Shown here: positions 1-64,000 of the stretch, one piece after another
Position numbering within the stretch: position 1 is the first letter of the stretch
Layout of the letters: each line of letters starts with the position of its first letter
Source of the DNA: Octopus sinensis
Taxonomy: Eukaryota
Length of the DNA: 64,000 nt
Assembly (NCBI RefSeq): GCF_006345805.1
Contig: NC_043000.1
Coordinates: 74,090,001 to 74,154,000, forward strand
Direction: 5' to 3'
The notes under the pieces: model-generated
Told to the model about the DNA's origin: nothing
The model's input: only the letters and a program-made list of their open reading frames with translations
Database searches by the model: none
Position numbers and translations under genes: made by a program

Positions 1-49
1 TAAAAGTTAAAAAAAAAAATTATTTAAATAATTTAAACTTATAAATTTT

Positions 50-233
50 ATATATATATACAATATATATATATATATGTATGTATGTATATTTTTATAT
101 TTATATATTATTTTATTAATTAATTAATTAATCAATTAATTCATTTATTTATTTTTTTTTTTAAATATCAAAAGTATTAAAAGTTTAATATATATACATA
201 TATATAATATATATATATATATGTATATATTTG

Positions 234-291
<58 letters not shown>

Positions 292-324
292 GTATACATA
301 TATATATGTATATTATATATATAT

Positions 325-361
<37 letters not shown>

Positions 362-425
362 ACATATATATATATATATGTGTGTGTGTGTATATATATA
401 TATGTATATATATATGTGTATATAT
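50..425. repeat. (TA)n-rich microsatellite / AT-rich low complexity
   Basis: Imperfect TA runs with TG/CA interruptions. A similar tract lies at 777-904. Confidence 0.95.
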
Positions 426-680
426 ACTTGAACTGAGACTGCCAGCTGCCACTGACCATTCAAAATACGACCATCAGGGCACTCCCAGATTCTCCCACCC
501 CCCTTTCCTCACCAGCCTTCCCTCTACTACCCTACCAAGAACTCACAACTACCTCGAACACACAAGTGCAAACAAGGGAGTCAGAGAAAGGCAGAATGCC
601 ACTTAAATCTGAACACTACTATAGAAATATTCTTTTAAAAAAACTTTTCTTCTAATTTTTCTAAATTTAATTATTTAATC

Positions 681-726
681 GTTACAGTTGAAAAGGTCTC
701 AAAATGACCGAAACCGGTACTGAAAT
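681..726 (+). ncRNA. Degenerate minimal type I hammerhead ribozyme (Penelope-type) in a short remnant at ~426-775
   Basis: cag-TTGAAAA-ggtc(tcaaaat)gacc-GAAA-ccgg-TA-ctg. Stem II, GAAA, palindromic stem III and stem I are present, but the CUGANGA box has two changes. Confidence 0.55.
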
Positions 727-823
727 GTTCACTATAAAATTATTTTAGCATTTTCTATTTTTTACTTGTTTTTTCATATATATGTATATATATATGTATA
801 CATATATGTATATATATGTATAC

Positions 824-854
<31 letters not shown>

Positions 855-863
855 ATATATATG

Positions 864-907
<44 letters not shown>

Positions 908-1026
908 ACAATCAAGGAACGGCCATAATAGGCCATTCACCCACTAGAAATAACAGCCAAAGCTTCAACCGCAAATAAAAATCAATTCCGTAAACCAGGA
1001 GAAAATTAAAAAACATTTACCCTGTA

Positions 1027-1133
1027 ATTTCTTATACGATGCACCGTTTCATCTACTGTTTAATGGTAAACTAACCTGATTAAATTAAATCAAGCCAATC
1101 TTCCATAGGCCCTTAGATTCATCAGTAAGAAAT
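1027..1133 (-). ncRNA. Type I hammerhead ribozyme, copy 1
   Basis: Reverse complement of atttctta-CTGATGA-atcta...tagat-GAAA-cggtgcatcg-TA-taagaaat. Confidence 0.85.
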
Positions 1134-1514
1134 AGCCAAGTCGGAACAGATATTTTCACGAGGCATTTCCGACCCTACGAAGGCAATATCTGACCTAAAA
1201 TTTTCAAATCATCGCACTCGCGCCAAATTTATCGGCAGCAAATAAATATAAGCCGTCGATTCCATTACGGAATTAACCAGAAAATTCATAATTAATCAAT
1301 ATAGGGTGGCAAAAAATTTTGTAGAATTTTTTTGCCACCAGCGGCCTAGTGGGAAAAAATTAAATAGTCATAGACCATTTTTAAGTTCAACATCAACAAT
1401 CAAGGAACGGCCATAATAGGCCATTCACCCACTAGAAATAACAGCCAAAGCTTCAACCGCAAATAAAAATCAATTCCGTAAACCAGGAGAAAATTAAAAA
1501 ACATTTACCCTGTA

Positions 1515-1620
1515 ATTTCTTATACGATGCACCGTTTCATCTACTGTTTAATGGTAAACTAACCTGATTAAATTAAATCAAGCCAATCTTCCATAGGCCT
1601 TAGATTCATCAGTAAGAAAT
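1515..1620 (-). ncRNA. Type I hammerhead ribozyme, copy 2
   Basis: Same motif in the second monomer. Confidence 0.85.
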
Positions 1621-2001
1621 AGCCAAATCGGAACAGATATTTTCACGAGGCATTTCCGACCCTGCCAAGGCAATATCTGACCTAAAATTTTCAAATCATC
1701 GCACTCGCGCCAAATTTATCGGCAGCAAATAAATATAAGCCGTCGATTCCATTACGGAATTAACCAGAAAATTCATAATTAATCAATATAGGGTGGCAAA
1801 AAATTTTGTAGAATTTTTTTGCCACCAGCGGCCTAGTGGGAAAAAATTAAATAGTCATAGACCATTTTTAAGTTCAACATCAACAATCAAGGAACGGCCA
1901 TAATAGGCCATTCACCCACTAGAAATAACAGCCAAAGCTTCAACCGCAAATAAAAATCAATTCCGTAAACCAGGAGAAAATAAAAAAACATTTACCCTGT
2001 A

Positions 2002-2108
2002 ATTTCTTATACGATGCACCGTTTCATCTACTGTTTAATGGTAAACTAACCTGATTAAATTAAATCAAGCCAATCTTCCATAGGCCCTTAGATTCATCAG
2101 TAAGAAAT
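2002..2108 (-). ncRNA. Type I hammerhead ribozyme, copy 3
   Basis: Same motif in the third monomer. Confidence 0.85.
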
Positions 2109-2604
2109 AGCCAAGTCGGAACAGATATTTTCACGAGGCATTTCCGACCCTGCCAAGGCAATATCTGACCTAAAATTTTCAAATCATCGCACTCGCGCCA
2201 AATTTATCGGCAGCAAATAAATATAAGCCGGTAAATGTTTTTTAATTTTCTCCTGGTTTACGGAATTGATTTTTATTTGCGGTTGAAGCTTTGGCTGTTA
2301 TTTCTAGTGGGTGAATGGCCTATTATGGCCGTTCCTTGATTGTTGATGTTGAACTTAAAAATGGTCTATGACTATTTAATTTTTTCCCACTAGGCCGCTG
2401 GTGGCAAAAAAATTCTACAAAATTTTTTGCCACCCTATATTGATTAATTATGAATTTTCTGGTTAATTCCGTAATGGAATCGACGGCTTATATTTATTTG
2501 CTGCCGATAAATTTGGCGCGAGTGCGATGATTTGAAAATTTTAGGTCAGATATTGCTTGGCAGGGTCGGAAATGCCTCGTGAAAATATCTGTTCCGACTT
2601 GGCT

Positions 2605-2711
2605 ATTTCTTACTGATGAATCTAAGGGCCTATGGAAGATTGGCTTGATTTAATTTAATCAGGTTAGTTTACCATTAAACAGTAGATGAAACGGTGCATC
2701 GTATAAGAAAT
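2605..2711 (+). ncRNA. Type I hammerhead ribozyme, copy 4
   Basis: Stem I atttctta (2605-2612) pairs with taagaaat (2704-2711). CTGATGA 2613-2619, stem II atcta/tagat, GAAA 2688-2691, stem III cggtgcatcg, GUA cleavage triplet ending at 2703. Confidence 0.88.
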
Positions 2712-3092
2712 TACAGGGTAAATGTTTTTTAATTTTCTCCTGGTTTACGGAATTGATTTTTATTTGCGGTTGAAGCTTTGGCTGTTATTTCTAGTGGGTG
2801 AATGGCCTATTATGGCCGTTCCTTGATTGTTGATGTTGAACTTAAAAATGGTCTATGACTATTTAATTTTTTCCCACTAGGCCGCTGGTGGCAAAAAAAT
2901 TCTACAAAATTTTTTGCCACCCTATATTGATTAATTATGAATTTTCTGGTTAATTCCGTAATGGAATCGACGGCTTATATTTATTTGCTGCCGATAAATT
3001 TGGCGCGAGTGCGATGATTTGAAAATTTTAGGTCAGATATTGCCTTGGCAGGGTCGGAAATGCCTCGTGAAAATATCTGTTCCGATTTGGCT

Positions 3093-3198
3093 ATTTCTTA
3101 CTGATGAATCTAAGGGCCTATGGAAGATTGGCTTGATTTAATTTAATCAGGTTAGTTTACCATTAACAGTAGATGAAACGGTGCATCGTATAAGAAAT
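3093..3198 (+). ncRNA. Type I hammerhead ribozyme, copy 5
   Basis: Same motif. Predicted cleavage after 3190. Confidence 0.85.
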
Positions 3199-3579
3199 TA
3201 CAGGGTAAATGTTTTTTAATTTTCTCCTGGTTTACGGAATTGATTTTTATTTGCGGTTGAAGCTTTGGCTGTTATTTCTAGTGGGTGAATGGCCTATTAT
3301 GGCCGTTCCTTGATTGTTGATGTTGAACTTAAAAATGGTCTATGACTATTTAATTTTTTCCCACTAGGCCGCTGGTGGCAAAAAAATTCTACAAAATTTT
3401 TTGCCACCCTATATTGATTAATTATGAATTTTCTGGTTAATTCCGTAATGGAATCGACGGCTTATATTTATTTGCTGCCGATAAATTTGGCGCGAGTGCG
3501 ATGATTTGAAAATTTTAGGTCAGATATTGCCTTGGCAGGGTCAGAAATGCCTCGTGAAAATATCTGTTCCGACTTGGCT

Positions 3580-3686
3580 ATTTCTTACTGATGAATCTAA
3601 GGGCCTATGGAAGATTGGCTTGATTTAATTTAATCAGGTTAGTTTACCATTAAACAGTAGATGAAACGGTGCATCGTATAAGAAAT
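3580..3686 (+). ncRNA. Type I hammerhead ribozyme, copy 6
   Basis: Same motif. Predicted cleavage after 3678. Confidence 0.85.
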
Positions 3687-3904
3687 TACAGGGTAAATGT
3701 TTTTTAATTTTCTCCTGGTTTACGGAATTGATTTTTATTTGCGGTTGAAGCTTTGGCTGTTATTTCTAGTGGGTGAATGGCCTATTATGGCCGTTCCTTG
3801 ATTGTTGATGTTGAACTTAAAAATGGTCTATGACTATTTAATTTTTTCCCACTAGGCCGCTGGTGGCAAAAAAATTCTACAAAATTTTTGCCACCCTATA
3901 TTGA

Positions 3905-3979
<75 letters not shown>

Positions 3980-4131
3980 TGGAGTAAACACATAAATGTG
4001 AAACAAGGTGGAAAAAGAGTACTCAAATACCAGTGGTAGAGTAATCTGCTTTATTTAAAGCCGCAGAAAATTCAACAATACCTGTTACTCTGAGTAACAG
4101 GTTTTGTTGAATTTTCTTCAGTTTAAATAAA

Positions 4132-4178
<47 letters not shown>

Positions 4179-4179
4179 G

Positions 4180-4223
<44 letters not shown>

Positions 4224-4238
4224 TGTGTGTGTGTGTGT

Positions 4239-4480
4239 ATAATTGTTAAAGTGGACAACAAACATTAAGGCAAGGCAAACAATGAAAGTCTTACAGCTGA
4301 TTCTGGGATAACCCTAACTATGGGATATTCCATCATCAGAAACAAATAGGAAAAAATAGGGAAAATGAGAATGGTATATATTAGTGAGAGGATGACTTTC
4401 AATTTTTTCCAATAATAATATTGTTAACAACTTGAAATGTTTGCCTTGTCTTAATGTTTGCTGTCCTCTTTAACAATTAT
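4239..4480 (-). mobile_element. Short Penelope-like remnant with ~45-bp inverted ends and a degenerate hammerhead (4288-4343)
   Basis: ataattgttaaagtggacaacaaacattaaggcaaggcaaaca is mirrored at ~4438-4480. The minus strand reads gttt-CTGATGA-tggaata...tatccca-GAAT-cagctg-TA-agac. Confidence 0.55.
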
Positions 4481-4650
4481 ATATCCGTTGCATCAGAAAT
4501 CTGCAACGGCTCCATAACTACCATCTCAGCTACATTACTTAGAGCCCTAGTAATCCGTTACAGCACTCACTTAGCATACCTAATCATTTAGATCACCTGT
4601 GAACTAAACCCCTATACTTTATATAGATATATCTGTGTGTGTGTGTGCGC

Positions 4651-4683
<33 letters not shown>

Positions 4684-4869
4684 TGTATGTATATATATAT
4701 ATATGTGTGTATTTATATATATATGTATGTACTTATATGTATATATGTATATAGATATGACTTGCAGAGGTACCCGGCGTTGCCTGGTATAACTCTCAAT
4801 GGAGTAGTCATTCAAATGAACCAAAAGACTTCCATCAAACACGACTATAGAAGTTACAATTTACAGGTA

Positions 4870-5250
4870 TTGGCCCTAAGGAGGTCCTTTGGCCGTTCAC
4901 TATGAAATATCTCCGTGGAGGTGCTGCCAGCAAAGATGAATACAGAATCCAATGGTAACAATTTAATCTTGCTGGCCCTGAAGAGAGCCTTGGATCATTC
5001 ACTCTTAAAAGTTTCAGCAGCAGTCCAGTGATAACAATTTATAGTTGGTGACCCTGAAGAGGACCTTTTAATGTTCACTTTGAATTATCTCAGCAGCAGT
5101 GCTGCCAGCAAAGATGAATCTGATGGTAACAATTTAAACTTGGTGGCCCTGAAAAGGGTCTTGGATCATTCACTCTTAAAAGTCCCAGCAGCAGATCTGT
5201 CAGCAAAGATGACTCTGATTAGAGGTGATGGCCCTTAAGAAGTCCTTCAC
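4870..5250. repeat. Degenerate ~75-110 bp tandem repeats inside the Helitron
   Basis: Recurring ggccctgaaga...ttcact...cagcagcag...aaagatgaat...gtaacaattta blocks. Confidence 0.6.
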
Positions 5251-5251
5251 A

Positions 5252-6668
5252 CTACTTTGGTGTGTCATATTTGCTTTGCTTGTTATTTGAGATTGCAACC
5301 AAGAAAAAAATTGTAAAAGTCGATGGCCACAAAAGTGGCCTTGGCAAGATCATGCTGGAATGTAGCCATTTTGTCCGGTCCCATATACAATAAGACGGTA
5401 TTTCAGAATACAGCAGAGTTCGAGTGAAGTCGTCATGTTGACAAAGTTTGAAAAAAGCAGTGAGTGTAGTTTCCTTTGGTGTGGTCGCTAGCTGAGCAGC
5501 TGTTGCATCATTGAAATACATCTATTGTCTGTTTTCAAGGTGAATAGCAAGTTGTTCAATGATGGGGAGCCATTGGTACAGTGGGAAGCCAAAAATGTAC
5601 CAAAAGGTTTCATTGCTGCTAGTGTATCGGCCTTTTTGATAATCAGATACCTCTTCTCTACTGCTAAATACTTTCAAGAGGAGGGAGCAATATGGTACTA
5701 TCCAGCTGTTGTCAATTTTGCATTCACCGACCTTTGCTGTGAACCTGCCGTCTTCAGGTCTCCTGCACCTATAACAAAGGATATCTGTCATTGCCTGTCT
5801 GTGTTTCCTTTAAAAACGGCCTGTGATATCGTTTTGTACACTTTCCATCGTGTATGCATGGGGAGTTCATATTGAGTCCATGTCCACAAGGACCATCAAC
5901 CATGTTTGATGTACCTATAGAGAAGCGGTCCTTGTCAATTGACAGATAAGGTAGTTCATCAGAAATGAATTTGTCAATGTTGTTTGAACTGATTTTTGTA
6001 ACCAACCAAATCAAGATATGGGCATGTGGCAGCCCTTGTTTCTGACATTCAACCATGTGCATGTCACACCTGACAGGCCCCAAAGCCTCTCCTTTCTTTA
6101 ATAAATACATTAATTTGGATAATTTGAGGTGAAACACTCTTACTATGAGATCATGCCTGTGTCTTGGTGCTTGACCACGGAACAGTTCATTTGTAATCTC
6201 TTTCCACTTGGGATTGCATGTAAACATTATGAAAAGGTCGCCCATAATGTCATACATAAGCCATGGTGTCCTGAGTCCTCTCGTGCATATATCAGGGTCC
6301 CCCTGTGAATATTGAAGGCAAAATACACACTTGCCTAAATTGTCTGAGGATACGTCATTGTTAATTCCATCATGTAAATGAATGTAGCATTCAGATCGAA
6401 GTTTCTTTTGATTTAATTTAATGAACCATAATCTCTCGGACTCCATTTTAATGGCCATGTCAACAGCAAATTGTTGGAAAAGGTCCCGAGAATAGTATAG
6501 ATGGTTGAATGAATTGTCTCTTACCATAAATGGAAAAGTGTAGAAATCCATGCAGGTGACAGTTTTGCTAAGATGTGCCTCACCATTGCCTGCTGAATTA
6601 TGCGGAAATCTGAAATGGCATTCGCCCTTGCCATTGACAAATAGCAGTGATAAGTCTATAAGTGTCAA
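5252..6668 (-). pseudogene. Helitron RepHel, Rep (HUH endonuclease) region, frameshifted
   Basis: DLFIMFTCNPKWKEI, VECQKQGLPHAHILIW (HUH), GPCG..SPC..GKCTKRY, DNSWIVPY, QLAIHLEN, TTLTAFFKLC. Confidence 0.92.
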
Positions 6669-7501
6669 TATGTTTGTTCAGTTCAAACACAGTGTTACGT
6701 ACCACACAAACATGCAGTCCTCCATGATACCACCGCGGGATCTAGCATGAAAAAGCCTGCCGCACACATGTGGAAACCTGCTCAACAAGTTAATTACCAC
6801 TATAGAAATGGAAAAAGCAGTATCAAGAAGCCAGAAAAGCTGTCAACACAAATCCAAACTGTTGCATCTTGTCAAAGTCAATTTTCTCAATAATTTCACA
6901 ACATGAACGTCTCCACAATGCAACTACTGACTCATGGTCTTTTTCTTTTTCTTTCTTCTAAAAGAGACTTGTTTTTTTTTTCTTCTTTTAAAAGACAAGG
7001 AGCAACACTCATGTCCTGCAAATGTGAAATCAATATATTTTTTCCACGTTTGCAACAATAGTAATAAATATATACTAACTATTGAAAGGATAGAGGCAAA
7101 AATGTCCAAAAAATTACAGCATGATAAACTGGAACAAACTTCATTTAAGGTAACAAATGTTGAAGAAGCATACATATCAGAAACTTCTGGTAGCTTATGA
7201 GAGTACGTAAGTAAAAATGCCTACCACTTGTCAAAAGTCAAAAATGAAGTGTGATCCTAGGTCGGACTTGACCTATATAAATAGGAGTGATATCGCTTAA
7301 TGAACAACACTCCAGTTGTCTGGTTGGTTAGATAATACAAATAAGTGTGATGAAATCTGCTGAACACAACTCACTGATGTGTGGTTGGCCAGAAGTTGCC
7401 ATTTCACACTTAATTGAGGTGCAATTACTAATCAATCATTCACACAGTTTAGGCATGATTGTGAAATAGCAAAATCCACATACAATAGGTGTTAAAACTT
7501 A

Positions 7502-8300
7502 CATCATCATCATCATCATCATCATCGTTTAAACGTCCGTTTTCCGCGCTAGCACGGGTTGGACGGTTCGACCGGGGCCTGGGAAGCCAGGGCTGCACCA
7601 GGCTCCAGTCTGATCTGGCAGTGTTTCTACAGCTGGATGCCCTTCCTAACGCCAACCACTCCGCGGTGCTGGCAACGGCCACGTTCGGATGGTGCTTTTT
7701 ATGTGCTACCGGAACAGGTATCACAACTACTATTTCCATTGATATTTATTTCGATGTTCATGTACTTGACTCAACAGGTCTCCTCAAGCACAGCGAGATG
7801 TTCAGGAATCCAAGGTACTTTGAATGGGCAGGGGCTATGTGGAACTGGTGCAGGAAGAAGCCCGGGTCTTTGCAGTCACAGCATATCTCCAGAGATCTCG
7901 GTCCTTCGCCATTGCCTCAGTGAGGCCCAACGCTCTGAGGTCATGCTTGACTACCTCATCCCATGTCTTCCTGGGTCTACCTCTCCCCCTGATACCTTCA
8001 ACTGTTTGGGAGTGGCACTTCTTCACACATCTCTCCTCATCCATCCGCAGTACATGACCATACCATCGCAAGCGTCGCTCTTGCACACCGCATCCAGCGG
8101 ATCATGCTAGCTTCATTTCTTTCAAGTCTACGCATGTCCTCTGTAGTCACGACCCATGTTTCACTGCCGTGAAGCATGGCAGTTCGCACACATGCATCAT
8201 ACAATCTACCTTTCACTCTGCTCATGCACACCACATCTGATGCTTCTTATGTCCAGAATTTCTCTCAGTGTGCTTACCCTCTGTCGTGCACGCACACTGA
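7502..8300 (-). mobile_element. RTE-clade LINE 3' fragment with (GAT)n tail
   Basis: LHGSETW, RLRWYGHVLRM and RGRGRPRKTW motifs. (CAT)n at 7502-7526 on the plus strand. Confidence 0.85.
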
Positions 8301-8736
8301 GATTACATATATATATAAATATATTAGCATTAAAGACCTGTCATTGCCGGGTCATAGTGCTAGTGCATGTATATATATGTATTTATTAGTGTACATATTA
8401 CATGTACATCTATATATATACATCTACACATAAAATGCAAAATACAAAGTTATATCTTGATATCGCTAGTGATAACAATACTCAAAATATATAACAGACT
8501 GGAATTGTTTTATTACAACCCACAAGGGGCGAACACAGAGGGGACAATACAACCTGATGTGGGGTCAGATTCTCGAATGGGGTTACAAAAAAGATGAGAT
8601 TAAAAATTCACAACAATACAAAAATATAAAATCGAATGAAGAACAGACCGGAAGACATTACGGATGGAGTGGGGGCGGGTTTAGCTCGAACCGCACGAGC
8701 CCCGCCTCACCACTGATACTTTGGTTTCGTCTTGTT

Positions 8737-11518
8737 TTACTTTCGTGCTACATCCTTCCATCGTTCTTCATACACTTCCTTAGTCAGGCATTTTCTCTCC
8801 GGCCCTATCTTCCTTTTTAGGTGAAAGATGAAGTAATTCATCAATCCAGGGCTGGAGATGAACTTGCCTGACCGTAAACCTTTCATCCTAGTCTTCCAAA
8901 TCACCTCTCTTGCAATTGCTACTACAACGAGAAAACAATTCTTGCCTTCTTTTGCGAGGAAATCTGGTGGGTCAATTTTTATAATAGACTCAGTCGACAG
9001 CTGTACTCTTCGTGTGCTTGACAACAGCTGTTCGGCATAAACCCACACCTCAGACACGACCGAGCAATGAACAATAGCGTATGGGACGGTTTCCCTATCC
9101 CGCCCGAATCTTGGACATATCGGACTGCCTTTCCACCGTGCCTTGCGAATCAGGGCAAAGAACGACGGATAGGCGGTAGGTGATAACCGATGCGATAAAC
9201 ACATTGGCTACCTCCGCCCTTCCTTTCAGGGATAGCCACCGCCAAGACCAGGTCTTGGCTACTGCAGCCACCCTGCTCGATACCTCGCCCCAATTCTTCT
9301 CTATTTGGAGGTCTGGTCCAAACCAAACCCCTAGCAACTTAATCGGACCCTCCGTCCAACGTCCCACGACGCTGTCAGGAGGCATCGACTTGCCTCTCCA
9401 GGTGCCGAGCTGCAAGCCGACTGACTTTTCACGATTAACCTGTCACCGTCTCGTAAACCTCTTTGGCCTTGCCTACCCTCTGTAGGTGATCCATTTCGGT
9501 TACGATGATGGTGATGTCATCCCATCCGCGTAAGCTGACACCGATTTTCCACAACCTGGCTGTCTCGGGATGCCGCTCAGTTTTCGCAGTAATGGCTCAA
9601 GAGCCACCACGTACAAAAGCGGGGAGAGCGGACACCCTTGACGAACCGAGCGCTTGATATTGAACGGCTTCGAAAAGAAGCCGTTCACCCGAACTACCGC
9701 GTCGATGTTATCGTAAATTTGAATAATCCACCTGAAGAAGCCAAGGCCCAGCCCGAACTGTGCCAGAACGGACACCAGGTAGCGATGGTCGACCCTATCA
9801 AATGCTTTAGATAGGTCTAAATGAATCAGTGCTCCACCCTTGCCAGAATCACTATTAAACCCCTCTATAGTGTACCGCATAAGATGGAGATTATCCTGTT
9901 TGGTTCTGCCGGGAACGGCACATGTCTGTGCCTCCCCGATCAGACCATCCGCGACACATTTTGGCCAAAATCTTCAACTCTGTGTTTAGCAGAGTGATGG
10001 GCCTGAAATTATCAATGCATTCTCCCTTGTTCGGGTCCTTTCTGACAAGCGTCACTACTCCCCGGCGCACAGATCTGGGAATGAACCCGTTCTGCTGCCA
10101 GTTCGCATAGACCTCGTCAGTAGCTGCCCGAACAAGTCTGGCATACTCTTATATAAGTCATAGGGTAGACCATCCAAACCCGGCGCCCTGCCCGCGCCGC
10201 AGTCCACCATTGCCTCAACCACCTCCTCAGGCGTGATTGGCCCTTCACATCTCGCCCCGATAGTAAAGTCCCTCCTCCTATCCGGTCCGCCGCCCACACC
10301 GAAAAGCTGAGCGAAGTGCTCCTGAAAGGCCTCACACATCTCCTCCGGTTCGTTTATCAACTCACCTTGTTCGTTCGTCAAAGATCGAATCGTGGGGTCA
10401 TTACCACGCTGAGCTTCCACCACTCGGGGACATCTCACGGCGTTGATTCCTTCACAACCCATTGCGCGGATCCTAGCCCTGACAATGCAGTCCATGTGTT
10501 TGGCCTCGAGGTGCTGGTTTAACGCCAGTCTCTTGGCCTTCACGTGAGCCGCAGAGCCAGTTTTCAAGGCTTCCTCTAATTCCTTAACTAGAGTTGATTC
10601 CCTCCTAGCCTCTCTAGCCACTAATCCTATGCTATATCTAATAGTCTCGAATTTGATGACTCGCTTGAGGGCATACCACCATTTGTTATCAATGATGGCA
10701 CCAGATAGCGCCCTCTGGATTATAGTCCTAATCCGGTCTCTGTACTCCTTAATCGCCAAAAGGGGCGTATTAAGTTTCCAATAACCGGAGCCTCTATTAT
10801 TAGCCTTATCTATGTCAAGCTTACAGGTGACCATTTTATGATCACTGTAGCTAACCGGGTAAAACTGTGGACACTTAGCTATTTCTCTGTCTACTTTTCT
10901 AATTAGTATCCTCTCTATGTATGACCTGGAAGATCCATCGCTGCTTGACCATGTCCACAATGGAGCGTTCGGAAATTCCAACCTATAAGGATCTGCTAGC
11001 TCAAAGCGGCTTAGCAGTTCCAGGAAGCCAATGTTACCTTTTCTATCTGGACGCAAGCCAACACAATCTACATCCGCTTTGCAAATTGTGTTAAAGTCTC
11101 CTAGCACAACTAATGAATGCGAAGTACCAAGAAAGTTTTCCAGTTCTCGAAAATAATCACTTTGCCCTTTTTGGTTGGGTGCGTAAATCGCAACCAGTCT
11201 GATAACTTTACCGTTACTGAACGTCAAATCCATGACGACCAGCCTACCTTCTGGGTCTGAAAAAATTAACTTTTTCTCAAAAACCCGGTTTTGTTTTAAT
11301 AAGACCAACACCCCACCCCCGCCGGTAGGACTGGCCGGAGAGAAAAAACTCTCGTAGCCGTCGAACAGCGGGAGCAGACCTCTTGTCCCCTCTAACCGGG
11401 TTTCTGTAGCAACAATGACATCCAAATTACGCGACCTGATATCATTAAGGAAACGACCTTGTTTCCCGTTTGATCCCAGGCCGCGCACATTTAAACAACC
11501 AACATAAATGTAATCCAC
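8737..11518 (-). pseudogene. Tx1-like ORF2 (APE endonuclease, RT, C-terminal Zn finger), disrupted
   Basis: LNVRGL, GDFN, SDH, GYWKLN, PGLDGLP, SKAFDRV, RQGCPLSP and YAD motifs spread over several frames. Confidence 0.9.
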
Positions 11519-11531
11519 GGCTTACCTTATA

Positions 11532-12877
11532 TCAGTGGTTCGACTTGTTCGTCTTCTTCTTCTTCATTTTTTCCCTCTTTTTCCGGGCTCGTGGGGGAGG
11601 CCGACGTAGGCCCTCGTATATATATGGAGATATGTCCATTCTCAGAGGGCCCACGTCGTGAAAGAATTCGGACTTTATCCGTCCGTAATCCTTCCGGCCT
11701 TTCGTTTTTTTAATTTTTTCCACCTTTGCCATAGCTGCCAAAACGTTAATCAACCTGTTGTTGGCTGCCTTAATGGCCATAAATGTATTCGTAGTTTCTT
11801 TTCTTTTTTTTTTGGCTCACTTTCAGAGTGGTGGTTTCTGTTTTCCGTTTATTCATGGTGATTTTTGACCACCCCTCCTCTTTTTCCTTTTCTTCGCCGC
11901 TTGTTGTTTCTGTTGCTTCTTTTTTTTTCTGTTGATACTATTGTTTCTGTAGTTTCTGGTGTTTTCGCTTCTGGTTTTTCCTTTTCTGGCGGTGCTGCTA
12001 CCTGCGGTTTAGGTTGGCACTCCGCTCTCACGTGCCCCTTTTTACCGCAGCCAAAACACCTCGGCTTTCTGCCCTCCACAAACACTATCACCCTCTCCTC
12101 TTCGTTGATCTTCAACGTCTCCGGAATTTCTTCCAACGTCTGTACCTCCGCCTGTATCGCCATTGAGATGCATTGGCCTTGCCAATACTCCTCCTCCTCT
12201 ACTGTAGCCTGGAGGATAGTGATCTTGTCCTCCAGGCCTAACATCACTGCCGCCACCAGACATGTGGCGTCTGTCTCTGGGGGAATGTTGTTTATTTTGA
12301 TCTTCGAGGTCCTTCTGCCTCTGTACAGGGGGAGGAGGACTATATTTTCCGCTTTTAGAGGTTCACTTGATAGCTTCTTAGCTATATCTTCTGTCCTGAA
12401 CCTCACTTCTACCGTTCCGAATTTTCTTCCACGGTTTATGTAGGTGATGTCCTGCCATATTGTCTTCAGACAACACTCGATTTTCTTCTCTTCCACTCTT
12501 TGAATGGTTTTCATCGTCGTATTATACGTTTTGTAAATTACCCTTCTTTTATCCACTTCCTCTGTCTTGCTGACGTCCGGTATTACTGTCACTTCATTAC
12601 CTTCCTTTTTCAAACATGCTGCATATTTTTCCAGGTTGCTTCTTTCAGTGTTAATTTTTTCCAGTTTTTTGCCCGCAACCCCTGAAAACTTCTTAGTAGG
12701 GGCTTCTCCTGCTTTCGGCAACACCGCCGGTGAGCTTTCTTCACCTGATACAGGTGAATAGGAAATAGTGGTATCCATCTCTGGATGTGGCTTAACAAGC
12801 CTTTCAATTGGCTTTAACAAGCCTTCAAAAAATCCTGGCTTCGCAAGCCTTTTGTGTGTATTTTTAAATTGTTCCAC
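11532..12877 (-). pseudogene. Tx1-like ORF1 (Zn knuckle CFGCGKKGHVRAEC), frameshift near 11850
   Basis: ORFs 11849-12877 and 11532-11780. Homologous to the ORF1 at 33633-34909. Confidence 0.85.
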
Positions 12878-13046
12878 AATAATTCCCCCGCCGGGGGGGG
12901 GGGATTTTAATACGTAGCCTTCGCGCGAAGGCTAATAACAGTTTTTACACAAAAGACACAATATATAAAACACAGTAACAGAAATTATATTAACAAACCG
13001 GTAATAATCAGCAATCGACAAAACAGACTGGCGTATAACAGACTGG

Positions 13047-14788
13047 AATGATTTTTTTATTTACCATAAAGGTTAACACAGAGATGGACAACACACCCGG
13101 GGAACTTAAAATAAGAAACCAAATGACAAGAAAAGGAAAAAATAAAAGCAATAATGAAATATGAAAGAATATTTACAATGAGATGTAAATGTCCACTCGA
13201 TCCCCGGAATCAAGAGGTTACATTTTCGTCAGTTTTTTCACATATATTTCACCAAATTTTTTCTTTTTTTTTTTTTTCTCCTCACAATCTTACACATATT
13301 CTATGATTGTTTCCACTTCTCTGAAGTCCATCACTGAATCCGCAGGTAGCCGCTCTCTCATTCGAACCTTCGTGAAAAATATTACATTTTCCCCGGCAGC
13401 TTTGAAGAACTCAGCGGCTACTTCCTCGGGGATTAGAGCAGTCCCCTCCCACCGGTCGGTCATCCTGTTGATCCATACATGTCCCTCCGTTTCAGTTGTT
13501 ACATCGGTCATTTCAGGGCAGAGTAATCCCGCTTCCGTCCTGTATTTTCCTTCATCTTCCCTTTCGGGCTTATTTCTTCCTTGTTCTCCTCTCTTTGTTT
13601 CTCTCTTTCTCTCTTTTTGCCTTCTTTTCTTTCACCTTCCTTCTCTTGTCTTTTTGGCTCTTTTTCTGTTTTCTCTTTATCTCGTACTTTATGTTCCTTT
13701 CCTGTAGTTTCTTTTTCCTTTTGTGTACCGTCTTTTCTTTTCGCTTGACTCTGTTCTTTGTCTTGTTTTTTCCCTGTTGTTTCTCTTTCCTTTTTTTCTC
13801 TTGACTTTGTTTTGGTTCTATTAATTCCTTTTCTTTTATTTCTTTTTCCTTCATTGACTTATTATTTTCTTTCTCTTGTTGTTTTGTTTCCTTTTCTTTG
13901 CTTTCTTTCTCATTTAATGTATTATTCTTTTCCTCAAGTTCCTTTTCCTGTTCACACTCCGCTACGAATTCATATAACGGGCACTCCTTTTTAATGTGCC
14001 CCCTTGTCCCACACAAGTAACAATTAGGTTTTCTCCCCTCTACGATTGCGCTGAGAGTATTTTCGTCTTCCACCTCTATTCTGTAGGGAAACCTTTCAAT
14101 GTCTTCTGTTGTGGCCAACAGCCACAATTCCACCCCCATATCCTTTCCAGTTCATCACGTTTGACTCCTTAATCGATTCCACCTCCACTTCCTCTTCTGC
14201 TGCTCCTAGAATGGCTGTTGCCAACCATGTTCGGGATTTTAACTCGAACCCCTCTTCTTCCCTTGTATGAGGGCCACATTGTAAATTTGTCCGCTCTTAG
14301 TACGGTGGTAGCCAGCGAGGCTGCAATTTCCTCCGTTGCACAACTCACCTCCACCGTACCAAATTTCTTGCCTCTACTCACATAGGTAATTTTTTTCCAT
14401 TATGTCTCCCAGACATTTCTCAATTTCGTCTATCTCTATTCTTGCCAGTTTCCTTGTATTCCTGTCTTGAGTTCTATATGTCACCGTCTTGTTTTCTTTA
14501 TCCTCTTTTGTTTTCGCGGGGGGGATTAGCTTCACCCTATCACCCTCCCTTTTGAAAAGCTTTTCATATTCTTTGAGTTTCTCCTTCTCAAAGAACACCT
14601 CCCTTACAATTAGCGACGAATCGCTTTTTTTTCCGGTGACCCCCGCGTAAGTCGCCATGACTAGTGGGTCAATTCACCTTCTTCAAAAGGTTTCAACACG
14701 TGGAGGCAAACGCCTCGCGCGATACCAAATCAATTCACACACAGAAAAAATTCACCGTCTTATCACAACTAACAACACCCGAACAATT
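13047..14788 (-). mobile_element. ORF1-only non-autonomous Tx1 derivative (HAL1-like), family C copy 1
   Basis: ORF1 pieces 13290-14658 with CYLCGTRGHIKKEC and a K/E-rich tail. No ORF2. Own 3' UTR with AATAAA. Confidence 0.85.
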
Positions 14789-14798
14789 AACAGACTGG

Positions 14799-16553
14799 AA
14801 TGATTTTTTTTATTTGCCATAAAGGTTAACACAGAGATGGACAACACACCCGGGGAACTTAAGATAAGAAAGCAAATGACAAGAAAAGGAAAAAATTATA
14901 AGTAATAATGAAATATGAAAGAATATTTACAATGAGATGTAAATGTCCACTCGATCCCCGGAATCAAGAGGTTACATTTTCGTCAGTTTTTTCACATATA
15001 TTTCACCAAATTTTTTCTTTTTTTTTTCTTTTTTTTCTCCTCACAATCTTACACATATTCTATGATTGTTTCCACTTCTCTGAAGTTCATCACTGAATCC
15101 GCAGGTAGCCGCTCTCTCACTCGAACCTTCGTGAAAAATATTACATTTTCCCCGGCAGCTTTGAAGAACTCAGCGGCTACTTCCTCGGGGATTAGAGCAG
15201 TCCCCTGCCACCGGTTGGTCATCCTGTTGACCCATACATGTCCCTCTGTTTCAGCCGCTACATCGGTCACTTCAAGGCAGAGGTGGTAGGTTATCAATCT
15301 ATAACAGTAGCAATCCCGCCTCCGTCCCGTACTCTCCCTCATACTCCCCTTCGGGCCCACCTCTTCCCTGCTTTCCTCTCCTTGTCTCTCTCCCTCTCTC
15401 CCCCTGCCCTCCTCTCCTTCACCCTCCTTCCCCCATCCCTCCGGCTCCTCCTCTGCTCTCTCCCCATCTCACACTTCACGCTCCCCTCCTGCAGCTTCCC
15501 CTTCCTTCCGCGTACCTTCCCTTCCCTTCGCTTGACTCCGCTCCTCGTCCTGTCTCTTCCCTGCTGCTTCTCCTTCCCCCTCCTTCTCTTGACTCTGTCT
15601 TGGCTCCACCGATTCCCCTTCTTCCACTTCTTCCTCCTTCACTGACTTATTATTTCCCTTCTCCTGCCGCCCCGCTTCCCTTTCCTTGCCCTCCCTCTCA
15701 TCCAATGCACTATTCCTCTCTTCAACTTGCCCCCCCTGCTCACACTCCGCAACAATTGGGCCCCCTCCCATCCACGATTACGCTGAGGGTCCCCTCGTCC
15801 TCCACCTCCATTCTGTAGAGAAACCCCTCAATGTCCTCTGCTGCGGCCAACAGCCACACACAATTCCACCCCACATCCCTCCCAGCTCCCCACGCTTGAC
15901 TCCCCAATCGATTCCACCTCCACCTCCTCCGCCGCCGCTCCCAGAATGGCTGCTGCCAACCATTCATTTTCAACTTCTGGGGTCATGTTCGGGATTCCAA
16001 CTCAAACCCCTCCTCCTCCCCTGTGTGAGGGCCACACTGTGAACTTTTCGACTCCCAGCACGGTGGTATCCAGCGAGGCTGCAACTTCCTCCGTTGCACA
16101 TCTCACCCCCACCGCACCAAACTTCTTGCCTCCACTCACATAAGTCATTTTTCCCATCATGTCTCCCAGACACCTCTCGACCTCCTCTATCTCCACTTCC
16201 GCCAGCTTCCTTGCACTCCTGTCTTGGGTTCCACATGTCACCGTCTTGCCCTCTCTATCCTCCTTTGCTTTCGCGGGGGGGGGGGGGGGACCAGCCTCAT
16301 GCTATCACCCTCCCCTTCGAAAAGCCTTTCATACTCTTTGAGCCTCTCCCTCCCAAAGAACACCTCCCCTACAATCAGCGACGAATCGCTTCTCCCTCCG
16401 GCGACCCCCGCGCAAGTCGCCATGACTAGAGAGCAAATTCACCCTCTTCAAAAGGTTCCAACACGTGGAGGCAAACGCCTCGCGCGATACCAAATCAACT
16501 CACACACAGAAAAAATTCACCGTCATATCACAACCAACAACACCCGGACAATT
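14799..16553 (-). mobile_element. ORF1-only element, family C copy 2, A-to-G hypermutated
   Basis: Collinear with 13047-14788. The 3' ~430 bp is near-identical and the remainder has dense plus-strand T>C changes. Confidence 0.9.
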
Positions 16554-19500
16554 AACAGACTGGAATTGTTTTATTACAACCCACTAGGGGCGAACACAGA
16601 GGGGACAATACAACCTGATGTGGGGTCAGATTCTCAAATGGGGTTACAAAAAAGATGAGTTTAAAAATTCACAACAATACAAAAATGTAAAAACGAATGA
16701 AGAACAGACCGGAAGACATTACGGATGGAGTGGGGGCGGGTTTAGCTCGGACCCCACGAGCCCCGCCTCCCCACTGATACTTTGGTTTCGTCTAGTTTTA
16801 CATTTACGTGGTGTCATCCACTCGCAACTTTCGTGCTACATCTTTCCATCGTTCTTCATGCACTTTCTTAGTCAGGCATTTTCTCTCCAGCCCTATCTTC
16901 CTTTTTAGGTGAAAGATGGAGTAATTCATCAGTCCAGGGCCGGAGATGAACTTGCCTGACCGTAAACCTTTCATCCTGGTCTTCCAAATCACCTCTCTCG
17001 CAATTGCTACAACAACGAGAAAACAATTCTTACCTTCTTTCGCGAGGAAATCTGGTGGGTCAATTTTTATAATAGACTCAGTCGACAGCTGTACTTTTCA
17101 TGTGCTTGACAACAGCTATTCGGCATAAACCCACACCTCAGACACGACCGAACAATGAACAATAGCGTGTGGGACGGTTTCCCTATCCCGCCCGAATCTT
17201 GGACATATCGGACTGCCTTGGCCACCGTGCCTTGCGAGTTTATCCCGAACAGGTAGAGCTCCTCTGTAACAATGCCGTGCCAGAGACTTTTGGAAGTTGT
17301 CCAGGCTCTTTGGCCCGAATGTACGTTGGAACAGACTGGCCAGCTGATTATCGTCGAGACCTAGGGCTTCCTCCAAGGTATCTTCACATTCCGCCTCTAC
17401 CAACCCTCTATAAAAGAATGTGGTGGAACCCCCACCGGAGGCGTTGTCCGAGCGACAGAATAGCAGGAGAGCCTTGCGACACTCCGTGTACCATGTGCCC
17501 AGTTTCGATCTACGATTCAGCCAGGTTTCCCATCCACCGAAACTAGTGAACTTGGGAAACATCAGTTTTGCTAGCGGAGACCACACCCGTTCACCATCCA
17601 GGTAGAGCCGCAGATGCCTTAACCACAGCGCATGTCTGCGCATCATCAGCCAAGGAATCCCTAGCCCACCATTTAACGGTTGTTGACAGCAAGTAGAGCG
17701 TTTCACAAGTGGTTTCCCGCCCTTCTCCAAAAAGTAGAAGAGCTGTCTTTCCAACTTGATCAACCACGAATCAGGGCAAGGAACGACGGATAGGCGGTGG
17801 GTGATAACCGATGCAATAAACACATTGGCTACCTCCGCCAAGACCAGGTCTTGGCTACTGCAGCCACCCTGCTCGATACCTCGCCCCAGTTCTTCTCTAT
17901 TTGGAGGTCTGGACCGAACCAAACCCCGAGCAACTTAATCGGACCCTCCGTCCAACGTCCCACGACGCTGTCTGGAGGCATCGACTTGCCTCTCCAGGTG
18001 CCGAGCTGCAAGCCGACTGACTTTTCACGATTAACCTTTGCTCCTGTTACCGTTTCGAAAACCTCTATGGCCTTGCCTACCCTCTGTAGGTGATCCATTT
18101 CGGTTACGATGATGGTGATGTCATCCGCGTACGCTGACACCGATTTTCCACAACCTGGCTGTCTCCGGATGCCGTTCAGTTTTCGCAGTAATGGCTCAAG
18201 AGCCATCACGTACAAAAGCGGGGAGAGCGGACACTCTTGACGAACCGAGCGCTTGATGTTGAACGGCTTCGAAAAGAAGCCGTTCATCCGAACTACCGAG
18301 TTGATGTTATCGTAAATTTGAATAATCCACCTGAGGAAGCCAAGGCCCAACCCGATCTGTGCCAGGACGGACACCAGGTAGCGATGGTCGACCCTATCAA
18401 TTGCCTCACCCTTGCCAGAATCACTATTAAACCCCTCTATAGTGTAACGCATAAGATGGAGATTATCCTGAATGGATCTGCCGGGAACGGCACATGTCTG
18501 TGCCTCCCCGATCAGGCCATCCGTGACACGCGCCAATCTTTTCGATAACACTTTGGCCAAAATCTTCAACTCTGTGTTTAGCAGAGTGATGGGCCTGAAA
18601 TTATCAATGCACTCCCCCTTGCTCGGGTCCTGTCTAACAAGTGTCACTACTCCCCGGCGCACAGATCTGGGTATGAACCCGTTTTGCTGCCAGTTCGCAT
18701 AGACCTCCGTCAGTAGGTGCCCGAACAAGTCTGGCAAACTCTTACGTAACTCGTAGTTAGTATCCTATCTAATTAGTATCCTATCTATGTATGACCTGGA
18801 AGATCCATCGCTGCTTGACCGTGTCCACAATGGAGCGTTCGGAAATTCCAACCTATAAGGATCTGCTAGCTTAAAGAGGCTTAGCAGTTCCAGGAAGCCA
18901 ATGTTACCTTTTCTATCTGGACGCAAGCCAACACAATCTACATCCGCTTTGCAAATTGTGTTAAAGTCTCCTAGTACAACTAAGGAATGTGAAGTACTAA
19001 GAAACTTCTCCAGCTCTCGAAAATAATCACTTTGCCCCTTTTGGTTGGGTGCGTAAATTGCAACCAGTCTGATAACTTTACCGTTACTGAACGTCAAATC
19101 TATGACGACCAGCCTACCTTCTGGATCTGAAAAAATTAACTTTTTCTCAAAAACCCGGTTTCTTTTTAATAAGACCAACACCCCACCCCCGCCGGTAGGA
19201 CTGGCCGGAGAGAAAAAACTCTCGTAGCCGTCGGACAGCGGGAGCAGACCTCTTGTCCCCTCTAACCGGGTTTCTGTAGCAACAATGACATCCAAATTAA
19301 CCGACCTGATATCATTAAGGAAACGACCTTGTTTCCCGCTTGATCCCAGGCCGCGCACATTTAAACAACCAACATAAATGTAATCCATAGCTTACCTTAT
19401 ATCAGTGGTTCGAGTTTTTCTCCTTCTTCTTCACTTTTTTCTTTTTCCCGGACTCGTGGGGGAGTCTGACGCAGGCCCTCGTATATATATGGTGAAGATA

Positions 19501-20234
19501 TATCCATTCTTAGAGGGCCCACGTCATGATAGAATTCGGACTTTATCCGTCCGTAATCCTTCCGGCCTATTCTGTACAAAATAAAATCTTTTGTTTTTTT
19601 AATTTTCTCCACTTTTGCCATAGCTGCTAAAACGTTGGTTAATCTATTATTAGATGCCTTAATGGCCATAAATGAGTTCGTGGTTTCCTTTCTTTCTTTT
19701 TTTTGGCTCACTTTCAGAGGGGTGGTTATGTTTTTCGTTTTTTCTTTATGATTTTCGACCACCCCTCCTCATTTTCATTTTCCTCGCAGCTTGTTGTTTC
19801 TTCTGTTGCTTCTGCTGCCTCTTCTCTTTCTGTTGTTTTTTCTGGGTTTTCTGGTGTTGCCTCTGGTGGTGCTTCTTGTTTTTCCTTTTCTGGCTGAGCT
19901 GCTTCCTGCGGTTTAGGTTGGCACTCTACCCTCACGTGCCCCTTTTTACCGCAGCCGAAGCACCTCGACCTTCTGCCTTCTACGAAGACCACCACTCTTT
20001 CCTCCTCGCTGATCCTCAACGTCTCTGGGATTTCGTCTAGCGTTTGCACCTCTGCCTGAATTGCCATTGATATGCATTGACCTTGCCAATGCTCAGTGTA
20101 AGAAATATGAACGCACGTGGTCGCATTGTGTAGGGAATACGATCGCACGTGGTCATATTCTTAACGAATTATTATAAGCCATAGATACAATGCAGTACCA
20201 AAAGAAACATAGGTGAATTGACGCCAAGCCGTAC

Positions 20235-21034
20235 CACTGTTTGAGATAAGATAAGATTTTATTTAGCAATGGTGTTAATGTTAGAAGGTTGTGAGTGCTA
20301 GCAAGTGTGTGTGTGTGTGCATGCAACACGTGTTTGTGTCTGTGTGTTTGTGTGTGTGACATAACAATCTGAGTGAATGCGTTTGGCATAGAAGGGTACA
20401 GAGCATAGAGTTAATGATGGAAATTGATTTACTGTTCATGAGGTACACGAAGTGTAAGCGTTCAATATCAAGATGTTGTGTCTCGGAGCTGAGGTTAGTT
20501 GAATCACTTGTTGTGCTTATCTTTCTCTTGATATAGATATTCTTTCAGATATATATACTGCAACTGTTTTTCCGTGGTGAGATTTTCACCTAACAGCATG
20601 AGTTGAATCTGTAGTTATCTTGTGTACAAATTAAATCTTCGTAGATAGAGACGATGTTGGCGATGACGTTATGTCTGTCGCTTGGTTTACTATAGCGTCT
20701 TCATATTATGTTTTGCTTGATTGTCGTCTGCCTTTCGAACTGGAACATGGTTGAGTATGCTCTGTGTGGTCTCCGACTAAGACCTTAAAAGGTCTTAAGC
20801 CAAAAGACAGTGAATCGTGATATATCAGCCTATTTAAAGAGTTGAGATGGCTCAAATGAAAAGTCCTATCCGAAAGCCGTGATTGGTCAGTTTACACACT
20901 GGCGCGAAGTAAGTAGAGAGACAGACCGCGCTTAGATGCTAACCAATCAAAATAGTGGACACAACAACGTTAACCTAGCCAAAGATGTTTGTAATCTCAA
21001 ACGAGATCATTCTTAATATTTTTCTCAAACAGTG
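20235..21034. mobile_element. Non-autonomous TIR element with CACTG ends, within a foreign segment ~20094-21062
   Basis: CACTGTTTGAGA at 20235 and TCTCAAACAGTG ending at 21034. No ORF and no clear TSD. Confidence 0.55.
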
Positions 21035-21325
21035 AAGATAGCAATGAAGAAAACAATATTGCTACACTCCTCCTCCTCTACTGTGGCCTGGAGGATGTTG
21101 ATTTTTTCCTCCAGGCCTACCATAACTGCCGCCATCAGGCATGTGGCGTCTGCCTCTGGGGGAATATTCTTTATTATTATTTTCGAGGTCCTTCTGCCTC
21201 TGTACAGGGAAGGAGGACAATATTCTCCGCTTTCAACGGTTCGGTTGATAGCTTCTTAGCTATCTCTTCCGTTCTGAACCTTAGTTCAACTGTTCCGAAT
21301 TTTTTACCGCGATTTATATAAGTGA

Positions 21326-21837
21326 CTAGCAGTATCGCCCGGTGTTGCTCGGGTTTGTAAGGGAAATAACTATATAAGCATTTTTAGAGAGTCACTTCCC
21401 TTATAGATGCCAATTCGGGCTTTCTTAGCCATTTCTGTTTTGGTGTCTTCAAGCCATGAAGTCATTGTTCTAAAAGAACGCTGGTCTCCTTGACAACGCT
21501 TTACGACGTTGATTTCCTTACACTCCTTCCCCACAGCTTCACGGGGGAGGGAAGAAGGGGGAGAAGCAAACAGGTGCAGGTGTGACCATGGACGCCAACT
21601 CCGCCGCCATCGACACACGAAAAATTATGCATTAAAATGGAATAAAAAATTATGTTAAATCATTTTTAAAATCGTAGACTCATCGTAGACGCGCGCTAAT
21701 ACTCAGACGGGCTCGATATGAATCACGACTATAAGATACCCGAATTTGGTTAAACTGCTCCGCAAAATGTGGGAGTAGTTAGGAATCTAAATCGAAGGGG
21801 ACAGACACTCACACAACTACAGTTTTATATATATAGA
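21326..21837 (-). mobile_element. Non-autonomous Helitron
   Basis: Minus strand starts TC(TATATAT), ends with hairpin cccgagcaacaccggg and CTAG. Inserted between A and T of the Tx1 ORF1 (gtga|tatcc) with no TSD. Confidence 0.88.
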
Positions 21838-22417
21838 TATCCTGCTATATTGACTTCAAGCAGTTTTCTCTTTTTTTTTCTTCTATTCTTTGGATGGTTT
21901 TACTTGTCGTGTTGTACGTCTTGTATATAATTCTTTTTTTCTCTACTTCCTCCATTTTGTTCACGTCAGGTATTATGGTCACTTCTGTACCTTCTTTTTT
22001 CAACACTGCTATGTATTTTTCCAGGTTTTCTGTATTAATTTTCCTCGGTTTTTTCCCCGCAACTTCAGCGAACTTCTTTGCAGGGGGTTCTGCTGCTTTT
22101 GGTGACACCGCCGGTGAACTTTCTTCATTTGACACTGGTGAGTCGGAGATAGAGGTGTCCATCTGGCTTAACAAGCCTTTCAGTTGTAAACAAAAAAGTT
22201 CTAGCTTCGCAAGTCTCTTGAGTGTTTTCACAATAAATGTATAACAATAAAAATAATTCCCCCACGGAGGGGGGAACTCCAATACGTAGCCTTCGCGCGA
22301 AGGCTAATAACAAAATTTGTACAAAAGACAAATTAAAACAGCAGTAATCAAACGTAACAATAATTAATTAAATAAACAAACCGATATTCACTAACGCAGC
22401 AGCAATTAACAGACTGG

Positions 22418-25400
22418 ACTTGTTAGCTCATATTTCTTTATTCACCATACGGTTGTACATATAAAGACAGAACATCACGAATGATTTTACATGAATGTGC
22501 GTTGGGGTCTATTAAAAATTTACAAATGATTATATAATTCGGATGATAGGACATTTTTTACACAAACAATTTCACAGATAGAGTGGGGCGGGCTTACGGA
22601 CCCCACGAACCCCGCCACGACACTGACCTTGGGGTTTTTTTTTTTTTCCTTTTTTTCCGGCTTACCTCGCATTCATGAGAGTCCTTTTACTCACAACATT
22701 CTTCCATCTTTCATCGAACACTTTCTTACTCAGGCCCCTCCTCTCTAGTTCTATTTGTCTTTTTAGGTGGAATTTAAAATGTTCCACCAGACTAGAACCA
22801 GAGATGAAGTTGCCTGCTATCACCCCTTTCATCCTCGTCTTCCATACTGCCTGTTTCGCAATTGAAACCACAGAGAGAAAACAATTCTTACCTTCTTTCG
22901 TTAAGAAATCCGGTGGGTCAATTTTTACAATGGATTCAGTCGATAGCTGTACTCTTCCTCCACTTGACAACAGTTGTTCGGCAAAAACCCACATGTCCGC
23001 CACCTCTGAACACTGCACAACCGCGTGCGAGACGGTTTCCCTGTCTCGCCCACACCTCGGACAGGTCGGGCTGACTTGGCCACCGTGCCTTGCGAGTTTA
23101 TCCTGAACAGGTAAGGCTCCTCGGTAACACTGCCAAGCCAAGGACTTCTGAAAATTATCCAGGGTCCTCGGCCCAAATGTACGTTGGAACAGACTGGCCA
23201 GCTGATTATCGTCGAAACCTAGGGCTTCCCCTAGCGTATCATCGCAACCGGCCTCTACAAACCTTCTATAGAAAACAGCGGTAGAACCAGTTCCTCAGGT
23301 ATTGCCCGAGCGACGGAATAGTCGGAGTGCCTTGCGACACTCCGTATACCATGTATCCAACTGCGATCTGCGATTATACCAGGCTTCCCGTCCACCAAAA
23401 CTGGTGAACTTGGGAAACATCTGTTTCGCCAACGGAGACAACACCCGTTCACCATCAAGATGGAGCACAGATGCCTTAACCTCAGCGAATTTCTGCGCAT
23501 CATTAGCCACGGCATCCCTAGTCCACCCTTTAACGGTTTTTGACAACAAACAGAGCGTCTCACAAGTGGTTTCCAGCTCTTCCACAAGAAGTGAAAGAGC
23601 TGTCTTTCCAACATGGTCAACCACGAATCCGGGCAAGGAACGACGGCAAGGCGGTAGGTGATCACCGATGCGATGAACACATTGGCTACCTCCGCCCTAC
23701 CTTTCAGGGATAACCACCGCCAAGACCAGGTCTTGGCTACTGCAGCCACCCTGCTCGATACCTCGCTCCAGTTCTTCTCTATTTGGAGGTCTGATCCGAA
23801 CCAAACCCCGAGCAACTTAATCGGACCCTCCGTCCAACGTCCCACGACGCTGTCTGAAGGCATCGACTTGCCTCTCCAGGTACCGAGCTGCAAGCTGACT
23901 GACTTTTCACGATTAACTTTTGCTCCTGTCACCGTCTCGTATACCTCTATGGCCTTGCCTACTTTACGTAGGAGGTCCACTTCAGTCACGATGATAGTGA
24001 TGTCATCCGCGTACGCCGAAACCGACATTTCACGACCTGGCTGCCTCGGGATGCCACTCAGTTTTCGCAGCAGCGGCTCGAGAGCCACTACATACAAAAG
24101 CGGGGAGAGTGGGCATCCTTGACGAACCGAGCATTTGACTCTGAACGGCTTAGAAATAAAGCCGTTCACCCGAACTACTGAGTCGACGTTATCGTACATT
24201 TCGATGATCCACCTGAGGAAGCAAAGACCCAGGCCGAACTGAGCCAGAACAGACACCAGGTAATGATGGTTGACCCTATCGAAAGCTTTTGATTGGTCTA
24301 AATGGACCACTGCCCCTCCTTTGCCGGGATCGCTATTAATTCCCTCTATAGTGTATCTAATTAGATGGAGATTATCCTGAATGGACCTGCCTAGTACGGC
24401 ACACGTTTGTGCCTTCCCTATTAGACCATCCGCGACACGCGCCAATCTATTCGATAACACTTTGGCCAAAATCTTCAGCTCTGCGTTAAGCAGAGTGATG
24501 GGCCTAAAATTATCAATGACACCCCCCCCCCCTTGTCCGGGTCCTTCTTGATTAGTGTCACCACTTCCCGGCGCACAGATCTGGGAATAAACCCATTCTG
24601 CTGCCAGTTCGCGTAGACGTTCGCCAGTAAGTCCCCGAACAAGTCCGGCATAATTTTATAAAGCTCGTAGGATAGAAGCTTCACACATCTCCTCGGGCTC
24701 GTCTATCAACTTACCTTGTTGGTTCATCAAAGATCGAATTGTGGCATCGTTACCACGTTGGGCTTCCACCACTCGGGCCCATCTCGCGGCATTAATTCCT
24801 TCGCTCCCCATTGCACGTTGTCTAGCCCTGACAATGCAACCCATGTGTTTGGCTTCGAGGTGCTGGTTCAAAACCAGTCTCTTGACCTTCACCTGGGCTG
24901 CCGTGCCAGTTCGCATTGCTTCCTCTAAGTCCTTAACTAGTACTGATTCCCTTCTAGCCTCTCTAGCTACTAGATCTATACTATATCTAATGGACTCATA
25001 TCTGATGGCTCGCTTGAGGGAATACCACCATTTGTTGTTAATTATGGTTCCGGTCAAAGCCCTCTGAATCATTAACCTTATCCTGTCACTGTACTCCTTA
25101 ATCGCCAAAAGGGACGTATTAAGTTTCCAGTAACCAGGACCTCTATTCGTCTTATCTATGTCTAGCCTACAGGTGACCATCTTGTGGTCACTGTAGCTGA
25201 CCATGTGGAGCTGTGGACTCCTAGCTAGTTTCTTATCTACTTTTCTAATTAGTATTCTGTCTATGTATGACTTGGTAGATCCGTCGCTGCTTGACCATGT
25301 CCACAATGGAGCGTTCGGATGTTCCAGTCTATATGGATCTACCAGCTCGAAACGTCTTAGTAGATCCTGGAAGCAAGCATTTCCTTTCCTATCTGTTCGC

Positions 25401-27610
25401 GAGCCCTCACAGTCTACCCGCGCATCGTAGACTGTGTTGAAGTCTCCTAAAACAACTATAGGATGTGATGTACTCAGAAACTTTCCAAGGTTCCGAAAAT
25501 AATCACTTTGTTCCCCTTGACTGTGGGGTGCGTAAACCGCAACCAGCTTGATTGTCTTACGACTACTGAACGTCAAATCAACGACAACCAGTCTACCTTC
25601 TGGATCTGAAAAAATCAACTTTTTCTCAGAAACTCGCTTCTTATTACACAGAACCAACATCACGCTTCCGCCGATAATTCTCTCGTAATCGCCGAACAGC
25701 GGGAGCGGATCTCTTGGCCCCTTTAACCAGGTTTCTGTGGCAACAACTACATCTAAATCCCGTGATCTCTGATGTCATTTAGTAGGCGCCCTTGCTTCCA
25801 GTTCGACACCAGGCCACGCACATTTATTCACTCTACATGAATACGAGCCATCACCTACCTTTTAGTTGGTTTTCCTTTTTTCCGTTTGTCGTGGGGGGAT
25901 GTCAGCATTATACAACGACTCGTGCAAGTCGAGACGCAGACCTCTGATGTCTTTTGGGTATTCCTCATGTATTATGTTGTAATTTAACATGTCAATCTTA
26001 CACACTTCTACATTTTTGGGCAATACCCTGTAAGTTTGAATTTTTTCCGCTGTTGGGGCTTCATTAATAAGTTTCACCAACCTATCATTATCTTTGTTTA
26101 TTGAGATGTACACCATCTCCAATCCTTCCATTTTTTCTTTGGGCTTTGTGGGGGTGATGGGGGGACGGCGGGGAGTAGTTTGGGAGGGGAGGGAATTGTT
26201 CGACACTGGGAGGTGGGGGTGGGGGTGGTTGTTCGGGTTGGGTTGGGGGGTCTTCTCTTTTTTTTTCTTTTGTGGGGAACCGTGGTTGGGTGGGGTAAAT
26301 TTTCTCCCCTGTGTGTTATTTTTCTTTTTGTTTGTGCATGGGGTGGGTGGGTTTAAGTCTTCATTTTTTCTTTTTGGTGTGTTTTTTTCTGCCTCACCAG
26401 TGTGAAGGCATTTTCTTCTTCTGTTGTTTTCTCTTCCACCGTCTCTTTTTTTCCTCTTCTCCTCTGCTTCAGTCCTTTTTCTATCTACTTCTTTCTTGCG
26501 GGTGGGGCAGTCTATACGTATGTGGCCTTTCTCACCACATCCGTAGCATCTCGGCTTTCGCCCCTCCACCACCACCCGCAAGTTTATTTCATCGCTGAAA
26601 TTAATATTTTCTGCGATCTCCTCCAATGTCTCTGGGGCCGCCTGCACCGTCACTTGTAGAGTTTGCCCTCTCCAGTTTTCCTTCCTTCGTTATCTCTATA
26701 ACACTTATTTTTTCTTCCAGCCCTATTAGTAAGGCTGGAAGCAACCACTCCGCCTCGTTTTCTGGAGGTATTTCCTCTATTTTTATTTTGGCGGTCCTCC
26801 GCCCCAAATAGGAAGGCAAGAGAGCAATATCACTCGCCATAATTGGGGTTAGCGAGTGCTTTCTTGCCATTTGCTCACTCTTAAAATAGACCATTATTGT
26901 GGCGTACTTTTTGCCCCATGTCACAAAATCTACGTCTTGCCATATGGGTTGCAGACACTTCTCTATCTGTTCTTTTGTTACTTTTTCGATTTTTTTCTCT
27001 TTTATTACAAATGACTTGTAAATCACTGTCCTTCTTTGTGTTTCGTTTTTAATTTCTTCTGGGAGGGTAGCTTTTATATTATTCCCCTCCCTTACAAACA
27101 TGTTTTAGTATTTTTCGTATTCTATGTCTTCCATTTTTATTTCCTCGGTCTTCCGTCCAGCGGCGGCTGCGAAGTTGTACGTTTTGGTTGCTTGTTTTTC
27201 TTTGGAAGGCAAACCTTCTATAACTTTAGCTGCAGACACAGCTTCACTTGAAGGCGAACCTTCGATAACTTTAACTGTAGGCGAACCTGCTTCACTTGAA
27301 GGTGAACCTTCGTCATTTGAAGCGGACAGTGTTTCCACTTCAAACAACATTTTTTTGACATCATGTCTTTTTTTTTCATTTTTTCAAATGTATTGTTCAT
27401 TTTTTTTACAAATGTAATGTTATATTTTTTTCTTTTGGTATGTAACGTTTAGCACTCTTCCCCTCCTTACGGAGGGGAACAACAATATTTTCCGGTATTA
27501 AACCAGACGTTCAAAGTTCAAACAAAACAATTTTTTTAACAAACGCTAAACAGTTACTTACAAATTACTCAAAATAACACCACGCTTCAAAGACGGGAAA
27601 AATTAGACAT
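22418..27610 (-). mobile_element. Tx1-like family B, full-length but frameshifted
   Basis: ORF1 pieces 25862-27400 (CYGCGEKGHIRIDC, Pro-rich linker). ORF2 pieces 22662-25850 (GDFN, SDH, RQGCPLSP, YADD, CPRC..H..C). Confidence 0.9.
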
Positions 27611-27666
27611 CAATGAAACTGGACTTGTTTTATTATTACCCACAAAGGGCGAACATAGAGGGTACA

Positions 27667-28053
27667 GGATGGAAGCACTCCGTCGGTAACGACGATGAGG
27701 GTTCCAGTTGATCGGAATCAACGGAACAGCCTGCTCGTGAAATTAACGTGTAAGTGGCTGAGCACTCCACAGACACGTGCACCCTTAATGTAGTTCTCGG
27801 GGATATTCAGCGTGACACAGAGAGTGACAAGGCCGGCCCCTTGAAATACAGGTACAACAGAAACAGGAAGTAAGAGTGAGAGAAAGTTGTGGTGAAAGAG
27901 TACAGCAGGGATCACCACCATCCCCTGCCGGAGCGTCGTGGAGCTTTTAGGTGTTTTCGCTCAATAAACACTCACAACGCCCGGTCTGGGAATCGAAACC
28001 GCGATCCTATGACCGCGAGTCCGCTGCCCTAACCACTGGGCCATTGCGCCTCC
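27667..28053 (-). mobile_element. tRNA-derived SINE inserted in the 3' end of the ORF1-only element
   Basis: Head ggaggcgcaatggcccagtggttagggcagcgg...ggtttcgattccc contains Pol III A/B boxes. Flanked by imperfect direct repeat a(t/c)agaggg(t/g)aca. Confidence 0.88.
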
Positions 28054-28417
28054 ACAGAGGGGACAGTACAATCGGGAAAAAATAAAATTAATGAGATATG
28101 AAGTATGTATAAATGTGGTGTAATGCCCCACCCGATCCCCGAAATCAGGTGGTTACATTTCGTCATTTTTAATTACATTTTACAATATTTTCAAAAATAA
28201 CTAAATACATTTTACAGCATTTCGCAATACATTCGACCGCAATACATTTCAAAAGGGAATTTCCAAAATACATTATCAATTGAATATTTTACAGAAAAAT
28301 TGTTTTCCACAAATTCAAATATAAAGCTTTCATAATACATTTTCAAGATTTCAAAGTACATTTGAAATTAACAAAAGTTTTTTCTAATTCTTTTTTCTTT
28401 TTTTTTTTCCAATAATT

Positions 28418-29904
28418 TTAAATCAGTTCCATTACCTTTCTCAGGTCGTTGTAATTTTCCATCTCTCGTGGGTATCTTAGCAGTCGGCACTTCGCATGCC
28501 TTATTACGTTCACACCGGCGGCATCGATAAACGCATCGGCGCTGTCTTCATGGACCAGTGCACCCGTTTCCCTCCACTCCGTGCCCATCCTGACCCATGA
28601 ATATCCCTCTGTTTCACTTATTAATTCCTCCATCTCCCCACAGTGTCTGTAATGAACCAATGTTCCATAAAATTTATACCTTCTATTTGAACCTATGTTC
28701 TCTTTAGTTTTCCTCTTCGGACCTACTTCTTCTTTACCTTCCTCTCTCAGTTATTCTCTTTCTCTCTTTTTGCTTTCCTTTTCTTTTTCCTTCTCTTGTC
28801 TTTTTGGCTCTTTGTCTGTCGTATGTTCTTTTCCTGTTTTTCTTTTTCTTTTTGTGTAACATCCTTTCCTTTCTCTTGATTCTGTTCCTTCTCTTGTTTT
28901 TTTCCTGTTTTTTCTCTTTCCGTTATTTTACTTTCTTTTTCTTTCTCTTGATTTTGTTTTGGTTCTTTCTCTATTACTTCTCTACCCTGTGGCTTTTGTT
29001 CTTTTTCTATTAATTTCTTCCCTTTGATTTCATTTTTCTTCCGTGTATTGTTATTTCCTTTTACCGTTGTTTCCTTTTCCTTGTTTTCTTTCTCCTTTAG
29101 TGTATTGTTCCTTTCTTCGGGTTCTTTTTCCTTCTCTTCTTTGTTTTCCTCTGCTCTTTCACACTCCGCCATAAATTCGTATAGCGGACATTCTTTTTTT
29201 ATGTGTCCTCTTGTCCCACACAAGTAGCAGTTAGGTTTCCTCCCCTCCACGATTACGCTGGGGGTTTTTCCATCTTCTACTTCTATTTGGAAGGGAATCT
29301 GTTTTATATCTCTGTTTGTGGCAGTCAGCCACATCTCTACCCCGAATCCCTTCCATTTCACTATGTTGGTCTCCTTTATCGACCCAATTTCTATCTCTTC
29401 CTCAGCTGACCCTAGGATGGCTGTTACCAGCCATTCTGTCTTCAATTCTGGGGGTATATTTGGGATTTTGACCCGTACCCCTCTTCTCCCTTTGTAAGTA
29501 GGCCACATGATAAAGTTTTCGGCTCGGAGTACGGTGGTAGCTAGCGAGGCCGCAACTTCCACCGTACCATATTTCTTGCCTTTGCACACAAAGGTTGCCT
29601 TCTTCATTACGTCGTCCAGACATTTTTCGATCTCTTCTATTGCTATTCTTGATAGCTTTCTTGTGATCTTGTCTTGTGTTCTATAAATTATTGTCTTGTC
29701 TTCATTTTCCTCCTTTGCTTCAGCAGGAGGGACCAGTTTCACGCTGTCACCCTCCCTTTCAACGAATTTCTCAAACTCTTTTAGCTGTTCTTTTTTGAAG
29801 AACACTTCTCTTACTGTAAGCGACGTATCGCTTTTCATTGCGGCGACCCCCGCGTAAGTCTCCATGACTTGAGGGTCGGCACACCTTCTACAAAAAGGTT
29901 GCAA
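28418..29904 (-). pseudogene. ORF1 protein of the ORF1-only element (Zn knuckle, K/E-rich region, distinct C-terminal domain)
   Basis: 385-aa ORF plus downstream 80-aa ORF. Homologous to 13290-14658. Confidence 0.8.
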
Positions 29905-30390
29905 CGCGCAGCGGCAAACGCCTCGCGCGATTCAATTTTCAATTTCTATACACAAAAATTACTAACTACTTAACGCAATCAATGAAACTGGACTTGTTTT
30001 ATTAATACTCACAAGGGGCGAACATAGAGGGGACAATACAACCTGATGTGGGGTCAGATTAACGGATGGGATTACAAAAAAGGTGAATTTAAAAATTTAC
30101 AAAAATGACAAAATAGCAAAAAATCGAATGAAGAACAGACCGGAAGACATTACGGATGGAGTGGGAGCGGGTTTAGCTCGGACCCCACGAGCCCCGCCTC
30201 CCCACTGATACTTTGGTTTCGTCTAGTTTTACATTTATGTCGTATCATCCACTCGCAACTTTCGTGCTACATCTTTCCATCGTTCTTCGTACACTCTCTT
30301 AGTCAGGCATTTTCTCTCCAGCCCTATCTTCCTTTTCAGGTGAATGAAGTAATTCATCAAACCAGGGCCGGAGATGAACTTGCCTGACCG

Positions 30391-32943
30391 TTAAGCTTTC
30401 ATTCTCGTCTTCCATATCACCTCTTTCGCAAATGCTACTACAACGAGAAAACAATTCTTACCTTCTTTCGCGAGGAAATCTGGTGGGTCAATTTTTGTAA
30501 TAGACTCAGTCGACAGCTGTACTCTTCGTGTGCTTGACAACAGCTGTTCGGCATAAACCCACACCTCAGACACGACCGAACAATGAACAATAGCGTGCGG
30601 GACGGTTTCCCTATCCCGCTCGCATCTTGGACATATCGGACTGTCTTGGCCACCGTGCCTTGCGAGATTATCCCGAACAGGTAGAGCTCTTCTGTAGCAT
30701 TGCCATGCCAGAGACTTCTGGAAGTTGTCCAGTGTCTTCGGCTCGAACGTACGTCGGAACAGACTGGCCAGCTGATTATCGTCGAGACCTAGGGTTTCCC
30801 CCAAGGTATCTTCACATTCTGCCTCTACCAACCCTTTATAAAAGAATGTGGTGGAACCCCCACCGCAGGCGTTGCCCGAGCGACAGAATAGCAGGAGAGC
30901 CTTGCGACACTCCGTGTACCATGTGCCCAGTTTCAATCTACGATTCAGCAAGGTTTCCCATCCACCGAAACTAGTGAACTTGGGAAACATCAGTTTTGCT
31001 AGCGGAGACCACACCCGTTCACCATCCAGGTAGAGCCACAGATGTCTTAACCTCAGCGCATGTCTGCGCATCATCAACCAAGGCATCCCTAGCCCACCCT
31101 TTAACGGTTGTTGACAGCAAGTAGAGCGTTTCACAAGTGGTTTCCCGCCCTTCCACAAGAAGTAGAAGAGTTGTCTTTCCAACTTGATCAACCACGAATC
31201 AGGGCAAGGAACGACGGAAAGGCGGTAGGTGATAACCGATGCGATAAACACATTGGCTACCTCCACCTTCCCTTTCAGGGATAGCCACCGCCAAGACCAG
31301 GTCTTGGTTACTGCAGCCATCCTGCTCGATACCTCGCCCCAATTCTTCTCTATTTGGAGGTCTGGTCCAAACCAAACCCCTAGCAACTTAATCGGACCCT
31401 CCGTCCAACGTCCCACGACGCTGTCAGGAGGCATCGACTTGCCTCTCCAGGTGCCGAGCTGCAAGCCGACTGACTTTTCACGATTAACTTTTGCTCCTGT
31501 TACCGTCTCGTAAACATCTATGGCCTTGCCTTTCCTCTGTAGGTGATCCATTTCGGTTACGATGATGGTGATGTCATCCGCATACGCCGACACCGACATT
31601 CCACTACCTGGCTGTCTCCGGATGCCGCTCAGTTTTCGCAGTAATGGCTCAAGAGCCACCATGTACAAAAGCGGGGAGAGCGGACACCCTTGACGAACCG
31701 AGCGCTTGATATTGAACGGCTTCGACAAGAAGCCGTTCACCCGAACTACCGAGTCGATGTCGTCGTAAATTTGGATAATCCACCTGAGGAAGCCAAAGCC
31801 CAGCCCGAACTGTGCCAGGGCAGATACCAGGTAGCGATGGTCGACCCTATCGAATGCTTTAGATTGGTCTAAATGGACCAGTGCTCCACCCTTGCCAGAA
31901 TCACTATTAAACCCCTCTATAGTGTACCACATAAGATGGAGATTATCCTGAATGGTTCTGCCGGGAACGGCACATGTCTGTACCTCCCCGATCAGACCAT
32001 CCGCGACACGCGCCAATCTTTTCGATAACACTTTGGCCAAAATCTTCAACTCTGTGTTTAGCAGAGTGATGGGCCTGAAATTATCAATGCACTCCCCCTT
32101 GCTCGGGTCCTTTCTGACGAGTGTCACTACGCCCCGGCGCACAGATCTGGGTATGAACCCGTTCTGCTGCCAGTTCGCATAGACCTCCGCCAGTAGCTGC
32201 CCGAACAAGTCTGGCATACTTTTATATAACTCATAGGGTAGACCATCTAAACCCGGCGCCCTGCCCGCGCCGCAGTCCGCCATCGCCTCAACCACCTCCC
32301 CAGGCGTGATTGGCCCTTCACAGCCCTCCGCATCTTGCCCTGATAAGCGCGGCAGCCCGTCGAGGAGGTCCGTAAAGGCCCTCCTCCTATCCAGTCCGCC
32401 GCCCTCATCGAAAAGCTGAGTGAAGTGCTCCTGAAAGGCCTCACACATCTCCTCGGGCTCGTTTATCAACTCACCTTGTTGGTTCGTCATAGATCGAATC
32501 GTGGCGTCGTTACCACGCTGAGCTTCCACCACTCGGGCCCATCTCACGGCGTTGATTCCTTCACAACCCATTGCGCGGATCCTAGCCCTGACAATGCAGC
32601 CCATGTGTTTGGCCTCGAGGTGCTGGTTTAACGCCAGTCTCTTGGCCGTCACCTGAGCCGCAGAGCCAGCTTTCAAGGCTTCCTCTAATTCCTTAACTAG
32701 AGTAGATTCCCTCCTAGCCTCTCTAGCCACTAATCCTATGCTATATCTAATAGACTCGAATTTGATAGCTCGCTTGAGGGCATACCACCATTTGTTATTA
32801 ATGATGGCACCAGATAACGCCCTCTGAATTATAGTCCTAATCCGGTCTCTGTACTCCTTAATCGCCAAAAGGGACGTATTAAGTTTCCAATAACCGGAGC
32901 CTCTGTTTTTAACCTTATTTATGTCAAGCTTACAGGTGACCAT
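30391..32943 (-). CDS. Tx1-like ORF2 reverse transcriptase portion, 850 aa open (EN part upstream is frameshifted)
   Basis: NFRPITLLN, DQSKAFDRV, RQGCPLSP, YADD, GGLG, CPRC-x8-H-x4-C. Confidence 0.9.
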   Translation of the reverse strand: MVTCKLDINKVKNRGSGYWKLNTSLLAIKEYRDRIRTIIQRALSGAIINNKWWYALKRAIKFESIRYSIGLVAREARRESTLVKELEEALKAGSAAQVTAKRLALNQHLEAKHMGCIVRARIRAMGCEGINAVRWARVVEAQRGNDATIRSMTNQQGELINEPEEMCEAFQEHFTQLFDEGGGLDRRRAFTDLLDGLPRLSGQDAEGCEGPITPGEVVEAMADCGAGRAPGLDGLPYELYKSMPDLFGQLLAEVYANWQQNGFIPRSVRRGVVTLVRKDPSKGECIDNFRPITLLNTELKILAKVLSKRLARVADGLIGEVQTCAVPGRTIQDNLHLMWYTIEGFNSDSGKGGALVHLDQSKAFDRVDHRYLVSALAQFGLGFGFLRWIIQIYDDIDSVVRVNGFLSKPFNIKRSVRQGCPLSPLLYMVALEPLLRKLSGIRRQPGSGMSVSAYADDITIIVTEMDHLQRKGKAIDVYETVTGAKVNREKSVGLQLGTWRGKSMPPDSVVGRWTEGPIKLLGVWFGPDLQIEKNWGEVSSRMAAVTKTWSWRWLSLKGKVEVANVFIASVITYRLSVVPCPDSWLIKLERQLFYFLWKGGKPLVKRSTCCQQPLKGGLGMPWLMMRRHALRLRHLWLYLDGERVWSPLAKLMFPKFTSFGGWETLLNRRLKLGTWYTECRKALLLFCRSGNACGGGSTTFFYKGLVEAECEDTLGETLGLDDNQLASLFRRTFEPKTLDNFQKSLAWQCYRRALPVRDNLARHGGQDSPICPRCERDRETVPHAIVHCSVVSEVWVYAEQLLSSTRRVQLSTESITKIDPPDFLAKEGKNCFLVVVAFAKEVIWKTRMKA

Positions 32944-33632
32944 TTTATGATCACTGTAGCTGACCGGCTAAAACTGTGGACACTTAGCTATTTTTCTGTC
33001 TACTTTTCTAATTAGTATCCTATCTAAGTATGACCTGGAAGATCCGTCGCTGTTTGACCATGTCCACAATGGAGCGTTCGGAAATTCCAACCTATAAGGA
33101 TCTGCTAGCTCAAAGCGGCTTAGCAGTTCCAGGAAGCCAATGTTACCTTTTCACGCAATCCAACACAATCTACATCCGCTTTGCAAATTGTGTTAAAGTC
33201 TCCTAGCACAACTAATGAATGCGAAGTACCAAGAAAGTTTTCCAGTTCTCGAAAATAATCACTTTTCCCTTTTTGGTTGGGTGCGTAAATCGCAACCAGT
33301 CTGATAACTTTACCGTTACTGAACGTCAAATCCATGACGACCAGCCTACCTTCTGGGTCTGAAAAAATTAACTTTTTCTCAAAAACCCGGTTTCTTTTTA
33401 ATAGGACCAACACCCCACCCCCACCTGTAGGACTGGCCGGAGAGAAAAAAACTCTCGTAGCCGTCGAACAGCGGGAGTAGACCTCTTGGCCCCTCTAACC
33501 GGGTTTCTGTAGCAACAATAACATCCAAATTACGCGTTGATATCATTAAGGAAGCGACCTTGCTTCCAGCTCGATCCCAGGCCGCGCACATTTAAACAAC
33601 CAACATAAATGTAATCCATGACCTACCTTATA

Positions 33633-34909
33633 TCAGTGGTTCGACTTTTCCTTCTCTTCATTTTTTCCCTCTTTTTCTGGGCCTCGTGGGGGAGTCTGAC
33701 TCAGGCCCTCGAATATATATGGTGATGATATATCCATTCTGAGAGGGCCCACGTCATGAAAAAATTCGGACTTTATCCGTCCGTAATCCTTCCGGCCTAT
33801 TCTATACAATATGAAATCATTTCTCCTTCCAATTTTTTCTACCTTGGCCATAGCTGCCAACACATTACCGAGTCTATTATTTGAGGCCTTAATGGCCATA
33901 AATGAGTTTAAAGTCTCTCTTTTTTTCTTTTGGTTTACTTTCGGAGGGGTGGTTTCAGTTTTTCTTTTTTTCCTAGTGATTTTTGACCACCCCTCCTCAT
34001 TTTTCGTTTCCTCCGCCGCCGGTTCCGCTGCCTCTGTCACCTCCACACCTTCAGCCGTCCCTTCTGGGCCGCCCGGCGCTGCTTCTGGTAACACCTCTTC
34101 TGTTCTTCCACCTGGCTGAGCTGCTTCCTGCGGTTTGGGTTGGCATTCTGCCCTTACATGCCCTTTCTTACCGCAGCCGAAGCACCTCGGCTTTCTGCCC
34201 TCTACAAAGACTGTGACTCCTTCCTCTTCACTGATTTTCAGTGTCTCCGGAATCTCTTCCAGGGTTTGTATCTCTGCCTGGATGGCCATCGTTATACGCT
34301 GCCCCTTCCAACCTTCTTCCTCCCCTACTGTGGCCTGGAGGATGTTTATTTTTTCCTCCAGGCCTACCATAACTGCTGCCACCAGACATGTGGCGTCCGC
34401 TTCTGGCGGAACATTGTTCATTGTTATCCTTGAGGTTCCTTTGCCTCTATACAAGGGGAGGAGAACAATATTCTCCGCTTTCATGGGTTCCATGGATAGC
34501 TTTTTGGCTACTTCCTCCGTCTCAAATCTCACCTCCACTGTGCCGTATTTCTTCCCGCGGTTGATGTACGCAATTTTATCCCATATCGGTTTCAGGCAGT
34601 TTTCCATCTTTTTCTCCTCTATTCTCTGTATAGACCTACTTGTGATGTTGAAAGTCTTGTATATTATTCTTTTTTTTATCAATCTCTTCCTGCTTTTGGG
34701 CATTCGCAACCACCGCTACTTCTGTGCCCTCCTTTATCAAACAGTCTGCGCATTTCTGCAGGTTCTCAGTGTTAATTTTTTCAATTTTCTTCCCAGCTAC
34801 TTCAGAAAATCTTCCAGCCGGTGCTGGGGCTTCCTCTTTCTTCGGCGACACCGCCGGTGATCCTGCATCACTTGACACGGGTGAATAGGAGATGGGGGAG
34901 TCCATCTCC
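33633..34909 (-). pseudogene. Tx1-like ORF1, family A
   Basis: MDSPISYSP start and CFGCGKKGHVRAEC knuckle. Frameshift near 34700. Confidence 0.85.
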
Positions 34910-35153
34910 GAAAACTGGCTTAACAAGCCCCTAGCACAACCGCTACAAAAAGTTTTTGGTTTTGCAAGCCTCAAATGCAGCAATAATGATAGTTTTTCCC
35001 CCACGGAGGGGGGAACACCAACACGAAGCCCTCGCACGAAGGCTGATTACAATAATTGTACAACAACAGACAATACAAAGTCAACAGTACTTCAAAAACA
35101 CAGTAGAATATAAAAGAGGAAAATATAATAACTCACTACGCAATGAAAAATGG

Positions 35154-38100
35154 ACTTGTTAGCTCTTATTTCTTTATTCACCATACGGTTATACATATAA
35201 AGACAGAACATCACGAATGATTTTACGTCAATATGTGTTGGGGTCTATTAAAAATTTACAAATGATTATATAATTCGGATGATAGGACATTTTTTACACA
35301 AACAATTTCACAGATGGAATGGGGCGGGCTTACGGACCCCACGAACCCCGCCCCGACACTGATCTTAGGTTTTTTTTTTTCCTTTTTTTTCCGGCTTACC
35401 TCGCATTCATGAGGGTCCTTTTACTCACAACATTCTTCCATCTTTCATCGAACACTTTCTTACTCAGGCCCCTCCTCTCTAGTTCTATTTGTCTTTTTAG
35501 GTGGAATTTAAAATGTTCCACCAGACTAGAACCAGAGATGAAGTTGCCTGCTATCACCCCTTTCATCCTCGTCTTCCATACTGCCTGTTTCGCAATTGAA
35601 ACCACAGAGAGAAAACAATTCTTACCTTCTTTCGTTAAGAAATTCGGTGGGTCAATTTTTACAATGGATTCAGTCGATAGCTGTACTCTTCCTCCACTTG
35701 ACAACAGTTGTTCGGCAAAAACCCACATGTCTGCCACTTCCGAGCACTGCACGACCGCGTGCGAGACGGTTTCCCTGTCTCGCCCACACCGCGGACAGGT
35801 CGGGCTGACTTGGCCACCGTGCCTTGCGAGTTTATCCCGAACAGGTAAGGCTCCTCGGTAACACTGCCAAGCTAAGGACTTCTGAAAATTATCCAGGGTC
35901 CTCGGCCCAAATGTACGTTGGAACAGACTGGCCAGCTGATTATCGTCGAAACCTAGGGTTTCCCCTAACGTATCATCGCAACCGGCCTCTACAAACCTTC
36001 TATAGAAAACAGCGGTAGACCCACTGCCGCAGGCATTGCCCGAGCGACGGAATAGTCGGAGTACCTTGCGACACTCCGTATACCATGTATCCAACTTCGA
36101 TCTGCGATTATACCAGGCTTCCCGTCCACCAAAACTGGTGAACTTGGGAAGCATCTGTTTCGCCAACGGAGACCACACCCGTTCACCATCCAGATGGAGC
36201 CACAGATGCCTTAACCTCAGCGCATTTCTGCGCATCATTAGCCACGGCATCCCTAGTCCACCCTTTAACGGTTTTTGACAACAAACAGAGCGTCTCACAA
36301 GTGGTTTCGAGTTCTTCCACAAAAAGTGAAAGAGCTGTCTTTCCAACTTGGTCAACCACGAATCCGGACAAGGCACGACGGTAAGGCGGTAGGTGATCAC
36401 CGATGCGATGAACGCATTGGCTACCTCCGCCCTACCTTTCAGGGATAACCACCGCCAAGACCAGGTCTTGGCTACTGCAGCCACCCTGCTCGATACCTCG
36501 CTCCAGTTCTTCTCTATTTGGAGGTCTGGTCCGAACCAAACCCCGAGCAACTTAATCGGACCCTCCGTCCAACGTCCCACGACGCTGTCTGAAGGCATCG
36601 ACTTGCCTCTCCAGGTGCCGAGCTGCAAGCCGACTGACTTTTCGCGATTAACTTTTGCTCCTGTCACCGTCTCGTAAACTTCTATGGCCTTGCCTACTTT
36701 ACGTAGGAGGTCCACTTCAGTCACGATGATAGTGATGTCATCCGCGTACGCCGAAACCGACATTCCACGACCTGGCTGCCTCGGGATGCCACTCAGTTTT
36801 CGCAGCAGCGGCTCGAGAGCCACTACATACAAAAGCGGGGAGGGTGGGCATCCTTGACGAACCGAGCATTTGACTCTGAACGGCTTAGAAATAAAGCCGT
36901 TCACCCGAACTACCGAGTCGACGTTATCGTACATTTCGATGATCCACCTGAGGAAGCCAAGACCCAGGCCGAACTGAGCCAGAACAGACACCAGGTAATG
37001 ATGGTTGACCCTATCGAAAGCTTTTGATTGGTCTAAATGGACCACTGCCCCTCCCTTGCCGGGATCGCTATTAATTCCCTCTATAGTGTATCTAATTAGA
37101 TGGAGATTATCCCGAATGGACCTGCCAGGTACGGCACACGTTTGTGCCTTCCCTATTAGTCCATCCGCGACACGCGCCAATCTGTTCGATAACACTTTGG
37201 CCAAAATCTTCAGCTCTGCGTTAAGCAGAGTGATGGGCCTAAAATTATCAATGACATACCCCTTGTCCGAGTCCTTCCTGATTAGTGTCACCACTCCCCG
37301 GCGCCCAGATCTGGGAATAAACCCATTCTGCTGCCAGTTCGCGTAGACGTTCGCCAGTAAGTCCCCGAACAAGTCCGGCATACTTTTATAAAGCTCGTAG
37401 GGTAGACCATCCAGTCCTGGCGCCTTACCCGCGCCGCAGTCAGCCATGGCCTCTATTACTTCCCCAGGCGTGATCGGCTCCTCAATACACTTCGCGTCCT
37501 GCTCCGAGAGGCGCGGTAGCCCGTCAAGGAGGTCCGTTAGGTCCCTCCTCCTATCCGGTCCGCCGCTCCCCCCAAAGAGCCGGGCGAAGTGGTCCTGAAA
37601 AGCTTCACACATCTCCTCGGGCTCGTCTATCAACTTACCTTGTTGGTTCGTCAAAGATCGAATTGTGGCATCGTTGCCACGTTGGGCTTCCACCACTCGG
37701 GCCCATCTTGCGGCATTAATTCCTTCGCTCCCCATTGCACGTTGTCTAGCCCTGACAATGCAACCCATGTGTTTGGCTTCGAGGTGCTGGTTCAAAACCA
37801 GTCTCTTGACCTTCACCTGGGCTGCCGTGCCAGTTCGCATTGCTTCCTCTAAGTCCTTAACTAGTGCTGATTCCCTTCTAGCCTCTCTAGCTACTAGATC
37901 TATACTATATCTAATGGACTCATATCTGATGGCTCGCTTGAGGGCATACCACCATTTGTTGTTAATTATGGTTCCGGTCAAAGCCCTCTGAATCATTAAC
38001 CTTATCCTGTCACTGTACTCCTTAATCGCCAAAAGGGACGTATTAAGTTTCCAGTAACCAGGACCTCTATTCGTCTTATCTATGTCTAGCCTACAGGTGA

Positions 38101-38992
38101 CCATCTTGTGGTCACTGGAGCTGACCATGTGGAGCTGTGGACTCCTAGCTAGTTTCTTATCTACTTTTCTAATTAATATCCTGTCTATGTATGACTTGAT
38201 AGATCCGTCGCTATTTGACCATGTCTACAATGGAGGGTTCGGATGTTCCAGTCTATATGGATCTACCAGCTCGAAACGTCTTAGTAGATCCTGGAACCAA
38301 GCATTTCCTTTCCTATCTGTTCGCGAGCCCTCACAGTCTACCCGCACATCGTAGACTGTGTTGAAGTCTCCTAAAACAACTAAAGGATGCGATGTACTCA
38401 GAAACTTTCCAAGGTTCCGAAAATAATCACTTTGTTCCCCTTGACTGTGGGGTGCGTAAACCGCAACCAGCCTGATTGTCTTACGACTACTGAACGTCAA
38501 ATCAACGACGACCAGTCTGAAAAAATCAACTTTTTCTCAGAAACCCGGTTCTTTTTACACTGGACCAACACACCGCTTCCGCCGGACGAACGGCTCGGAG
38601 AGATAATTCCCTCGTAACCGCCGAGCAGCGGGAGCAGATTTCTTTGCCCCTTTAATCAGGTTTCTGTGGCAACAACATCTAAATCTCGTGACCTGATGTC
38701 ATTTAGGAGGCGCCCTTGCTTCCAGTTCGACATCAGGCCACGTACATTTATACACCCTACATAAATACGAGACATTACCTACCTTTTAATATAAACATCG
38801 TATAAACATCGTGCAAGTCGAGACGCGGACCTCTGATGTCTTTTGGGTATTCCTCATGTATAATGTTGTAATTTAATCTGTCGATTTTACACACTTCTAC
38901 ATTTTTGAGCAATACCCTGTAAGTTTGAATTTTTTCTGCTGTTGGGGCTTCATTAATAAGTTTCACCAACCTATCGTTATCTTTGTTTATTT
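35154..38992 (-). mobile_element. Tx1-like family B, 5'-truncated within ORF1
   Basis: Highly similar to 22418-26100. Confidence 0.9.
35396..38128 (-). CDS. Tx1-like ORF2 RT portion, 910 aa open (EN N-terminus disrupted)
   Basis: SDH, GYWKLN, RQGCP, YADD and C-terminal CCHC. Confidence 0.9.
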   Translation of the reverse strand: MVSSSDHKMVTCRLDIDKTNRGPGYWKLNTSLLAIKEYSDRIRLMIQRALTGTIINNKWWYALKRAIRYESIRYSIDLVAREARRESALVKDLEEAMRTGTAAQVKVKRLVLNQHLEAKHMGCIVRARQRAMGSEGINAARWARVVEAQRGNDATIRSLTNQQGKLIDEPEEMCEAFQDHFARLFGGSGGPDRRRDLTDLLDGLPRLSEQDAKCIEEPITPGEVIEAMADCGAGKAPGLDGLPYELYKSMPDLFGDLLANVYANWQQNGFIPRSGRRGVVTLIRKDSDKGYVIDNFRPITLLNAELKILAKVLSNRLARVADGLIGKAQTCAVPGRSIRDNLHLIRYTIEGINSDPGKGGAVVHLDQSKAFDRVNHHYLVSVLAQFGLGLGFLRWIIEMYDNVDSVVRVNGFISKPFRVKCSVRQGCPPSPLLYVVALEPLLRKLSGIPRQPGRGMSVSAYADDITIIVTEVDLLRKVGKAIEVYETVTGAKVNREKSVGLQLGTWRGKSMPSDSVVGRWTEGPIKLLGVWFGPDLQIEKNWSEVSSRVAAVAKTWSWRWLSLKGRAEVANAFIASVITYRLTVVPCPDSWLTKLERQLFHFLWKNSKPLVRRSVCCQKPLKGGLGMPWLMMRRNALRLRHLWLHLDGERVWSPLAKQMLPKFTSFGGREAWYNRRSKLDTWYTECRKVLRLFRRSGNACGSGSTAVFYRRFVEAGCDDTLGETLGFDDNQLASLFQRTFGPRTLDNFQKSLAWQCYRGALPVRDKLARHGGQVSPTCPRCGRDRETVSHAVVQCSEVADMWVFAEQLLSSGGRVQLSTESIVKIDPPNFLTKEGKNCFLSVVSIAKQAVWKTRMKGVIAGNFISGSSLVEHFKFHLKRQIELERRGLSKKVFDERWKNVVSKRTLMNAR

Positions 38993-39189
38993 TTTATATT
39001 TACCTAGTTTCAATGGAATATATCCACTTGTTTTCAATAATAGAAATATTAAAATTAAAATGGAGCTGACCATGGCAGCGATTATTCTTATATCTATAAG
39101 AATGCCATATTAATATGGCGATAACAATTAATTTCCAGTAAACGCTGCCATAATCTCTTTTATAGAGACTTAGTAATTTTAATATTTCT

Positions 39190-40080
<891 letters not shown>

Positions 40081-40389
40081 AAAGTAAAATAGGGGTTTGG
40101 TAAAGTACCCAGATTCTCAATATATAAATTCAATTAACTCATTTATTGTATTAAACGGGTGAAGGTAAAGAAATATTTTTACTGTAAATTTATAATACAA
40201 ATAAGACAATAGAGAAACAAATTTAGTTTCTTCATCAACTTTCGGATATTATAAAGTTGGATTATTTATTCTTTTAACAAAATGAGAACCTCAATAGCAT
40301 ACATATATATCTTATAATTCAATACATATCAGATAAGTATACAAATTATAAAAGTCATAATATAAATTATTGAAATCATTAAAATCACT

Positions 40390-40522
40390 TCTTACAGCTG
40401 TTTCATCCTATGGCTAAAAGTAGTTAATTTTATTTTTATTGCCTATAGGTGTCAAGATACTGAGGTTGTAGGCATTTAAGGAATATGGTACTTATATATA
40501 TAACCATAGGCTTCATCAGAGG
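40390..40522 (-). ncRNA. Hammerhead-like motif with long stem II (Penelope remnant)
   Basis: CTGATGA-agcctatggtta...tagccataggat-GAAA-cagctg-TA. The core is intact but stem I is weak. Confidence 0.55.
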
Positions 40523-40628
40523 TTATAAGGAACTTTAAAAATATTAATATTAATACATTAAACATGATACACGTATTATTTAATATATATAAAAAATATG
40601 AACAAATATCTATATAGACATATACATA

Positions 40629-41355
40629 TGTACAGTCACCGGAAGTAACTTGCACGGACACCGGAAATACATCTGCCATCATCAGAGAAAACAAAGCAAA
40701 TACCCCCAGCGACTTGCCTGACCTTTCATTGGACAAAAGCTACCTACCTACCTACCTGGCTAAACATCACTGCTGATATTTTTGTATAAATAGACATCAT
40801 AAATCGCTGTAAAGGCAGTTGGCTTTTTGGCACTCGACTGATGTAAATCGTGTCCCTCTCGCCTGCCACGCTCGCCACTCACGCCGCCTCGAACCTTTGT
40901 ACTGCTATTTCACGCCTGAAATAAATCGCTGGATAAACTTACACCTCTTGTCTGCTCCAGTTTTGCTGATTACGACCACAGTCCTTTTCAGGGCTAATTC
41001 AAGTCTGATCTGAATGCGATAACAGTCCTTTTTAGGACTACTCTCAGATCCGATCTAATTGCGATAACAGTCCTTTTTAGGACTATTCTTGGATCGATCT
41101 AATTGCGATAACAGTCCTTTTTAGGATTACTCTCAGATCCGATCTAATTGCGATAACAGTCCTTTTTAGGACTATTCTTGGATCGATCTAATTGCGATAA
41201 CAGTCCTTTTTAGGATTACTCTCAGATCCGATCTAATTGCGATAACAGTCCTTTTTAGGACTATTCTTGGATCGGATCTAATTGCGATAACCGTCCTTTC
41301 AAGGGCTACCCTCAGATCAGACCAGAAGTAGTGGCCAAGAACCATACCAGCTACA
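40629..41355 (+). repeat. 5' LTR with ~45-bp tandem repeats
   Basis: Matches 45795-45960 plus 52707-53142. The gcgataac-containing unit occurs 7 times here and 4 times in the 3' LTR. Confidence 0.93.
40785..40820 (+). promoter_or_regulatory. Putative LTR core promoter (TATA plus initiator)
   Basis: TATAAATA at 40785 and GCAGTT with its A at 40817, a 32-nt spacing. AATAAA at ~40920. Confidence 0.55.
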
Positions 41356-41357
41356 AT

Positions 41358-41370
41358 TGGTGACCCCGAC
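41358..41370 (+). promoter_or_regulatory. Primer binding site, tRNA-Trp type
   Basis: TGGTGACCCCGAC two nt after the LTR, complementary to the GTCGGGGTCACCA 3' end of tRNA-Trp. Confidence 0.8.
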
Positions 41371-41404
41371 AACGAATCAAGCGAACAGCATATCAAGAAT
41401 CAGC

Positions 41405-42204
41405 ATGGACACGCTAAAACCAACAACAGAGGCCGATATACCAACCACGCAAGCAGCTTTAACCATGAAGGTCCCGGTTTTTTGGTCCAACGACCCAGCC
41501 CTGTGGTTCGTCCACATAGAAGCACAATTCGCCGCGAATAGAATCAAGCACGCGAATAGAATCAAGCACCGCCAGGCACGGTGTCGTACGAAGCTTTCCG
41601 CAAGGAATTAATAATGCGAACTACCGCATCACAGCAGAGACGACTCAACCAACTCGTATCTGCAGAAGAGTTGGGGGACAGAAAACCGTCCCAACTGCTG
41701 CGTAAAATGAGACAGCTGATGGAGGGCCAACCGCTGTTAGAAGAGGTCCTGAAACGGCTTTTTCTACAGCGCCTGCCCTTACCAATGCAGGGCATTCTGG
41801 CGTCGACGAACGACACAGCAACCCCGGAGGAATTTGCGCATGTCGCAGATAGAATCGCTGAGGTGTCAAACCCCTTTTCTTCTGTGGCACAAATCAACCA
41901 TCGGACGAACCCTTTCGAAGCGTCCTCAGACTCTACCTCCGAGATTGCAGAGCTGCGAGCTATGATCAGAGAGCAGGCTGGTCAAATTAAAGCCCTCACA
42001 AACAAGCTAGAAAACTGGACCTTGGAAACACACCGGCGGCGCAGCAACAGTTCATCAAGATCCACTCACCGTCGAAGATCCAGAAGTCCCAGTCAAAATC
42101 GTGTGTCTGGAAACATCTGCTGGTATCACGCAGAATTCGGCGCACGGGCATCTAGGTGCAAGGCCCCGTGCTCTTTTCTGAATACCACCCAGGGAAACGG
42201 GTAG
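41405..42204 (+). pseudogene. Gypsy gag, disrupted
   Basis: PVFW..DPALWF..IEAQF, LGDRKPSQLLRKM, CWYHAEFG..A.RC..PC. Confidence 0.88.
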
Positions 42205-45200
42205 ACCAGGGCCTTGCGACGACGTTCACCCCTGGTACTGAGAAAAAAAATCGTCTGTTTTTTATTAACGACCAAGCGACGGGCATCCGCTATCTCGTGG
42301 ATACAGGAGCCCAGGTTAGTGTTATTCCTGTTTCACTAGTCTCGGGCAAACGACATCCAACACCGTCCTTTCTGCAGGCAGTGAACCGATCATCAATTCC
42401 GACTTTCGGTGAGAAATCACTGACCCTGAATCTAGGCCTGAGGCGTCGTTTCCAGTTCATTTTCATCGTGGCAGACCTACCGATTCCTATCTTAGGAGCC
42501 GATTTTCTCCACCACTTCAACCTTCTGGTGGACATGAAGAACCGGAGGCTTATTGACACCACCACAAACCTCACTGTGAGAGGTATATTTACCACGCAAC
42601 CGACAGTGAGCCCTGTAATCTGTCAGTCAGAGCCTTCGTGTTACAACAGCATACTCCAGAAATATCCAGACATCACTCGCCCGGTATGTAAAGATGGACC
42701 CATTAAACATCGTATCACACATCACATCGAGACACGGGACCACCCACAGCCGCCCGACCAAGGAGACTGCCTCCAGACCGATTGCGAATCGCCAAACAGG
42801 AATTTCAGCACATGCTGGACCTTGGAATCATTCGCCCTTCCTCCAGCAACTGGTCTGCACCTCTACACCTTGTTCCCCAAAAATCAGAGAACGACTGGCG
42901 ACCATGTGGGGATTATCGTGCACTCAACAATACCACAGTACCCGATAATTACCCTGTACCTCACTTGCACGATTTTTCTGCCTCTCTGCAAGGCGCACGC
43001 ATCTTTTCTAAGATAGATTTGGCGCGGGCATATAACCAGATACCTGTGGAGCCTGCTGATATTCCAAAGACGGCAATCACAACACCGTTCCGTTAATTCG
43101 AATTTCTGCGAATGCCGTTCGGTCTGCGCAACGCTGCACAAACTTTTCAACGGTTCATTGACACCGTATTACGTGACCTACCTTTTGTGTACGTGTATAT
43201 CGACGATGTACTAGTAGCAAGTACTTCTAAGCAAGAACACGAGAAGCACTTGGATCTTCTGTTCCAACGTTTGGCCGAGTACGGCATCATCATCAACCCA
43301 AGCAAGTGCGTTCTCGGCGTTCCTTCACTGTCCTTTCTCGGGCACATGATTGATAAAGACGGTATTCGTCCACTTCCTGAGAAAGTAGACGCTATCCGCA
43401 ATTTTCCAGCACCTACATCACTTCGGAAACTACGTGAATTCCTCGGTTTGGTTCATTTTTATAGGCGTTTCATCCCTCATTGTGCTGACGCAGCCCGACT
43501 CCTCACGGACCTTCTTCGCAACCGGACTCGGAAAAATGAAGACATAACGTTGAACGAGGAAGAATTAACATCTTTCAACGGTCTGAAAGAAATGCTGGCA
43601 AACGCTTCCATGCTCGTTTTCCCCAGGTCTGGCGCTCCTCTTTCGCTGCTAGTGGACGCATCAGACATGGGGGTTGGAGGCGTTTTGCAACAATATGTCG
43701 ACGACGTTTGGCAACCCTTATCCTTCTTTTCTAAGCGGTTGCAACCCACTAAAACCAAATATAGTACGTTCGGCCGTGAACTCTTGGCAACCTACCTTTC
43801 AGTGAAGCATTTTCGTCACATGCTCGAAGGATCGGATTTCGTAATCTACACGGACCATAAACCACTAGTTTATGCGTTCCGTACCAAACCGGATCGACAT
43901 TCACCGAGAGAACTTCGCCACTTGGACTTTGTCTCCCAATATTCAACCAATATTCGGCATATCAAGGGATCAGACAACGTAGCAGCTGACGCTCTGTCCC
44001 GAATCCAGCTGAATGCAATACATGTGGATTCAGGCATCGACCTTCATCAAATTGCAGCTGACCAAGAGACTGACGAAGAGTTTATCAAACTCCGAGATTC
44101 GCCATCCCTCAAGTTTCAGCAAGTTCCCATTCGTTCTTCTCCGGGACAAATTTGGTGCGACATTTCTACTGGTCATGAACGACCGTACGTACCACAGATG
44201 CATCGACAACAAGTGTACGGCACCTGGTCAGATGGTTGCTCCCATCTCTCCTCAGGACGTTCCAGACCCAGGATCATACGTACACCGACTTCGTCAATAC
44301 ATGTCTCACCTTGCCCCTGCGAGCACCCGCCAACAGAACACGAACACACATGTACCTGCAGACATTAGTGATTGGACGCACGTTTTTGTTAGAAATGACA
44401 CCATCTCCACTAATTACACTGTTTGTCTCAGCCGGGAATCCGGGCTACACAGAAACTCATTTCTGCTCGTTTTGTGTGGACCAACATTAACAATGACGTG
44501 TGCGACTGGTCCAGGAGCTGCATTGCCTGCCAGAAATCCAAAGTCCACAGACACATCAAAACGCCACTCGGCACATTCGCGCAACCTGATGCACGTTTTC
44601 AGCATGTGCATATCGACATCGTCGGACCTTTACCATCATCACAGAACTGCACTCACTTGCTCACCTGCATTGATCGTTTTTCTATAAGTGATACCTCAGC
44701 GGAAACGGTGGCTAAAACTTTGGTTTTACACTGGGTATCACGTAATGGCGCCCCAGCGAATATAACAACGGACAGAGGACGCCAATTTGATTCCCATCTC
44801 TTCAGGGAACTGACTCGTCTGTTAGGATGTAAACACATCCGCACAACAGCTTATCACCCGCAAGCTAATGGTCTTGTGGAAAGATTCCATCGTCAATTGA
44901 AAGCTGCAATAAAGGCGTACCCAGACAAGACCCATTGGTTTGAATACCTGCCACTCATCCTTCTTGGCATCCGTTCCACCGTTAAGGAACAATTTGGACA
45001 CACACCTGCAGAATTAGTGTACGGCACCTGGTCAGATGGTTGCTCCCATCTCTCCTCAGGACGTTCCAGACCCAGGATCATACGTACACCGACTTCGTCA
45101 ATACATGTCTCACCTTGCCCCTGCGAGCACCCGCCAACAAAACACGAACACACATGTACCTGCAGACATTAGTGATTGGACGCACGTTTTTGTTAGAAAT

Positions 45201-45476
45201 GACACCATCTCCACTAATCTTCAACCTCCATATTCTGGCCCTTACCGTGTCCTAGAAACACACCCAAAATATTTTGTCATCGATCAAAATGGTAAACAGA
45301 ATTCTGTCAGTGTGGACAGATTAAAAAAAGCCATCATGGACACGATTACGGTTTCTACGCCAGAAACTCCAGCAGCTTGCATTCCCAGCAAACCACCTGT
45401 TTCATCTCCAGTCACAAGAAGTGGACGACGTGTCCATTGGCCCGCCAAGTTGGCACAATACGTGAAATATCGTTAA
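42200..45476 (+). pseudogene. Gypsy pol (protease, RT, RNase H, integrase), frameshifted
   Basis: [53 protein letters not shown]. Confidence 0.92.
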
Positions 45477-45794
45477 AACCGAGTTTCACAAGCATGCTTC
45501 TTGCGAAACATTCCTATATTGTTTGTTTCTAATCTTTCCTGCACCATTTGCTCATGTTGTCATTGTCACGAAAAACATTATTTATTACAAACATTATTTA
45601 TTACCGGTAGTTTCTCTGCCCGTGGGACTTTTTGTCACGCAATCCACAGGCAGACCAACCCAAATCCAACAGACTCATTCATCATTTTGTAGTTCATTTT
45701 TATCTGTTAATATATATATATATTTTCTTTTCTCTGACTCATCACTGTACGATTTGTCGCTCTTTTGTTGTACAAAAGATCTGGCAGAGAGCTA

Positions 45795-45960
45795 TGTACA
45801 GTCACCGGAAGTAACTTGCACGGACACCGGAAATACATCTGCCATCACCAGAAAAAACAAAGCAACTACCCCCAGCGACTTGCCTGACCTTTCATTGGAC
45901 AAAAGCTACCTACCTGCCATTCTATTGGACACTGGCTAAACATCACTGCTGTAAACATCA
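45795..45960 (+). repeat. 3' LTR, 5' portion
   Basis: tgtacagtcaccggaag matches 40629. Preceded by purine-rich ggcagagag. Confidence 0.9.
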
Positions 45961-47277
45961 CTGCAGTAGCCAAGACCTGGTCTTGGCAGTGGTTATCCCT
46001 GAAAGGTAGGGCGGAGGTAGCCAATGTGTTTATCGCATCGGTGATCACCTACCGCCTTGCCGTCATGCCTTGTCCGGATTCGTGGTTGACCAAGCTGGAA
46101 AGACAGCTCTTTCACTTCTTGTGGAAGGGCTGGAAACCACTCGTGAGACGCTCTATTTGTTGTCAAAAACCGTTAAAGGGTGGACTAGGGATGCCGAGGC
46201 TAATGATGCGCAGAAATGCGCTGAGGTTAAGGCATTTGTGGCTCCATCTGGATGGTGAACGGGTATGGTCTCCGCTGGCGAAACAGATGTTTCCCAAGTT
46301 CACCAGTTTTGGTGGACGGGAAGCCTGGTATAATCGCAGATCGAAGTTGGATACATGGTATACGGAGTGTCGCAAGGCACTCCGACTATTCCGTCGCTCG
46401 GGCAACGCCTGCGGCAGTGGTTCTACCGCTGTTTTCTATAGAGGTTTTGTAGAGGCCGGTTGCGATGATACGTTAGAAGAAACCCTAGGTTTCGACGATA
46501 ATCAGCTGGCCAGTCTGTTCCAACGTATATTCGGGCCGAGGACCCTGGATAATTTTCAGAAGTTCTTGGCTTGGCAGTGTTACCGAGGAGCCTTAATTGT
46601 TCGGGACAAACTCTCAAGGCACGGTTGGCCAAGTCAGCCCGACCTGTCCGAGGTGTGGGCAAGACAGTGAAACCGTCTTGCACGCGATCGTGCAGTGTTC
46701 GGAGGTGGCAGATATGTGAGTTTTTGCCGAACAACTGTTGTCAAGTGGAGGAGGAGTACAGCTATCGACTGAATCCATTGTAAAAATCAGCCCACCGGAT
46801 TTCTTAACGAAAGAAGGTAAGAATTGTTTTCTCTCTGTGGTTTCAACTGCGAAACAGGTAGTATGGAAGACAAGGATGAAAGGAATGATAACAGGCGACT
46901 TCATCTCTGGTTCTAGTCTGGTGGAATATTTTAAATTCCACCTGAAAAGACAAATAGAACTAGAGAGGAGGGGCCTGAGTAAGAAAGTGTTTGATGAAAG
47001 GTGGAAAAATGTGGTGAATAAAAGGTCCTTCATAAATACGAGATAGGCCGTAAAAGAAAAAGAAAAAAACATATGGTCATGTGTCGTGGCGGGGATCGTG
47101 GGGTCCGTAGACCCGTCCCACTCCATTTGTAAATTTGTCCAAGTAATTGTATCATCATTCGAAAATTGTATAATTATCATCCAATTTTTAATCGACCCCA
47201 AAACGCATTTTAATGTAAAAATCATTCGTGATTGTTTTGTCCTCTCTGTGTAGCCCTTTATGGGTAATAAAGAAAAA
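45961..47277 (+). mobile_element. Tx1-like family B, 5'-truncated
   Basis: ORF2 C-terminal pieces 46026-47046. 3' UTR ends aataaagaaaaa. Confidence 0.9.
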
Positions 47278-47296
47278 GCAGTTGGCTTTTGGGCAC

Positions 47297-50200
47297 ATGA
47301 TATACTGCGGTGAGTTATTTATCTGTCTGTTTTTTAATATTTTGAGAACGAATCTGTAAGTGTTGAACTTTTGTTGAAAATTGCTGTTTGAACTTTGAAC
47401 GTCTGGTGTTTAACCAGAAAAATATTGTTATTCCCCTCCGTAAGGAGGGGAAAGTGCTGTGCGTTGTAGCATAACATAACACAAAAAACAAAAAAAAAAT
47501 TTTTGAAAATGAACAAAGAAAATATTTTGTCTGAAAAAATGTTTGAAACACTATCTGACGAAGGTTCGCCTTCTAGAGAAACTGTAGTAGGTTCGCCTAC
47601 ATTGAAAGTTGTTAAAAGTTCGTCTTTAAAAGAAACTGTAATAGACTCGCCCAAATTGAAAGTTGTTGAAGGTCCGCCTTCTGGTAAAGCTGTGAAAACA
47701 GCCAAAGTTGCTGAAGGTTCGCTTTCTGGTGAAGCTGTGAAAACAGACAAAGTTAGTGAAGGTTCGCCTTCCAAAGGAAAAAGTGAAACAAAAACTTACA
47801 TCTTCGCAGCCGCCGCTGGAAGAAAAACTGAAGAAATCAAAATGGAAGAGATCGATTTCGAAAATTATAAAACTATGTTCACAAGGGAGAGGAACAATAT
47901 AAAAGCAACCCTCCCACAAGAAATTAAAGACAGTACTCTAAAAAGAATAATAATATATAAATCATATATTATAAAAGAAAAGAAAATTGAGAAAGTGTCG
48001 AAGGAACAGGCGGAAAAATGCCTTCAACCAATATGGCGCGATGTAGACTACGTGAGGTGGGGGAAAAAGTACGCCACAATAGCGGTGTACTTCAAAGAGG
48101 AAGAAATGGCTAAAAAGCATTCACTAACCCCGATCAAAACCAGCGACATAATCCTTCTACCTTCATATCTGGGGCGAAGAACATCCAAAATACGGATAGA
48201 AGATATTCCCCCAGAAATAGAATTGAAGTGGTTATTTTCAGCCCTATTAATAGGGCTGGAAAAGAAAATAAATGTAATAAACATCACTAAGATCCAAAAA
48301 GAAAACTGGAGAGGCTAGACGCTGCAAATAACAGTACAGGCGGCCCCAGAAACTCTGGAAGAGGTCCCGGAGAACATCAATTTCGACGAGGAAATAAACT
48401 TGCGGGTGGTGGTGGAGGGGCGAAAGCCGAGATGCTACGACTGTGGCGAAAAGGGCCACATCCGTGTGGAATGCCCCACCCGCAAGAAAGAGGAAGATAA
48501 AAGAAGGGCAGAAGAAGAGCAAAGAGACGGAGGGAACAAAACAAAAGGAAGATGAAAATGCCTTCACGCTGGTGAGGCAAAAGAAAACACCCAAAAGAAA
48601 GAACGATGACGTAAACCCACCCATCCCATGTACAAACAAAAAGAAAACAAACACACAGGGGGAAAATCTACCCCACCCAACCACAAAAAAAAGAAAAAAA
48701 GAGAAGACCCCCAGCCCAACCCGAACCACCCCCACCCCCCAGTGCCGAGCAATTCCCTTCCCTCCCAAACTACTCCCCGTGTTCCCCCCATCATACTCCC
48801 CGCTGTCCTCCCCATCACCCCCACAAAGCCCCAAAAAAGAAAATAATAGAAATCGAGACAGTATTCGTCTCTATAAACAAAGCAAATGACAGGTTAACAA
48901 AACAAATAGACGATATATCAACGGCACACAAAATCCAGACACATAGGGTACTCCCCAAAAATGTCGATGTTTACAAAATGGACAGGATGAATTTTAATAT
49001 TATAAGAGAGGAGTGACCGGGGGACATTAATGGTCCGCGACTCGACCTTCACGAGCGGACTTCCCCCCATGACCAACAGAAAAGAAAAACAACTAAAAGG
49101 TAGGTGATGTCTCGTATATATGTAGGGTGTATAAATGTACGTGGCCTGATGTCGAACTGGAAGCAAGGGCGCCTCCTAAATGACATCAGGTCACGAGATT
49201 TAGATGTTGTTGCCACAGAAACCTGATTAAAGGGGCAAAGAGATATGCTCCCGCTGCTCGGCGGTTACGAGGGAATTATCTCTCCAAGCCGTTCGTCCGG
49301 CGGAAGCGGTGTGTTGGTCCAGTGTAAAAAGAACCGGGTTTCTGAGAAAAAGTTGATTTTTTCAGATCCAGAAGGTAGACTGGTCGTCGTTGATTTGACG
49401 TTCAGTAGTCGTAAGACAATCAGGCTGGTTGCGATTTACGCACCCCACAGTCAAGGGGAACAAAGTGATTATTTTCGGAACCTTGGAAAGTTTCTGAGTA
49501 CATCGCACCCCTTAGTAATTTTAGGAGACTTCAACACAATCTGCGATGCGCGGGTAGACTGTGAGGGCTCGCGTACAGATAGGAAGGAAATGCTTGCTTC
49601 CAGGATTTACTAAGACGTTTCGAGCTGGTAGATCCATATAGACTGGAACATCCGAACGCTCCATTGTGGACATGGTCAAGCAGCGACGGATCTTCCAAGT
49701 CATACATAGACAGGATACTAATTAGAAAAGTGGATAGAAAACTAGCTAAGAGTCCACAGCTCCACATGGTCAGCTCCAGTGACCACAAGATGGTCACCTG
49801 TAGGCTAGACATAGATAAGACGAATAGAGGTCCTGGTTACTGGAAATTTAATACGTCCCTTTTGGCGATTAAGGAGTACAGTGACAGGATTAGGTTAATG
49901 ATTCAGAGGGCCATGACCGGATCCATTATTAACGACAAATAGTGGTATTCCCTCAAGCGAGCCATCAGATACGAGTCTATTAGGTATAGTATAGATCTAG
50001 TAGCTAGAGAGGCTAGAAAGGAATCAGCACTAGTTAAGGACTTAGAGGAAGCAATGCGAACTGGCACTGCGGCTCAGGTGAAGGTCAAGAGGCTGGTTTT
50101 AAACCAGCACTTCGAAGCCAAACACATGGGTTGCATTGTCAGGGTTAGACAACTTGCAATGGGGAGCGAAGGAATCAAGGCCGCAGGATGGGCCCGACTG

Positions 50201-52706
50201 GTGGAAGCCCAACGTGGCAACGATGCTACAATTCGATCTTTGACGAACCAACAGGGTAAGTTGATAGACGAGCCCGAGGAGATGTGCGAGGCTTTTCAGG
50301 ACCACTTCGCCCAGCTCTTAGGGGGGAGTGGCGGACCGGATTGGAGGAGGGGCCTAACGGACCTCCTCGACGAGCTTCCGCGCCTCTCAGAGCGGGACGC
50401 GAAGTGTAGTGAGGAGCGGATCACGCCTGGGAAAGTAATAGAGGCCATGGCTAACTGCGGTGCAGGTAAGGCGCCGGAACTGGATTGTCTACCCTACGAG
50501 CTTTACAAGAGTATGCCGGACTTGTTCGGGGACTTACTGGCGAACGTCTACGCGAACTGGCAACGGAATGGGTTTATTCCCAGATCTGTGCGTCGGGGAG
50601 TGGTGACACTAGTCAGGAAGGACCAAAACAAGGGGTATGTCATTGATAATTTTAGGCCCATCACTCTGCTTAATGCGGAGCTGAACATTTTGGCCGAAGT
50701 GTTATCGAACAGATTGGCGCATGTCGCGGATGGACTAATAGGGAAGGCACAAACGTGTGCCGTACTAGGCAGGTCCATTCAGGATAATCTCCATCTAATT
50801 AGATACACTATAGAGGGAATTAATAGTGATCCCGGCAAGGGAGGGGCAGTGGTCCATTTAGACCAATCAAAAGCCTTCGATAGGGTCGACCATCATTACC
50901 TGGTGTCCGTTCTGGCTCAGTTCGGTCTGGGTCTTGGCTTCCTCGGGTGGATCATTGAAATGTACGATAACGTCGACTCGGTAGTTCGGGTGAACGGCTT
51001 TATTTCTAAGCCGTTCAGAGTCAAATGCTCGGTTCGTCAAGGATGCCCACCCTCCCCGCTTTTGTATGTAGTGGCTATTGAGCCGCTACTGCGAAAGCTG
51101 AGTGGCATCCCGAGGCAGCCAGGTCGTGGAAAGTCGGTTTCGGCGTACGCGGATGACATCACTATCATCGTGACCGAAGTTGACCTCCTACGTAAAGTAG
51201 GCAAGGCCATAGAGGTATACGAGACGGTGACAGGAGCAAAAGTTAATCGTGAAAAGTCAGTCGGCTTGCAGCTCGGCACCTGGAGAGGCAAGTCGATGCC
51301 TCCAGACAGCGTCGTGGGACGTTGGACGAGGGCCCGATTAAGTTGCTCGGGGTTTGGTTCGGATCAGACCTCCAAATAGAGAACTGAGGCGAGGTATCGA
51401 GCAGGGTGGCTGCAGTAGCCAAGACCTGGTCTTGGCGGTGGTTATCCCTGAAAGGAAGGGCGGAGGTAGCCAATGTGTTTATCGCATCGGTGATCACCTA
51501 CCGCCTTGCCGTCGTGCCTTGCCCGGATTCGTGGTTGACCAAGCTGGAAAGACAGCTCTTTCACTTCTTGTGGAAGGGCTCGAAACCACTTGTGAGACGC
51601 TCTATTTGTTGTCAAAAACCGTTAAAGGGTGGACCAGGGATGCCGTGGATAATGATGCGCAGAAATGCGCTGAGGTTAAGGCATCTGTGGCTCTATCTGG
51701 ATGGTGAACGGGTGTGGTCTCCGTTGGCGAAACAGATGTTTCCCAAGTTCACCAGTTTTGGTGGACGGGAAGCCTGGTATAATCGCAGATCGAAGTTGGG
51801 TTCATGGTACACGGAGTGTCGCAAGGCACTCCGACTATTCCGTCGCTCGGGCAATGCCTGCGGCAGTGGTTCTACCGCTGTTTTCTATAGAGGGTTTGTA
51901 GAGGCCGGTTGCGATGATACGTTAGAAGAAACCCTAAGTTTCGACGATAATCAGCTGGCCAGTCTGTTCCAACGTATATTCGGGCCGAGGACCCTTTTCA
52001 GAAGTCCTTGGCTTGGCAGTGTTACCGAGGAGCCTTAATTGTTCGGGACAAACTCTCAAGGCACGGTGGCCAAGTCAGCCCGACCTGTCCGAGGTGTGGG
52101 CAAGACAGGGAAACCGTCTTGCACGCGATCGTGCAGTGTTCGGAGGTGGCAGATATGTGAGTTTTTGCCGAACAACTGTTGTCAAGTGGAGGAGGAGTAC
52201 AGCTATCGACTGAATCCATTGTAAAAATCAGCCCACCGGATTTCTTAACGAAAGAAGGTAAGAATTGTTTTCTCTATGTGGTTTCAACTGCGAAACAGGT
52301 AGTATGGAAGACAAGGATGAAAGGAATGATAACAGGCGACTTCATCTCTGGTTCTAGTCTGGTGGAATATTTTAAATTCCACCTGAAAAGACAAATAGAA
52401 CTAGAGAGGAGGGGCCTGAGTAAGAAAGTGTTCAATGAAAGGCGGAAGAATGTTGTGAGTAAAAGGTCCCTCATGAATACGAGATAGGCCGAAAAGGAAA
52501 AAAGAGAAAAAAAACATAAGGTCAAGTGTCGTGGCGGGGTTCGTGGGGTCCGTAGACCCGCCCCATTGTCTAGTTGAATGTCTTGTCATCCGAAAATGTA
52601 TAATCATCATTAAATTTTTAACTGACGCCAAATGCATAATTATGTAAAAATCATTCGTGATTGTGTTGTCTGTATTTGTTGAACAGAAATGGTGAATAAA
52701 GAAAAA
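47297..52706 (+). mobile_element. Tx1-like family B, full-length, with 19-bp TSD
   Basis: ORF1 ~47503-49105 and ORF2 ~49107-52487, both disrupted. TSD gcagttggctttt(g/t)ggcac at 47278-47296 and 52707-52725. Confidence 0.92.
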
Positions 52707-53142
52707 GCAGTTGGCTTTTTGGCACTCGACTGATGTAAATCGTGTCCCTCTCGCCTGCCACGCTCGTCACTCACGCCGCCTCGAACCTTTGTACTGCTAT
52801 TTCACGCCTGAAATAAATCGCTGGATAAACTTACACCTCTTGTCTGCTCGTCACTTCAACTACTGTTTTCGTCTGTCCAGTTTTGCTGATTACGACCACA
52901 GTCCTTTTCAGGGCTAATTCAAGTCTGATCTGAATGCGATAACAGTCCTTTTTAGGACTACTCTCAGATCCGATCTAATTGCGATAACAGTCCTTTTTAG
53001 GACTACTCTCAGATCCGATCTAATTGCGATAACAGTCCTTTTTAGGACTATTCTTGGATCGGATCTAATTGCGATAACCGTCCTTTCAAGGGCTACCCTC
53101 AGATCAGACCAGAAGTAGTGGCCAAGAATCATACCCGCTACA
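52707..53142 (+). repeat. 3' LTR, 3' portion
   Basis: Matches 40815-41355. Confidence 0.92.
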
Positions 53143-53267
53143 CATATATACACACATATACATGCATAAGCAAAGTGTATATACTATGTACACGTGTAAA
53201 ATACATAAATAAACACAATTAAACAATAAGTTCAAGTAGATATATATACACATACATTGGAACATAT

Positions 53268-56200
53268 TGTTACGCCGCACGCAGGCCAACGATGCCACCA
53301 CGGGTCCTCACACAAACAGCTCGCAGTTTGCTAGCCCCGAGAAGCTCGCGTGCGACGACGCTCAGTAAAGCAGGAATTCACTCCGAATGGGGGGAGCAGC
53401 GAAACGCAGCCAGTAGAGCCAACAACAATAACAAAAATAACACACAGGCGTTGCGTTGTCAAAGTTTGTTTTTTTAACAAAACATTCAACAATTCTTAGG
53501 AAAGTTCTTTTTTGGTATCTTTTCCTTTTGATGGACGGAGTTTTCTATAAAATTCGAAGAATTAAACTACGTTAAACTTACAAATTACAATTTTGTTTTC
53601 AATTTTGTTTACAATAATGTTTTCTTTTGACACATTCTACCAGTATACGAAGTTTCAAATTGTTTAGTTAACTAGAAAATTCCGTCCATCAAAAGGAAAA
53701 GATCCCTTTTTTTTTCTTTCCTTAGTTCCTTAAAAAAACATTTAACATTTAACAACACAAAGTTCTTTTCCTTTTTCTTTTGTTTTAAACACAAAGTTCG
53801 TTTCTCAAAACATTTAGCACAGTCCTTTTTCTTTCTTTTCTTTTTTACTTTTCCCTTCTTTTAAAAGCAGTCAACAACTCAGTTCTTTTTTTCTTTCTTA
53901 ACGTCACAGGGTTTTTTCTTTCTTTTTTTTAAACATTCAACACCACAAAGTCTTCTCATCTTTACTAAAACATTTAACAACACAAAGTTTGTTCCCCTTA
54001 AAACACATTTACCGGTGACACTTTCTTCTTTCCTCAGCCCATGCGTAGCATCCTGCTACCTCCTTGCCAGTCGTTCAGTTTTCCACTCGTTCCATTGCCA
54101 GGCGTTCCGTTCCGGTCTCCCTCTCCAACTGTCCCTCGCACCTCAGCGACACCCGGATATACGAAGCCCTCCAGCCATTGGCAAAAAGGGAGATAATGCT
54201 TCTTTCATTTGTCTTCATTTTTTTTCAAGCGTTCGTATCACTACCCCTTCTCTAGAGTTTTGTCGTCGCGACAAAAGCACACAACATTTGTAACTCCTGA
54301 CGACTTTCTTAACAGGTGGGCCCAACCCCTGAAGGCCTGCTCCAGCTGAACTGGCAAGACCCATGGTACTGCACAATTTTTGGAGAAGACCTCCTGCCTT
54401 CTCGAATCCGGTTCGTCACATCGGACAGGCGATTCATCACGGTGTAAAGTCCCTCCCATGGACTCTACAGCTTCGGAGACTGCTCTCTCTTCCGCCGGGT
54501 GTTATGAAACCACACTTCATCACCCTCCTTAAAGTCGACCTCACTAGCCCTGGTGTCATGCCAATGCTTCATCACCTCACCCAAAAATTTCAGAGCCTCT
54601 TTAACTTGGTGTACCTCAGACAGCGTCTCTTGCAGATGTTTCACATAGCTGGAGGTTTCCCTGGGTAGCTCCTTCCGCGGTGGTCTTCCCATCAACAGAT
54701 CAACTGTGAGCTTTACTTCATGGCCCAACATCAGCTTTGCAGGTGTATAGCCGGTGGTCTCCTGCTTCCTCGGTCCCTTCTTGGCGCAGCATACATCACA
54801 AGATCGACACCATTCCTGGACGTCCTGATGCATGCCTGTCCAATAGAATCTGTGCCGCAGCCGATTCAACGTTTTCTTTACCCCCAGATGTCCACTTGTA
54901 ATTTGGTTTTGAGCTTCTTCCAGCAGCTCGGGTCTCATCTTCTTGGGTATCACCAATTGCTAATACTTATTCAGGCCATTGGGTGTCTCCCAGCACCTCT
55001 CAAGCAGCCCGTCGTTCAGACGAAGAAGGTCCCACTGGCTCCAGTAGCTCTTAGTTTCAGGGTTGGACCTGGATACCTCCTGCCAAGATGGTTTGGCTGC
55101 TTCCTGCTGCAGCCACTCTGCTACTGGCCCCAAGTCGGTATCTTCCATCTGTCTCTTCTGTACTTTTCCAGTTGCTACATATCCAGTCACTGTAGTATTT
55201 TTGCACTTTTTACCGTGCTCTTCTCTTCCTGCACAATGCTTGCAGTCCGGTTCACAAGGACGACAACTCAAACTGTCAGCATTACCATGTACCCGCCCCG
55301 GACGGTGCTGTACCTCATAGTTGTGTTGGTCCAGTTTCCCTAGCCAGCATGCTAATTGTCCCTCCAGGTTCTGTAGTGTCCTCAGCCACTTGAGTGCCGC
55401 ATGGTCCGTTCTGATAGTAAAGTGGGAACCATACAGGTACGGATGGAAAAAGTCAACACTCTTCATCACCGCCAAAAGCTCCTTACGGGTTACACAGTAG
55501 TTTCACTCGGGTGGACTAAGCTTTTTACTGTAATATGCCACCACATATTCCTTGTCGCCCTTCCTCTGAGACAGTACTCCTCCAATACCATGGCTACTAG
55601 CATCACAGTCCAGTAAGAAAGGCTTGCTTAGGTCTGGATATGGCAACACCGGAGAACTCACTAGCACCTGTTTGAGTCCATCAAAAGCGCCCTGTGTCAT
55701 GGCAGTCCACTCAAACCTTTGGCTCTTCCCCAGTAGCTTGTGCAATGGTGCAGCCACTGTAGCAAAGTCTTTTACAAAGAGCCTGTAATAGGTACACAGT
55801 CCAAAGAAACTCAACTCCTTTACACAAGGAGGGACCAGCCAATCCTTCATGGCGGCCACCCTCTCTGGGTCAGTACGGACACCGTCTTCGCCCACAATGT
55901 GTCCCAGGTATCTTACTTCCTTCTGGAACAGACAGCACTTCTTTGCATTCAACTTGAAGTTTGCAGTTCAAAACCACTCAAATACCCCCGATAACCTCTC
56001 CAGTTCTTGATCAAATGTTCGACCAAACACTATGACGTCTTCAAAATAGATGAGGGCGGCCTGCCAGTGTAGGCCCTCCAGTACCCGGTCCATAAGACGC
56101 TCGAAAGTTGCAGGGGCGTTACACAAGCCGAATGGCATCACATTGAACTGCTACAAACCCGTCCGTACGAAGATACAGTCTTTTCCCTATCTTTTTCGGC

Positions 56201-56420
56201 AACCTTGATTTGATGGTATCTGGCTTTCATATCCAAGGTAGAGAACTACCGAGCCCCCACCAAAGCATCAAGCGTGTCATCAATTCTCGGCAGAGGATAT
56301 GCATCCTTAACTGTCACTTCATTGAGCGCTCTTTAATCTACGCAGCATCTCACTGTGCTGTCTTTCTTCTGCACAAAAACAATGGCTGATGACCAGGGGC
56401 TGTTCGACTTTTCCACTTGT
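53268..56420 (-). mobile_element. Second Gypsy element, 5'-truncated (3' LTR 53268-54240 plus pol remnant)
   Basis: Minus-strand PPT agagaaggggtag followed by TGATACG...CGTAACA. RT/RH (DCDAS, RTDHAAL) and integrase (GHLGVKKT, C..C) fragments. Confidence 0.82.
53514..53706. mobile_element. MITE with ~33-bp TIRs inserted in a T-run of the LTR
   Basis: ggtatcttttccttttgatggacggagttttcta at the left and tagaaaattccgtccatcaaaaggaaaagatccc at the right. Confidence 0.8.
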
Positions 56421-56799
56421 TATGCATTGTTTCATTCTTGATGGGATGATAGACAACTCAATGAAGGCATTGTTATTGTTTTACGTGTTTATTTTGCTTA
56501 ACCTGTTATGAACTGTCAATATACAGCAGAGTGATACACATATCCGCCTTTGACGCAGCTCATACTGTTTACTAACAAATAGTGCCAATAGTGAGGATGC
56601 ATTCATACATACGTATACCTACGTATACACATGGATATGAATGTGTAACATCCCTTCTTCTTGAAAAAAATAAAGGGGTCTTTTGACAGTGAAGAAAAAA
56701 TATAAGTAATCTCCCTTGCTCTAATGGATTGTCAGCACAAGGGTGGCAATCCTGCAGCAGAAACCATGAGATTATTCTGTCCACTCAAGTGGTTTTCTG

Positions 56800-59700
56800 C
56801 TTTGTAATCTAGCAGAATTAGTTATTTATCTTTTCTTTTTCTTTTTCTTTTCTCTTTAACGGTATCGAACCGGTGGTAGAATGTTCAATCTCAATCTGGT
56901 GGATCTTGTGCTCTGCACTGGTGTCTGAGGTGTGTTGTTGGGCTGCTGATGAGTGGTTGGTGCTCTTTGGGGTGATGATTCTGTGAATGTTGTCACTGAT
57001 GTGGCAGGTGTTGTACACGTTATCCTCGACAGCTTTGGTGTTGGGCGGATGTGGGCCCTATTGCGTCTCAGTTGCCTACCAGATTCTGTTTCTATTATAC
57101 ACTTGTGCTAGGATCCATGTTTCAGTTATGGGATCTTGAGTATGCATATGTTGACCTCCAAGTATCTCAGGTAAGTATTATGCATGTTTGTTGTAATATA
57201 TCTGTAATTGTTCTTGAGTGGCTGCTAGCTTTGCCCTTGTCTCTTCCTGGTCAATAGGAGGTTGAATCTTAGTTGGCAGGGTGGTTTTGTACTTCCTGCC
57301 ATTCAGCATTTCTGCTGGGGATTTCATGTCAGCCCTCAGTGGTGTCACTCGTAGGGACAGAAGTGCCAGGTGTGTGTCTTCCTTAGTCTCTCTGCATTTG
57401 ACTAGTGTTCTCTTCACTGTCTGCACCTGTCTTTCTATAAATCCATGACCTTTGGGGTAGTGTGGAGATGAAGTTGTAATATTGAACCCATACTCATCGG
57501 CTAGCTTTTTGAATTCTTGCAATGTGAACTGGGTTCTATTGTCACATATGATCTGCTCTGGTATTCATTGCTCTGCTAGAAGTCCTCGAGCCACTGTAGT
57601 GATTGTTTTGGCTCTCAGGTCTTTCACTTTTCTCACAAACGGAAATTTGTGAGTAGTAGCAGACCATTATCAAATACCATTCTTGGCTCTCTGTGAACAG
57701 ATCTACTCCAATAGCTTGCCATGGCCTTCTAGGGATATCACTGGATATCATTTCCTCCTTTTGTTGTGAATTTCTGTACTTTTGACAGATGTGGCATGTA
57801 GAAACTATATTTTCTATGTCTTTGTACATGCCTACCCAATATACAGCTGACTAGGCTCGGAGCTTGCATTTCTCCATTCCTAGATGCCCTTGGTGAATCT
57901 TGTCAAGAATCTCTTTTTGTATTGATTTAGGTATAATTATTCGGGATCCAGCCATCAGGATTCCATTCTCCACTGATATATCATCATGGATGAGTCCCAG
58001 GAAGCTCCTGAGTTCCTTCTTATCTTTGGGTTCTTTGATGTCTCTGATGGCTTCCACTTTAGCGGGGTCTGGTTTCACTCCCTCTGAAGAGTATATAATT
58101 CCAAAGAATTTGCACTCCTTTGCTTTTATCACATATTTGTCTGCATTGAGTTTGATACCTGCTTGTCAGGTTTTCTCCATGGCTTCATGTAAATTGAAGT
58201 CACGTGTGATTTCATCCTTGCCATGCACTTGGATGTCGTCTGCTATCCCAATTGCTCCCTTGCAGCCTTGGTAGGTCTCATCTATTTGGCGCTGGAAAAC
58301 ATCTTGGCTCACCTTCAATCCAAATGGGAGTCGGTTGAATCGGTATCTGCCAAATGGTGTGTTGAAGGTAGTGAGCATGGACGATTCTTTGTCTATCTCT
58401 ACATTCCAGTACCCATTACTGGCATCCAGTTTGCTGAATATCTTGGATCCAGCTAATGATGGTGTGATTTCTTTTTAATGCCTAGTTAAGATCCCTTGGG
58501 TCGAGGCATATCCGTAGGGTACCATTGGGTTTTTTTTTATTACAATTGAATTCACCCAGTCTGTTGGTCATGTCACTTTGGTGATTATTTCTTTTTTTTT
58601 CCATTCTGTCCAACTCTGCCTTCAGCTTCTCTTTTAGTTCTAGAGGAATGCGGCAAGGTGGGTGAACAATTGGTTTGGTATTGGGGTCGACTGTTATATG
58701 GTATCAACATTTCACAAAACACCCGACTGTATCGTCAAAGCATTCTGGGTACATGCTTATCAGTTCTTCTTTATTTGTGAATGGTGGTCGGTCTTTGAGA
58801 GGCATATCTCTGTCATTCCTGCTCGGAGCTGCCTTCACTTCATCATTGATTGACACAATATTAAGCTTTTGACAGGTATTAAGTCCAAGAACCGCTGGTC
58901 CTTCTATTCTTGTGACATAAAAAGAACACCTGGTTGTTTTTCCTTTGTGTGTCCCTGTGATTGTTGTTTTGCCCAGTTGTGGAATCCTGGTACCTCCGTA
59001 TGCAGTAATAATTACATCACTTGGTGTGAGGATTCCTTCTTTGACTTTATCCTCTTGTGTCATGTGTTCTGGGAACATCTTTTTGTTGAGGTTGACAGGC
59101 AAGATATCACTCTGGGCTCCAGTGTCAATCTTTAGCCTTAAGTCAATGTTTATTCGTTCCTTACCTGACTTCTTTTGTATTTGTTTAGTTGTGTATGCCT
59201 CATTTTTTTCTCTGGTTGTCATTTCCCATCTCATGCACATTTATTGTGCCAACTGCCAAGAATTCCTCCTCTGAGGTGTTTTGTTCCTATTGTTGGGCAT
59301 GTATATCTCTTTGTTTTCTCTTTCCGCTCATCTTTGAAAATTGGGGCTTGTATTTCTGAGATTTTGTTAGTCTACACATTTTTTCCCAGTGGTTGGGTTT
59401 TCCACATGCTTTGCAGTGTGTACTGAATGCAGGACATTTCTTCCGGTTATTGAACTCATGCTCTGTACCACAGTACTGGCATATTCTTTGTTTGCCGGGT
59501 ATGTTTCGTCCTATGTCTAGATACAATATCTACACTGCTGCCTAGTGCGCTTGTTTGTAAAGGAAGTGAGGTAATTTGTTTGGTAGTGGCTTCGAATGCT
59601 CTTGCAGTGTCTACTGCTTCTATTAACTGGAGAGCGTCCTTACCTATGAGGGATTTCTGGACTTCTTTATGAGCACACCCCCACATTAGTTGATCAACAA

Positions 59701-60030
59701 TCCTTTCATCCTTGTCTTTGAATTTGCATTTCTCGGCAACATTCTTTAGTCTGGACAAGAAGTTGTCAATCGTTTTTTGTGAGTCTTGTTTCAGGCCCTG
59801 GAATTCGTATCTATGAATTCTATGGTTTGATCTGGGCTCTAGGTGCCTTTCAAATTTCTCTAAAAATGTGTCTAGGTTATTGCAATCCGATTCTGACATG
59901 TCCTGGTTATTGAATAGGTCTAGGCCCTTCTCTCCCGTCCATAAAAGGATGTAGCTTACCTTTTAATCAGCAGTTGTACCTTTCAGGAAGCTTTTGAAAG
60001 CCAGTTGAGTTTTCTGTTTGAATTTCTTGT
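56800..60030 (-). mobile_element. Third Gypsy-type element, decayed gag-pol with no clear LTRs
   Basis: gag with C..CG..H and CKACGKPNHWEKMC, KIDTGA protease, RLPFGL/IADD RT, HQGHLG and SSPHYPKGHGFIER integrase. Confidence 0.85.
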
Positions 60031-61000
60031 TGATATTCCTCCATCACTTCCTCCATTTCCCATCGCTGAACTGGGGCCATCCTCTGAGCTGTCTTCTACA
60101 CCATGTGAAGCTAATCCCCTTCTATTTCGTCAAAGGCTTCAAGTAATATGTCCCTAAATCTATGTCCATTCGCAGGATCTTTAAGCTTCCTGACCCTTCT
60201 TCTCCATGTTGGTCATCTTCTGGTCGTCCTTAGTCCTGATCCTAAAGTCATTAACTACCAGTCTATGTTGTGGGGTTCATTCTTCGCCTGGGAAGGTTTT
60301 GGCATTTATAAGCAGCCATCTTTCCCTTTTCCTGGCAAGGATGTAGTCAATTTGGCTAGTATGTTGGCCCGATTGGTAGGTGACTAGGTGGCTGGTAGGT
60401 GTCCTGAAGTTAGTGTTGCAAACCATAAGATCATTTGCATCGCAGAACTCCAGCAGCCTGGTTCCCTCCTCATTGCAGGAACCATATCGTAGTTTCCATG
60501 TACACCTTGGAAGCCCCCAGAATGTTGTCCAACATGCCCATTGAAGTTACCAGCCACAAAGAGAAGGTCCCTGTCATTCGTCAATGAGGTAGTCTGCAGT
60601 AGGGTGTCATAGAATCGGTCTTTCTGTCCATTGGGTAGCCCCGGCTGAGGGGCATAGGCCGATATAATCATTGCTAATCCATGATGAAGCACTAATCTAA
60701 TCTTAAGTATTCTGTCGCATACTCTGACTACCTCGATTACCTTATCTACCCATTTTTCAGTGGAAAGTATACCCACGCCCCTGACTCCGTCAGTGTTCCC
60801 AGCCCAGAAAATCTTGTACCTGTGAGGAACCTAGCAGAACTTCCTCTCCACCTTATTTCTTGGATGCAGCACATATCAACACATCTCCGTTCAAGCATCT
60901 CCACAATCTCACCAGACCTACCTTTCAGTGTGCCAACGTTGAGGGTGTGGGAGGTATGGGCCCTAGAGACCCTGGGACGGGGAACAGTAACTTCATGTAC
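60030..61000 (-). mobile_element. RTE LINE 5' fragment (APE endonuclease)
   Basis: TLNVGTL, CIQEIRW, SAYAPQ, AGNFNGHVG. Confidence 0.85.
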
Positions 61001-61294
61001 CTGAAAAGAAAACTCGCATTTGGCAGAATTCATGAGCAAGCAATACAGTAGCCTTCAGTTCAACCTGAATAACACTACCCTTTCATATTTTGCACTATAT
61101 GATCATTACCTTACATAGGAGATAGCCCAAGACTGGGGTTGGGGATGGCGAAATAATTTTTGCAGTGTTCATGGGAGGCAACCCAGGGATATCAAAGGAT
61201 AAGAACTTCCGGTACAGGTGGAGGGGTGGGAGGGCAGGTGCACCTCTAACTAGGAAGAGGGTCTGCTAATCGTGGTTTAACGAGAGAGCACAAA

Positions 61295-61950
61295 ATAGAC
61301 TTGAAAAATCTGAGAAAGACAAATTTTAGAGAATAGAGAAGTGGCTGTGTGATAAGACTTTAATAGCTGAGTGAATCAATGAATATAAGGTTATCTTAGG
61401 GAACAACAGGAAGACGAGACTATTGAAAAGTATATTTACATGATGGCATGTTACTGAACTAGAATAATGAAAAGAATAATGATCTGTGCAAGAATAGTAA
61501 GTAGATGAAACGAGGTTGAAAGAAGAAGTTTCTCATCTTATCTGTTCATGAGCGATCCATTATTCTTCGGCAGGGGTTTGAAAGCGAGTGGGAGTCCTGT
61601 ATGCATTTGCTAGTTTATAATAGGGTGATGGTGGTGGAGGAGGTCTAGGCAAAGCAAGTGGTTATCGAAAAAAGGAGACATAGTGAAACATAGGGAGAGA
61701 GACAGAGTTAGTTAGGGAGGGGGGGTCAAGAACATGCAGGAGGAAATATTTTTGAGGGGATCTGACTAGCATAGTTTAAACGAGACAGTAATGTTGATGA
61801 TAGTAAGATAGACTTGAAAAATCTGAGTTCGTCAGACCACCTAAGACAAAGTTTAGAGAATATATTAGTGGCTGTGTGATAAGACTTTAATAACTGAGTG
61901 AATCAATGGATATAAGGTTATCTTAGGGAACAATAGGAAGACGAGACTTA
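61295..61950. repeat. Imperfect ~130-bp direct repeat (61295-61420 and 61808-61950)
   Basis: atagacttgaaaaatctgag...gtggctgtgtgataagactttaa...ggaagacgagact occurs twice. Confidence 0.75.
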
Positions 61951-62073
61951 TATATATAAATATAGGAATGGTCATGTTGCCAGTTTAGCCAATAAAAACA
62001 CATGCACTATATATTTGGTGTTAATTTGCTTCAGCTTTATATATTTTTTACATTAATCTTAATCTTATTTCAG

Positions 62074-62113
62074 CCAGAGTTCTTTCGTCACACTTCTGTG
62101 ACCTCATCAGTGG
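62074..62113 (-). ncRNA. Degenerate minimal hammerhead
   Basis: cca-CTGATGA-ggtcac(agaagt)gtgac-GAAA-gaac-TC-tgg. Confidence 0.55.
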
Positions 62114-62269
62114 TTCTTTGCTTTCTTCTTTCTTATTTGTGTGTCTCTCCTTATTTGTGTGTCTCTCAGCCATTTTGTATTTTGTATTCTTATTGTATGT
62201 GTCTTTATTTGCGCATGCGTATACCTCTATGTGTGTCTATGTTTAGTTAGTGTGTGTGTCTATGTTTAG

Positions 62270-62878
62270 TTAATGTGGCCTCCAAATACTTGATCCACCG
62301 AAACTCAGCTATCGCGGACAATGCCAAATTCAATATTTTGATGGCAGACCTCATCAGAATAATGTGAAATGTGTGACCCGACAGAGTTAAAGAGACACAT
62401 ACAACATTTCGTTCACTGCGTGCAGTTCTCAGATTACAGCCATAAAGAAAGGATCAGAGTATACAAAGGAGATATGAAGAAATTTGATACTATCGTACAT
62501 AACAATAGAAATGGGATTTGCCCACTCTATAGGAGCAAGTCATGGAATACTATTGAAAGGACTAAGAAGGAAATAGGGAAGGCCAACTCTTGGTATGATA
62601 GCCACAAATGCTAGAGTGTCATGTTCGTTGACACCACCCCTAGAGACGAATTGGCGTACCGCTTTATAAGGGCCCTAGACAAACTTAAGCTAAGGATTAA
62701 GGTTGTTGAAAGGCCAGGCAACCCTATCAAATCCCTAATTGGTAGAACCTACCCTTTTAGTAGAACCCCCTGTATGAATAGGAACTGTACTGTGTGTAGA
62801 TTTAGCCCACAAACAAGCTGTAAAGCCAGAAATGTAGTCTATAGTATAAGATGTACAAAAGCAATGAAAACATTTTGA
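62270..62878 (+). pseudogene. Penelope-like element RT C-terminus / linker / start of GIY-YIG
   Basis: FVDTTP..ELA, IKVVERPG, Cys cluster C..C..C, then CKARNVVYSIRC. Confidence 0.7.
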
Positions 62879-64000
62879 CACAAATTAAATTTAAATGTTG
62901 AAGTGAAGCAATCAGTTTTTGTGTTTTCTTAAATGGCTTACAAACATCTTCCACACTTCCATTGTATACACACACACATTACATGGACAACATTTTCAAC
63001 AGAGATGGTACAATTGTATCTGATTCTTCAAGAGCTTCAATTCTGTGTATGTAGATATATTTACTTGATTGCTGACATTTAGCAATGGTTTCTGCCATTA
63101 TGTTGATGCACCATTTTCTGTCATTAATAAAACTGTTGGCATTTTTGATGACATGGGTATGCTAGTAATTAACAATTGAAATGCTTAAACGTGTTTGTAA
63201 ATTTGTGATAAAATTGTAATGTAAAATTACCATCATAATTTAATATTATTTGGTATAATGCACCATTCACATACTCCACAACAACCAATAATTGAGTCAT
63301 AGCTGTTTTTGTAACTTTCATAACCTGGTTCAACAATTTGGTAACTCTGGAATTACTCTTCTCTAAGGCATCTCTTTTATCCTTGTAACAGTTAGCAAGA
63401 GTGCTGTGATACTAGTTATTAGATATGATACCTGCCAGATATTTTAAGCAACTCATTAGTCATTCTTGATGAACCAAAAATTTTCTTTGTATTTTTAATT
63501 GTTTTGTCAATCATACTACTGTCAACTTCAATGGTTAGTCCCTCTTTCAGGTTCACATTTGGAAGGTTTTTTTCTCTCACACATCCTCAAGATTTAGTTG
63601 CCTTTCATAGTAGCATATTCAAGCCCCTTTCTTTTTAGAATCACTAAGTACATGTATACCATTATCCATCTGTACACACTTCTCACCTACATCTTGATTT
63701 TCTCTGATACTCATCTTACAATCTGGACACCTCACCTCTTGTCCTCACACTGTAGAACATTGGCAAATCTTTTCCTTTCTACTTCACCCCTTTGTAAATA
63801 TCATCTAGCTTCTCTTCTAACTACTTAGTCTCTGTAACCCCAAGTTTTCCAATCCTTCCAAGCATATCTCTTCACTTTTAAGGCTTTGTCTATTTTACTG
63901 TTCCATCCCTATGTTACCTTGGGTCTGGCTGGAACTTCACAGCAGCAACAGATATGATTTGTTGCTCTCAGTAGGTTGTCACATAAGATTTTCTAGTTGT

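Follow-up and report, generated by a model that had tools for sequence, protein, structure and literature searches.

How do eight LINE units come to stand head-to-tail, with no spacer between them, at one place in octopus DNA? The window analyzed here, a stretch of 64,000 nucleotides from Octopus sinensis, holds such an array on its minus strand (8502 to ~38991) together with a second, smaller cluster in a Gypsy LTR. The probable answer is a Tx1-like lineage with a short CAGT-centered preference, which inserts again and again at a site that its own target duplication restores.

Anatomy of the array

The initial annotation described a gap-free train of eight elements. Eight units are present, but ORF2 is found in only five of them; E2, E3 and E6 are ORF1-only (tblastn matched ORF1 and no ORF2 there). 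The train is gap-free at its junctions, while inside the units three foreign inserts account for 1.9 kb together. The features are as follows.

8490..8501, minus strand: terminal target copy CAGTCTGTTATA, start of the downstream flank
8502..13045, minus strand: E1, family A, full length (ORF1 and APE-RT), decayed, 532-bp deletion
13046..14797, minus strand: E2, family B, non-autonomous ORF1-only unit with a CCHC knuckle, no ORF2
14798..16562, minus strand: E3, family B, ORF1-only, A-to-G hyper-edited from its own nt 28 to ~nt 1440
16563..22416, minus strand: E4, family A, full length, 756-bp deletion, two nested inserts
20091..21066, no strand assigned: nested insert in E4 ORF1, 976 bp, TG...CA-like ends, candidate solo LTR
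21326..21837, minus strand: insert in E4 ORF1, 512 bp, non-autonomous, Helitron-like
22417..27621, minus strand: E5, family C, full length; the TTTCATTG variant enters at its 5' junction
27622..29990, minus strand: E6, ORF1-only, B'-type ORF1 (open 394-aa frame), A-type 3' tail
27667..28056, minus strand: tRNA-type SINE, 390 bp, in the E6 3' UTR, ~13-bp duplication
29991..35152, minus strand: E7, family A, full length, ORF2 stretch open over 858 aa
35153..38991, minus strand: E8, family C, 5'-truncated in ORF1, ORF2 open over 942 aa, least decayed

From E1 to E8 the families run A-B-B-A-C-B'-A-C, with no repeat period. Several families do share the landing pad, as had been proposed; the three then counted become four lineages if E6, which is 70% like E2, is set apart. 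Pairwise likeness among the units is mostly 70 to 96% (E5 and E8 are 96% alike), and to these differences of 4 to 30% are added private deletions and inserts. E5 as a recombinant of two arrays was rejected, there being no change point against E8. A conserved 3' stem-loop in the tails was likewise rejected, with 42/500 shuffles matching the paired fraction and covariation at chance.

The 512-bp insert we take to be Helitron-like from its ends (TC start, hairpin and CTAG end, A|T site). Helitron-like ends also occur in both flanks of the array; a Helitron may host the whole array, or these ends may instead be separate inserts.

Junctions and order of arrival

All eight junction motifs lie where the initial annotation placed them. 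The AATAAA closing the upstream unit precedes each of them by 7 to 21 nt, which is far beyond chance. TCCAGT, reported for every junction, is present at seven; the one at 35141 reads TCCATT. Target copies of 10 to 16 bp or more join the units, and for five of seven units the adjacent junctions share 10 to 15 exact bases from CA onward. The two junctions of E5 have 4 exact bases in common from CA onward and those of E7 have 2; no target copy was found at the upstream end of E8. The duplication around E1 is real, though its length is 16 bp (4 nt before CAGT and 12 from CAGT) rather than 13. A second CCAGTCTGTT, at 13022, is carried by the 5' end of E1.

That the junction variant follows position and not family holds for the part after CAGT, where CTGTTA stands behind E1 to E5 (families A, B, B, A, C) and TT(T)CATTG behind E6 to E8 (B', A, C). 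The upstream junctions of E6 and E7 carry E5 5' sequence that the downstream flank does not have, and a change of T to G before CCAGT, which arose at one junction, is present in every junction upstream of it. Because this change and the E5-borne TTTCATTG were copied into all upstream junctions, most new units would have entered on the upstream side, in the insertion order that we infer. The 7 to 16 nt before CAGT also track the tail type of the upstream unit, and so may be element-borne. Units mostly 70 to 96% alike, joined by position-dependent target copies, represent separate insertions and not duplication; repeated independent insertion by several families, at one site regenerated by each target duplication, is thus upheld.

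Dating the copies along the array had been suggested. E8 is the least decayed, with private amino-acid changes at 6/596 codons versus 24/485 in E1, 29/477 in E4 and 26/615 in E7 (P<=5e-4), by a measure that includes lineage divergence (F2, in the second cluster, has 23/607 though its enclosing LTRs differ at 8/556 sites). Decay does not rise monotonically: E5, at 14/604, looks younger than E7 (P=0.08), and its difference from E8 is not significant (P=0.11).

A unit copied from edited RNA

Measured against E2 on the sense strand, E3 has 210 A-to-G changes beside 9 G-to-A, 10 T-to-C and 9 C-to-T, so that ~32% of its A positions are changed; editing ends at ~nt 1440, and the 3' end is unedited. 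The outgroup E6 has A at 149 of the edited sites and G at 36; since it is mostly A, G is the derived state in E3. The 5' neighbor matters strongly (edited after G 9/149, after A 149/247, after T 28/48; P 1e-31). ADAR editing is depleted after a 5' G. Judged by these changes, E3 is a retrotransposed hyper-edited RNA with an ADAR-type neighbor bias, and strand-specific RNA editing means that it passed through RNA independently of E2. G-to-A editing of E2 and two-strand TpA mutation were each rejected as the source of the difference, with polarity, strand bias and context against both. No inverted B-family copy that could serve as a dsRNA partner lies within the window; editing clusters in the other array units amount to two weak 300-column windows in family A.

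A second cluster in a Gypsy LTR

Two independent target sites are visible in the window. The second lies in the 3' LTR of a Gypsy element flanked by CATA, and both its filled and empty alleles are present in the LTR pair.

40629..41355, plus strand: 5' LTR of the Gypsy element, empty-site control; landmarks TATAAATA at 40785, GCAGTT at 40815 (A at 40817), AATAAA at 40920 and a primer-binding-like site at 41358
45961..47278, plus strand: F1, C-lineage LINE, 5'-truncated, in the 3' LTR
47279..52707, plus strand: F2, C-lineage LINE, full length
52708..53142, plus strand: rest of the 3' LTR (R-U5), resuming at CAGTT

A 19-bp duplication (1 mismatch), beginning at the LTR GCAGTT, flanks F2; at the F1 5' junction ~40 nt of LTR are gone, TATA box included. 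Insertion is at G|CAGTT, the predicted transcription start of the LTR, with TATA at -32.

The lineage and its sister clade

Array frames match Pfam zf-CCHC in ORF1 and Exo_endo_phos, RVT_1 and a C-terminal zf-RVT in ORF2; no Pfam match to RNase H was obtained in them. Among solved structures the closest is L1 ORF2p (E 5e-52), before R2 (E 1e-23), and on this protein evidence the lineage is of the L1 group and not an R2-type LINE. In the tree, the window ORF2 falls into a well-supported clade of its own, to which a U1-snRNA-inserting relative (L041, 28%) does not belong. Membership in the Tx1 clade is plausible; none of the matches carried a Tx1 name. Tails of E2, E3 and E6 align with the A and F tails, while in ORF1 they share just 31-35% identity with their autonomous neighbors; presumably they were moved in trans by a partner ORF2p, as the shared site and tail suggest.

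Arrays recur in a sister clade with ~40% ORF2 identity to the window lineage (SH-aLRT 100), found in another animal's DNA (G001), where 40 of the 42 loci found sit in head-to-tail arrays. Their junctions comprise nine different sequences, with a weak CAGT bias and no TATA box; families ~90% or more identical across ORF2 account for eight, and the ninth comes from a family further removed. The 18-bp duplication (2 mismatches) on both sides of one complete array matches its internal junction; for another array, the 16-bp site also occurs empty, 454 bp upstream; and another complete one has no clean flanking duplication (7/9 bases). CAGT occurs in the host-side 20 nt of 4/10 visible array ends versus a background of 6.3% (P=0.002), or 3/9 (P=0.015) when an end whose spacer may be element-borne is left out; CA[G/T]T within 30 nt, at 3/9 junction types, is about at chance level. 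Two identical truncated units show that tandem duplication also acts in G001. No second copy of four of the flanks was found in the G001 assembly, and no editing clusters were found among 18 loci of one type. Homology of the window C-type junction to a G001 junction was rejected, as 559/5000 shuffles score equally high.

How the array may have grown

The initial annotation's fixed target does not survive these data. TCCAGT is used at 7/57 sites in the window and unused at 50/57, 7/13 copies of CCAGTCTGTT are unused (the six perfect copies inside ORF2 are all empty), F1 and F2 sit at GCAGTTGGC in the LTR, passing over a TCCAGT 140 nt away, and the sister clade adds at least nine unrelated junction sequences. 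Comparison of the sites suggests a common core of CAGT at most. A small-RNA target of the array was rejected as well: the window contains no tRNA and nothing that matches Rfam at gathering score, and flank scans gave sub-threshold matches only.

In the explanation we favor, an APE-type L1-group LINE would insert by target-primed reverse transcription at a short, loose CAGT-centered word, whose use would depend on local context. Insertion would make a 10-20 bp target duplication from a putative nick position, and this duplication, lying between the AATAAA tail and the next 5' end, would be a usable site again, so that any family of the lineage could later add a copy there, as could ORF1-only derivatives moved in trans, and a stack would build up. 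Growth would stop with a 5'-truncated unit (E8, and F1 in the second cluster) and loss of the upstream target. Counting against it, the main array's empty allele is not reconstructable from the window, E5 and E7 show no clean duplication from CA onward, and decay is non-monotonic.

A start-site reading is bolder and rather unlikely: RNA polymerase II start sites (Initiator, CA[G/T]T) would guide the insertion complex, with sense insertion just behind them, and the captured promoter would transcribe the new copy; each full-length unit's 5' end would again be a start site, so that arrays form. The Initiator consensus is BBCABW, which 8/8 array junctions fit, and the sole change, CAGT to CATT, keeps it. 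F1 and F2 join exactly at GC-A(+1)-GTT, which follows TATAAATA by 32 nt; the LTR contains 10 CAGT and 9 BBCABW sites, and of the 483 CAGT sites across the window only 4 are preceded by a TATA box at -28 to -34. Short variable tags on the 5' ends of E1, E5 and F2 (that of E1 being the second CCAGTCTGTT) and the TCAGTT, TCATTG and TCATTT junctions of G001 also accord with it. Yet a promoter is visible, by sequence, at the LTR site only; by inspection, 0/6 upstream G001 array ends have a TATA box 28-34 nt before CAGT; 6/9 junction types there are without CA[G/T]T; and an endonuclease favoring CAGT in open chromatin would give the same picture. We know of no LINE family guided by start sites. A wider version, in which such a lineage captures promoters (of LTRs, then its own 5' ends) and silences rival elements, junctions record arrival order, and read-through feeds ADAR so that edits return to the germ line, as in E3, is unlikely.

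Improbable, too, is the classical Tx1 pattern, in which each subfamily would read a fixed 15-25 bp of some host repeat present in many copies; A, B and C would share one such repeat (ending in ...AACAA[G/T]TCCAGT), and F would have shifted to the Gypsy LTR. It would suit the convergence of three tail types on ACAA[G/T]TC or ATCATTC before CAGT, the like ending of the 16 extra nt in E5 and E8, the junction types shared between separate G001 contigs, and the described Tx1 families that target other transposons, LTR elements in two cases (PMC4494074). But ORF2 of E5/E8 is 90-92% identical to that of F1/F2 and the sites of the two pairs share only CAGT, the G001 families similarly spread over eight junctions, and no second copy of either array flank was found within the window. 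Segmental or tandem duplication of a few units, which the adjoining same-family pair E2/E3 and the likeness of E5 to E8 might recall, is very improbable and for the window already refuted: the family order has no period, junctions, deletions and inserts are private to units, E3 differs from E2 by strand-specific editing, and no identical junction-spanning blocks were found in the window. The initial annotation had named segmental duplication as one finding that would undo its account.

Relation to known systems

Tx1-clade elements are described within transposons, Tx1L in Tx1D and Tx1-Mar and SINEU-3 in Mariner-N4_AMi, while Tx1-8_Crp and Tx1-4_AMi insert in LTR elements; a target preference is there defined as one sequence type in over 20% of flanks (PMC4494074). 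Like the elements as described there, the octopus lineage is an APE-RT LINE preferring a site in another mobile element, with tandem copies that sandwich a duplication, non-autonomous partners at the same site and possibly flank-driven transcription. It differs from them, as described, in that one stack holds four lineages (70-80% apart), subfamilies that are nearly identical occupy unrelated sites, and the LTR insertion lies at a predicted start site.

Drosophila R1 forms tandem arrays and double-insertion dimers (PMC5932611), where repeated insertion at one site likewise gives head-to-tail units parted by target duplication, as between 5/7 units here and, with 19 bp, at F2. R1 arrays as described there are one family with identical 33-nt rDNA duplications, whereas more than one family makes up the octopus array, its junction drifts, and its target is no rRNA, snRNA or tRNA. 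ORF1-only elements recall HAL1 (half-L1; PMC5753468) in that E2, E3 and E6 keep ORF1 and a 3' tail without ORF2, but they stem from the octopus lineage and not from mammalian L1. The telomeric arrays of HeT-A, TART and TAHRE (PMC5537684) similarly mix autonomous and ORF1-only units head-to-tail in one orientation; octopus units, in contrast, have target duplications, an internal location and flanks on both sides.

Stacking through re-use of a target duplication is thus already known; here it crosses families and includes ORF1-only passengers, which, with the recurrence in the sister clade, speaks for a lineage that forms arrays rather than for a single fixed target. With one LTR filled and its twin empty, there is an exact site at which to test what a LINE endonuclease recognizes, a short word or a promoter.

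The animal group of this DNA is known for heavy RNA editing. E3 indicates directly that ADAR-edited RNA can become fixed in the germ line, and copies of its type may allow germ-line editing preferences to be read from DNA alone. Dense changes of one type on one strand of a reverse-transcribed element are also described for retrovirus sequences hypermutated from A to G by ADAR (PMC12925331) and for retroelements that APOBEC has edited from G to A (PMC2873906); unlike those cases as described, E3 derives from a LINE and is fixed in the genome of an invertebrate.

A metagenome scan gave one weak locus and a viral scan none. Among 24 listed sequencing runs, part of the stretch was found in 20 and half of it in none, and no RNA run was listed as containing it. 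In E2 and E3, candidate downstream promoter elements were seen, by eye only, at +28.

Tandem LINE units and their junctions

The main array is made up of eight head-to-tail, Tx1-like LINE units on the minus strand (E1-E8), belonging to families A (E1, E4, E7), B (E2, E3, with E6 of a B' type) and C (E5, E8).

Units of the main array
8502-13045, minus: E1, family A; APE endonuclease, RT, zf-RVT
13046-14797, minus: E2, ORF1 only
14798-16562, minus: E3, ORF1 only; A-to-G hyper-edited
16563-22416, minus: E4, family A; APE endonuclease, RT, zf-RVT
22417-27621, minus: E5, family C; APE endonuclease, RT, zf-RVT
27622-29990, minus: E6, ORF1 only
29991-35152, minus: E7, family A; APE endonuclease, RT, zf-RVT
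35153 to about 38991, minus: E8, family C; APE endonuclease, RT, zf-RVT

Identity is 87-89% within family A, E5 and E8 are 96% alike, and A and C are 71-79% alike. The ORF1 of E2, E3 and E6 is 31-35% identical to the A-type ORF1, and a search of these three units found no trace of ORF2. Three foreign inserts (1,878 bp in total) lie within E4 and E6. Among named proteins the closest comes from Argonauta hians (58%), which makes an octopod source of the window probable.

The eight junction motifs lie exactly where the initial annotation placed them. Its description of every junction as AATAAA...TCCAGT stands for AATAAA, which ends every unit, but not for the second element: CAGT is present at seven junctions and CATT at one. 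On the minus strand, AATAAA is followed by 7-21 nt, CAGT or CATT, a further 6-11 nt, and then the 5' end of the next unit.

Independent insertion and proposed order of arrival

That the array is real, and that it grew by sequential insertion at a regenerated site as originally proposed, is well supported: family order along it is aperiodic, each deletion or insert belongs to a single unit, and junctions depend on position. The variant following CAGT also tracks position rather than family, as had been claimed, with CTGTTA behind E1-E5 and TT(T)CATTG behind E6-E8; counted from CA onward, neighboring junctions match exactly over 12, 10, 15, 14, 4, 13 and 2 bases (E1 to E7). The third base before CAGT is position-consistent (T in E1-E4, G in E5-E8), weak evidence given only five tail lineages and an estimated chance probability of about 7%.

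The TTTCATTG variant is the 5' sequence of E5 itself and is absent from the downstream flank; most simply, then, E6 and E7 would have arrived later than E5, on its upstream side. Judged by private amino-acid changes, a measure inflated by lineage divergence, decay is lowest in E8, with 6 changes in 596 otherwise invariant codons against 24/485 in E1, 29/477 in E4 and 26/615 in E7 (P<=5e-4). Against an upstream order, E5 (14/604) appears to be younger than E7 (P=0.08); E5 and E8 do not differ significantly (P=0.11).

E3 as an edited retrocopy

Across 1,695 aligned columns containing 665 A positions, E3 departs from E2 by 210 A-to-G and 9 G-to-A changes, while T-to-C and C-to-T are balanced (10 and 9) and other differences amount to 3.1%. 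At the A-to-G sites the outgroup E6 reads A 149 times and G 36 times, close to what it shows where A is unchanged (332 A, 48 G). Editing affects 9 of 149 positions after G, 149 of 247 after A and 28 of 48 after T (P 1e-31), and depletion after a 5' G is the preference of ADAR. The last 320-380 nt are free of editing. The pattern is most simply read as A-to-I hyper-editing of a putative double-stranded transcript that would then have been retrotransposed. Since E2 and E3 differ by editing, they are not DNA copies of each other; with the aperiodic family order and the private deletions and inserts, this makes duplication a very improbable origin of the array.

Target choice in the Gypsy LTR cluster

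In the window's second cluster, a Gypsy element combines an empty 5' LTR with a 3' LTR that holds two C-lineage LINEs.

Features of the second cluster
40629-53142, plus: Gypsy element with both LTRs, which show 8 differences in 556 compared sites
45961-47278, plus: F1, C-lineage, truncated, 90-92% like E8
47279-52707, plus: F2, C-lineage, full length, 90-92% like E8

The LTR is bounded by TG...CA, the element is flanked by a 4-bp CATA duplication, and the 5' LTR carries TATAAATA at 40785, GCAGTT at 40815 and AATAAA at 40920; the U5 part contains a 45/89-bp tandem repeat. Both LINE tails join the LTR between G and CAGTT, and F2 is bounded by a 19-bp duplication with one mismatch. This site decides against the fixed TCCAGT target first suggested, a word present 57 times in the window and used 7 times. 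One of the ten CAGT sites in the LTR is TCCAGT; the one used is TATA-linked, its A lying 32 nt behind the TATA box, and the window's 483 CAGT sites include 4 with a TATA box so placed. From TATA-to-start spacing and the Initiator consensus, the LTR transcript should start there.

The 10-mer CCAGTCTGTT occurs 13 times in the window: at five junctions, in one tag at the 5' end of E1, unused within ORF2 of six units (17330, 23188, 30758, 35922, 46510, 51959) and once elsewhere. Its recurrence in ORF2 is probably chance; the corresponding copy of E1 falls inside that unit's deletion.

Each cluster has a truncated unit as its upstream-most member and has lost the target on that side; at the F1 5' junction about 40 nt are missing, including the TATA box. 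The empty site of the main array is not recoverable from the window: upstream the array is flanked by a hairpin element, and its downstream flank ends in a Helitron-like terminus. The hairpin element (39005-39192, minus; about 190 nt, z -6.9) is MITE- or Helitron-like, with a 21-bp outer stem and nested hairpins, and has an 830-bp (TA)n tract on one side and E8 on the other; an Rfam search with it gave no match.

In the 5' UTRs of E1, E4, E7, E5 and F2, GC-rich hairpins are conserved some 100-150 nt in from the 5' end, and a common GCG...GTGA motif is preceded by short tags that vary; at +32, F2 carries GTGAGT, which resembles a splice donor.

A sister clade with similar arrays

A profile search returned 42 loci, 40 of them on contigs of one metagenome-assembled genome, G001. 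Its LINE contigs (C3-C15, C17-C19; loci L002-L072), with TA microsatellites and mobile elements, look like animal DNA mis-binned in a prokaryotic assembly. In a quick-method ORF2 tree (46 rows, none dropped), G001 and window proteins form one clade (SH-aLRT 100) on a long stem; G001 ORF2 is about 40% identical to that of E8. The G001 arrays are head-to-tail and gap-free, with a period of 6.4-6.8 kb. One anchor recovered 41 distinct 3' ends, and three types that it missed were added separately; there are nine junction types, whose variants occur in blocks along contigs, and junction sequence is retained before 5'-truncated units in three cases.

The contigs expose ten array ends. At one complete array the two flanks carry an 18-bp duplication with 2 mismatches, matching the array's own internal junction; another complete array lacks a clean flanking duplication. 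One array has an empty copy of its own 16-bp site 454 bp upstream, and two downstream flanks open with 16 and 11 bases of their own array's junction. CAGT lies within the host-side 20 nt at 4/10 ends versus a 6.3% background (P=0.002), or at 3/9 (P=0.015) minus the end whose spacer also occurs as an element-borne tag; CA(G/T)T within 30 nt is found in only three of the nine junction types. Inspection of six upstream ends found no TATA box at -28 to -34. The lineage thus characteristically builds arrays with a private, regenerated junction; its bias toward CAGT is weak, and it does not require a TATA box. Duplication also plays a part in G001, since most neighboring units there are 98-100% alike and two truncated ones do not differ.

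Differing ORF1 types alternate over near-identical ORF2 in G001, and several types carry a conserved donor-like AAAAGTAAGT motif about 35-45 nt from the 5' end. L041, a more distant relative (28%, another clade), sits within a U1 snRNA gene (3036-3199 and 9961-10137), and a complete U1 gene lies upstream of the element.

Mechanism and comparison with known systems

The best supported reading, which we consider probable, is a loose, CAGT-centered nick with re-use of the regenerated site. Nicking would depend on context, a 10-20 bp duplication would restore the target, and any family, as well as ORF1-only passengers, could use it again; growth would be mostly on the upstream side, and a truncated insertion would halt it. 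Guidance by Initiators or start sites, with promoter capture, would account for the choice by F1 and F2 of the TATA-linked CAGT among ten, yet the TATA-less G001 ends speak against it, and we regard it as unlikely. Slightly less likely still is that each subfamily has its own fixed multicopy target.

Tx1 families that target transposons, among them two directed at LTR elements, were described by Kojima 2015 (PMC4494074), along with SINEU-3 copies arranged in tandem on either side of a duplication. McGurk and Barbash 2018 (PMC5932611) show that double insertion is a general way for tandems to form. HAL1 (PMC5753468) and HeT-A arrays (PMC5537684) offer further comparisons. For Octopus vulgaris, a repeat annotation (PMC13282606) includes L1-Tx1 families with recent activity; its main text does not contain the terms "target site," "nested" and "editing." Avian retrovirus sequences with A-to-G hyper-editing have been noted (PMC12925331). 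Our literature search, whose coverage stopped short of Repbase reports and subscription journals, found neither a Tx1-like LINE inserting at start sites nor ADAR-edited LINE copies in a cephalopod genome.

Other elements in the window

A 487-bp tandem repeat (904-3912; 99% identical) lies between (TA)n tracts in two blocks of opposite orientation, with 2.7 and 3.5 copies. On the minus strand are a decayed Helitron Rep/helicase fragment (about 4770-6700, hairpin end near 4770), a truncated LINE-like 3' fragment with terminal (GAT)n (7500-8300), and a second, decayed Gypsy-type element with gag, RT/RNase H and integrase fragments (about 54400-60000).

Follow-up and report, generated by a model that had tools for sequence, protein, structure and literature searches.

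Heavily A-to-G-substituted copies of an ORF1-only retrotransposon in the Octopus sinensis genome, best explained as ADAR-edited RNA returned to DNA

Retrotransposons of the analysed window

The window, i.e., the whole 64,000-nt stretch of DNA that was analysed (C4:74090001-74154000 of the 2.72-Gb Octopus sinensis genome, 13,516 contigs), contains a minus-strand nest of head-to-tail non-LTR retrotransposons. Two types of unit were distinguished: (i) autonomous-type elements, in which ORF1 is accompanied by an ORF2 containing endonuclease, RVT_1 and zf-RVT domains, and (ii) ORF1-only units, two of which, the 1.75-kb copies A and B, are sandwiched between two autonomous-type elements and code solely for a zinc-knuckle ORF1. 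Compared with solved structures, the ORF2 of the autonomous partner matched human L1 ORF2p best (E 6e-52), R2 reaching only 1e-23, and by its sequence the partner is assignable to the L1 group. Copy B is an ORF1-only (HAL1-like) unit of an L1/Tx1-type non-LTR family, where the Tx1 part of the label is our presumption from general traits (zinc-knuckle ORF1, shared target sites). An ORF of 460-469 codons is retained in 12 of the 60 full-length family copies; the unit contains no ORF2, and the zf-CCHC domain was found in copies A and C. The following features were annotated, with positions counted from the first nucleotide of the window:

14788..16555, minus strand: copy B, an ORF1-only (HAL1-like) non-LTR unit with a short 5' UTR, broken ORF1, 3' UTR and short A-rich tail (alignment to A and genome copies)
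15230..16535, minus strand: A>G hypermutated tract of B, with 209 sense A>G changes, ~40% of As (184 of the 459 As with a defined 5' neighbour) and an ADAR-type neighbour bias (alignment)
14802..15229, minus strand: 3' part of B, nearly edit-free, comprising the ORF1 end and 3' UTR, with 1 T>C (alignment)
16421..16423, minus strand: start codon of ORF1 in B, whose frame runs for 61 codons to the first stop
16275..16289, minus strand: homopolymer (G) run in B, 8 nt longer than in A (alignment)
15750..15751, minus strand: site of a 56-nt deletion private to B, which takes out most of the CCHC zinc-knuckle codons (alignment; zf-CCHC in sister A)
16549..16566, no strand: 18-bp direct repeat bordering B on its 5' side, resembling a target site duplication (sequence)
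14784..14801, no strand: 18-bp direct repeat at the junction shared by B (its 3' side) and A (its 5' side) (sequence)
13036..14790, minus strand: copy A, the unedited sister unit, with ORF1 broken after 94 codons and private deletions of 23 and 28 nt
8493..13035, minus strand: downstream autonomous-type partner (ORF1 at 11849-12931, APE-RT ORF2 in pieces), without A>G excess
16553..20094, minus strand: upstream partial autonomous-type element, its 3' tail abutting B, without A>G excess
28692..29935, minus strand: copy C, a divergent ORF1-only unit with a 385-aa ORF containing zf-CCHC, which served as outgroup

Marks of retrotransposition are present, namely the A-rich 3' tail of B, which resembles the tail of the autonomous partner, the 18-bp direct repeats flanking B and the 11-bp repeats flanking a solo copy on contig C11; within arrays, such direct repeats also fit tandem duplication. 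Head-to-tail stacks of ORF1-only units, in many cases with an autonomous element immediately downstream, occur in the window (8493-38990) and at C1:127.29 Mb, C9:0.65 Mb, C29:15.93 Mb and C10072. Each stacked unit is preceded by an identical, locus-specific repeat of 11-20 nt, a pattern that suggests repeated insertion at one target site. Many of the arrays occupy one position of a common repeat (e.g., at locus L118 around 4300-4430 and 6205-6350), and about 10 loci have identical upstream and downstream flanks. An Rfam search of two edited loci, including this common host repeat, gave no matches.

Several other structures were observed in the window. Two autonomous-type elements with 91% identity (35169-38990 and 48873-52704) lie in inverted orientation about 10 kb apart and form a possible fold-back source of dsRNA; neither carries an A>G excess. 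The region 904-3912 is built of inverted and tandem repeats with 99% identity, in units of ~0.5 kb between AT microsatellites, and is either a recent palindrome or an assembly artefact. Frames at 41560-45476 and 54465-59962 were presumptively labelled, from the ORF list, as LTR-retrotransposon-like fragments (gag, protease, RT and integrase), and the 302-aa frame at 5769-6677 is presumably related to Helitron replication proteins.

Direction, neighbour context and genomic presence of the changes in copy B

Alignment of A (13036-14790) with B (14788-16560) revealed, on the plus strand, 210 T>C changes, 10 A>G, 9 C>T, 9 G>A and 24 transversions. The spectrum is thus strongly asymmetric (T>C 210 vs C>T 9, p = 7e-51), and the longest unbroken run of T>C mismatches comprises 30 changes. 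A preliminary description of this DNA had proposed that dense T>C changes (A>G in the sense strand) cover about 1.3 kb of B relative to its sister; indeed, within 15230-16535, C stands at 209 of the 531 aligned T, vs 43 other changes. Only 1 of the 210 T>C changes falls in 14788-15229, so the 3' ~430 bp is, as described, essentially unedited. The N-terminal translations quoted in that description are also correct.

The direction of change was established from two sources. In the outgroup copy C, the 210 T>C columns hold T in 149 cases, C in 36, G in 11, A in 5 and a gap in 9, and the majority letter among 44 genome copies, read in the sense direction, is A at 186 of the 209 edited columns and G at 11. 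Both support A as the ancestral letter, as had been claimed from the third copy of the window, and the direction is therefore A>G in B. When changes were polarised at columns where copy A and the closest third copy, on contig C12, agree, 190 of the 227 changes in B were sense A>G and only 7 were G>A; the APOBEC-type pattern (sense G>A) is consequently not that of B, the family majority being A.

The edited adenosines show a pronounced neighbour bias. In B, the fraction edited after U was 26/43 (0.60), after A 133/225 (0.59), after C 16/55 (0.29) and after G 9/136 (0.07; G vs rest, p = 2e-24), which upholds the proposed avoidance of A after G (9/136 vs 159/268 after A or U). By 3' neighbour, the values were 31/57 for C, 56/118 for G, 20/54 for U and 69/224 for A (G vs rest, p = 0.03). 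Pooling B with four further edited copies gave 5' neighbour rates of 0.36 for A, 0.33 for U, 0.16 for C and 0.03 for G (31 of 923 As after G), and 3' neighbour rates in the order G (0.33), C (0.27), A (0.19) and U (0.18); G follows 261 of the 708 edited sites (37%) vs 26% of all As. Human ADAR rules are 5' U>A>C>G and 3' G>C~A>U (PMC3113232). The 5' preference (U~A > C >> G) observed here matches these rules; the pooled 3' preference (G > C > A~U) fits the human rule but not the A-leaning motif reported for octopus hyper-edited reads (PMC5625713).

Copies A and B and the C12 copy are siblings separated by nearly equal distances. Copy A was ruled out as the template or source of B by its private 23- and 28-nt deletions and by this near-equidistance. 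A tandem duplication of A into B was likewise rejected, given the private deletions of A and the fact that A and B share just 3 derived changes relative to the C12 copy. Finally, the idea of B as a chimera with a 3' end acquired from A found no support, informative sites being alike on either side of the editing boundary.

The presence of the changes in genomic DNA was checked in public sequencing data. In a word index, 11 of the 24 listed public runs contain the edited stretch, 9 of them with at least half of its words, and the containing runs come from 7 studies and bear 4 organism labels; the kinds of these runs are guessed or unrecorded (none is recorded as RNA, which says nothing about expression), and the best-matching run is possibly the assembly's own sample. 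Contigs from all 4 aligned runs match long parts of 15780-16488, each with 0-6 differing letters, and their depth is low and even; two differences are common to three runs, like alleles. Of the T>C changes in the stretch matched by these contigs, 74 fall in 15800-16399; contigs were aligned on 15780-16900 only, and for the 3' half of the tract the evidence is the word index. Among the contigs of the 4 runs, none spans the whole edited stretch or clearly bridges the junctions of B. An assembly or polishing artefact, e.g., edited cDNA reads polished into the genome, would gain some room from the guessed or unrecorded run kinds, from a comparison made with contigs only and from the want of a contig over the whole stretch. 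The wide occurrence of at least half of the edited words (9 runs), the spread of containing runs over studies and labels, and contigs of four runs matching at even depth with allele-like differences already largely refute such an artefact, whose probability we regard as practically negligible. Sequencing data thus agree with the preliminary description, as do the asymmetric spectrum, the depletion of 5' G and the A of the family consensus; none of the outcomes named there as contradicting it occurred.

The G run at 16275-16289 is 6 nt shorter than in the window in contigs of 3 of the 4 runs, and still out of frame; the difference is possibly an assembly over-call or a length polymorphism. This run bears on the coding capacity of B. 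The change A>G is unable to create a stop codon, and the frame of B ends after 61 codons through a frameshift at the G run, so editing did not break it; the frame of unedited A ends after 94 codons, and three other edited copies keep an open ORF1 of 466-468 codons. The earlier proposal that editing inactivated B thus failed as regards the frame, which is broken by indels, in sister A too. Its other part, loss of the zinc knuckle by deletion, stands: the 56-nt deletion at 15750/15751, inside the zinc-knuckle codons, was found in B alone among 6 aligned copies. The edited copies with an open frame carry 20-43 missense codons within the first 238, and loss of function through such missense changes is plausible.

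Edited copies in the family and in the autonomous partner

A total of 138 copies or segments no shorter than 300 nt came from a pattern census and from similarity searches with A, B and another edited copy, the searches being biased towards edited copies. Five of them are hyper-A>G: B and the copies at C4:117404972, C6:95025950, C10072:30779 and C11:75872431, and all five are edited on the sense strand. Clusters of T>C, G>A or C>T were found in none of the 138; those ranking next belong to divergent subfamilies, in which A>G and G>A are in balance. A pattern for mirror-strand (sense T>C) editing gave two single-change candidates, both of which turned out to be just divergent copies. A less biased count, at one 22-nt site, gave 5 matches with edited letters vs 95 exact unedited matches (~5%), a count that misses copies with other changes in the site on both sides.

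Relative to the majority of 65 unedited copies, the other four edited copies carry 156, 150, 134 and 100 A>G changes vs 8, 4, 20 and 2 other changes, with the same context bias as in B. The C11 copy (100 A>G, 2 other changes) is a solo insertion between 11-bp direct repeats. Units and autonomous elements adjoining edited copies have balanced A>G and G>A, although they are near-identical to them. The family searches recovered four copies beyond B, separately edited and each confined to one unit, which strengthens the reading through an RNA intermediate.

The separateness of these events was judged from shared changes. In all 6 pairs of the four copies, no derived change other than edits is shared, 59-75 edited sites are shared per pair and the edit sets differ; the editing events thus look separate on sequence grounds. 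In total, 159 sites are G in one copy only and 22 sites are G in all 5, and the overlap per pair (59-84 sites) exceeds the 34-73 expected from trinucleotide context. Copy B, although placed on a separate branch with A and the C12 copy, overlaps with the others as much, which favours shared hot spots over descent. Hot spots of wider context would explain the excess, with some common descent or gene conversion not strictly excluded. The overlap above context expectation and the 22 common sites are also what one old G-rich subfamily, or descent from a single mutated master copy, would leave. We consider these readings, as well as a reversed polarity, extremely unlikely, given the 159 sites that are G in a single copy, the lack of any other derived change shared by the four young copies, the equal overlap of B from its separate branch and, for the polarity, the A found in both family majority and outgroup.

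The ends of the four young copies are under-edited: the 5' UTR (nt 1-119) has 4 edits vs 22.9 expected, and the part beyond nt 1350 has 36 vs 94.5 expected. The 3' editing boundary lies inside ORF1, ~150-200 nt before its stop and not at the stop. Limits of the duplex, cover by protein, or selection for a recognisable 3' end could account for the under-edited ends.

The autonomous partner was surveyed at two ORF2 sites of one subfamily, where G-tolerant patterns matched 173 and 202 copies; among the 100 matches listed for each site, 99 are unchanged and one carries a single G. Patterns that demand G at one favoured A matched only that single copy per site, and neither has a local A>G excess. 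The contrast between 5/100 ORF1-only and 0/173 autonomous copies, drawn from these two sites of one subfamily, gives p = 0.006, or p = 0.013-0.017 at an assumed per-site sensitivity of 0.4-0.5. Under cis-preference, translation of its own ORF2 protein is required of an autonomous RNA, whereas the 3' end is enough for a passenger, and this is the simple reading of the contrast; alternatively, the ORF2 region may be without antisense RNA.

Origin of the edited copies and their relation to known systems

The hypermutation is, in our judgement with high probability, real, genomic and recurrent, and best explained by ADAR-edited RNA returned to DNA through retrotransposition. According to this explanation, RNA of copy B would have been hyper-edited by ADAR while paired with antisense RNA, the inosines would have been read as G by the reverse transcriptase, and the edited RNA would have been reverse-transcribed and inserted into germline DNA by the enzyme of the partner element, presumably by target-primed insertion in trans via the shared 3' tail. 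Autonomous RNAs would rarely survive such editing, their own ORF2 translation being needed first, though this step is the weaker one. The proposal that a hyper-edited, dsRNA-derived transcript was retrotransposed is thereby supported by direction, strand, neighbour bias, public data and four more copies. From the same data we infer ADAR as the enzyme and a long sense-antisense duplex as its substrate, as well as the order of events: the edits were most likely made before insertion, because adjacent units are unedited, all cases are on the sense strand and the C11 copy is solo.

A duplex formed by the sense RNA itself fits the data poorly. Over the first 238 codons, a limit set by a frameshift in the reference copy, the edits show no relation to predicted self-pairing (rho 0.05, p 0.57), and 77 of the 93 predicted-unpaired sites are edited in at least one copy; the purine-rich sense RNA is unlikely to fold into a long duplex. 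Since, in addition, no inverted copy was found in the window, in its two 10-kb flanks or in the fetched flanks of the other edited copies, the sense RNA was probably paired with a separate antisense RNA, a kind of ADAR substrate that has been described (PMC9989829). The genome contains 17 A_deamin matches (best exon vs human ADAR2, E 2e-102), with an ADAR2-type deaminase domain encoded in two large exons at C6:2970442-2972870. A further full-length deaminase match, at C2502:263721-264758, has internal stops and may be a processed pseudogene.

Some observations count against ADAR-edited RNA as the source: the excess of edited sites shared between copies, the under-edited ends, and a pooled 3' G preference (37%) above the 20-25% of octopus hyper-edited reads, in which A is preferred downstream (PMC5625713). 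In the data covered, in which no run is on record as RNA, no edited transcript, antisense RNA or source locus came to light. In human cells, moreover, the restriction of L1 by ADAR1 did not depend on editing, and no editing of L1 RNA was found (PMC5224506).

Two mechanisms acting at or after reverse transcription were weighed against it. The first is deamination of DNA by an adenosine deaminase (ADAR or other), either of the sense strand paired with antisense RNA after insertion or of the new second strand during insertion. In model substrates, the DNA strand of a DNA:RNA hybrid can be edited by ADARs, although the reported activity requires dA-C mismatches or mutant enzymes (PMC12925331), and a similar neighbour bias would be expected; the tracts, however, end within one unit despite near-identical head-to-tail neighbours, and all five lie on the sense strand, with no first-strand (sense T>C) case among the 138 copies or segments, which leaves DNA editing unlikely. 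The second is a burst of C incorporation opposite A by the reverse transcriptase, due to pool imbalance or an error-prone enzyme and involving no editing enzyme. It would likewise be strand-specific, limited to one unit and all-or-none, but it leaves unexplained both the sparing of A after G (31/923 pooled) and the 3' G preference. Moreover, 15-40% of As are changed with as few as 2 other changes, far beyond polymerase error, and the autonomous partner, which uses the same enzyme, showed no case at two sites; such a burst is therefore highly unlikely.

If ADAR-edited RNA is indeed the source, a wider reading may be put forward tentatively, one that we hold possible but somewhat short of probable: ADAR would act as a recurrent germline mutagen with a filter. 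About 1 in 20 passenger insertions would stem from hyper-edited RNA, while autonomous copies would stay unedited, edited RNA being unable to make ORF2 protein. As A>G never creates a stop, passengers would land with an open, heavily recoded ORF1, a one-step protein diversifier; the tracts would mark the extent of RNA duplexes, and array units would have been inserted one RNA at a time.

A-to-I editing is usually treated as dying with the RNA, and the copies described here indicate that it can be written into heritable DNA, in bursts of 100-200 changes and repeatedly, in an animal. They form a dated record of germline ADAR specificity, since the number of other changes, from 2 (C11) to 37 (B), implies that editing took place at more than one time. 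The copies also bear on whether ADAR mutates or restricts retrotransposons via editing (PMC5224506, PMC4982230). Because passenger and autonomous elements differ, the idea of editing as a restriction filter becomes testable by counting. On the practical side, pipelines that detect RNA editing by realigning A>G-rich reads can be misled by edited copies in the genome, and repeat ages can be distorted.

Replacement of organelle genes by edited cDNA is known in plants and trypanosomes. The literature searched, from which most subscription papers are missing, contained no account of non-LTR copies hyper-edited in the ADAR manner and fixed in the genome of an animal; the available part of PMC5974252 likewise gave nothing on re-integration of edited RNA, and a 2016 review described a mutational effect of ADAR on Alu copies as "not yet determined" (PMC4982230). 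An atlas search returned generic reverse-transcriptase clusters only.

Five known systems share features with the copies described here. (i) ORF1-only non-autonomous LINEs, i.e., HAL1 (half-L1), HeT-A and Ag-Sponge (PMC5753468, PMC5786205), similarly encode an ORF1-type protein only, have a 3' tail in common with an autonomous L1-group partner and form head-to-tail arrays; HAL1 proper is a mammalian L1 derivative, whereas the octopus unit is independent and is marked by a zinc-knuckle ORF1 and by shared target sites. (ii) Restriction of L1 by ADAR1 (PMC5224506) resembles the present case in that ADAR meets non-LTR RNA, and differs in that the edited copies did integrate here. (iii) ADAR hyper-editing of repeat-derived dsRNA, highest in octopus among animals (PMC5625713, PMC9989829), also produces dense A>G clusters in young repeats with upstream G depleted; those are RNA changes over an unchanged genome, with A downstream, while the changes reported here are in DNA and lean towards downstream G. 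(iv) APOBEC "DNA-edited" LTR retroelements fixed in vertebrate genomes (PMC4866542, PMC2873906) show strand-biased, clustered deamination with hundreds of changes per copy, seen by comparison with sister copies. Those scars are G>A, arise from cytidine deamination of cDNA, affect LTR elements and were absent from the 19 invertebrates screened (PMC4866542), whereas the octopus copies, as their ADAR counterpart, are A>G, in ADAR context and non-LTR. The APOBEC screens kept only G-to-A clusters with G in the consensus (PMC4866542, PMC2873906), so copies like B were not sought. (v) Precedents are A>G hypermutated retroviral DNAs of Rous-associated virus, avian leukosis virus and HTLV-2/STLV-3 (PMC12925331), in which A-to-I editing of retroelement RNA is similarly recorded as A>G in reverse-transcribed DNA, at up to about half of the As. 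Those viruses are exogenous, with editing over U3 or an inverted repeat, in contrast to the endogenous, inherited non-LTR copies found here, in which editing extends over 1.3-1.6 kb and affects ~5% of family copies. To these retroviral precedents the window adds a census of the family, the observation that editing stays within single units, and the difference seen between passenger and autonomous elements.

What the first reader, a model, noticed from the sequence alone, without database searches (positions are those of the whole stretch)
45940..52730. Tx1 copies hit the initiator position of an LTR promoter twice: possible TSS-targeting retrotransposon
Seen: the intact 5' LTR provides the empty site, with TATAAATA at 40785 and GCAGTT (A at 40817). 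In the 3' LTR two family-B copies both end exactly before GCAGTT, in the promoter's sense orientation. One has a 19-bp TSD, and the other replaced the TATA-containing segment. The only sequence shared with the array junctions is CAGTY, which resembles the invertebrate Inr (TCAGTY). A TATAAAA also abuts the upstream end of the minus-strand array (38992-38998), though that is weak evidence in AT-rich DNA. Inference: these LINEs may target Pol II transcription start sites and borrow the resident promoter, which would explain the same-orientation stacking.
Basis: partly seen in the sequence, partly recalled or inferred. Interest (0 to 1): 0.8.

Follow-up and report, generated by a model that had tools for sequence, protein, structure and literature searches.

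The report
Retrotransposon parking behind TATA boxes
In a probable octopus genome, one family of jumping genes has inserted again and again, facing forward, about 30 bases after a TATA-like box in several unrelated transposons, which is the predicted start of transcription, and it likely uses the promoter it lands on to make its own RNA.

Summary
Observation confirmed: two L1/Tx1-type LINE copies in a Gypsy 3' LTR end at GCAGTT, 30 nt after TATAAATA; one has a 19-bp TSD, the other lost the TATA segment. The site is a hot spot: 8 of 40 LTRs found are interrupted there and nowhere else in the 331-bp query, at loci with unrelated flanks. CAGT is not the rule: it is out of register in the array (whose target is a Helitron) and absent from other targets. 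What is shared is TATA spacing. Close subfamilies end 28-30 nt after a TATA-like box in four unrelated repeats (a fifth inferred), always sense; background 0.5-0.7%. A sister lineage uses +37-40. Exceptions: one target at +46, one copy at +52, and 0 of 14 dispersed copies have TATA in register. Some full-length copies carry 5' leaders from other targets, which supports promoter borrowing. No TSS was mapped, and tethering to the initiation complex versus sequence/RNA-end homing plus selection is unresolved. Tx1 families targeting LTRs are published; I did not find the TATA-register rule in print. The scan noted similar patterns on other genomes (unchecked). New variant; interest 0.7.

The parts
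40629..41355 (+). Intact 5' LTR of a Gypsy-type LTR retrotransposon (TG...CA); the empty target
   Evidence: internal region has protease, RT, RNase H, integrase
40785..40792 (+). TATA box TATAAATA, first T 30 nt before the insertion junction
   Evidence: present at -31/-32 from the CAGT A in 21 of the 22 empty LTRs that could print (30 loci given)
40815..40833 (+). Empty insertion site (GCAGTT..., predicted TSS at about 40817) and the 19 bp that are duplicated
   Evidence: TSS predicted from TATA spacing, not mapped
40920..40941 (+). AATAAA and probable poly(A) site, i.e. the end of the LTR R region
   Evidence: sequence; one contig of a run guessed to be RNA has a 21-A loose end at 40941
41356..45794 (+). 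Gypsy internal region (PBS at 41358, gag, pol; broken frames)
45795..45953 (+). U3 part of the 3' LTR; the TATA-containing ~33-37 bp are lost at the join
45961..47277 (+). LINE copy 1 (family B, 5'-truncated: end of ORF2 and 3' UTR)
47278..47296 (+). TSD copy between the two LINEs (one mismatch to the LTR)
47297..52706 (+). LINE copy 2 (family B, full-length; ORF1 about 47510-48550, ORF2 about 49108-52490 with endonuclease and RT, both with stops/frameshifts)
52707..53142 (+). TSD copy (52707-52725) and rest of the 3' LTR (R-U5)
8508..38991 (-). Head-to-tail array of related LINEs and ORF1-only derivatives (junctions at 35167, 29996, 27627, 22431, 16568, ~14803, ~13051, 8507)
8322..8507 (-). 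3' end of a non-autonomous Helitron (hairpin, CTAR end), the array's target T2; its TATA-bearing upstream part is missing in this window

Best explanation
These L1/Tx1-type LINEs insert in sense orientation 28-30 bases after TATA-like boxes of other transposons, at the predicted transcription start, likely because something anchored at the TATA promoter sets the nick position, and they are likely transcribed from the captured promoter. Shown: the register, the orientation, 13-21 bp TSDs, head-to-tail stacking, target-derived sequence at both ends of copies lying elsewhere. Inferred: the endonuclease nicks the template strand at about -2..+1 of a promoter marked by TBP/TFIID or by the opened start region; read-through RNA ends in a few target bases that pair with the nicked DNA and prime reverse transcription; a transcript that starts at the site begins with the duplicated bases, so the end of a full-length cDNA can anneal to the top-strand overhang and give a clean full-length join; a new copy enters the duplicate next to the TATA box and pushes older copies downstream. 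Subfamily preference for one promoter family would come from these RNA tags and from varying endonuclease loops.
For: LTR site T1: 9 LINE insertions and 1 SINE at 8 loci with unrelated left flanks, from two subfamilies 16-21% apart in ORF1. Offsets from first T of the box to the 3' junction for lineage B: T1 30; T2 Helitron 28; T3 28, 29; T4 28, 28, 29, 29; T5 29 (inferred); a B-like copy 29 after TATATGAAG; T7 26 after CATAAAA. The six target cores share only 16-36 of 92 positions outside the box. Empty sites exist for T1-T5. Background for TATAAA/TATTTAA/CATAAAA starting in a fixed 4- or 6-nt window: 0.48% / 0.72% of 399,880 positions. Sister lineage D keeps a different offset, 37-40, on T2, on variant T2' whose downstream sequence is replaced, on T4 and on a third Helitron subfamily. 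Of 39 matches to the B 5' UTR, 24 of the 25 whose left flank is non-LINE target or host LINE body have a TATA-like box within 55 nt upstream; the other 14 are array-internal. B subfamilies cluster by target on an ORF2 tree of 58 copies. Leaders: full-length D copies at unrelated sites begin with T4 or T2 sequence from about TATA+38 (L315, L433, L436, C18 array); a B copy at T4 begins with LTR-like CAGT..TTGGCTTTT. Promoter-like context: poly(A) end 20 nt after AATAAA in the LTR, splice-donor-like motifs 150-170 nt after the T4 and T5 boxes. Precedent for TBP/TFIIIB-positioned insertion at Pol III genes: Ty3 and the LINE TRE5-A (PMC5911963, passages).
Against: No TSS was measured at any target. 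A prospective test gave a mixed result: for T8 (another Gypsy LTR) TATAAA lies 42-45 nt before the junction in 8 of 14 relatives that are only ~80% alike, offset 46. One B copy at T4 lies at +52, a D subfamily at +70, and the only T5 copy with both junctions has its right join near +58. 14 of 40 matches to the B 3' end are dispersed, 5'-truncated copies, and 0 of 14 dispersed B and D copies with a TSD have a box at -26..-38. Full-length D copies and even arrays occur at sites without a box in register (L315, L433, L436, C18, C9c), one full-length B copy sits inside another LINE's ORF2. A SINE with the same tail has a box in register at 1 of 14 TSD sites. The motif set and window were fixed after seeing T1-T4. 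T2, T3 and T6 are Helitron-like and may not be fully independent. Age polarity within arrays is mixed on the tree. No single-copy host gene promoter was found hit.
Confidence: 0.5

Rival explanations
1. Sequence and RNA-end homing plus selection. The element has no promoter of its own; only copies that by chance landed just behind a multicopy promoter are transcribed, and each such lineage then homes to further copies of that repeat through target-derived RNA ends and a retuned endonuclease. TATA spacing is then a survivor's pattern and no transcription factor positions the nick.
For: Dispersed copies join through microhomology to read-through tails (AAGAG(C) for the T2 subfamily, CAATT for D, CAGT for T1). 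A D copy with a T4 leader entered a SINE at a T4-like sequence with no TATA in register. Repeated insertion at unique TATA-less sites (C9c, C18). Shared amino-acid changes among 17 B copies are denser in four endonuclease loops (5 of 22 columns against 25 of 1107; p=2e-4, loops chosen after seeing the alignment). Tx1L endonuclease is sequence-specific on naked DNA (PMC1950540, passages); RNA-target annealing is proposed for SART1 and R1Bm (PMC7265360, passages).
Against: Selection for transcription would accept any position downstream of a start, yet B sits within a 3-nt window (28-30) on four unrelated targets and D keeps 37-40 when the downstream sequence changes. The endonucleases of subfamilies with wholly different targets are still nearly identical, including the beta-hairpin loop.
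Confidence: 0.35
2. ORF2p itself reads the TATA-like DNA about 30 bp from the nick (a protein ruler on naked DNA), without host factors.
For: Fixed offsets per lineage (28-30 for B, 37-40 for D); tolerance of several box variants. R2 proteins recognise DNA far upstream of the nick (recalled, no call).
Against: TATAAA occurs at 0.3% of 4-nt windows, millions of times in this genome, yet full-length copies are confined to a few promoter-like repeats; no extra DNA-binding domain was found in ORF2p.
Confidence: 0.08
3. The endonuclease recognises the initiator-like CAGT sequence.
For: CAGT at the junction in T1, in one dispersed T1-subfamily copy, in the nested copy and near the T8 junction.
Against: No CAGT at T3, T2' or T5 junctions; out of register at T2; the LTR variant GGTAGTT was still hit. 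157 CAGTY on the + strand of this window alone.
Confidence: 0.05
4. One old insertion was spread by the LTR element or by segmental duplication.
For: A few loci are duplicates (L029/L030, L167/L169/L170, L214/L215).
Against: Unrelated flanks at the 8 occupied LTR loci, different 5' joins and TSD lengths, copies 3-21% apart, insertion in one LTR only of paired elements.
Confidence: 0.02

Closest known systems
Tx1-clade LINEs that target transposons: Tx1L in Tx1D, Tx1-Mar in Mariner-N4_AMi, Tx1-8_Crp and Tx1-4_AMi in LTR retrotransposons, Tx1-9_AMi in Harbinger (PMC4494074; passages and section 15; supplements not readable)
   Same: APE endonuclease + RT LINE, insertion at fixed sites in other transposons including LTR elements, tandem copies around a TSD, SINE passengers, proposed transcription from flanking target DNA
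   Different: The text ties each family to one target sequence and gives no TATA or start-site rule; here closely related subfamilies switch between unrelated targets while keeping the TATA offset, in sense orientation. Whether the crocodilian LTR sites also lie at the start site is in supplementary figure S4, which I could not see.
TRE5-A of Dictyostelium and Ty3/Tj1 of yeasts (PMC5911963; passages)
   Same: Position set relative to the transcription machinery; TRE5-A is an APE LINE whose ORF1p binds TBP, Brf1 and Bdp1; Ty3 lands within 1-4 nt of the start
   Different: Those are Pol III genes; TRE5-A sits 44-54 bp upstream in opposite orientation; Ty3 is an integrase element. Here TATA-type, apparently Pol II, promoters of transposons, sense orientation, no tether shown.
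R1/R2/SART1 site-specific LINEs (PMC7265360, passages; R2 co-transcription as cited in PMC4494074)
   Same: Dependence on target transcription and RNA-target annealing at the ends
   Different: One conserved target each (rDNA, telomere); no promoter register, no rapid target switching
HeT-A/TART telomeric arrays (recalled; PMC1636488 seen as a search listing only)
   Same: Head-to-tail arrays, 5' tags from upstream DNA, ORF1-only partners
   Different: Promoter comes from the upstream sibling, insertion is at chromosome ends without TSD

Membership tests
L1 group of non-LTR retrotransposons (L1/Tx1) | ORF2 with N-terminal APE endonuclease, RT and C-terminal zinc-binding region | tested here: met
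   Intact 1129-aa ORF2 of a B copy: Exo_endo_phos, RVT_1, zf-RVT; best solved relative human L1 ORF2p E 8e-67 against R2 7e-24
L1 group of non-LTR retrotransposons (L1/Tx1) | ORF1 with CCHC zinc knuckle | tested here: met
   zf-CCHC in 4 of 4 B ORF1 proteins at E 4e-4 to 7e-4, just under the curated cut-off; over the cut-off in two window ORF1s
L1 group of non-LTR retrotransposons (L1/Tx1) | A-rich 3' end, 5' truncation, TSD of about 10-25 bp | tested here: met
Tx1 clade | RT groups with Tx1L/Keno/Kibi/Koshi rather than with L1 on a tree | not tested
Tx1 clade | Target preference for a repeat | tested here: met
   23 of 40 matches to the B 3' end lie at five repeats
Transcription-factor-tethered elements (Ty3, TRE5-A type) | Fixed distance to the promoter across unrelated targets | tested here: met
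   28-30 nt on T1-T4, with exceptions at +46, +52
Transcription-factor-tethered elements (Ty3, TRE5-A type) | Element protein binds TBP or another initiation factor, and promoter mutation abolishes targeting | not testable with these tools
   Needs bench work
Transcription-factor-tethered elements (Ty3, TRE5-A type) | Targets are Pol III genes | tested here: not met
   No tRNA in the window, no Rfam family at the sites; targets are LTR, Helitron and other repeats
Helitron (target T2) | 5' TC, 3' hairpin and CTRR end | tested here: met

The most novel reading that the evidence does not exclude
A LINE lineage that uses the RNA polymerase II pre-initiation complex (TBP/TFIID or the opened start region) as a ruler, nicks at the start site of any active TATA promoter, and lives without a promoter of its own by parasitising those of other transposons: the Pol II, non-LTR counterpart of Ty3, retargetable to new promoters by its RNA ends.
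Probability: 0.35. Interest if true: 0.85.

Novelty: new variant of a known kind. Interest (0 to 1): 0.7.

Why it matters
Site-specific LINEs are thought to find targets by endonuclease sequence preference; transcription-factor-guided insertion is described for Pol III genes. A LINE that keeps a fixed TATA offset while switching among unrelated promoters would add a targeting rule, explain how target-specific families change targets quickly, and show a promoterless life cycle in which one transposon both exploits and disables others at their start sites. Intact ORF1/ORF2 copies exist, so the question is directly testable, and a start-site-directed, RNA-tunable insertion enzyme would interest gene-writing work.

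Tried and rejected
tRNA or snRNA as the target: none in the window. CAGT as common signal: rejected. TATAAAA at 38998: not part of the target. 'Type 2' Helitron upstream sequence: turned out to be the same Helitron with a ~300-bp insertion at the site. RNA evidence for the start: no RNA holder listed, only contigs of runs guessed to be RNA; contigs read through U3 and cannot show a start; a second read-laying on an empty T4 site gave no result, so no TSS evidence exists for any target. ORF1p core with a TBP core from an unnamed close relative: no verdict. Age polarity in arrays: mixed. An internal Inr+DPE promoter: AGACG sits at +28 from a TCATT/TAATT in the ORF1-only family C but not in the five other 5' ends inspected by eye; left as a lead. 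Distant relatives: 80 metagenome loci (best segments 23-53% identity) were mostly collapsed contigs; 4 of 29 checked had a flanking direct repeat and none a box in register, uninformative. The look-up of contigs that encode the ENA/NCBI relatives was closed, so their flanks were not seen. Two of the 40 B 3'-end matches (L021, L025) and the left flank of the C9 arrays were not resolved. Literature searches that found no TATA/TSS rule for such LINEs: (open-licence library only; Repbase Reports, Kojima and Fujiwara 2004 and Christensen 2000 not held or not read).
Full report
Setting. The window is G000:C4:74090001-74154000 of a 2.72-Gb animal genome. The nearest named relative of the LINE ORF2 is from Argonauta hians at 58% identity, so the host is probably an octopod. 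The window holds a Gypsy-type element (40629-53142; protease, RT, RNase H, integrase) and a minus-strand LINE array (8508-38991).

Observation. TATAAATA starts at 40785 and GCAGTT at 40815 in the intact 5' LTR. In the 3' LTR a truncated copy (about 45961-47277) and a full-length copy (47297-52706) both end before GCAGTTGG; the 19-bp TSD has one mismatch; about 33-37 bp with the TATA box are lost left of the truncated copy. The copies differ by 5.0%. One contig from a run guessed to be RNA carries a poly(A) loose end at 40941, 20 nt after AATAAA, which fits a U3-R-U5 layout with the start near 40817 but does not map the start.

Recurrence at the LTR site (T1). Of 41 matches (40 distinct LTRs), 7 stop at the TSD end and 2 begin at the TSD start, giving 8 interrupted LTRs; nothing else interrupts the 331-bp query apart from one contig end. 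Fetched loci show 9 LINE insertions (window 2, L091 2, L092, L094-L097) and one SINE with a LINE-like tail (L093) at this site. Left flanks are unrelated, apart from two 3' LTRs that share the Gypsy interior; the LINEs form two subfamilies 16-21% apart in ORF1, with members 3-9% apart. These are independent events.

The array's target is a Helitron (T2), not an Inr. The array's 3' flank is the hairpin-CTAR end of a non-autonomous Helitron with hundreds of candidates. Empty copies have TATAAAG 28 nt before the B junction and 37 nt before the junction of the sister lineage D; CAGT is 44 nt after the box. LINE tails stand at the site in 6 of 30 Helitron loci. A Helitron variant (T2') with a ~300-bp insertion has different downstream sequence and no CAGT, yet D ends at +38 there (5 of 30 loci).

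Further targets. A search with the B 5' UTR gave 39 matches. In 25 the left flank is not a LINE tail; 24 of them have a TATA-like box within 55 nt upstream in sense orientation, and one lies inside another LINE's ORF2. The other 14 are array-internal, 12 with T1-T3 junction sequence and 2 (a duplicated pair) unresolved. Targets: T3, Helitron-like, TATAAAAA, junction +28/+29, no CAGT, 17 of 20 loci empty; T4, an unclassified repeat of 3 kb or more, TATTTAAA, +28, +28, +29, +29 and once +52, LINE tails at the site in 8 of 24 loci; T5, an inverted-repeat element, TATAAATT, +29 inferred from the left join of L219 and the tails of dispersed relatives, box at the same offset in 12 of 15 empty copies; T7, CATAAAA, +26. 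The cores share 16-36 of 92 positions outside the box. Background for the relaxed motif in a fixed 4- or 6-nt window is 0.48% or 0.72%; 4 hits in 5 or 6 targets gives p of about 1e-8, but motif and window were chosen after the fact. On an ORF2 tree of 58 copies B subfamilies group by target at only a few percent divergence, so target switching is recent.

Results against a strict ruler. T8, another Gypsy LTR, was a prospective test: TATAAA is there in 8 of 14 relatives, but 42-46 nt before the junction; its first CAGT is at +28; the relatives are only about 80% alike. A D subfamily uses +70 in T4; the one T5 copy with both joins has its right join near +58. Of the 40 matches to the B 3' end, 23 are at T1-T5, 14 dispersed and 5'-truncated, 1 nested, 2 unresolved. 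None of 14 dispersed copies with a TSD (9 B, 5 D; five TSDs read by eye) has a box at -26..-38. Full-length D copies and arrays occur at sites without a box in register. The SINE has a box in register at 1 of 14 sites with a TSD, out of 59 copies with a 3' end.

RNA ends. Dispersed copies join through short matches to read-through target bases: AAGAG(C) for the T2 subfamily, CAATT for D, CAGT for T1. Full-length copies away from their usual target start with target sequence: L315 has a clean 18-bp TSD at an unrelated site and begins with T4 sequence from about TATA+38; L433 begins with T2 sequence from about +38; L436 and the C18 array carry T4 leaders; L101 at T4 begins with LTR-like CAGT..TTGGCTTTT. 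This is the best evidence that the RNA starts in the target promoter. T4 and T5 show splice-donor-like motifs downstream.

Proteins. An intact 1129-aa ORF2 and 449-aa ORF1 exist in a T3 array. ORF2 is of the L1 type; placement in the Tx1 clade was not tested against references. Endonucleases of subfamilies with different targets are nearly identical, with shared changes concentrated in four surface loops that align to L1 loops near the active site (that these loops touch DNA is recalled, apart from the beta-hairpin, PMC1950540).

Mechanism. I favour positioning by something anchored at the TATA promoter (0.5), because two lineages keep their own offsets across unrelated sequence, over pure sequence/RNA-end homing with selection for transcribed copies (0.35), which explains the off-target copies well; the two can act together. 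Direct reading of TATA DNA (0.08), CAGT recognition (0.05) and hitchhiking (0.02) are weak. Promoter borrowing is common to the first two (about 0.75).

Known systems. Tx1 families that target transposons, LTR elements among them, are published (PMC4494074, passages and section 15; supplements unreadable and possibly relevant). TBP/TFIIIB-positioned insertion is known for Ty3 and the LINE TRE5-A at Pol III genes (PMC5911963, passages). An octopus repeat annotation lists 13 recently active L1-Tx1 families and has no occurrence of 'target', 'nested' or 'promoter' (PMC13282606, passages). PMC6719617 and PMC8869645 (passages) add nothing on this. My searches found no TATA or Pol II start-site rule for such LINEs. 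Earlier unchecked notes of this scan describe the same pattern on other genomes; I saw them after forming my reading and did not check them.

Verdict. Real, recurrent, site-specific insertion at the predicted start site of transposon promoters; new variant of a known kind; interest 0.7.

Noticed in passing
L093:5482-5714 and many loci: A very common ~230-bp SINE ends in the same tail as these LINEs (CCCC..GTGGGTAATAAAGAAAT) and is probably their passenger; one copy sits at the LTR site, 28 nt after the TATA box.
   Followed up: partly
window 13052-16553 and 27628-29985 (minus): ORF1-only derivatives of 1.7-1.9 kb stacked in the array; family C has AGACG at +28 from a TCATT/TAATT, a possible Inr+DPE promoter.
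   Followed up: partly
L031, L032, L034 (Helitron variant T2'): A ~300-bp insert that looks like a LINE ORF1 scrap (judged by eye) sits at the LINE site and was amplified with the Helitron; it became a new target.
   Followed up: partly
window 40966-41321 and 52886-53108: LTR U5 holds a 44-45 bp tandem repeat whose copy number differs between the two LTRs; U3 differs by 4.7% but R-U5 by 0.7% between the LTRs, suggesting conversion or recombination.
   Followed up: no
window 44212-44414 and 45016-45218: A 203-bp piece of the integrase region is present twice at 99.5% identity.
   Followed up: no
window 5769-6677 (minus): Helitron helicase-like N-terminal domain fragment downstream of the array.
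   Followed up: no
L237:1460-1660 (T4) and L412:1440-1620 (T5): Two unclassified repeats carry TATA box, short exon and splice-donor-like motif; T4 is a hot spot for several LINE families and shows many small sequence variants at the site.
   Followed up: partly
L428/L429 (C9) and L426/L427 (C18): Arrays of lineage D at apparently unique sites, every junction a copy of the TSD or of the leader.
   Followed up: partly
L382 (G000:C7757): A compact, more divergent TBP gene on an unplaced contig, possibly from another organism in the assembly.
   Followed up: no
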